DNA of 23,668 nucleotides from a bacterium. Lineage in GTDB: Bacteria > Hinthialibacterota > Hinthialibacteria > Hinthialibacterales > Hinthialibacteraceae. Numbering within the stretch: position 1 is the first letter of the stretch; each line of letters starts with the position of its first letter. The notes below the pieces were generated by a model. That model was given only the letters and a program-made list of their open reading frames with translations. It did no database searches and was not told the origin of the DNA. The stretch lies in the NCBI GenBank assembly GCA_963663405.2, contig CAXXSM010000166.1:1-23668 (forward strand), read 5' to 3'. Shown in pieces: positions 1 to 23,668 of this stretch. The position numbers were made by a program, and so were the translations under genes.

Positions 1-392
1 TCCCCGGATGGTATCTCATGGCTGTGGCTTGATTACGCTACTTTGGATGAAGGATTTCACATTACGGCGATCCTTTAAATCAGTGAGAATGATTATCGGG
101 CCTGGGGATTCCGTGTTTACAACGTTCCAGGAATTCAATATTCCGATCAGCAGATGGAATTGAATTTGAACTCGTTCAAGATCCGGTTGAGGCAGTAGGT
201 GGCGCTGGATCTGCTGGATCTTGGAATGGAGATCGAAATTACCATCCCAGCGTAGTGTACGATGGAAATGGGCAGTTTAAAATGTGGCGTTCCGGGAAAA
301 ACGAAGCAACCGGCGCCTACCGGATGGGATTCACCACAGGAATCGACACCGACTTGGGAACGGTTGTGGATCATTGGGATATTCTTGAATAG
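1..392 (+). pseudogene. 3' part of a disrupted beta-propeller, glycoside hydrolase-like (GH32/43/130-type fold) protein ending in the W-xx-phi tail; 5' end outside the window
   Basis: Manual translation: SPDGISW...AIL*(TAA 76-78)...PGIQY, frameshift near 141-143, then FRSADGIEF...SWNGDRNYHPSVVYDGNGQFKMWRSG...YRMGF...LGTVVDHWDILE* (TAG 390-392). SxDG..W/F turns and the PSVVYD..FKMW blade motif are typical of 5-bladed propellers. Absent from the ORF track. Confidence 0.65.
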
Positions 393-650
393 TGAAGAAA
401 AAAAAGGAATGGGAGTGACAATCATTGAAACGAAGTGAATTTCATCGACTCCGAGTGAGCCGGCTCTAGAGAAGAAGCGATTTATCTACTAGATAAGATT
501 TATCAAAGCCCATAGGTTTGATTTCAGGAGATTTTTTTGTTTGCATACAAACAAATCGCGCCATTTGCGCTTGTCAACCAATTATCGGAGCTCATGTGCC
601 TGTCAGGCACAATCGAAATCGATCAGGGATTTCGATGCTGATTGAGAATT

Positions 651-895
651 TCAATGATATAGCTGGATCGTCTCTTGATCGGTCAGGTCGAACATCTGTT
701 CCAGTAGAAGAACGTCGAGAACGATCCGGATTCTTTGGTCGGGCGTCCTATTTGGGCATGAAAACTGAATTGGATCTCTTCTACGAAGAGTTTGTTAATT
801 AAGTTGGTTTTGAATAAGACGACTCGCCCCACTTCCAGGTGCTTTTTCTGCTTGGGCCCTAAGTAATCTATGAGATTGATGAAAGAGCCTTATTG
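651..895 (-). mobile_element. Degenerate transposase N-terminal fragment (DUF772/InsH_N-like, ISNCY- or IS5/IS1182-like)
   Basis: Minus strand reads DYLGPKQKKHLEVG..LFKTNLINKLFVEEIQFSFHAQIGRPTKE, frameshift, then RIVLDVLLLEQMFDLTDQETIQ. The GRPTKE...LLLxQMxDLTDxET pattern is characteristic of these transposase N-termini. No DDE domain remains and the ends are approximate. Confidence 0.65.
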
Positions 896-1085
896 ATTGT
901 TATCAATTCGGGGCATTACTCAAACTTATGAATTGAATTTACATATTTTATGTATACACTTACATCTTAGTTTTATCAAGTATTACTAACTATTATTAAA
1001 CGAATTGACTTACTTTTGATCGATTACTTTTTGCTGAGGCATGATAAATGGTTTGAGTTCATTTCATATGGAAAAGAGGTATTAC

Positions 1086-2630
1086 ATGTATTTATTCATT
1101 CGTTTAAATGTGTTTTGGATAATGGTTATAGTAATAATGAGCGCGTTCCCTGTGATGGCTCAGATCGAACAAGAGCCTGTCGCCGCCGGTCCGGAAGCAG
1201 CGGAATTGAGCCCATCACCGGCGACATCAATTTATGGTTTGAAAACGGCGGTGGAAGCCGGTATTGGCGGCCGGATTGTGATACGCTGAGCAACGGCGCC
1301 GCGATCGTACTGGGTGGGATGCGGAAAGCGCCCTACGCGAAACACACCCAGGATTCTGAAAACGCACGGGACATGATAGCGATTCTCTCTCCATCGGGAG
1401 AAATTCTCGATCCGGCGCGTTGCGCCTTTTTTACCAACGCAGGTGAACCGTGGGAGAATACAATATGTTCATCCAGAAACGATGATAAGTTTTACGGTTT
1501 GTGCGCGGACACTGTGGGAGGCCGGTCGGGAGAACAATATGTGGTTCATACGATCGCCAATCCCGATCAATGGCCAGAGGCGTTTCCCGGTTATGCGAAA
1601 GAGCCACTATTACGAATACCATACTGCAATACAAGTGATCAGCAATGATGGAATTCCCCAAACACCGCTTATCAATCCCTATGGCGATTATGTTTCTGAA
1701 AGTGGACTGCTTCGTGGAGGAACCGTTAGATTTCTTTCCAATGGTAATATCGTTGTCATTTACGAAGATCGGCAGTCTGGCCAGAAGAAAAAAGAACTCT
1801 ATGGTAGAACACAGCCTGGACAAATTGTCGGAGCCGTGATTATAGGGCCTGATGGGAGCATTGTGAAAGAGCCATTCGCAGTATGCAGTGATAGTCCAAA
1901 CGGTTCATCGAATCGCTTTGGACTCGCGTCTGGGACGGGCTGGTTCGCAGTACGGTATCAAGATGGAGTAACCGGTCCAACTATAGTGGCGTTCGACAAC
2001 GACGGGAACGAGTTGGGAGATGGTTCGGGACGACTTTTCCCCGCCATCGATATTCCAGAATTGGGCGGCGATGGTGGGAACCGTGGAGATCCAAACGGCT
2101 TGGAAGCGGTGAACGATATTCTCTACGTTACTCATAGGGGAATCGATCGCGCTGGGTATCTGACAACGATCCATGTGAGCGGCGAAGGATTGTCTATGAT
2201 TCGGACAATACGCTTTACTGATCTTTCTTGGAGCACGTTCGAGCATAACGCGGATTTGGGCGTTGATTCCGCCGGCAATGTTATTGTAATGTGGCAGGAT
2301 CAAGCTTGGGAGCGATTCCAAACCGGAAGGTGGGAAGTCTTGGCTCGTTTATTCGACGCGAACCTCGAACCGCTGACGTCCTCCTTCTGCCTCTTTGAAA
2401 TCGGTAACAACACGAATATTGATAAAATCGATCCGATCCTTGGTCCGGGGAGAACAAAACAATCCCGTATCGCTATGGACGATGAGATCATCATCGCCAT
2501 CGCCGAAACGAACAATGTTCCGTATGGCGATCCATCTTCCGCTGGTGAAGAGATGTATACCTATACCTATATTGCGCGGATGCTGAAAAATCCTGTGAAG
2601 ACACCCGTTTCTATTTGGGAGGTGTATTGA
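1086..2630 (+). pseudogene. Secreted protein of unknown family (~514 aa when repaired, beta-rich or propeller-like), split by two frameshifts; real pseudogene or sequencing error
   Basis: SD AAGAGGT 1074-1080 and ATG 1086. The signal peptide MYLFIRLNVFWIMVIVIMSAFPVMA-Q lies in ORF 1041..1289. The protein continues after ~1200 in the frame of ORF 1016..1648 (GIEPITGDINLWF...) and after ~1600 in ORF 1443..2630 (KSHYYEYH...). It ends KTPVSIWEVY*. Confidence 0.75.
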
Positions 2631-2636
2631 ATCAAG

Positions 2637-3695
2637 ATGACAAAAACTTTGTTTTATCATTTATGCGAAGAGATTAGAATTTCAAACTGGAAAACGAATC
2701 AGTGGAGGAAATTGAGTCTTCTGTGCTCGTTCTTTTTTTTGTGTATGTTTTCAATGTCCGTGACCGGTCAAGAGATCAAAGATCGATCTTTGGATCCCCT
2801 TGCTTCAGTGAATTCGTTAAAACTGAATATTCCCGAAGATACCGTAGTATGTGGAGTGTTTCAGGAAGGACGGACTCTTCGTGAAGAATACGAACTGCTT
2901 TCCATGATTTATTTCCTGCCCGGCCTTTATGAAATCCCATTGATCACAGGTAGCCATCCTTTGAACCTTATCCAACGTTTTGAGTTTGGTCCAGAGCGCC
3001 GAATCGCCGAACCTATGGGACAGGGAAGCGTCCAGGTCGAGATCACAGATGGCATACAGGCGAATGCCCGCTTGAAATATGAACAGGATTTTGATGTGGA
3101 TGGAACCGTTATTTCGTTATTGATCGACAATCTGTGGATAACAATCAATGATGGTCAACCAGAAAAGGAGGAGCTCATTTTTAACGAACCATTTCTTTCA
3201 TTGGATTTATATATGCTCGCTCAGATGAAAGTAGGATTTAAAACGGTGTTTCTGAAATTCGCTTCTGTGGGATATGACAGTCTCCCCTTGTATCGATTGA
3301 GCCTATCTTTGGAGGCTGGCCAATCTATCCAGCTCTATCAACGATGGCTTCCTCCTCTTGCTGGCTCAGGTCCGGCGAATCTTGTTTTCGCTATGGGGGA
3401 TATACACGAAGGAACAACGATTCAGACGGATTACTGGTCCCTCGTTTATGCGGCGGAACATCACAACTGGAATGAGCGTTTTTGGATGCTCTTCGATTCG
3501 CCAATGGATGGGGCGTATGGAATCGCCGTACTTACGGAAGATTTTCCCAGCCGGGCGGAAGTCTATACGCTCGATGAGAATTTCGAACCATTGCGACAAA
3601 TTGAAGTTCTCTCTTTCGAAAAAGTCCTTTACGACGGTCCTTTCCCTCCAGAAACAGAACCACCGGTATCGATTGATTCATGGGTACAATATTAA
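2637..3695 (+). CDS. Secreted protein of unknown function; stand-alone paralog of the C-terminal domain of 3865..6903
   Basis: 352 aa ORF with GGAGGTG at 2618-2624. Signal-like segment RKLSLLCSFFFLCMFSMSVTG-Q (the true start may be later). Pro-rich linker followed by VSIDSWVQY*. Confidence 0.85.
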   Translation: MTKTLFYHLCEEIRISNWKTNQWRKLSLLCSFFFLCMFSMSVTGQEIKDRSLDPLASVNSLKLNIPEDTVVCGVFQEGRTLREEYELLSMIYFLPGLYEIPLITGSHPLNLIQRFEFGPERRIAEPMGQGSVQVEITDGIQANARLKYEQDFDVDGTVISLLIDNLWITINDGQPEKEELIFNEPFLSLDLYMLAQMKVGFKTVFLKFASVGYDSLPLYRLSLSLEAGQSIQLYQRWLPPLAGSGPANLVFAMGDIHEGTTIQTDYWSLVYAAEHHNWNERFWMLFDSPMDGAYGIAVLTEDFPSRAEVYTLDENFEPLRQIEVLSFEKVLYDGPFPPETEPPVSIDSWVQY

Positions 3696-3864
3696 GATTC
3701 AAAAAAAAAGAAAGATTTGTGAGTAAAATGGATAAAGAGTAACTGATCAGATAGATGAAATGATCTAATCGGTTCCCAATTTAGTAATTTGGAATTAAGC
3801 CTTTTTCAAAGTTCGTCACATGTTGATTCCAATCATTCACTCCCTACGCCAGGTGAAATAGAAT

Positions 3865-6800
3865 ATGCGCTCTTACTTTACAAAAAACACGCTTGTCCAC
3901 GTTTTGTACATCGCCATTCTCGGATCGATTCTTTTCTCCTGTTCTTCTTTTTCCGTTCCGGCGCAGATCATCCTGCGGGAAATCCCTTGGATGGAAGAGA
4001 TCGGTACGATTGAGGATTATGTTTCCCTATCGGTAGAAGACTCCAGCCGGGCGGATTTGTTGCGAACCTCAAAGTATTTAGCGCCTGCCTCTGACGATCC
4101 TGATTTACTGCCAACTGTATATCAAAATGTCAATTTGAATCGCCTTCATATTGAATTTATGGTTAATGAATTTCCAGACCGGTTTGGAGGGCTGACAGCG
4201 GATGAGTACATGGATCTAGTTTATATACCCGAGACTCGCGCTTATTTTGCCGGCGCGCTGTTTCAGTTTCGCGATATGAATAACAATATTGTTTATGGTT
4301 TCAATATCTATGCTTCTTCCGATAAACCAGCGGATCCAGAAGAGGTGAAAATTCTTTACCACCGCCTATCCCAAAGCATGAAACTGCGCCCTTTCGCCTA
4401 TTCACCCATAATGCCCGCCAATGTCGAACAAGCCAGGAGATGGGAAAATCCAGGATTTCCCATTTACCTGCCCGAAGGATTGATTGAACCTGAATACGAA
4501 GCCTATTCACCGCAAACGAACTACGGTCGTGTGCGCTTGCTTTCACTCGCGCAACTGGATAAAGCGCTTCAGAATGGATCAATCGGCTGGCAGGATATCG
4601 TCGTGATCGACGCCGCTCCCACGGATATTGAAACGGTTGTGGCTGGGATTATCACAGGTTCCCGTCAGGGTGAACTGTCCCACATCAATGTACGTTCGAT
4701 ACGCAGGGGAACTCCGAATGCGTATATCCAGAATCCACACGTGATTTTTAATACCTATCAAGATGAACTCATCAAACTCACTCTGACACCTGATTCCTAT
4801 GAGATCACTTATCCAGTTGAAATAGAAGAAGCGGAGAATTGGTGGGATCAACACCGCCCTCAATTAGCTGCGCTGCCCCAACCGGACGATGAGTTTACAC
4901 TATTAAGTTCTTTGCCTGAAATGACTGAATCCATGACATCCAAAGAACTAATCATGCGCTATGGAGGAAAAGCGGCCCAGTTGGCCATTTTGTATTCCGT
5001 TTTCGCCGTAGGGATCGTGGAAGGAACTGAGATTCCATACTTGGTCGATGGATACGCGATTCCTTTCCATTACTATACAGAATTCATGCGATCCAACCAG
5101 ATACCCCATCCTGCGGATTCCTCCCTATCCATCACATATGAAGAATACATCCATGTTCTATTAGAAGACCAGCGATTCCGAAGCGATGCGGCGTACCGTC
5201 GAAAATGTCTGAATGATTTTATAGAATACGCCTGTGAAAATGGGACAATCAATCCCATCTTGCTGAATGATATCACGATAAAAACAATTGATGTTTTTGG
5301 TGACGCTTCTGTGAAAGTTCGATTTCGCTCTTCTTCCAATGCTGAAGACGATATCGAATTCAACGGCGCTGGGCTTTATGATTCCACTTCCGTTTGCCTA
5401 TTGGATAACCTGGATAACGATGAAGAAGGGCCATCGATCTGCGATCCAGATAAGAAGAAGGAACGTACAATCGAACGTGGACTTAAAACAGTATGGATGA
5501 GTTTATGGAATCCCAAAGCCTTTGAAGAACGAGAGTACTATCAAATCGGCCACCAGAACGCCCGTATGGGGATTTTAGTAACACGGGCGTTTCCGGCCGA
5601 GGATTGCAATGGTGTGGCTTTCACAGGCGATCCCGTCTCAGGATCCAAGGATTATTACCTTATCAACGTACAAAAAGGAGATGATAGCGTTGTACAGCCA
5701 GGGACAGGCGTCATTCCCGAAAAAGATATTATTTACATTGAGAATGGCTCTGTCACCGGGATCAACCGTGTTCGAAGTTCGTCACTCACTGCGGATCAGG
5801 AATGGGTGCTGAGTGACGCGCAATTGAACGAATTGGCCTCCGTTCTTACAAAAATCGAACAGGAAATGCCGGTTGAGGATCAGGAATACAGACGCGATCA
5901 AATCATCTTCGATATTGAATTTAAATATGACAATGGGCGATTAGTGATTAAGCAAATCCGTCCCACTCTCATTACATCCAATGAGGAGCCTCCCCTTCCC
6001 TCAGGGAAAGTGACTCTCAGTATTCCAGCCGACGCTTGTATGGTGGGTATATACAAATTCGCAACCACCCTTCAAGAAGAATATGAAACACTCTCGATGG
6101 TTCATTTCATTTCGGGCGACTATTCCTTGCCTGTACAAACCGGTCAATATGAATTGGAGATTGTTGATCAACTCGAATTCGGTCCCAATAAAACAATCGC
6201 GGTCTCAGCGGCGCCGGGTAAACTACTCGTCGAAGAAGTTAAAATCCCCGGTGAGAGGACTGTTCATCGCTATCAATATGAAAAAACATTTCATATTGTT
6301 GATCAAGCAGAACGAGATCTACTGTTTACAATGCAGGGAATACAAAGAAATATCGACACACAATCCAACGTTCATGTCACATTCGACAACCAAACGATCA
6401 TCCATCAACTCTCTACGACCGGATATCTTGGCGGCCCTCAATCGGAAACAGTCATCAACTACAGCGCGGTCACAGACGATCTGGCCCAGATCTATCGCCA
6501 CCGGCTTATTCTAGAAGATGGACAAAGCATTGAACTGTACGAACTGATCACCCGGCGGATTATGATGATGGGAATCGCATACGCCGATTTCACCTGCGCC
6601 GATGTGAAACTGAAGGAAGCCGCATTCCGGCAGGAGGATTATTGGAAATTGGTTTATACAGCGATGGGACATTGTTGGAATGCCAAGTTTCGTCTGATCT
6701 TTGATGAACCTTTGGGCGATATCTATGGTCTGGATATGCTGACAACAACTCTCCAGTGGGGACTTGATACCGAAGCGGAGGCTTATTGGCTGGATAGCAA

Positions 6801-6903
6801 TCTTAATCATATGCGAAAGATCAATATCCTTGAATATAGCAGGATCGAAGTTGAAGAAATTCCCGAACCTACAACGGATGTGACTTCGTGGCTCTTTTTT
6901 TAA
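3865..6903 (+). CDS. Exported PEP/pyruvate-binding (PPDK_N, ATP-grasp) domain dikinase-like protein with a phospho-His-type motif and an unknown C-terminal domain
   Basis: 1012 aa with AGGTG at 3851-3855 and an N-terminal hydrophobic signal. PPDK_N motifs: YGGKAAQL, FRSSSNAEDDIEFNGAGLYDS, VWMSLWNPKA, MGILV, NGVAFT, DIEF...KQIRP. His motif AGIITGSRQGELSHINVR (His273, nt 4681). Ends PTTDVTSWLFF*. Confidence 0.88.
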   Translation: MRSYFTKNTLVHVLYIAILGSILFSCSSFSVPAQIILREIPWMEEIGTIEDYVSLSVEDSSRADLLRTSKYLAPASDDPDLLPTVYQNVNLNRLHIEFMVNEFPDRFGGLTADEYMDLVYIPETRAYFAGALFQFRDMNNNIVYGFNIYASSDKPADPEEVKILYHRLSQSMKLRPFAYSPIMPANVEQARRWENPGFPIYLPEGLIEPEYEAYSPQTNYGRVRLLSLAQLDKALQNGSIGWQDIVVIDAAPTDIETVVAGIITGSRQGELSHINVRSIRRGTPNAYIQNPHVIFNTYQDELIKLTLTPDSYEITYPVEIEEAENWWDQHRPQLAALPQPDDEFTLLSSLPEMTESMTSKELIMRYGGKAAQLAILYSVFAVGIVEGTEIPYLVDGYAIPFHYYTEFMRSNQIPHPADSSLSITYEEYIHVLLEDQRFRSDAAYRRKCLNDFIEYACENGTINPILLNDITIKTIDVFGDASVKVRFRSSSNAEDDIEFNGAGLYDSTSVCLLDNLDNDEEGPSICDPDKKKERTIERGLKTVWMSLWNPKAFEEREYYQIGHQNARMGILVTRAFPAEDCNGVAFTGDPVSGSKDYYLINVQKGDDSVVQPGTGVIPEKDIIYIENGSVTGINRVRSSSLTADQEWVLSDAQLNELASVLTKIEQEMPVEDQEYRRDQIIFDIEFKYDNGRLVIKQIRPTLITSNEEPPLPSGKVTLSIPADACMVGIYKFATTLQEEYETLSMVHFISGDYSLPVQTGQYELEIVDQLEFGPNKTIAVSAAPGKLLVEEVKIPGERTVHRYQYEKTFHIVDQAERDLLFTMQGIQRNIDTQSNVHVTFDNQTIIHQLSTTGYLGGPQSETVINYSAVTDDLAQIYRHRLILEDGQSIELYELITRRIMMMGIAYADFTCADVKLKEAAFRQEDYWKLVYTAMGHCWNAKFRLIFDEPLGDIYGLDMLTTTLQWGLDTEAEAYWLDSNLNHMRKINILEYSRIEVEEIPEPTTDVTSWLFF

Positions 6904-7079
6904 ATGAAAAACCGACTGCGAATTATATTTATATATAGATGTCAATGGCTATGAGTAAAAAAGTCGTTTTGAGACAGCAAAGAGTTTCTAACTAAATGAT
7001 TGTTTTTCGTTACAGTCGATTTAAAATCAGTGAAATGAATTGATGATTTTTGGGTTGGATGACGTTATATCAAGGGTTA

Positions 7080-7505
7080 TCAGAACTTGAAATAATTCCG
7101 TATTATTTCTCTCAAAACTCTCTTGCGCACCAGCGAGATCGCTTGTTTTGGTTCTACTATAATTCTCTTGCGGAGATTCTTTTCTTCCCAATTATCCAAG
7201 AGGTTTTCGACCAGAAGAGGATAAACTTTCACCGTACAAATCCCGTCCCACTTCTTGTGTTTGTATTCTCCAATTTGATCATGAATCACTTGACCAACAA
7301 TACCTGCTTCTTCATACGCTTCTTGCTCCGCAGATTCTATCGGTGTCATCCCTTTTCCAATGATTCCTTTTGGAATTCCCCATTTCCCTGATTTGATTGT
7401 AGTGATTAATACGATTCTTTTGTCCATGATCGCCAGAACACCTGATTGATCATATAACTTAGCTGGTTTTAATTTCTTTTTAGAATCAATTTTTGGTTGA
7501 TTCAT
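7080..7505 (-). CDS. NUDIX hydrolase (DIPP/Ap6A hydrolase-like subgroup)
   Basis: Nudix box in WGIPKGIIGKGMTPIESAEQEAYEEAG, plus the WEEKNLRKR segment typical of the DIPP-like subfamily. Confidence 0.9.
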   Translation of the reverse strand: MNQPKIDSKKKLKPAKLYDQSGVLAIMDKRIVLITTIKSGKWGIPKGIIGKGMTPIESAEQEAYEEAGIVGQVIHDQIGEYKHKKWDGICTVKVYPLLVENLLDNWEEKNLRKRIIVEPKQAISLVRKRVLREIIRNYFKF

Positions 7506-7875
7506 ATTCTATCCTTAATCATTTTTGAATTAACACTGAGTCATAGTTTACCAGTATAAATGCCATTATCGTTCATAGTCACGGTGAGATATAACAGATT
7601 TCTCGGCTTGGATATTCGATTTATTGAGTAATTCAAGCATGATGAAAATAATACCTTGAGAAATATATCGGAGTACAAACTTATCTATCAGTGATATGCG
7701 CATATGTGATTTTAATGAAAAGGCATTCAAAAATAAAATAAGAGTACTAATAATATAAAAACATACTCGTTCCCAATCAATCCACAAGCCCAGTCGAATC
7801 CTATCAATCCAATTCATTCTTCGAAATCGATGCGGATGAGAAGATACAATATTTACTATTTTTTTGGGGGGGGAT

Positions 7876-7925
7876 TTCCACAACCGTTATTACAAAAAAG
7901 TTTTTATGAAAATGGCGGTTGGATT
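7876..7925. repeat. Dispersed ~50 bp imperfect hairpin repeat, copy 1
   Basis: ATGAAAATGGCGGTTGGATT at 7906-7925 is identical to 20516-20535 and the upstream halves are similar. The arms TCCA..ACCGTTATT and AATGGCGGT.TGGA can pair. Confidence 0.7.
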
Positions 7926-8274
7926 AATCACTGGTTAAGAGCTAATTGCTCATCGTAAAAACCTTCCGGAAATAAAGCGCCTTTTGATTGTTGTATGCGT
8001 GTAGACCAACCACAAGATTCTTGAATGCATTTGTATGTTCCATCGTTTTTCTTACATCAATATTCATGAATCGGATTTATACAAACATCTGGTCAACGAT
8101 CATTTTTTGATTTTTCTATAGCCTGACTGTCAATCACACTTAATTGAGCAATTTACCCAGTCATAATCTTTCCTTTAAGACTCGATTTTGAGTTGATAGG
8201 ACAACAAGACTATCACAAATCCATAATATTCGTACAATGTGATAAATCCAGAATCGGATAGTAAAGGAGGCTGC

Positions 8275-8400
8275 GTGCAAAAGAAGGATATCATTCAACT
8301 CGTCGCAAAAAGGATGCGGCAAGTCGAGCAATCGATTAAGATAAATTACATTGAATCAGACCAGTCTAGAACACTAAACCAAAAGGAGAATCAACAGTGA
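8275..8400 (+). CDS. Possible 41 aa small ORF or gene remnant coupled to the MFS pseudogene
   Basis: Strong SD AAGGAGG at 8264-8270 and GTG 8275, giving MQKKDIIQLVAKRMRQVEQSIKINYIESDQSRTLNQKENQQ*. The stop overlaps the MFS start in GTGA. Confidence 0.35.
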   Translation: MQKKDIIQLVAKRMRQVEQSIKINYIESDQSRTLNQKENQQ

Positions 8401-9169
8401 TAGAATTATCATCAAAACAGATCGTATAGCGTTATCGCATTTTTGCACTTACCTGGCTTGGATATGCGGGATTTTATCGATGTCGAAAAAATTTAGCGGT
8501 TATCGCGCCTGAATTAAAATAAATGGGGATGACCGATTTTCAATATGCTCACATCATTTTCTTTTATAGTTTAATGTATTGTATCCCAAATCGTTGGTGT
8601 GGACCATTGCGATTATGTACTTTTTCTTGAAACTGACGCGGTATGCTTTTCTTTTATAATTGCCGATGTACATGACTGAACATTTAGGATATAGTGGACA
8701 AGAAGCAGGATATACCTCTTCCATTTACGAATTGATCAGTTTTGCGGGAGCGCTGACAGCGGGATTATTTATCGGATAAAAAGTTTCAATCTCGCCGTTT
8801 TCCTATTGGCGCATTGTTTTTATGGGATTTAGGAATTAGTTTTCTCATTCATCCCACGATCGCGCAATGGAGTCATCTGGCCAATGCCATAGGCATTAGT
8901 TTTTTTGCTTTTTAACCTATGGTCCGGATACTTTGATGACTGGCGCGGCCGCTCAAGATGAAGGATCGCAACGTGGCGCCGCTACAACTGCTGGTTTTAT
9001 GAATGGAGTAGGATCAATTGGACAAATGGTTTCCGGCTACGTTATCGCCAATGTGAAATTATATTATGGATGGGATGCGGTCTTTTTCCTATTTGTCATT
9101 TTCGCTTTTCTGAGTGGGACGTTATTGGCTACGAAATGGAACCATGTTACTAACGCAGAAGAGAACTAA
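8397..9169 (+). pseudogene. MFS transporter, organophosphate:Pi antiporter (GlpT/UhpC-like) family, pseudogene
   Basis: AGGAG followed by GTG 8397. Reads V*RYRIFALTWLGYAGFYRCRKNLAV (OPA TM1 signature), then YFFLKLTRYAFLL*LPMY, then YGPDTLMTGAAAQD..GFMNGVGSIGQ. At least three in-frame stops, frameshifts and a large internal deletion near 8585 (about 770 bp remain of a typical ~1.3 kb gene). Confidence 0.85.
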
Positions 9170-9191
9170 TAATGCGATGTGGATAATGATG

Positions 9192-10058
9192 TTATGCATT
9201 GTTTTTTACAAAAGGAATCACTAGGTTCTTAATCCAATTAGCAAATTCAAGTTGGCGGATCTCATCCGATAAAACATCATCATCGATATCCAATTGCCAC
9301 CGCAAGTCTTTTCTATCGGGATTAGCGAAAAGAAGTTCCAAACGATCGACATATTGAGTCAAGTCGTCATGGCCGGTGAAAAATCCTGCGGGTACGAGTT
9401 TGTGTTCTCGCGCGACGATTAAACGGGCCAGTTCGTGCAGATCATATTCGGGATGATATTGAACGCCCCAAAATGTTCCTTTTTTATGTGTAACAGACAA
9501 CGCTTGTACTGGAGAAAAATCATTTCCCGCCAGCAATATTCCACCGGAAGGCAGTTTGGTAATGTGATCATCATGACTGATATACGCGTTGAATACAGAT
9601 GGTTTTCCTTCATACATCGGATGGCCTTGCCCTTCCGGTGTTAATTGAATTTTCCGAGCAAGTCCCATTTCTCGCCCTTTGGGATTGGATTGGACTTCTC
9701 CTCCGGCGGCGACAGCGGCCATTTGGATTCCCCAGCAGCTACCGAAACTGGGAATTCCTATTTCAAACGCGTCTTTTGCAAGCTGGATTTGACTGGTGAC
9801 ACTGGGGTTGGATTCATCGTAAATTGTTAAATTACATCCAGTCCAGATTATACCGCTATAGATTTCAAGTTCGGAAGGCGTATACATTTTGACTCCTTCA
9901 TCCGAAGGAAGTAAAACATCATACGATGCTTCCGGCAGGTATTTATTCAATAGTTTGACATACAAGTTCCATGCTAGACACATACCCGCTGTCGCTAAAT
10001 CATCGCGGCTCTTTTTCGAGTATCCATCTATAATTAACACGTGATATTGATTTGTCAT
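9192..10058 (-). CDS. Class I glutamine amidotransferase-like hydrolase (candidate gamma-glutamyl-amide hydrolase)
   Basis: Catalytic triad motifs FGSCWGIQM and VQYHPE, plus SHDD. Stand-alone 288 aa protein with no synthase domain. Confidence 0.88.
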   Translation of the reverse strand: MTNQYHVLIIDGYSKKSRDDLATAGMCLAWNLYVKLLNKYLPEASYDVLLPSDEGVKMYTPSELEIYSGIIWTGCNLTIYDESNPSVTSQIQLAKDAFEIGIPSFGSCWGIQMAAVAAGGEVQSNPKGREMGLARKIQLTPEGQGHPMYEGKPSVFNAYISHDDHITKLPSGGILLAGNDFSPVQALSVTHKKGTFWGVQYHPEYDLHELARLIVAREHKLVPAGFFTGHDDLTQYVDRLELLFANPDRKDLRWQLDIDDDVLSDEIRQLEFANWIKNLVIPFVKNNA

Positions 10059-10112
10059 AAGGTATCTTCTTTCAATTTAATTCCAGATTGAAGGCAAATG
10101 ATCGTTTCGATT

Positions 10113-10874
10113 TTATTGATCCAGTCGTTCCAAAATGGCAGGGAGTTGGGAAAAATCATCGCAAATCGCTTCTGCGTTTGTATTTTCACTCCCCCGATCT
10201 TTCACCCCGGTGAACAAGATTGATTTCGCGCCTACCGCGTGAGGCCCATCGACATCATTTTGTTCTCGATCTCCAATATGGATGATTTGATTCAGTTCCA
10301 CACCGAAATCTTGAGCGGCTTTTTCGAAAACGGCGGGAGTTGGTTTGGAAAAACCAACTTCATCAGAAAAGACCAGCGAATCAAATTCTTGGAGAATGCC
10401 TTGCCCATCCAGCAATTGACGAAGACAGCGCCCCGGGCTGAAGATGGCGTCGGAAATGACACCCAATTTATACTGTTTTTTCAATATCTGAAGAACATCC
10501 CGGATACCCGGAACGGGATCTGGACGAAACCGCAATTCCATTTCCTCGTGTTGTAAGATCAATTCATCCAAATCGGCAGGAGGCAACTCGCGTTTTAAAG
10601 CCGCGAAAAGAATCGACAACCGCTCCCGGACAGTCCATGTAACATATTGCTCATGCCATACTTTATTGAATGCTGCGTCTGCAGCGTTATAGGCCGTTTC
10701 AACCATTTCTCTTGAAATCGGAGCGTGTTTTTGGAGAGTCTGAAAAACCAGTTCTCTTCGTTCAACTGTTTTCGGTGGTAATCCCGCTTTTTTCCGCTTC
10801 GGTTCATCGCTATCATCTGAGAATAGCGTATCCCATAGGTCGAATGTAATGGCTGCAATTTTGGGAGATTCCAT
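10113..10874 (-). CDS. HAD-superfamily hydrolase, subfamily IA
   Basis: Motif I FDLWDTL, motif II VISD, motif III SKP, motif IV HIGDREQNDVDG. Confidence 0.92.
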   Translation of the reverse strand: MESPKIAAITFDLWDTLFSDDSDEPKRKKAGLPPKTVERRELVFQTLQKHAPISREMVETAYNAADAAFNKVWHEQYVTWTVRERLSILFAALKRELPPADLDELILQHEEMELRFRPDPVPGIRDVLQILKKQYKLGVISDAIFSPGRCLRQLLDGQGILQEFDSLVFSDEVGFSKPTPAVFEKAAQDFGVELNQIIHIGDREQNDVDGPHAVGAKSILFTGVKDRGSENTNAEAICDDFSQLPAILERLDQ

Positions 10875-11150
10875 TAATAACTACTCTTTCATTAAGGATA
10901 TAATCTGTTCAGTTCAATGATTGAACGTTAGAGAGTGGAACGTATATGTGTCAATTTTTATACTTTTGGATAAATTGATTTCGAGTGAAAGTTGAAAAAG
11001 TATGGGCCTAATTTTATCCAATTTAATTATAATCTCAATCTCGAAAAGTCAGAAAACTCAAATGATTATCAAATTCTTGCAGAATAAAATAGTAAGACCG
11101 GATTTTCATATACTGTTCGAACTAGCACATCACTGTCTCGTTCAGTTTGG

Positions 11151-11217
11151 GACGCGGTAGAGACGCCGGTTTCTCGGCGTTCCCCGCGCAGATTCCAGCG
11201 AGTGGAATTATCGCACT
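11151..11217 (-). mobile_element. Group II intron 3' remnant (partial domain V plus domain VI)
   Basis: Minus strand AGTGCGATAATTCCACTCGCTGGAATCTGCGCGGGGAACGCCGAGAAACCGGCGTCTCTACCGCGTC. It contains a DV-like hairpin followed by a DVI stem (GCGG..ACGCCG / CGGCGT..CCGC) with a bulged A. The 5' GAGC catalytic triad and the RT ORF are absent. Confidence 0.75.
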
Positions 11218-11267
11218 ATATCCCTGTAGGATCAATTGAAGATCGTACAGGAAACTGCATGCATGAA

Positions 11268-12647
11268 TTAAATCCGATCAAAGTATCGTTCCCGTTCCCA
11301 GTCTGTAACACTGGCGTTAAACGCTTTTTGTTCCAATCGCGCCAAGCGCGTATAGTGTTCGACAATCTCCTTCCCGAAGGTGGCTTGCGCGATATTACTT
11401 TCTTGAAACAGATCGCAGGATTGGAGTAAATCGAGAGGAATCTGGGGGAGGGATTTGTCTTGATACGCATTCCCCGCATAAGGATCCCCACAATCCAATC
11501 CTTCTTCAATCCCTGCCAATCCCGCAGCGATGGTTGCAGCAAAAGCGAGATAGGGATTCGCGTCGGCTCCTGGGATTCGATTTTCGATTCGAAGAGAAGA
11601 ACCATGACCGATAATGCGGAATCCGGTCGTGCGGTTATCCTGGGCCCAAGCGATCCGGGTTGGGGCGAACGAGTCATCTTGATATCGTTTATAGGAATTA
11701 ACGGTCGGAGCGAAAAAGAGAAACAACTCGGGGGTATATTGAAGCAACCCACCCAAGAATTGACGGAATAACAAAGTTTCTTTTTTCTTTTTTTCATCCC
11801 AAAACAGATTGGTTTCCTTGTTCACATCGAGAATGCTTGTATGGATGTGACAACTGGAACCAGCGGCAGCGCTTTCATATTTAGCCATAAACGTCATGGA
11901 GCCCCCATGCTTAGAGACGATTTCTTTGACGCCATTCTTGTATATGACATGACGATCCGCCATCTCTAGAGCGTCTGAATAACACAGGTTAATTTCATGT
12001 TGCGCTTTACCCCATTCTCCTTTGCTGAATTCGACCGGAATGTAACTCTTGCACATTTGATTGCGAATATCTCGAATAACCTCTTCATCGCGCGTTGTAG
12101 CCAGGATGTGATAATCGATCAAATATTTCGACGTAGGAGTCGGATTATGAAAATGACGTCCGGGGGATTCCAGTTCTTGCATGGATTCATTGAATAGATA
12201 AAATTCCAGTTCCGATCCCATCATGGGAAGAAAACCGGACTTTTTCGCTTGTTCGATTTGCTTTTTGAGAATTGTACGAGGCGCCGGAACAACCATTTCA
12301 CCATTTTCCCATACCAAATCAACTAAAACCAGCGCCGTTTTTTCCAGCCATTGAATCGGCCGCAGTGTGTTTAGGTCAAGGATTCCTCCGAAATCACCAT
12401 ACCCTTTCTCCCAGCTGCATATGGAAAAGCCGGGAAGAGGATTCATTTCCATATCCGTGGCAAGCAGATAATCGCACATTTGGATACCGCTTGTTAACAC
12501 GTGTTCCAAGAAATAAGCGCCCGTAACTCGTTTTCCCAACAACCGGCCGTATGGGTCAGGAAAAGCAACAAGAACGGTGTCGACCGCCCCTTCTTCAATC
12601 ATAGTGCGCAGAATGTCAATCGTAAAAGGTTTTTCATTTTTATTCAT
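11268..12647 (-). CDS. Glutamine synthetase-family protein, gamma-glutamyl-amine ligase type (PuuA/GlnA4-like)
   Basis: DPYGRLLGKR, GYGD, SELEFYLF, KGEWGKAQHEIN, TFMAK..AGSSCHIH, PTVNSYKR, DNRTTGFR, RIENRIPGADANPY. The N-terminal pattern fits the amine-glutamylating subgroup rather than GlnA1. Confidence 0.92.
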   Translation of the reverse strand: MNKNEKPFTIDILRTMIEEGAVDTVLVAFPDPYGRLLGKRVTGAYFLEHVLTSGIQMCDYLLATDMEMNPLPGFSICSWEKGYGDFGGILDLNTLRPIQWLEKTALVLVDLVWENGEMVVPAPRTILKKQIEQAKKSGFLPMMGSELEFYLFNESMQELESPGRHFHNPTPTSKYLIDYHILATTRDEEVIRDIRNQMCKSYIPVEFSKGEWGKAQHEINLCYSDALEMADRHVIYKNGVKEIVSKHGGSMTFMAKYESAAAGSSCHIHTSILDVNKETNLFWDEKKKKETLLFRQFLGGLLQYTPELFLFFAPTVNSYKRYQDDSFAPTRIAWAQDNRTTGFRIIGHGSSLRIENRIPGADANPYLAFAATIAAGLAGIEEGLDCGDPYAGNAYQDKSLPQIPLDLLQSCDLFQESNIAQATFGKEIVEHYTRLARLEQKAFNASVTDWERERYFDRI

Positions 12648-12732
12648 CAGCGGAGATTGACCGTTTCAATTGAATTATATATGTCACACGAAAAAAGGTG
12701 TTATCTATTATAGGGAGAGTAACGCAATTAAG

Positions 12733-14181
12733 TTAATCCTCAAAATAAATAAAGACATTTTTTACTTCTGTAAAATTATCCAAACTTTCCATCCCTAAAT
12801 CCCGACCGATACCACTTTGTTTAAATCCACCGAAAGGCGCTTCGATGAACACGCTGGAACTAGTATTGACACCTAAGACACCAGAACGAATCTGTTTGGA
12901 AACACGGTGGGCGCGCGTAAGATCATTGGTCCAGAGTGAACCGGACAATCCGAATTTAGTACCATTGGCTTGTCGAATCATGTCATCTTCATCGGTAAAA
13001 GGGATTACATTGAGAACCGGGCCAAAAATTTCTTCCTGCGAAATGCGCATGTCATTGGTTGCGTTTGTAAAAACTGCGGGACGGATATACGAACCTTTGG
13101 CAAAAATCCCTTCAGTTAATATATCGCCACCATACGCCAAGGTTGCGCCTTCTTGTTGCCCCAATTGTATATATGAATGAACGGTTTCCCGTTGTTTCAT
13201 GGAGACCATCGGTCCGATTTGGGTGGCGTCATCCATGGGATCGCCGATGACGGTTTTATGGGTTTGATCAATAAACGTGTCGACGAATTCATCGTAAACC
13301 GATTGTTCGACAAAGGCGCGGCTTCGAGCGCAGCAATCCTGTCCACAATTCCCGAAAACGCCTAACACGGAATTTCGCGCCGCATTTTCCACATCTGCGT
13401 CGGCGAAAACGATATTGGGTGATTTCCCCCCTAATTCAAGAGAAACCCGCTTGATATCGTTAGCGGCCGTTTTCATGATTTCGATCCCCGTGGTGGTTTC
13501 ACCGGTAAATGTGATTTTATCGACACCCGGATGCGCCACAATGGCGTTCCCGGCCGATGATCCCGGACCCGTGAGGATATTCAAAACTCCGTCCGGGAGT
13601 CCCGCTTCCAGCGCGATTTCCCCCAAATACAGGGCCGAAAGAGGGGTATAGCTGGCGGGTTTGAGAATCACAGCGTTCCCTGTCGCCAGCGCAGGAGCCA
13701 CCTTCCAACAAGCCATGGCAAAAGGAAAGTTCCAAGGGACTATCCCTGCGACAACACCGCAAGGAACGCGAAGAGTATAGTCGAGTCCCTGCTTGGAAAC
13801 GGGGATGGTTTTCCCGGTATATTTTGTAATCGCGCCGGCGTAATACTCGAAACAATACGCTCCCGCGCCGACTTCATCTCTTGAGTCGCAGATCGGTTTC
13901 CCGACGTTCATCGATTCGATTTGGGCGATTTCTTCCTGTTTTTCGCGCAACAACTCGGCAAATCGAAAGAGAACGGAAGCGCGTTCGGAAGCGAGCATAT
14001 TTGGCCAGGGCCCTTCATCAAACGCTTTCCGGGCGGCTCGAACCGCCACATCAACATCTTGCTCATTCGCTTTGGCTACTTGCGCCATCAGTTCGGTTTG
14101 AGCAGGATTGATTACATCGAATGTTAAACCCGATTTCGCGGGAATCCATTTTCCTTGGATGAATAACAGGTGCTGTTTCAT
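12733..14181 (-). CDS. NAD-dependent aldehyde dehydrogenase
   Basis: IVPWNFP, KPASYTP, FTGETTTG, LELGGKSP, catalytic Cys in NCGQDCCA, EEIFGPV, PFGGFKQSGIGR. Confidence 0.95.
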   Translation of the reverse strand: MKQHLLFIQGKWIPAKSGLTFDVINPAQTELMAQVAKANEQDVDVAVRAARKAFDEGPWPNMLASERASVLFRFAELLREKQEEIAQIESMNVGKPICDSRDEVGAGAYCFEYYAGAITKYTGKTIPVSKQGLDYTLRVPCGVVAGIVPWNFPFAMACWKVAPALATGNAVILKPASYTPLSALYLGEIALEAGLPDGVLNILTGPGSSAGNAIVAHPGVDKITFTGETTTGIEIMKTAANDIKRVSLELGGKSPNIVFADADVENAARNSVLGVFGNCGQDCCARSRAFVEQSVYDEFVDTFIDQTHKTVIGDPMDDATQIGPMVSMKQRETVHSYIQLGQQEGATLAYGGDILTEGIFAKGSYIRPAVFTNATNDMRISQEEIFGPVLNVIPFTDEDDMIRQANGTKFGLSGSLWTNDLTRAHRVSKQIRSGVLGVNTSSSVFIEAPFGGFKQSGIGRDLGMESLDNFTEVKNVFIYFED

Positions 14182-14230
14182 AGTTTACTCCTAATGTTGA
14201 TAATGTGATCGCGATAGAATGTGGTTTATA

Positions 14231-15397
14231 TTACCAACTTTCTTGATAAAGACGTAACAGGTCCTCTTTCGAGCAGGGGCGTGGATTCGTTTGATGACAG
14301 GGATCCTCGAATGCTTTTTGGACTAATTTTTCCAGACCTTCTTCCGGAATGCCGCAATCGCGCAACCGCGCCGGAATTCCGATTCGGTGATTCAGATCGG
14401 CGACTGCTTGGATCGCAGAAGCCGCCGCGTCAGAATCGGCCATCTCACGGGTGTCGATTCCAAAAAGAATAGCGACTTTCCGATACTCTTTGCAGGCGGC
14501 TTCTTGGTTGAAGCGCATCACCGCCGGCAAACAAACCGCATTGGCAAGGCCATGTTGCAAACCGAATTCCGCCGAGAGAGGATGAGCCAGGGAATGCGCC
14601 GCGCCTAGATCTTTTTGAAATGAGATCGCTCCCATTGTCGCCGCAATCATCATATATCCTCGGGCTTCGATATCCTGACCGTTTTCAACGGCGCGTTCCA
14701 GATAGTTAATCACGAGTTCCAGTCCACCCAGCGCGACGGCGTCACAAATGGGGTGAAACACAGGGGCCGTCAATGATTCAAGGTTATGGGTAAACGCATC
14801 CATTCCCGTATACGCCGTGAGATGAGGTGGCAATTCAACCGTCAATTCGGGATCTTCAATGGCGCGCGCCGGTAAAAGAAGGGGACTGAAAATGAACATT
14901 TTACGTTCCAATTCAGGAATGGTAATCACGGATACACGCCCAACTTCACTGCCCGTTCCGGCTGTGGTGGGAATAGCGATAATGGGCGGCAAGGGCCCTG
15001 TAATGCGTTCATAGCCACCGGTTTGCGCGTCAAATTCGACAAGGGGCCCATTATGGACTACACGAACGGCAATCGCTTTTGCCACATCGATCGCGCTTCC
15101 TCCACCCAAACCGATGACTCCATCACACTGTTCATCCTTGAATTGCTTTCCTGCGCGTTCCACATCCTCCTCGATTGGATTGGGATGGACACCAGAAAAA
15201 AGAGAAAATTCTTGCTTGGCGCTTTGTAATGTTTCTTCAACTTTGACGAACGCTTCAGTCTTCAAAAAAGCGGAATCAGTAACGAGTAATGGTTTTTTAC
15301 TCCCCGTTTCTTCAAGGCATTTGGGGAGTGTTTTAATCGCCCCAGCGCCAAAAATAATCGTGGTAGGGAAATTGAATCGAGAGATTTCATTGAACAC
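14231..15397 (-). CDS. Iron-containing alcohol dehydrogenase
   Basis: GGGSAIDVAK, PTTAGTGSE, metal ligands in DAFTH, HSLAH and HGLANA. SD GAGGAG upstream of the GTG. Confidence 0.95.
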   Translation of the reverse strand: MFNEISRFNFPTTIIFGAGAIKTLPKCLEETGSKKPLLVTDSAFLKTEAFVKVEETLQSAKQEFSLFSGVHPNPIEEDVERAGKQFKDEQCDGVIGLGGGSAIDVAKAIAVRVVHNGPLVEFDAQTGGYERITGPLPPIIAIPTTAGTGSEVGRVSVITIPELERKMFIFSPLLLPARAIEDPELTVELPPHLTAYTGMDAFTHNLESLTAPVFHPICDAVALGGLELVINYLERAVENGQDIEARGYMMIAATMGAISFQKDLGAAHSLAHPLSAEFGLQHGLANAVCLPAVMRFNQEAACKEYRKVAILFGIDTREMADSDAAASAIQAVADLNHRIGIPARLRDCGIPEEGLEKLVQKAFEDPCHQTNPRPCSKEDLLRLYQESW

Positions 15398-15983
15398 GTT
15401 TAATTCTCCTCATTCATTGTTCGGCTTTCTGAAAAGGGTGTCATAAACCAATAACAGGCCGATCCGATCACCTGCGTCACTGTACTGAGACGCTATGTTG
15501 TATTTTTTACGACAAAAATCCTTCGTCGGTATTTCCATGATCTTTTTGATGAATGGTTTTTGTTTGCGCCAATATCACTATGGCGGAATAAGAAACCGAT
15601 TCGAATCAAAAAATTATATTTCTCTTTTTCGATCATTTCAAAGCATGTGAGAGTATTATAATCCTATCAGATTGAAATGTAGTGCCTTGTGAGACTGTCA
15701 TGGGCGAATCGGTTCATCAGTAAACACTTGACAATATTGATGTTAATACGTCGCGGTAGAGATGGTTTTTTTCTGAGATTTCATGGGATAAAAACCGATG
15801 AACTAAAGCGCGATTGAATAAACAAGGATGGAAATGATAACGATTATTAAGCAATGAAGTCAACCAGCGAAGGTGGATAAAGTCACCGTAACGCTAAACA
15901 ATATCGTACTTCCGACGCTGGGAATATCTCACACCATTGCTGTCCAAGAAAAATCAGAAACTGCATAAAGAATAGCGAAATTT

Positions 15984-17213
15984 TTAGGATTTTGGACGGG
16001 GGAAGCCCGGATTTTGATTCCAGGCCCCCTTTTGCTGTCCAAAACAAATATCATCAAAGGTTAATTGTAAGTCTTCTGGAGGTTTTGGCGGGATTTGAAA
16101 CGGATCGTTTATCCATTTCATTAAATCCCTGTAGGTAAACAAATTTAGACGAAGAAAAGCCACCAGATTGGAGAGTGACCAATCCCATTGGGAACGGAAT
16201 TGGAGTATCTTCAAAATCAAAATGGGAATCAAGGCGGTCCAAATTTGAATCTTCAAAGCATTCGCCGACGTGCCGACAAAGGTTTTCACTTTCAGGTTTT
16301 GCTTTAATAGTTTGAAGAAGATTTCTATTTGCCAGCGTTCCTTGTAGATGGCCGCGATAGTACGGGCGGCGAATTCGTGGTGATTGGTCAACAAGTCGAT
16401 CATCCGTTTATTTTCTTCATCCCAAACCCGTACCAATCGGAACGTCATGCCGGAGCAGACTTCTTGCGCACGATTCGAGGTGAAACGGATCGTATAATCG
16501 CCCCGTAGATTCGAATCCCCTGGGACCACTCGGCGGCTGATCAACTGATACTTCAAATTCTCTTTGAGCCGGGTGACAAAATACACGCCCCGGTCGGTCC
16601 ATTGCCGAAACAATTCGAAATCGACATAGGCGCGATCCATGGCCACGATCGAGCCCGCGGCCAGATGAAGCAATCGGGCGATTGTGATATCGTGTTGTTT
16701 TCCCTCACCAATGTAGGCGTAGGCGGGCAGATACCCGTCGTGATCCAGGAGCAGGTGAAGTTTGACCGCCCCCTTGGTGCGCCGAAACTTCGCCCAATCG
16801 AACAGAGACGCGCACAAGTCAATGACGGACAAATCCAGGCTGTCGAGTTTGTTCTTGAAGCGGAATTTACGTTTCCCCTGAAATTCCAACTGCGCTTGGC
16901 GCAAAAGCGTGTAAAAGAGAGCCTGGAACATTTCCCAGGAACGATGTTGATTCGCATAGGCGAGAGTTGAGCGCTTGGGGGCGTTTTTGATACCGAGATG
17001 GGTTAATTTCCCTACACATGTGGCCAATCCCCCGCAGATTTCTCGCAAGGATTTCGCTTGGCCAAGTTGGCAAAACAACATGGCTACCAATTGCTCCCAG
17101 CATGAAAAATTCTTCGCATAGCGATTCCCGGAATACGTGTCCACGATGCGGGCGAATTCAAAACGAGGTATAAAGGCTAGGATTTGCGAAAAAAGACTGG
17201 CACAATAAGTCAT
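15984..17213 (-). CDS. IS4-family DDE transposase (DUF4372 + DDE_Tnp_1)
   Basis: SLFSQIL, QLVAMLFCQL..SLREI, VKLHLLLD, MDRAY, YKERWQIEIFFK (YREK motif). The start is more likely ATG 17213, preceded by GGAGGT, than 17249 as in the ORF track. Confidence 0.93.
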   Translation of the reverse strand: MTYCASLFSQILAFIPRFEFARIVDTYSGNRYAKNFSCWEQLVAMLFCQLGQAKSLREICGGLATCVGKLTHLGIKNAPKRSTLAYANQHRSWEMFQALFYTLLRQAQLEFQGKRKFRFKNKLDSLDLSVIDLCASLFDWAKFRRTKGAVKLHLLLDHDGYLPAYAYIGEGKQHDITIARLLHLAAGSIVAMDRAYVDFELFRQWTDRGVYFVTRLKENLKYQLISRRVVPGDSNLRGDYTIRFTSNRAQEVCSGMTFRLVRVWDEENKRMIDLLTNHHEFAARTIAAIYKERWQIEIFFKLLKQNLKVKTFVGTSANALKIQIWTALIPILILKILQFRSQWDWSLSNLVAFLRLNLFTYRDLMKWINDPFQIPPKPPEDLQLTFDDICFGQQKGAWNQNPGFPRPKS

Positions 17214-17276
17214 ATCGGACACCTCCAGCATGGATTGGATATTTCGCAACTATACAATACCATGCGGGTGTCCGAT
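17214..17276 (-). promoter_or_regulatory. Hairpin overlapping the transposase ribosome-binding site
   Basis: ATCGGACACC 17214-17223 pairs with GGTGTCCGAT 17267-17276, and GCATGG 17228-17233 pairs with CCATGC 17260-17265. The stem covers part of the SD and abuts the ATG. Confidence 0.6.
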
Positions 17277-17371
17277 TCTCATAGATGGACAATCCCTCAT
17301 TTTTTTATTGGACAAGAGTGATAGCGGGTATACCGATATGGAGTAGTGTTTTATGACGCCGGTAAAATAAA

Positions 17372-20344
17372 TCACTCTGCCAGTTCAGGAAACGATTGAA
17401 CGGCTATGGCCCAATCGGAACAATATGGCGCGCGCCAATTGTATCGTTTCATTTCGAATGTTCCTATATCGATTTCCACATTTTCTTTCTTCGTGTCTAC
17501 GGCTATGGCGGTCATTGGTTGAGAGAGATCAGTAAAATCCATTTTCAGGTGTGTACAATCTTCTTTATAAAATAAGAATAATGAATGATTTGAATGCTTT
17601 AAACAAAAACCGTCTGTGCGTGAATTATCTTCTACCATATCTTTGAAAAATCGATTTGTAAAAAAAACAGCGTAGGTTTTCATCCATTCAGGATGAGGGT
17701 AAGGAGCCGATCCACCCGCACCAGAACCTTCATTCAAAAGATTTCCCCAAATATTGGCTACTCCGCCGGCCATGGTTGAGTGCCACAGTCCACGGCGAGT
17801 CATTTCTTCGTCATAATCTTTATCGGGATATCGTGAAGGCCAGCGGATGCGAAATCGGTCTTCGGAAAAAGCCGGCTTAGAAGGCCTGTGTTTAAGCGCG
17901 GCGAGATAAACCTCATAGGTGGGGCGATGATGCTCATAACTCGCGTAATCCAGGCCATCATAGATGGTTTGATTGGAATGATCGGTACCTTTGCGAGGGC
18001 CTCCCGGACGGCCCCCGAGTAAATGCTCCCATCCAAATTGTTGATGCATAAACGAGTGCCACTCCCTCAGATCATCTTCGGAAACCCACTCGAATAAGTC
18101 AAATCCATACCCCATTGTCCAGCCCGGAAGGGGGCCTAATCGTGCGGCGATGTAACGTTGCAGCCGTTTATCGGCAGGACCATTCTTCCCCCATCGGACT
18201 GGTGTCATATGCCGTTGTTCATCACCCCATGCCCATAGATGAATGAATCCTCCAGCGGTGTGTACAGAAGTGATCAATTGTTCGAGCGCTTCAAAGGTTT
18301 TCAAATCGGGATTTGGATCATCACTATCAATGTCATCGTATTTCGTTTGATTCCAATCAAACCAGCGGCATAACACGCTCGTGTGAAATCCATTAAATCC
18401 GTGATGGACCAAAAATGTTTGAATGTCTTTTTGTATTTTCCCCGGATTGTTCGAAAAAGCGGGAAGATCGTCGTACATCACGAGTTGGGGAACGAATGCT
18501 TCATTTGTCCCCATCCATCCCCATTTATTTGCAAAATGAGTGACAAAGCCATGGATTCTTGGATTCGGATGAGGATTGACAATAACTTTACCAACAATCC
18601 CATCAAGACCGGATTCTTCACTGCGGGTTTGAAATGTCCATAAACCGGTTTTTACACCGGTGAACCGGAACGCCCATTTCCCATTGCCAGTATAAAACAT
18701 GCCGGTTGTACGCGTCTCTCCGTTGGGGTGAGAAAAGATTACATGAGCGTTTACATCAAATGGATTGTCCGCTTTCGATGAATGGGGAATCGTCCATTCC
18801 ACATAAGGAGACCATTGGGTGACAGTTCGATTTAAGCGTGTATCGGTCCCGTCGACAGTGATGGTTTGGTTCGCTGAAATATTTTGATGAACGGCTGTCG
18901 ATCCATCCAAGAATTTTACAACGATATCAACCGTTTTACATGCGCCTAATCCAAAGTGCAAGACTGGATCATTTTGACCAAGGTAACCGTTATTGCTGCG
19001 AGATTCCCGCATGCCCAGGATTACGTTTCCGATACGTCCGGAGGGATAGACAAACGTTTTGGCGCCAAAAGCGCCGTTTTGATTTTGAGGGGAATTCAAT
19101 CGGACCTTCAACCAGTTCCCCTGGTTGTAATCGTTCCGCACGAGCCAGTTCACCGACCGTTTCGCGCCGATCGCGAAATCGGGATCCCCATCGTTATCAA
19201 TATCCGCAAAGGCGATTCCACGTGGGTCGTTGATCCCAGATACTGGTATTGGGGAGCCGGCTGAAAACGTTCCAGTACCATCATTGATGTACATTTTGCG
19301 ATCTCCGGCAAACACCAGATCCTGATCCCCGTCGTTATATAAGTCGCTGAATCCCCCCATGTAACCTGCTGTGTCTGTAAACGATTGATGATGTAGAAAC
19401 GTTCCATTGCCTTGATTGATGTACAATGCCCCGTAGTCATCGCCCGCAAGCAGTAAATCCAGATCGCCATCGTTATCAACGTCGGCTGAAGTAATTCCAT
19501 CGTGGGCCAAGTGATGAATTCCCAAATCGGCCGGTGGAATAAGAGTAAATTGGCCGATCCCATCATTTTGTAGAATATTAACAGGGCCTGTTCGGTTGGC
19601 GGCGATAAGATCAATATCGCCGTCTCCATCAAAATCAGTATCCGTGGCGCCCTGACCAGCGGGACAGGTATTCCAATCTCCCGCATTGAAGGAAGTAAAT
19701 GTCAGTTTTCCTTCATTTCGGTAGATTTCATTTTGTTCGCCATGTGGATCGTTTGTCCCTTGATAATTGGTGACGCTGAATAGATCTAAATCACCATCAT
19801 TATCCATATCGAAAGCGAGCGCTCCGCGTGTCGGCCAACGGCGATCGAGTGATAGTCCGCTATCCCATGTAACCTCAGTAAAATTCCTGTTTCCATTATT
19901 GCGGAATATATTGTTGTGTGACGGATATTCCGGAGTGTCCCACGTCGTTCCGTTAAATACATCGTAATCACCATCATTATCCAGATCCGCAAACACAGTA
20001 CCGTGAGACCCACCATCGAAATCGTCAATCCCACGTTTTTTCCCCTCTTCAGCAAAAATACAATCACCCTTGTTGTGGAAAAATAATTCTGGCATGGGAT
20101 CGTTGAAGATCATGGTGATGCAGAGATCAGGTAAAGAATCCCCATCGATATCGGCGAACATAACGCCATGCCCACCCGTTAAATCAGATGGCCCACCGGT
20201 TCCCGCGGACTTTGTCATATTAGTAAAAGACGATTCCGCATTAACGATAGAGCCGGGGGTCAATACAAACCCGATTACGACAGACATAGCTGTATAAAGG
20301 GATAAGAAACATTTTAGATTGTTATATTGGCAAGGTGAAAACAC
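17372..20344 (-). CDS. Secreted fusion protein: FG-GAP/VCBS repeats + ASPIC/UnbV (CRTAC1-like) + DUF5060 + glycoside hydrolase-like TIM barrel
   Basis: Signal-like N-terminus (IVNA-E). Repeated DxDxDGDxD motifs. ASPIC motif GYLGQNDPVLHFGLG. DUF5060-like NPFDV..FSHPNG..GMFYTGNGKWAFRF. DUF4038-like RYIAARLG and RRGLWHSTMAGG. Start codon uncertain. Confidence 0.85.
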   Translation of the reverse strand: MFSPCQYNNLKCFLSLYTAMSVVIGFVLTPGSIVNAESSFTNMTKSAGTGGPSDLTGGHGVMFADIDGDSLPDLCITMIFNDPMPELFFHNKGDCIFAEEGKKRGIDDFDGGSHGTVFADLDNDGDYDVFNGTTWDTPEYPSHNNIFRNNGNRNFTEVTWDSGLSLDRRWPTRGALAFDMDNDGDLDLFSVTNYQGTNDPHGEQNEIYRNEGKLTFTSFNAGDWNTCPAGQGATDTDFDGDGDIDLIAANRTGPVNILQNDGIGQFTLIPPADLGIHHLAHDGITSADVDNDGDLDLLLAGDDYGALYINQGNGTFLHHQSFTDTAGYMGGFSDLYNDGDQDLVFAGDRKMYINDGTGTFSAGSPIPVSGINDPRGIAFADIDNDGDPDFAIGAKRSVNWLVRNDYNQGNWLKVRLNSPQNQNGAFGAKTFVYPSGRIGNVILGMRESRSNNGYLGQNDPVLHFGLGACKTVDIVVKFLDGSTAVHQNISANQTITVDGTDTRLNRTVTQWSPYVEWTIPHSSKADNPFDVNAHVIFSHPNGETRTTGMFYTGNGKWAFRFTGVKTGLWTFQTRSEESGLDGIVGKVIVNPHPNPRIHGFVTHFANKWGWMGTNEAFVPQLVMYDDLPAFSNNPGKIQKDIQTFLVHHGFNGFHTSVLCRWFDWNQTKYDDIDSDDPNPDLKTFEALEQLITSVHTAGGFIHLWAWGDEQRHMTPVRWGKNGPADKRLQRYIAARLGPLPGWTMGYGFDLFEWVSEDDLREWHSFMHQQFGWEHLLGGRPGGPRKGTDHSNQTIYDGLDYASYEHHRPTYEVYLAALKHRPSKPAFSEDRFRIRWPSRYPDKDYDEEMTRRGLWHSTMAGGVANIWGNLLNEGSGAGGSAPYPHPEWMKTYAVFFTNRFFKDMVEDNSRTDGFCLKHSNHSLFLFYKEDCTHLKMDFTDLSQPMTAIAVDTKKENVEIDIGTFEMKRYNWRAPYCSDWAIAVQSFPELAE

Positions 20345-20487
20345 TGGGTGATCCTTTTCGTGAGCATGTTGCGTTTCTAGTTACACAGGTACCTACTGGA
20401 ATTGGATTTGCTGATTTGTTAATAGCTGGAGTATATCATATAACGGTTGGGAGCGCCAAGAATTAAAATAATTCACTTTTCCTTAGC

Positions 20488-20535
20488 TTCCACCACCATC
20501 ACAATAATAGTATTAATGAAAATGGCGGTTGGATT
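20488..20535. repeat. Dispersed ~50 bp imperfect hairpin repeat, copy 2
   Basis: 20 bp exact match (20516-20535) to 7906-7925, with a similar 5' arm TTCCACCACCATC. Confidence 0.7.
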
Positions 20536-20657
20536 TACTTTAACGTGAAGGAAATATGATGAGTGCTCTGTTGTAGTAAAATGTTCAAAAAAAGGGTATC
20601 TTCAAGGTGCGAAGGAATGATTTGGTGTGAGAACGTTATAATTCGAATACACTGCTT

Positions 20658-20843
20658 ATAGCGAAGTTGTGGAATGCTGATACCGGATTGGAAATTCTCA
20701 CCTTCAAAGGCCACGTCGAGCGATTGACTTCCGTTGCGTTTTCTCCGGATGGTAGGCGAGTTCTCACGGGGAGTATGGATGGCACAGCGCGTATTTGGGA
20801 CATTAATGATCTGACCAGCGTAGAGCAATGGAGTTTATTTTAA
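20658..20843 (+). pseudogene. 3' remnant of a WD40-repeat protein ending in the W-xx-phi tail
   Basis: IAKLWNADTGLEILTFKGHVERLTSVAFSPDGRRVLTGSMDGTARIWDINDLTSVEQWSLF* contains a canonical GH...WD repeat. An in-frame TGA at 20628-20630 lies just upstream and there is no credible start. Absent from the ORF track. Confidence 0.88.
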
Positions 20844-20882
20844 GCTTACTTATGAAGAAAAAAAAATTCAGGAGACAAAATC

Positions 20883-22146
20883 ATGATTAATTTCCTGCGT
20901 TTACATCTCACAAGTATGTTGGTAATTGTTTTCATAATTCATCCAGCAATTCTTGTAGCCCAAACCGTAGACGAACGTTTTACAACAGCTGAAATCCACA
21001 TACCCTAAATGCAGTTTGAGGTGGCGATTTTGGTGAATGGTGATCCGGGAGATATTACTGTTATTGAAACGCCACCGGTGTGATGGGCTATTGGCGGAAT
21101 CAATTCAAACGGATTGCTGAATGATGGCACTATTACATGGACGCTTCCCTCATTTGCTGGAAACGCGAAATTAATTTACAAGGTAACTCCTCCTTAAAGT
21201 GCAATTGAGGATGGGATTTTTTCAGGAACAGTAGGAGACAGCGAAATCGGGGGGATTTTCGATTCTGTATTACGAAGTAAAATCCGGGATTGCTGAATCG
21301 GAAGTAGAAAAAGTAGCCAACGCTTCAGGCAGCACGGAAGGCCCGGTTTGGCATAAGGATGGCTTTCTTCTATTTTGCGGGGTGGGTGTGATTAAGAAAT
21401 GGGCGCTGGGGCAAACGATTTCTAGCTGACGTCCCATCGGAGCCAACGGGCTGACATATGATCCGGAAGGACGATTGGTTGCCTGTGTTCCTGAAAACGA
21501 CCGCCGCGTTCTCCGAATCGAATCGGATGACAGCATCACGGAAATTGCGGATAACTATCAGGGAAAGAAATTCAACCTTCCCAACGACCTTTTTATTCAT
21601 TCCGATGGGATGATTTTCTTTACGGATACGGATTACACATTTCTAAGTGGGACTCAATCAGAAATGCCCGCTGGCGTTTACTGTATACGGCCGGGTAACC
21701 AACCTTTAAAAATAATCGAAAACAATTTGATCAATCCGAATGGTATCGCGCTTTCTCCGGATGAAACAAAAATCTATATTGCTGACTGTGAGGATTCCAT
21801 GCCCTGGATCGCGATGCCCTCGTTTCATGGAGTCCGAGCTTATGATGTGGCTGCCGATGGATCGTTATCCAAGGGAAAACAATTTGCTCCAACCGTTTGT
21901 GATGGAATGAAGGTGGATCAGGATGGGAATGTCTATCTCTCCGTGGGTTCTGTGGTGATCTACTCTCCGGAAGGTGAACTCATAGAAGTGATCCGTATTC
22001 CTGAATTTACCCGCAATCTCGCCTTTGGCGATGAGGATAACAAAACGCTGTATATCACTGCGGGAAACAGCGTCTATAAAGTTCGTGTTCGGTATCCAGG
22101 CGTTCGAGTGTGGAAATCCGGAATCGTGGATTGGCAGGACTATTAA
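20883..22146 (+). pseudogene. Secreted SMP-30/gluconolactonase-family protein with an N-terminal beta-sandwich-like domain, pseudogene
   Basis: AGGAG followed by ATG 20883, signal peptide ending ILVA-Q. In-frame stops at 21006, 21081, 21195 and 21427, and a frameshift near the G run at ~21250. SGL motifs TEGPVW, GANGL, PND, PNGIALSPD, DGMKVD, NLAFG. Ends KSGIVDWQDY*. Confidence 0.88.
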
Positions 22147-22289
22147 TTCGTATTCGATCGAAGTGGATTGCTTCTATATCCTTTTTCTGTTTCCGAGAAC
22201 CAAAAAGGTATTATAGAAATATGAATTCTCATGTACTTGCGAACACTCATTACATTCTTGCATATTATTAGTAATACATTCGGATTCTG

Positions 22290-22560
22290 CCTGGAGGTTC
22301 CTCTGTACAGAAATACAGTCATCCGTTTCGAAACGTTTCAGGTTTACTACAGTGCGCTGAAAGTTCTCCATCATACCACGCTGGATCTTGGGTGGTCATT
22401 GTTTGCAAAAGAAAAATTCGCCAACCCCGCCAAAAACGTCTGCCTTATCCCCTACCCCATTCCAAGGTTCGCACTTATCTTTCCGCCGTCAATAAATTCT
22501 CTTACTGGGTGGCTCTGGTTCTGATGTACGCATGCGGTCTCCGAACTTGTAAAGCCGTCT
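22290..22560 (+). pseudogene. Tyrosine recombinase/integrase fragment
   Basis: TFQVYYSALKVL..TLDLGWSLF, frameshift in the A-rich run at ~22410, then KIRQPRQKRLP...LVLMYACGLR (first catalytic Arg box). The HxxR and Tyr boxes are missing. Ends approximate. Confidence 0.72.
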
Positions 22561-22962
22561 GTGACCACCCCCATCGCTCTCTCTAAAACTCATTCATTTA
22601 TATGGTCTATTTTTCTCTTTTTACTATCCTGCTGAAACGAAAGGATCGTATAGTAAGATTGGAGTCGCGGCGGATCGTTTCATGTCATTTCTCCATCATG
22701 CATTTCGAAAACAACTTGAAGTATGACAGCCCATTCCTAATAAAATTCGTAGTTTCTTCGTGTCGTTTTGGATATCTATCGTATGATTACCTTCTCCCAT
22801 TTTGAATAATTTTTGCATTCGTCTATTGCCTATCCGGGGATTCCGGACAGGCAGTGTGGACCATGTTGGCATCCATCCACTTTACCCCCACACGCGATTC
22901 AATTGTCATGGATATTGAATGAAAATCACATTTACTATAATTCGGATATTTTTCTGTTTTAA

Positions 22963-22980
22963 TAGGATAAATTTATCCTA
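22963..22980. promoter_or_regulatory. Perfect 18 bp palindrome, candidate operator
   Basis: TAGGATAAATTTATCCTA is its own reverse complement and lies in the AT-rich region upstream of the last two genes. Confidence 0.5.
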
Positions 22981-23164
22981 ACAAACACTTTAAACAGCAA
23001 TTTCACTTCAATCATTTTAAATGCAATGTGTAATCCAATATGAAAAAATGAAACGTTCTTTTTATGCTGAGGCGATTTCTAGAAAGGAATCAATTTTGGA
23101 TTTTTTATTGCTAATAAAAGATATATCAGAAGTATTACTAATATTACAAAAAAGGTATGGTTAT

Positions 23165-23470
23165 TTGGAACAGAAGAGAATTTCAGAGATCGCATTTACG
23201 ATTTTGCACTACTTGAAAAATAATCCCGATGCGCAAGATACATTAGATGGAATTACATCTTTTTGGTTATTAAAACAAAAAATTCAATTTGAAATTGAAT
23301 ATGTTTTCCATGCATTAGATCTATTGGTACAGAAGGATATGATTTTGCCTAATCAGAATGTGCCCAGTCAGAAATTAGACAATGAAATTCATTATTGTGT
23401 TAATCCAAAGAAATTTGACATGATTGATCAAATCCTGGATGAATTGTATCCCCAGGATAAAGAGGATTAG
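23165..23470 (+). CDS. Small winged-helix-like hypothetical protein (YL..xPxAxDTLxGI..xWL family)
   Basis: ILHYLKNNPDAQDTLDGITSFWLL..VFHALDLLV. The likely start is TTG 23165 (AAGGT 8 nt upstream), within ORF 23021..23470. Confidence 0.7.
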   Translation: MEQKRISEIAFTILHYLKNNPDAQDTLDGITSFWLLKQKIQFEIEYVFHALDLLVQKDMILPNQNVPSQKLDNEIHYCVNPKKFDMIDQILDELYPQDKED

Positions 23471-23474
23471 TGCA

Positions 23475-23668
23475 TTGATTAATTCGCATATCTTCGAAAA
23501 CGATCTGCAGGAAACGATCCAGTTTGACTGGAATTATCTTGAGGGTGAAATAACGCTCTTGAACTTGCATCTAAAACGCGAGTTTTATCATCAGCAATTG
23601 GAACGTGGCAGCCAGTACAAAGAACTTCATCCATTCTCCGGATTTGTTTTGCAGGATGAAGATGTTCT
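23475..23668 (+). CDS. 5' part of a gene running off the window; resembles the N-terminus of eCIS-associated AAA+ ATPases
   Basis: GAGG 23462-23465 and TTG 23475, open to the window end: MINSHIFENDLQETIQFDWNYLEGEITLLNLHLKREFYHQQLERGSQYKELHPFSGFVLQDEDV. Product assignment is tentative. Confidence 0.5.
   Translation, partial: MINSHIFENDLQETIQFDWNYLEGEITLLNLHLKREFYHQQLERGSQYKELHPFSGFVLQDEDV

Follow-up and report, generated by a model that had tools for sequence, protein, structure and literature searches.

The window (the whole stretch of 23,668 nucleotides that was analysed) codes for several proteins ending in the same short tail, which is a modular C-terminal tag carried by signal-peptide proteins of unrelated families. 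The tail matches no known sorting family and, on sequence grounds, most likely represents an undescribed address or docking label. C-terminal sorting signals define the building of bacterial surfaces, and those described so far are, to our knowledge, all of two sorts: folded domains, or a motif with a membrane helix and a basic tail behind it. A tag of nine residues that is unfolded and lacks a helix, borne by about 3% of the proteome in two candidate phyla without cultured members, would imply a new kind of reader. With such a tag, sequence only would suffice to predict which proteins of these polysaccharide-degrading lineages are secreted or reach the surface, and display or secretion engineering would gain a very small handle. 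Because genomes divide into tag-positive and tag-negative ones, the reader can be sought directly by comparative genomics.

The initial annotation listed six tails, all of which are borne out by the translations at their stops. They were scored with a 12-residue matrix built from the whole genome:

360..392, forward strand: TVVDHWDIL, then one extra Glu and the stop; marginal matrix score of 7.5 at offset 1; the carrier is a fragment of a frame-broken gene running off the contig.
2601..2630, forward strand: TPVSIWEVY and stop; matrix score 21.4, with a DNA pattern match; tail of the carrier gene 1041-2630, interrupted by frame shifts and in-frame stops, with an N-terminus resembling a signal peptide (start at 1041) and no Pfam family.
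3666..3695, forward strand: VSIDSWVQY and stop; matrix score 17.6; carrier gene 2637-3695, 352 aa, with no Pfam family.
6874..6903, forward strand: TDVTSWLFF and stop; matrix score 15.9, with a DNA pattern match; carrier gene 3865-6903, 1012 aa, with a signal-peptide-like N-terminus and a PPDK_N-like domain (Pfam PF01326, E = 3.7e-21).
20814..20843, forward strand: TSVEQWSLF and stop; matrix score 17.3; on a WD40 fragment (ORF 20667-20843; PF00400, E = 4e-13) of a gene broken upstream.
22117..22146, forward strand: SGIVDWQDY and stop; matrix score -2.0; end of an SMP-30/gluconolactonase-like gene (Pfam SGL, E = 1.9e-29) with a signal peptide at 20883 and a frame break before 21475.

The tails at 2630, 3695, 6903 and 20843 are strong matches to the motif and that at 392 is a variant with one extra residue; a paralogue of its carrier on contig C132 has a tail scoring 15.8. 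A single motif had been proposed for all six, which holds for these five (marginally at 392) and fails for SGIVDWQDY at 22146, probably outside the motif. The four visible N-termini had been read as signal peptides, in agreement with inspection by eye and with a heuristic caller, while, of the paralogy proposed for two carriers, none was detectable by BLASTP between the adjacent 1443-2630 and 2637-3695 (E = 0.9). The cytoplasmic enzymes of the window had been described as devoid of the tail; indeed, eight further ORFs scored between -18 and -44, including the signal-peptide-bearing FG-GAP protein at 17372-20344. Frame shifts or stops break the genes 1041-2630 and 20883-22146 and the fragments ending at 392 and 20843, consistent with assembly indels at other places in the same genome.

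The genome (8.4 Mb, 82% complete) was represented by a crude set of 6390 ORFs, 193 of which contain the sequence T-x-V-x-[ND]-W-x-[LVIM]-[YHF] 0-4 residues before the stop (158, 28, 3, 2 and 2 ORFs at offsets 0 to 4, respectively); at internal positions there are 13 matches in about 2.0 million. This form corrects the consensus first drawn from the window, as does the fact that about 18% of the tails (35/193) extend one to four residues beyond the aromatic, most of these being Glu, Asp, Lys or Gln. Trp occupies position -4 in 274 of the 6390 ORFs, 2.6 times background, and hydrophobic residues are found at -1, -2, -4 and -7; in the 12 residues upstream of the motif, Lys falls to 0.33 times and Arg to 0.68 times background. 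Matrix scores are distributed bimodally; 160 ORFs exceed 8, versus a single one at a control position 30 residues upstream. The regular expression originally suggested, run genome-wide, matched 129 of 6390 true ends versus 2-8 at artificially truncated ends, and the DNA pattern gave 60 matches versus one with a reversed control. At the codon level, the Thr, Val and Leu codons hold their information in positions 1-2; the third position has 0.22 bits for Leu and 0.02-0.05 bits for Thr, Val and two variable codons, and nothing is conserved downstream of the stop. This indicates selection on the protein and not on the DNA. The matrix, DNA-pattern and codon results, together with the retention of the tail in orthologues at about 30% identity, refute an origin of the shared tails in chance, in sequence composition or in a repetitive DNA element that overlaps stop codons.

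Conservation among relatives was followed in two orthologue sets. In the first the tail is present at all 21 loci, at 36-70% identity and with an invariant Trp; in the second, which spans three families and extends down to about 30% identity, it was recognized by eye at 28 of 30 loci. In some orthologues Gln or Arg has taken the place of the last residue, which weighs against the address reading preferred below. Among the best 120 CotH/LTD relatives, 94 have the tag, others end exactly at the domain end, and two have PF18962 instead. At the family level, each of 19 other genomes gave 13-66 DNA pattern matches, versus 0-3 with the reversed control. The tag is present through the phylum of the window, in 35 species for which record titles and protein names point to Hinthialibacterota/OLB16, the lineage named in the initial annotation. 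Part of a second phylum, titled Sumerlaeota, has the tag as well, 28 of its 75 genomes being without a tag match; this second occurrence is new here. The proposed lineage specificity thus stands as regards a modular, lineage-restricted tag, which is however present in two phyla and not in one.

The 160 proteins with a strict end form 68 BLASTP clusters, 44 of them singletons; the tagged proteins belong to at least 68 unrelated families. Pfam domains found on the carriers are of extracellular type and include Laminin_G_3, CBM9, cohesin/dockerin, beta-helix/pectinesterase, LRR, CotH plus LTD, FG-GAP, WD40, trypsin and NAGPA. Signal-peptide-like N-termini were called in 132 of 156 tagged ORFs versus 2208 of 6115 others (odds ratio 9.7, Fisher p = 7.5e-35) by the heuristic caller, whose background rate is high (36%); the enrichment on signal-peptide proteins initially suggested is therefore present. 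Lipobox-like sites were observed in only 3 of 189 tagged proteins, so that lipoproteins are very rare among them. No hydrophobic helix follows the motif in the tagged set, the proteins ending 0-4 residues past it. The AlphaFold2 model of a 216-aa LamG carrier (mean pLDDT 84.6) has its last 12 residues at pLDDT below 50 and devoid of secondary structure, and the tail is predicted to be disordered and free. Sorting-domain models gave no match among 36 tagged proteins scanned against Pfam and 12 against NCBIfam, in line with the claim that none of the described sorting families fits.

Several known systems can be compared with the tail. As with the type A T9SS C-terminal domain (PF18962, TIGR04183), it is located at the extreme C-terminus of Sec-exported soluble proteins from unrelated families, in a two-membrane bacterium and without a membrane helix, and PF18962 replaces it at the same position in the two CotH relatives (2/120). 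However, the T9SS signal is a folded beta-sandwich domain with a Pfam model of 75 positions, to which the tail showed no sequence likeness; a conserved stretch of 9-12 residues, predicted disorder and the absence of a family-model match rule this domain out. PF18962 and PF14349 (SprA) had no match in the genome of the window, and none of 14 control genomes matched either.

In the PEP-CTERM/exosortase, LPXTG/sortase, GlyGly-CTERM/rhombosortase and MYXO-CTERM/myxosortase systems, too, between dozens and hundreds of exported proteins in a genome bear a modular C-terminal tag, which is confined to certain lineages and occurs on the same kinds of cargo (LamG, CBM, beta-helix). Their signals have a tripartite layout of motif, helix and basic tail; in PEP-CTERM the motif is Pro-Glu-Pro and the tail is rich in Arg. 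In the Haft preprint (10.1101/2023.06.07.544157), the signature motif is followed by a membrane-spanning helix and then by the basic tail, unlike the proteins described here, which end almost directly after the motif. PEP-CTERM is ruled out by this end 0-4 residues past the aromatic and by the lack of a hydrophobic stretch, and LPXTG, GlyGly-CTERM and MYXO-CTERM by the absence of helix and basic tail. The search with TIGR02595 (PEP-CTERM) gave no matches, its controls matching nowhere either; exosortase (EpsH family, PF09721) had none in the 82% complete genome of the window, with the control matching 1 of 14 genomes. The BAM beta-signal, which forms the final strand of a membrane beta-barrel and has alternating hydrophobic residues and an aromatic at its end, was rejected in view of the soluble-domain carriers (LamG, CotH, CBM9, LRR, WD40), the non-alternating hydrophobics and a tail predicted to be unstructured. 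The WxL domain of Gram-positive surface proteins has a C-terminal Trp-x-Leu that is linked to their non-covalent attachment at the cell surface; it is about 150-200 residues long, contains two WxL motifs and belongs to single-membrane Firmicutes. The tail shares the Trp-x-aliphatic at the C-terminus, but it is conserved over 9-12 residues only, and no WxL-family Pfam match was found among the 36 tagged proteins, which excludes this domain as well.

The reading that we prefer, with a probability of about one half, is that of a short linear address or docking tag, the outcome being retention or docking at the cell surface. Sec-type signal peptides would take the carriers across the inner membrane, the final 9-12 residues would remain unfolded and free, and their Trp, aliphatic and aromatic side chains would be read by a putative conserved envelope component; the tag may in this way hold otherwise soluble, non-lipidated exoproteins on the cell, a function analogous to that of the T9SS C-terminal domain, PEP-CTERM or dockerin. 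The motif, its strict C-terminal position, modular spread, signal-peptide enrichment, predicted disorder and conservation in orthologues all count for an address tag, as does the finding that relatives replace the tail by nothing or by the T9SS domain. The dockerin-cohesin anchors of scaffoldins offer a further parallel: the tag is C-terminal, it is absent from all 11 proteins with a dockerin at the very C-terminus, and it directly follows the last cohesin in two scaffoldin-like proteins, out of the four in which this cohesin is at most 61 residues from the end; although the numbers are small, this is the place occupied by the anchor in anchoring scaffoldins. A dockerin, however, is a folded calcium-binding domain with a Pfam model of 57 positions, and we know of no cohesin-like receptor for the tail. 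Type I dockerin, a domain with a duplicated calcium-binding loop-helix, was excluded, as PF00404 does not match at the tail and the sole tagged protein with a dockerin has this domain 170 residues from the end. As to the reader, no recurrent non-pilin neighbour family of the tagged genes looks like machinery, and three candidates failed, in the second phylum, the phylogenetic profiling proposed in the initial annotation. The same annotation placed the machinery elsewhere in the genome; none was found beside tagged genes, and we infer such a placement, together with a receptor and surface retention over export or processing.

Less likely is that the tail is an outer-membrane export signal, which would dock the folded periplasmic protein on a type II secretion-like machine, at a pseudopilin or type IV filament. 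TcpF and CofJ provide a precedent (PMC10120004): their flexible N-terminal segments bind the minor pilins TcpB and CofB, and a short linear terminal peptide with a buried aromatic is all that a Sec-exported protein needs to reach a type IV filament machine. Pilin binding by the tail is only putative; moreover, the TcpF/CofJ segments are N-terminal and serve one cargo per system, whereas the tag is C-terminal, is found on about 190 cargos and has no sequence likeness to them. The genome encodes about 134 GspG-like pseudopilin paralogues and has nine matches to the secretin family (probably 7-8 genes), and a pseudopilin gene adjoins 19 of 160 tagged genes, the figure for other genes with a signal-peptide-like start being 44 of 1003 (odds ratio 2.9, p = 5e-4). 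At 11 of the 21 orthologous loci of one tagged gene, a same-strand pilin gene lies downstream, whereas in the second orthologue set there is no pilin neighbour except at the query's own locus, and about 88% of tagged genes lack one. In the second phylum a pilin gene is adjacent at 3 of 20 sampled tag loci, with about 0.4 expected, as estimated from pilin density, and all strongly tag-positive genomes have the core T2SS GspK; GspK is found, however, in 71 of 75 genomes of this phylum regardless of tag status, and a second T2SS type is absent from five tag-rich genomes examined. Per genome, the pilin motif occurs 28-205 times in the first phylum, also where tags are few or absent, and 10-129 times in all 75 genomes of the second, including the 28 without a tag match; pilin expansion does not track the tag.

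More doubtful still is a bolder version, in which the tail would be the first linear, transplantable C-terminal signal passing Sec-exported folded proteins to a type IV filament/pseudopilin machine in a two-membrane bacterium, for secretin passage or filament display, with the hundred-fold expanded GspG-like paralogues as adaptors. If true, the long-open question of type II secretion substrate recognition could be approached from sequence, and the huge orphan pseudopilin families of these and PVC-type phyla would acquire a function.

It seems improbable that a periplasmic C-terminal protease (S41 Prc/CtpA-type, or HtrA-type with PDZ) recognizes or processes the carriers at the tail, which would be removed for maturation or mark the protein for controlled turnover. 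Substrates of tail-specific proteases have a hydrophobic, aromatic extreme C-terminus, as does the tail, and the genome contains seven S41 peptidase matches and about ten PDZ-bearing ORFs, with two giant S41 genes near one tagged LRR-family gene on contig C88. Yet S41 and PDZ families are universal, while the tag is limited to two lineages, and their genes beside tags do not exceed, by eye, what tag density predicts. It is also unlikely that about 3% of the proteome would bear a signal for degradation and that purifying selection would keep it on stable families of extracellular enzymes. Moreover, 158 of 193 tails end exactly at the aromatic and 35 do not: the extra residues tolerated in these tails indicate that the aromatic can do without a free carboxylate, and this speaks against a PDZ-type reader of the classical kind.

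Just as improbable is a self-acting tail with no protein reader, serving as an aromatic clamp on envelope glycan, lipopolysaccharide or a polysaccharide substrate, or mediating self-association of the carriers. Trp and Tyr are common in sugar stacking and at membrane interfaces, many carriers are carbohydrate-active or carbohydrate-binding, and neither neighbourhood nor profiling yielded a reader. However, a stretch of nine residues whose spacing is fixed and whose preferences for Thr, Val and Asn/Asp are conserved in two phyla resembles a protein-protein recognition motif, and the C-terminal position is obligatory, which a generic sticky patch would not need; the carriers also include LRR, WD40, CotH and protease families without a link to sugars.

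The genome to which the window belongs (8.44 Mb in 170 contigs, 47% G+C; the window is the complete 23.7-kb contig C166) encodes a large set of proteins that end in a common nine-residue tail, T-x-V-x-[ND]-W-x-[LVIM]-[YHF]. In a crude proteome made up of 6390 ORFs that do not overlap, are 100 amino acids or longer and cover 83% of the genome, the strongest position-specific enrichment over the last 15 positions was that of tryptophan at position -4, counted back from the end, which occurs in 274 ORFs, 2.6 times the background. Among these 274, the last residue is Tyr in 99, His in 32 and Phe in 32; position -2 is Leu in 105, position -5 Asp in 52 and Asn in 41, position -7 Val in 126 and Ile in 37, and position -9 Thr in 91, Val in 45 and Ser in 34. 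A 12-residue score matrix refined on these ORFs gave a bimodal distribution, with 160 ORFs above 8, nearly all of them above 12; scoring 30 residues further upstream, as a control, left one. When all offsets were scanned at a matrix cut-off of 12, the motif lay exactly at the end in 158 ORFs, was followed by one, two, three or four residues, mostly Glu, Asp, Lys or Gln, in 28, 3, 2 and 2, and stood 16 residues from the end in one; only 13 internal matches were found in about 2.0 million positions. These offset counts indicate that about 193 proteins, 3% of the ORF set, are tagged and that the feature is strictly C-terminal. At the DNA level, the Thr, Val and Leu codons hold their information in their first two positions; the third carries 0.02-0.05 bits in the Thr and Val codons and in two variable ones, and 0.22 bits in that of Leu. 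The sequence beyond the stop shows no conservation; thus selection acts on the peptide, and an artefact of a DNA repeat is ruled out.

The six tails listed in the initial annotation were all located by translation, ending at stops 392, 2630, 3695, 6903, 20843 and 22146. As members of one motif they are unequal: by matrix score four are strong, the one at 392 is a marginal variant with one extra residue, and the one at 22146 does not fit. Of the carriers, 1443-2630, 2637-3695 and 3865-6903 are complete or almost complete; the other three are fragments of broken genes, two with their ends at 392 and 20843 and the third being the SMP-30-like gene (20883-22146).

Interrupted genes and Pfam domains among the carriers of the window
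1-392, gene interrupted by stops or frame shifts
1041-2630, gene interrupted by stops or frame shifts
3865-6903, PPDK_N (Pfam)
20352-20843, gene interrupted by stops or frame shifts
20667-20843, WD40 (Pfam)
20883-22146, gene interrupted by stops or frame shifts
21475-22146, SGL (Pfam)

A signal-peptide-like start at 1041 is cut off from 1443-2630 by in-frame stops and frame shifts. Pfam assigned no family to 1443-2630, to 2637-3695 or to the fragment before 392, and the paralogy proposed for a pair of carriers is not borne out for the two adjacent unknown proteins, 1443-2630 and 2637-3695, which have no detectable kinship (E = 0.9). A search of the genome contigs for loci related to the 352-aa protein of the window returned 42 pattern matches, none of which was confirmed. 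The observation that cytoplasmic enzymes of the window lack the tail holds for every gene of the run at 9192-15397 (-); the run codes for a GATase/peptidase C26, a HAD hydrolase, a glutamine-synthetase-like protein, an aldehyde dehydrogenase and an Fe-alcohol dehydrogenase, and resembles a gamma-glutamyl-amine or polyamine catabolic cluster. A 990-aa protein with a signal peptide (17372-20344, -), containing FG-GAP repeats, ASPIC/UnbV and DUF5060, ends in ...SFPELAE without a tail; tagging is therefore not universal among exported proteins. Between this gene and the metabolic operon lies an IS4-type transposase (DUF4372 and DDE_Tnp_1; 15984-17249, -). Where the contig ends on the right, genes are few; a short ORF there (22388-22586, +) starts nearly like a 198-aa ORF of another contig (C118:108598-109194), with the common stretch K.KIR.PRQKRLP....HS.VR..L.AV, and resembles a piece of a repeated mobile-element gene, possibly integrase-like.

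The tail is carried by proteins of many kinds: the 160 strict-end proteins fall into 68 clusters by BLASTP single linkage, 44 of which are singletons. The association with Sec signal peptides noted in the window extends to the whole genome, since a heuristic test called 132 of 156 tagged ORFs signal-peptide-like, versus 2208 of 6115 others (odds ratio 9.7, p = 7.5e-35); with the first start codon only, the proportions were 67% and 25%, and, because the heuristic has a high background rate, such percentages are relative figures. Lipobox-like sites are scarce (3 of 189 tagged ORFs, 219 of 6067 others). In a Pfam survey of 21 tagged proteins of this genome and nine of a second phylum described below, the cargo domains included Laminin_G_3, CBM9, cohesin with dockerin and PPC, beta-helix/pectinesterase, LRR, CotH with LTD, FG-GAP, WD40, trypsin, NAGPA and CBM30. 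The claim that the tail fits no established sorting signal also stood, as no sorting-domain model matched any of 36 tagged proteins in Pfam or any of 12 in NCBIfam. An AlphaFold2 model of a 216-aa tagged LamG protein (mean pLDDT 84.6, pTM 0.85) left the tail, residues 205-216, below a pLDDT of 50 and devoid of secondary structure. In an alignment of orthologues, a linker of 4-5 residues separates the last strand of the domain from the tail.

Within the tagged set, an LRR family of 15 members, internalin-like according to sub-threshold NCBIfam matches, has a longer conserved block, GF.[YF].PQ....C.T, in front of the tail (contigs C22:2453-7359 and C88:3874-12248). Two genes of this family adjoin ORFs that resemble B12-binding radical-SAM proteins, as called by eye from their N-terminal sequences, and the one on C88 is also near two S41 peptidase ORFs of about 1150 aa; the arrangement hints at a modification or maturation step of the family's own.

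The tail is retained over considerable divergence. A 692-aa tagged protein has orthologues in 20 of 35 genomes of the window's phylum, this one included, and each of the 21 full-length loci has kept the tail, at 36-70% identity; Trp never changes and Val at -7 hardly does; the last residue varies (Phe, Tyr, His, Gln, Arg or Trp) and extra residues occur at some loci. For a pectate-lyase-like protein, inspection by eye found a Val/Ile..Trp.. tail in 28 of 30 loci, in three families and down to about 30% identity, the remaining two being not assessable (one wrong ORF picked, one with masked bases). A tagged CotH/LTD protein, searched in a collection of 5.8 billion proteins, has the tail in 94 of its best 120 relatives, whose source names include Candidatus Hinthialibacter antarcticus. 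It always stands directly behind the terminal CotH helix, at which other relatives stop exactly, and two of these 120 bear a T9SS C-terminal domain (PF18962) in its place. Among the three closest full-length relatives of the LamG protein, one has the exact tail, one ends in Arg and one has two extra residues; relatives at 35-42% identity stop at the domain boundary or have a different short tail.

The distribution among lineages was followed with a back-translated DNA pattern, which gave 60 matches in this genome versus one for its reversed control. The sample of the window's phylum comprised 35 species of one class: all 19 other genomes of the same family had 13-66 matches (controls 0-3), two other families of the order 4-31, and the remaining three families 1-18, with one genome of these (G028) lacking a credible match; six outgroup genomes had 0-3. 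A stricter pattern, applied to 185,579 species genomes, returned at least 114 stretches, and in at least 58 of those listed the match terminates a frame open for at least 100 codons. By record title, 56 of these 58 belong to Candidatus Sumerlaeota/Sumerlaeales (19), Candidatus Omnitrophota (4), Candidatus Hinthialibacteria OLB16 (2) and "bacterium" or "uncultured bacterium" (31); the other two listed, from Gemmatimonadaceae and Chitinophagaceae, look like chance, and the 56 short-frame matches listed are spread over many phyla. A Sumerlaeota-titled locus led to a genome in a different phylum, with 75 species, 47 of which have matches and 28 none. The richest are G107 (18, control 1), G041, G096 and G097 (13 each, control 0), G090 (11) and G046 (9), and 17 of the 18 genomes G047-G064 are matchless, the exception being G052 with two. 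Twenty loci from four genomes of this second phylum yielded 25 ORFs ending in a T-x-V-x-D-W-x-L-Y tail. The tag supposed to be lineage-specific is thus found throughout most of its own phylum and, beyond it, in part of another.

We consider that the tail serves to dock exported proteins at the cell surface, with a probability of about one half. This reading rests on features shared with known surface-sorting tags, namely the kinds of cargo, a Sec signal, the absence of both lipid anchor and membrane helix, a tail that is free and disordered and lies strictly at the C-terminus, and its replacement in relatives by a bare end or a T9SS domain, and on the arrangement of dockerins and cohesins. Of 11 proteins whose extreme C-terminus is a dockerin, none is tagged, and two of the four with the last cohesin within 61 residues of the end are, the tail following the cohesin directly; in anchoring scaffoldins, the anchor is located directly after the last cohesin. 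Both observations, small as they are, point to retention rather than release.

Less probably, the tail is a secretion signal recognised by a pseudopilus, an explanation that draws on gene neighbourhoods. The genome has about 134 paralogous GspG-like pseudopilins (e.g., C36:88185-88745 and C149:115417-116001), with a near-identical N-terminus, GFTLIELLIVVAIIGILAAIAVPNF, recognisable by FTLIELL, and conserved DPF, GPD and YDxSNG..S.GDI motifs; the H-X9-DG model was absent from the matches listed. They are the sole non-tag family clearly recurrent beside tagged genes, being direct neighbours of 19 of 160 tagged genes, 44 of 1003 other signal-peptide-like genes and 168 of 5093 remaining genes (odds ratios 2.9 and 4.0); the pair of tagged gene and pilin is syntenic in 11 of 21 orthologous loci, and in the second phylum a pilin gene is directly adjacent at 3 of 20 tag loci. 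Two findings speak against a reader that is simply a pilin. Some 88% of the tagged genes lack a pilin beside them, and the FTLIELL DNA pattern is expanded throughout both phyla, in tagged and tag-free genomes alike (28-205 matches per genome in the 35 of the first, 10-129 in the 75 of the second), which rules out the number of pseudopilin copies as a correlate of the tag. Complex prediction for the soluble part of the conserved neighbouring pseudopilin and the last 45 residues of its tagged neighbour, with alignments of 11 and 21 sequences, respectively, gave no verdict (0.00 in both runs, made without controls) and counts neither for nor against binding.

It is improbable that the tail is a protease or processing signal: 35 of 193 tails tolerate 1-4 extra residues, which speaks against a PDZ pocket that strictly reads the carboxylate. 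Adhesion by the tail itself, with no reader, is equally improbable. From the sequence logo, a site for an asparaginyl endopeptidase or transpeptidase after Asn/Asp at -5 was rejected, this position being far from invariant, as were a Ton box (Glu/Asp-Thr-x-x-Val), whose register differs, and a Bacteroidetes-type O-glycosylation site, which the motif does not fit.

Surface docking would involve a reader in the envelope. The genome has nine secretin matches, probably seven or eight genes, two Omp85 proteins, about ten PDZ-bearing ORFs and seven S41 peptidase matches; no exosortase was found in it at a completeness of 82%, and searches for the PEP-CTERM, SprA_N and Por_Secre_tail families gave no match, their controls being likewise silent. 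Phylogenetic profiling, which had been suggested as a way to find co-occurring machinery, compared tag-positive with tag-negative genomes of the second phylum, and none of the three candidates tested follows the tag. For the GspK encoded in the T2SS cluster of contig C133, the tag-rich G041, G089, G090, G096 and G097 gave no match; strong matches came from many genomes free or almost free of tag hits and also from some tagged ones (G068-G070, G075); GspK of the C29 cluster, present in 71 of 75 genomes, is uninformative. A 546-aa signal-peptide protein beside the C18 secretin, with a weak, sub-threshold Pfam match to the WxL-interacting-protein domain (E = 6.7e-4), occurs in 4 of 75 genomes and does not track the tag. 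At both C18:29009-32723 and C38:27270-28524, a secretin gene precedes a small lipoprotein-like ORF, and the two ORFs have similar C-termini, ...Y.[LF].TGE[IL]K; no T2SS ATPase was seen nearby, and these loci may represent a minimal secretin system.

Full-text literature searches returned no description of the tail, and the main text of the paper naming Hinthialibacterota (PMC9324843) nowhere uses "C-terminal" or "sorting". As a general kind, C-terminal address tags of exported proteins are known; the nine-residue architecture, with neither helix nor fold, is not known. Relatives of the LamG protein in another lineage (P0009-P0011) end in a different short Trp-containing tail, ...KLASTWGEIKALR, and other uncultured lineages may have short C-terminal tags of their own.

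Follow-up and report, generated by a model that had tools for sequence, protein, structure and literature searches.

The Locus and Its Product

The window analyzed here, a stretch of 23,668 nucleotides, carries an ORF (3865..6903, forward strand) that is open throughout and encodes a product of 1012 amino acids. The protein begins with an export leader (3865..3963, aa 1–33), assigned from a reading of the sequence and a helix in the model, followed by an alpha/beta N-domain that is present in all family members (3976..4485, aa 38–207), a swivelling phosphohistidine-type domain (4486..4854, aa 208–330) and an ATP-grasp nucleotide-binding domain (4891..5994, aa 343–710); an optional beta-rich C-domain (5995..6864, aa 711–1000) and a C-terminal Trp tail, PTTDVTSWLFF-COOH (6871..6900), complete it, all on the forward strand. 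The phosphohistidine-type domain was identified with VIA-align 2 and Foldseek, the ATP-grasp with these two and Pfam, and the tail through a genome-wide count of ORF ends. The predicted structures are confident, with a pLDDT of 89.9 for the whole protein and 95.0 for aa 38–345.

This is the order that an earlier note had claimed from the letters of this DNA: leader, His motif, PPDK_N/ATP-grasp, a domain without a Pfam family (~300 aa) and the W tail. Its statement that the pyruvate-binding TIM barrel is missing holds as well, as a Pfam search of the ORF at E <= 1 matched neither PEP-utilizers_C (the TIM barrel, PF02896) nor PF00391, and PF02896 was also without a match in 27 homologs.

Two genes lie upstream on the same strand. 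P0122 (2637..3695, 352 aa) is a paralog of the C-domain that stands alone and has a leader of its own: it aligns with aa 710–1010 of the enzyme at 32% identity (E 7e-41), keeps an HHNWNE motif, and ends in VSIDSWVQY, which resembles the tail of the enzyme. It matches best, at 49%, the C-domain of an enzyme from another lineage, and stand-alone leader-bearing homologs of it occur in five relatives. The gene before it (1016..2630) encodes a Trp-tail protein and is apparently split by a frameshift: frame 1016–1648 matches aa 48–181 (75%), and frame 1443–2630 the remainder (72%), of a 522-aa leader-bearing homolog encoded directly upstream of the dikinase gene of contig L009. Neither P0121 nor P0122 had a Pfam match at E <= 10, and the ESM Atlas gave no usable match for P0122. 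Within the window there was no Rfam match, and promoter and terminator scans gave no signal above shuffles.

Catalytic Domains and Their Flanking Domains

Pfam PPDK_N (PF01326) matches aa 366–707 (nt 4960–5985; E 3.7e-21) at 76.2 bits, for a cut-off of 27, in agreement with the span of nt ~4960–5964 claimed earlier, and it was matched in 27/27 homologs. With VIA-align 2, the ATP-grasp aligned to residues 1–319 of the rifampin phosphotransferase RPH (5hv1_A; Z 29.4, rmsd 2.4, 297 aligned residues, 20% identity), to HpeI (9goj, a 330-residue chain; Z 22.0), and to maize PPDK (Z 16.1); the Foldseek E values were 2.2e-16 for RPH and 1.1e-10 for HpeI. The motifs held in common with bona fide PEP synthases, which we take to bind ATP and Mg, are all intact: GGK (K369), RSS..ED..AG (R488, S489, S490, E494, D495, A502, G503), the D.E pair (D683, E685), and the Q.R pair (Q697, R699). 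Positions G367, K369, R488, S489, S490, E494, A502, and G503 are invariant in 90/90 homologs, and D495, D683, E685, Q697, and R699 reach a conservation of at least 90% in the same set, so that the nucleotide-binding residues, whose possible degeneracy the earlier note had raised, are not degenerate.

Inserted in the ATP-grasp is a family-specific Cys loop (5395..5442, C511...C526, CLLDNLDNDEEGPSIC), which holds two conserved Cys residues and an acidic run; the insert, of ~19 aa, is missing from the aligned PEP synthases. Both C511 and C526 are invariant in 27/27 homologs; in 90 sequences their conservation is at least 90%. From its sequence, the loop may be a disulfide-stapled and possibly Ca-binding element of an extracytoplasmic protein.

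The phosphohistidine-type domain carries the motif AGIITGSRQGELSHINVRSIRRGTP, the His of which is residue 273 (codon CAC, 4681..4683), the proposed phosphocarrier. Over model residues 171–292, VIA-align 2 matched the domain to RPH (5hv1_A; Z 11.5, rmsd 2.6, 103 aligned residues, 21% identity), PTS enzyme I (2wqd; Z 10.3), the C-domain of pyruvate kinase (2e28; Z 10.1), the PPDK phosphoryl carrier domain (2fm4; Z 8.0), and residues 397–518 of maize PPDK (Z 7.5); every one of the five Foldseek matches at E <= 0.001 was RPH-Lm (RPH E 7.2e-5). His273 is invariant in 27/27 aligned homologs and in 90/90 of the larger alignment, as are, in the latter, the flanking residues T264, Q268, R281, P284, and N285. 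Both the conservation of this residue and its placement on a swivel fold, the points singled out earlier for checking, are thereby borne out by the alignments and the predicted structure. Since His273, its flanking residues, and the ATP-grasp motifs are conserved in 90 homologs at 32–59% identity, the match is not a matter of chance.

In the models, His273 opens a helix (273–281) that follows the strand GIIT and a loop, as assigned by DSSP. PF00391 matched neither the isolated His region at E <= 10 nor any of the 27 homologs, and a genome-wide search with it gave no match on this contig. Profile alignments (hhalign) against the PF00391-type domains of relatives were not significant (E 0.052, 0.037, and 0.79; probability <= 1.4%); all three pair His273 with the catalytic His of the S-H motif in PEP-utilizer domains, and the DSSP register agrees with the canonical place of that residue, an S/T-H that opens a helix behind the G-x-x-T strand. 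These weak alignments and the secondary-structure register tentatively suggest that His273 is equivalent to the catalytic His at the residue level.

In 90 sequences with identities as low as 32%, the proposed catalytic His and the nucleotide/Mg motifs are either invariant or conserved to at least 90%, as would be expected of an active enzyme. This argues against a non-catalytic module, that is, a nucleotide sensor or binding protein built on a dikinase scaffold, which we regard as very unlikely even though an extracellular location is hard to square with ATP turnover.

For both catalytic domains, the nearest solved relatives are RPH, HpeI, and PEP synthase/PPDK, and the protein is a variant, in architecture and apparently in location, of a known kind of enzyme. 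RPH-Lm (PDB 5hv1, 5fbt) gives the best structural match to both catalytic modules, and its ATP-grasp, like the one here, is of the compact kind. However, in RPH the ATP-grasp comes first, followed by the rifampin-binding domain and a C-terminal His domain, whereas here the His domain precedes the ATP-grasp; unlike RPH, which is cytoplasmic, the enzyme also has a leader, the Cys-loop insert, and unrelated N- and C-domains. The NCBIfam RPH models scored 13.9–16.6 bits against cut-offs of 999–1700.

PEP synthase and PPDK have in common with the enzyme the PPDK_N ATP-grasp motifs, the swivel His carrier fold (Z 7.5–8.0), and presumably the three-step dikinase chemistry, with sequence similarity confined to the ATP-grasp; they differ from it in that it has no PEP/pyruvate TIM barrel, places the His domain first, and is predicted to be exported. 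The label "PEP/pyruvate-binding domain-containing protein" carried by database homologs, the PPDK_N matches, and weak matches to the NCBIfam PEP synthase models (best 42.7 bits against cut-offs of at least 598) might suggest an ordinary cytoplasmic PEP synthase or PPDK. This is already contradicted by the missing TIM barrel and the reversed domain order, and is hardly credible for a family with leaders and extracellular fusion partners in a genome where canonical PPDK, PEPS, and enzyme I genes are present separately.

The His motif here would resemble LSHVxVR, the motif of glucan water dikinase (GWD), which our literature search did not find in print. The GWD-type domain order proposed in the earlier note, with the His domain (aa 208–330) ahead of the ATP-grasp (aa 343–710), is that of potato GWD1, for which the order central domain, His domain, and ATP domain has been reported (PMC13553574). 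The core order of acceptor/central domain, His domain, and ATP-binding domain is thus the same in both proteins and, according to that paper, the His of GWD1 also opens a helix that is short and exposed. The central domain of GWD1 (aa 483–926) is described there as ~440 aa long, compared with ~170 aa for the N-domain here (38–207), and GWD1 has two CBM45 modules, whereas Pfam, which may not represent CBM45, detected no CBM in the enzyme.

The N-domain is modeled at a pLDDT of ~95 (model of aa 38–345) and is conserved at K70, P74, Q87, N88, H95, F98, F103, Y115, and R125, and further at Y127, G130, G145, F146, E160, Y179, P181, and W193. Searched in isolation it had no Pfam match at E <= 10, and a family profile search of PDB sequences, which matched only ATP-grasps and dockerins, gave no match to it. 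Nor was there an N-domain-only match among the 50 best structural matches (lowest Z 4.6), for which the domain was searched within a larger model, or among the matches listed for the model of the whole protein; its sole match in the ESM Atlas was an unnamed cluster at 0.79. We propose that the N-domain would be the site of the acceptor substrate.

The C-domain model is all beta, with a pLDDT mostly above 85. The domain is missing from homolog forms of ~720–780 aa, and at some loci of Polyangiaceae it precedes the core. It matched no Pfam family above cut-off, with only sub-threshold matches to phage-tail families at E <= 10, and in a search with the whole model its structural matches were weak (AttH-like 2ich, Z 7.6 over aa 871–998; 5hal, Z 7.5). 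A DYWxLVYxAxHHN motif is conserved in the C-domain of most homologs; the enzyme described here has GHCWN.

Export Signals and Family Distribution

The N-terminus opens with MRSYFTK, a basic n-region, ahead of a hydrophobic core; the model shows a helix (aa 9–25) that runs into a low-confidence linker (pLDDT < 50, aa 28–37). Cys26 sits in a possible lipobox, LFSC, and VPA-Q at aa 31–34 offers a possible signal peptidase I site between residues 33 and 34. Of these alternatives, both put forward in the earlier note, the lipobox is the doubtful one in this clade, since near homologs do not conserve its Cys, whereas several of them share the A-Q site; a lipoprotein anchor was rejected for this clade on the same ground. 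Myxococcota-type forms carry clear lipoboxes. Tat export of a pre-loaded, folded enzyme was likewise rejected, the leaders being without a conserved twin-arginine motif. Leaders also occur in homologs, as the earlier reading of an exported protein supposed: N-termini are hydrophobic in 27/27 aligned homologs, and 96/120 passed a crude test for a leader, with fragments among the 24 misses.

Thirty of the 120 homologs listed carry extra Pfam domains, namely Lcl_C (14), FG-GAP/VCBS (9), dockerin (4), LTD (2), and CHAT (1); in the set of 27, the only Pfam families were PPDK_N (27/27) and Dockerin_1 (5/27). The Trp tail is a lineage-wide C-terminal tag, found mostly on leader-bearing proteins. Of the genome's 12,670 ORFs with a length of 100 aa or more, 152 end in W-x-[LVIMF]-[YFHN], a pattern that occurs only eight times at a comparison position 30 aa upstream of the ORF end, and 102 of the 152 have leader-like N-termini. 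The consensus of the tail is T-[SPA]-V-x-[DN]-W-x-L-Y, and the near homologs P0002–P0023 have a similar C-terminal end. When 20 leader proteins with the tail were sampled, 10 had Pfam matches, to CBM9, LRR, FG-GAP, and CotH+LTD. The leaders, the conserved Cys pair, the fusions to dockerin, FG-GAP, Lcl_C, and LTD, and the Trp tail thus apparently point to export.

The family comprises more than 1250 proteins in 696 clusters at 50% identity, and is found in MAGs labeled Omnitrophota, Planctomycetota, Myxococcota, Chloroflexota, and Kiritimatiellae, with 16 loci on one Planctomycetota chromosome. No recurrent partner was seen among 112 flanking ORFs at 28 family loci, and the gene context therefore gives no substrate. 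Our literature search found no paper on a secreted, extracellular, periplasmic, or exported dikinase and none describing this family; the combination of dikinase, dockerin, and Planctomycetes returned only two Omnitrophota preprints, on PPDK-like domains or an unrelated dikinase.

The family occurs in lineages that include predators, namely Myxococcota and, as described in a preprint that also reports PPDK-like domains in giant Omnitrophota proteins, Omnitrophota (bioRxiv 10.1101/2023.11.21.568195). The protein could then be an effector that is delivered to, or acts on, prey or host cells with the ATP of the target or its lysate, either phosphorylating a target molecule or depleting ATP, which would remove the paradox of an ATP-dependent enzyme outside the cytoplasm. 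We nevertheless judge this improbable, as the 28 loci have no conserved immunity-like or secretion-system neighbor, and the dockerin, FG-GAP, and lipoprotein anchors indicate that the protein is kept on the surface of the producer.

A Proposed Reaction Outside the Cytoplasm

On balance we lean, if only slightly, towards a phosphotransferase of several domains that belongs to the PEP-utilising dikinase superfamily and is exported by Sec, with the order acceptor domain, His swivel, ATP-grasp, and optional C-domain. By analogy with PPDK, PEPS, RPH, and GWD, we infer that Mg-ATP would be bound by the ATP-grasp (aa 343–710), and that His273 on the swivelling domain (aa 208–330) would attack the beta-phosphate, with AMP leaving and the gamma-phosphate passing to water or phosphate. 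The phosphorylated His domain would then swing to the N-domain (aa 38–207) and hand its phosphoryl group to a hydroxyl of the bound acceptor, while the C-domain, or dockerin, FG-GAP, Lcl_C, and LTD modules in other lineages, may hold the enzyme in place outside the cytoplasm or direct it to a target there.

Our leading guess for the acceptor is an extracellular or cell-surface polymer, for example a glycan. Alternatively, the enzyme may modify a small molecule, in the manner of RPH, HpeI, and the phenol and steroid dikinases, and activate or inactivate an antibiotic, a phenolic, or a lipid-like compound, either in the periplasm or extracellularly. The nearest solved relatives, RPH-Lm (Z 29.4 and 11.5) and HpeI (Z 22.0), are consistent with this, and an N-domain of ~170 aa suits a small ligand; but the domain order is opposite to that of RPH, with its ATP-grasp at residues 1–319 and its His domain at the C-terminus, and adhesin-like or anchoring fusions, together with 16 loci on one chromosome, better fit surface or polymer targets. 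A small-molecule acceptor would also leave the ATP problem unchanged, and we consider it unlikely.

It should be noted that enzymes of the dikinase type need ATP, which is scarce outside cells, and this is what makes the enzyme puzzling; ATP is not known to be present for use in the periplasm or in the surroundings of cells, and the genes nearby encode no source of it. To our knowledge, dikinases with a swivelling phosphohistidine domain are cytoplasmic or plastid enzymes. An exported family would imply ATP-driven phosphorylation outside the bacterial cytoplasm, or an unrecognised supply or replacement of ATP there. A broader and rather speculative extension of the polymer reading is that bacteria from several phyla of glycan degraders or predators release dikinases, or display them, to phosphorylate extracellular polymers that are insoluble, with ATP leaked from lysed neighbors or prey. 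A polysaccharide, cell wall, or matrix might then be loosened or tagged, as GWD does to starch granules, and the exchangeable N-terminal, C-terminal, and anchoring modules, with up to 16 paralogous loci per genome, would confer different target specificities. If the acceptors are polymers, the reaction would add a new step to the enzymatic turnover of polymers outside the cell, and the family could be a source of polysaccharide-phosphorylating enzymes. With a soluble set of domains and one invariant His, the family is a testable case, and the Trp-tail sorting tag of this lineage is a second question that it raises.

The same question of an ATP source is posed by bacterial CotH-type kinases, which also use ATP and have leaders, LTD modules, and, in this genome, the same Trp tail. 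The analogy is one of location only, as these kinases have a protein-kinase-like fold and are unrelated to dikinases in fold and chemistry. One CotH-type kinase adjoins a family member at locus L030.

Domain architecture and predicted structure

The enzyme gene (3865–6903, forward strand) is intact and encodes 1012 amino acids; the window is a full 23.7-kb contig, and the parent MAG has a size of 8.44 Mb and is 82% complete. The sole Pfam domain of the protein is PPDK_N (residues 366–707; E 3.7e-21; score 76.2 bits, cut-off 27), with neither the PEP-utilizers mobile domain nor the PEP/pyruvate TIM barrel found by Pfam. The NCBIfam models for PEP synthase, PigC/RedH, and rifampin phosphotransferase (RPH) cover only residues ~459–705 and score far below their cut-offs (at most 42.7 bits vs. 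598). A cytoplasmic PEP synthase is ruled out by this architecture. An earlier note had described an exported dikinase-like protein with its His motif ahead of the ATP-grasp domain, as in glucan water dikinases: The quoted motif is present with its His at residue 273, the N-terminus has a basic start, a hydrophobic helix (residues 9–25 in the model), and a disordered linker, and the observation is right in each particular checked (ORF, PPDK_N, His273, leader, absence of a TIM barrel); the account as such is largely upheld.

AlphaFold2 with a 90-sequence alignment gave a mean pLDDT of 89.9 and a pTM of 0.66 for the whole enzyme, and a pLDDT of 95.0 and a pTM of 0.84 for residues 38–345. The ATP-grasp domain (residues 343–710) superimposes on residues 1–319 of RPH (Z 29.4, rmsd 2.4 over 297 residues; Foldseek E 2.2e-16), followed by HpeI (Z 22.0) and maize PPDK (Z 16.1). 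Residues 208–329 match phosphohistidine swivel domains, with Z 11.5 for the His domain of RPH (rmsd 2.6 over 103 residues, 21% identity), Z 10.3 for PTS enzyme I, Z 10.1 for the PEP-utilizer-like C-domain of Geobacillus pyruvate kinase, and Z 8.0 for the phosphoryl carrier domain of PPDK. Foldseek gave five matches here at E ≤ 0.001, each of them to RPH-Lm. In the models, His273 starts a short helix after a G-I-I-T strand and a loop; one study describes this layout for His992 of potato glucan water dikinase (GWD1) and finds it again in the LmRPH and FtPPDK His domains (PMC13553574). Sequence-based methods, by contrast, did not detect the His domain: PF00391 matched neither the His region of the enzyme nor that of 27 homologs, nor this region in the genome-wide scan; three hhalign comparisons with PF00391-type domains of relatives gave E values of 0.052, 0.037, and 0.79, though all three alignments placed His273 on the catalytic S-H.

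The N-domain (residues 38–207) occurs in every family member, and a set of its polar and aromatic positions is conserved (K70, Q87, N88, H95, R125, E160, Y115, Y127, F146, Y179, and W193). Neither Pfam nor the PDB sequences gave a match to this domain, and the structural matches listed for the 38–345 model, in which it was folded together with the His domain, include none confined to it. As it directly precedes the His domain, like the central domain of potato GWD1, we infer that it is a putative acceptor site. The C-domain (residues 711–1000) is beta-rich and optional: It is missing from forms of 720–780 amino acids, and a homolog lies N-terminal of the core at some Polyangiaceae loci. Most members carry the motif DYWxLVYxAxHHN in this domain, and the enzyme and its nearest relatives have GHCWN.

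Conservation and a proposed phosphate relay

His273 is invariant together with its neighbors T264, Q268, R281, P284, and N285, both among 27 sequences (31–59% identity) and among 90 (32–59%). The ATP-grasp motifs, invariant or at least 90% conserved, are GGK (K369), R488-S489-S490 with E494 and D495, A502-G503, D683 and E685, and Q697 and R699; they align with their equivalents in the canonical PEP synthases of relatives, and by analogy with PPDK and PEP synthase we take them to be nucleotide and Mg ligands. A pseudoenzyme is therefore unlikely, given this conservation of motifs. The family also has a specific insert of ~19 amino acids, C-x2-D-x-L-D-x-D-x2-G-P-S-x-C, which PEP synthases lack and of which both Cys are invariant (27/27). 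Judged from its sequence, it would form a disulfide-stapled, perhaps Ca-binding, loop; disulfide-stapled loops are typical of extracytoplasmic proteins.

The best reading of the enzyme, by analogy, is a dikinase-type relay operating outside the cytoplasm: The grasp domain would bind ATP, the beta-phosphate would pass to His273, and the swivel domain would ferry it to an acceptor held on the N-domain. The database names of homologs are just "hypothetical" or "PEP/pyruvate-binding domain-containing protein," and a literature search found no published description of an exported dikinase. A preprint on Omnitrophota reports PPDK-like domains in giant proteins, interpreted there as pyruvate/PEP enzymes, and its supplements may list domains of this kind (10.1101/2023.11.21.568195). 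What is new in the enzyme is its architecture and location, inside the known dikinase superfamily.

Distribution, export, and terminal modules

Of the 7999 candidates scored in a word-indexed search with the enzyme, 1252 proteins reached E ≤ 0.001, and the closest non-self match had 60% identity. An exhaustive HMMER search with residues 38–345 alone found 696 clusters (50% identity) at E ≤ 0.001, 352 at ≤ 1e-10, and 180 at ≤ 1e-30; the N-domain and His domain were matched as a single stretch every time, in many proteins of ~1800 amino acids and some giants of 2600–6400. Scanning one genome per species for a sequence pattern confirmed at least 563 family stretches out of at least 593 pattern matches. 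Among the matches listed, the loci are labeled Omnitrophota, Planctomycetota, Myxococcota (Polyangia, Nannocystis), Chloroflexota, and Kiritimatiellae. In the source genome and its relatives, 19 of 41 genomes have a match at E ≤ 1e-20, mostly a single full-length copy. One Planctomycetota chromosome of 9.18 Mb holds 16 of the 77 retained family loci (L013–L015, L017, L020, L022–L025, L029, L031, L036, L039–L041, and L051), most of them coding for ~1800-aa proteins and some arranged in tandem; several of these proteins open with a leader, after which come DCNxNG repeats rich in Cys and Asp.

All 27 aligned homologs have a hydrophobic N-terminal segment. A crude leader test was passed by 96 of 120 homologs, the misses including fragments and short but obvious leaders, and by 28 of 41 longest-ORF calls at genomic loci. 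Lipoboxes are clear in the Myxococcota-type forms; in the clade of the enzyme, cleavage by signal peptidase I seems more likely than lipidation, since near homologs do not share the Cys and several of them have an A-Q site. Extra Pfam domains were found in 30 of the 120 homologs listed: Lcl_C (14), FG-GAP/VCBS (9), dockerin (4, one with BNR), LTD (2), and CHAT (1). Lcl is described as an extracellular glycosaminoglycan-binding adhesin (PMC11162425). As for the acceptor, the fusions and the lineages involved suggest a polymer, for example a glycan; a small molecule is also in play, RPH and HpeI being the nearest solved relatives.

At the C-terminus of the Planctomycetota forms is a dockerin-like segment, which the profile of the enzyme family matched to cellulosomal dockerins, and in its place the lineage of the enzyme has a Trp tail of the consensus T-[SPA]-V-x-[DN]-W-x-L-Y-COOH. 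That one conserved core carries such lineage-specific sorting or anchoring modules is strong evidence that it works outside the cytoplasm. Trp tags lie at 6871–6900 and 2601–2627 of the window. In the source genome, 152 of 12,670 ORFs of at least 100 amino acids end in W-x-[LVIMF]-[YFHN], compared with 8 at a control offset, and leader-like N-termini were found in 102 of these 152 versus 1660 of 5045 ORFs of at least 200 amino acids. Among 20 tail-bearing proteins, sampled by length across 117 candidates, 10 had Pfam matches (CBM9 in 4, LRR in 3, FG-GAP in 2, CotH with LTD in 1) and 10 had none. Unlike typical C-terminal sorting signals, the Trp tail has no transmembrane segment; it may serve this lineage as a sorting or anchoring signal not described before.

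Genomic neighborhood

Directly upstream of the enzyme gene, P0122 (2637–3695, same strand) encodes the C-domain as a separate protein with its own leader. It shares 32% identity with the enzyme's own C-domain (E 7e-41) and 49% with that of another lineage's enzyme, keeps the HHNWNE motif lost from the fused copy, and has a similar tail. Stand-alone leader-bearing C-domain genes also occur in five relatives (G005, G016, G017, G020, and G031), with two more cases (G019 and G022) that are possibly contig-end fragments. The 22 genomes that lack the enzyme showed none, although the genomes compared are kin and not independent samples; a clear copy is present in four of six genomes with the HC variant of the fused C-domain versus one of four with HHN, too few to lean on. 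Further upstream, a gene for a secreted, tail-bearing protein without a Pfam family (1016–2630, forward strand) is seemingly frameshifted (frames 1016–1648 and 1443–2630), which may reflect either pseudogenization or a fault in the assembly; its homolog at another family locus (L009) is intact, with 522 amino acids and a leader, directly upstream of the dikinase gene there.

No recurrent neighbor of the family genes was found across 28 other loci. Secreted proteins are common around them (FG-GAP/dockerin, CotH with LTD, subtilases, sulfatase, BNR, rhamnogalacturonan lyase, and phosphodiester glycosidase). An effector drawing on the ATP of a target cell would dissolve the paradox of ATP use outside the cytoplasm, but this reading lacks support from the genomic context. 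Export features are also seen in another family of ATP-using kinases, the CotH-type LTD kinases: One is encoded beside a dikinase family gene in a MAG of the Planctomycetia (L030:11493–15212, reverse strand), and another (L126), in the source genome, bears the Trp tail.

Elsewhere in the window, a likely secreted 990-aa repeat protein with FG-GAP, ASPIC-UnbV, and DUF5060 (17372–20344, reverse strand) is encoded beside the gene of a DUF4372-containing DDE transposase (15984–17249, reverse strand). A 1.3-kb AT-rich stretch (7884–9190; GC 0.35–0.38) has no ORF of at least 100 amino acids and no Rfam match; a 78-aa ORF at 8933–9169 resembles, by eye, the hydrophobic C-terminus of a membrane transporter.
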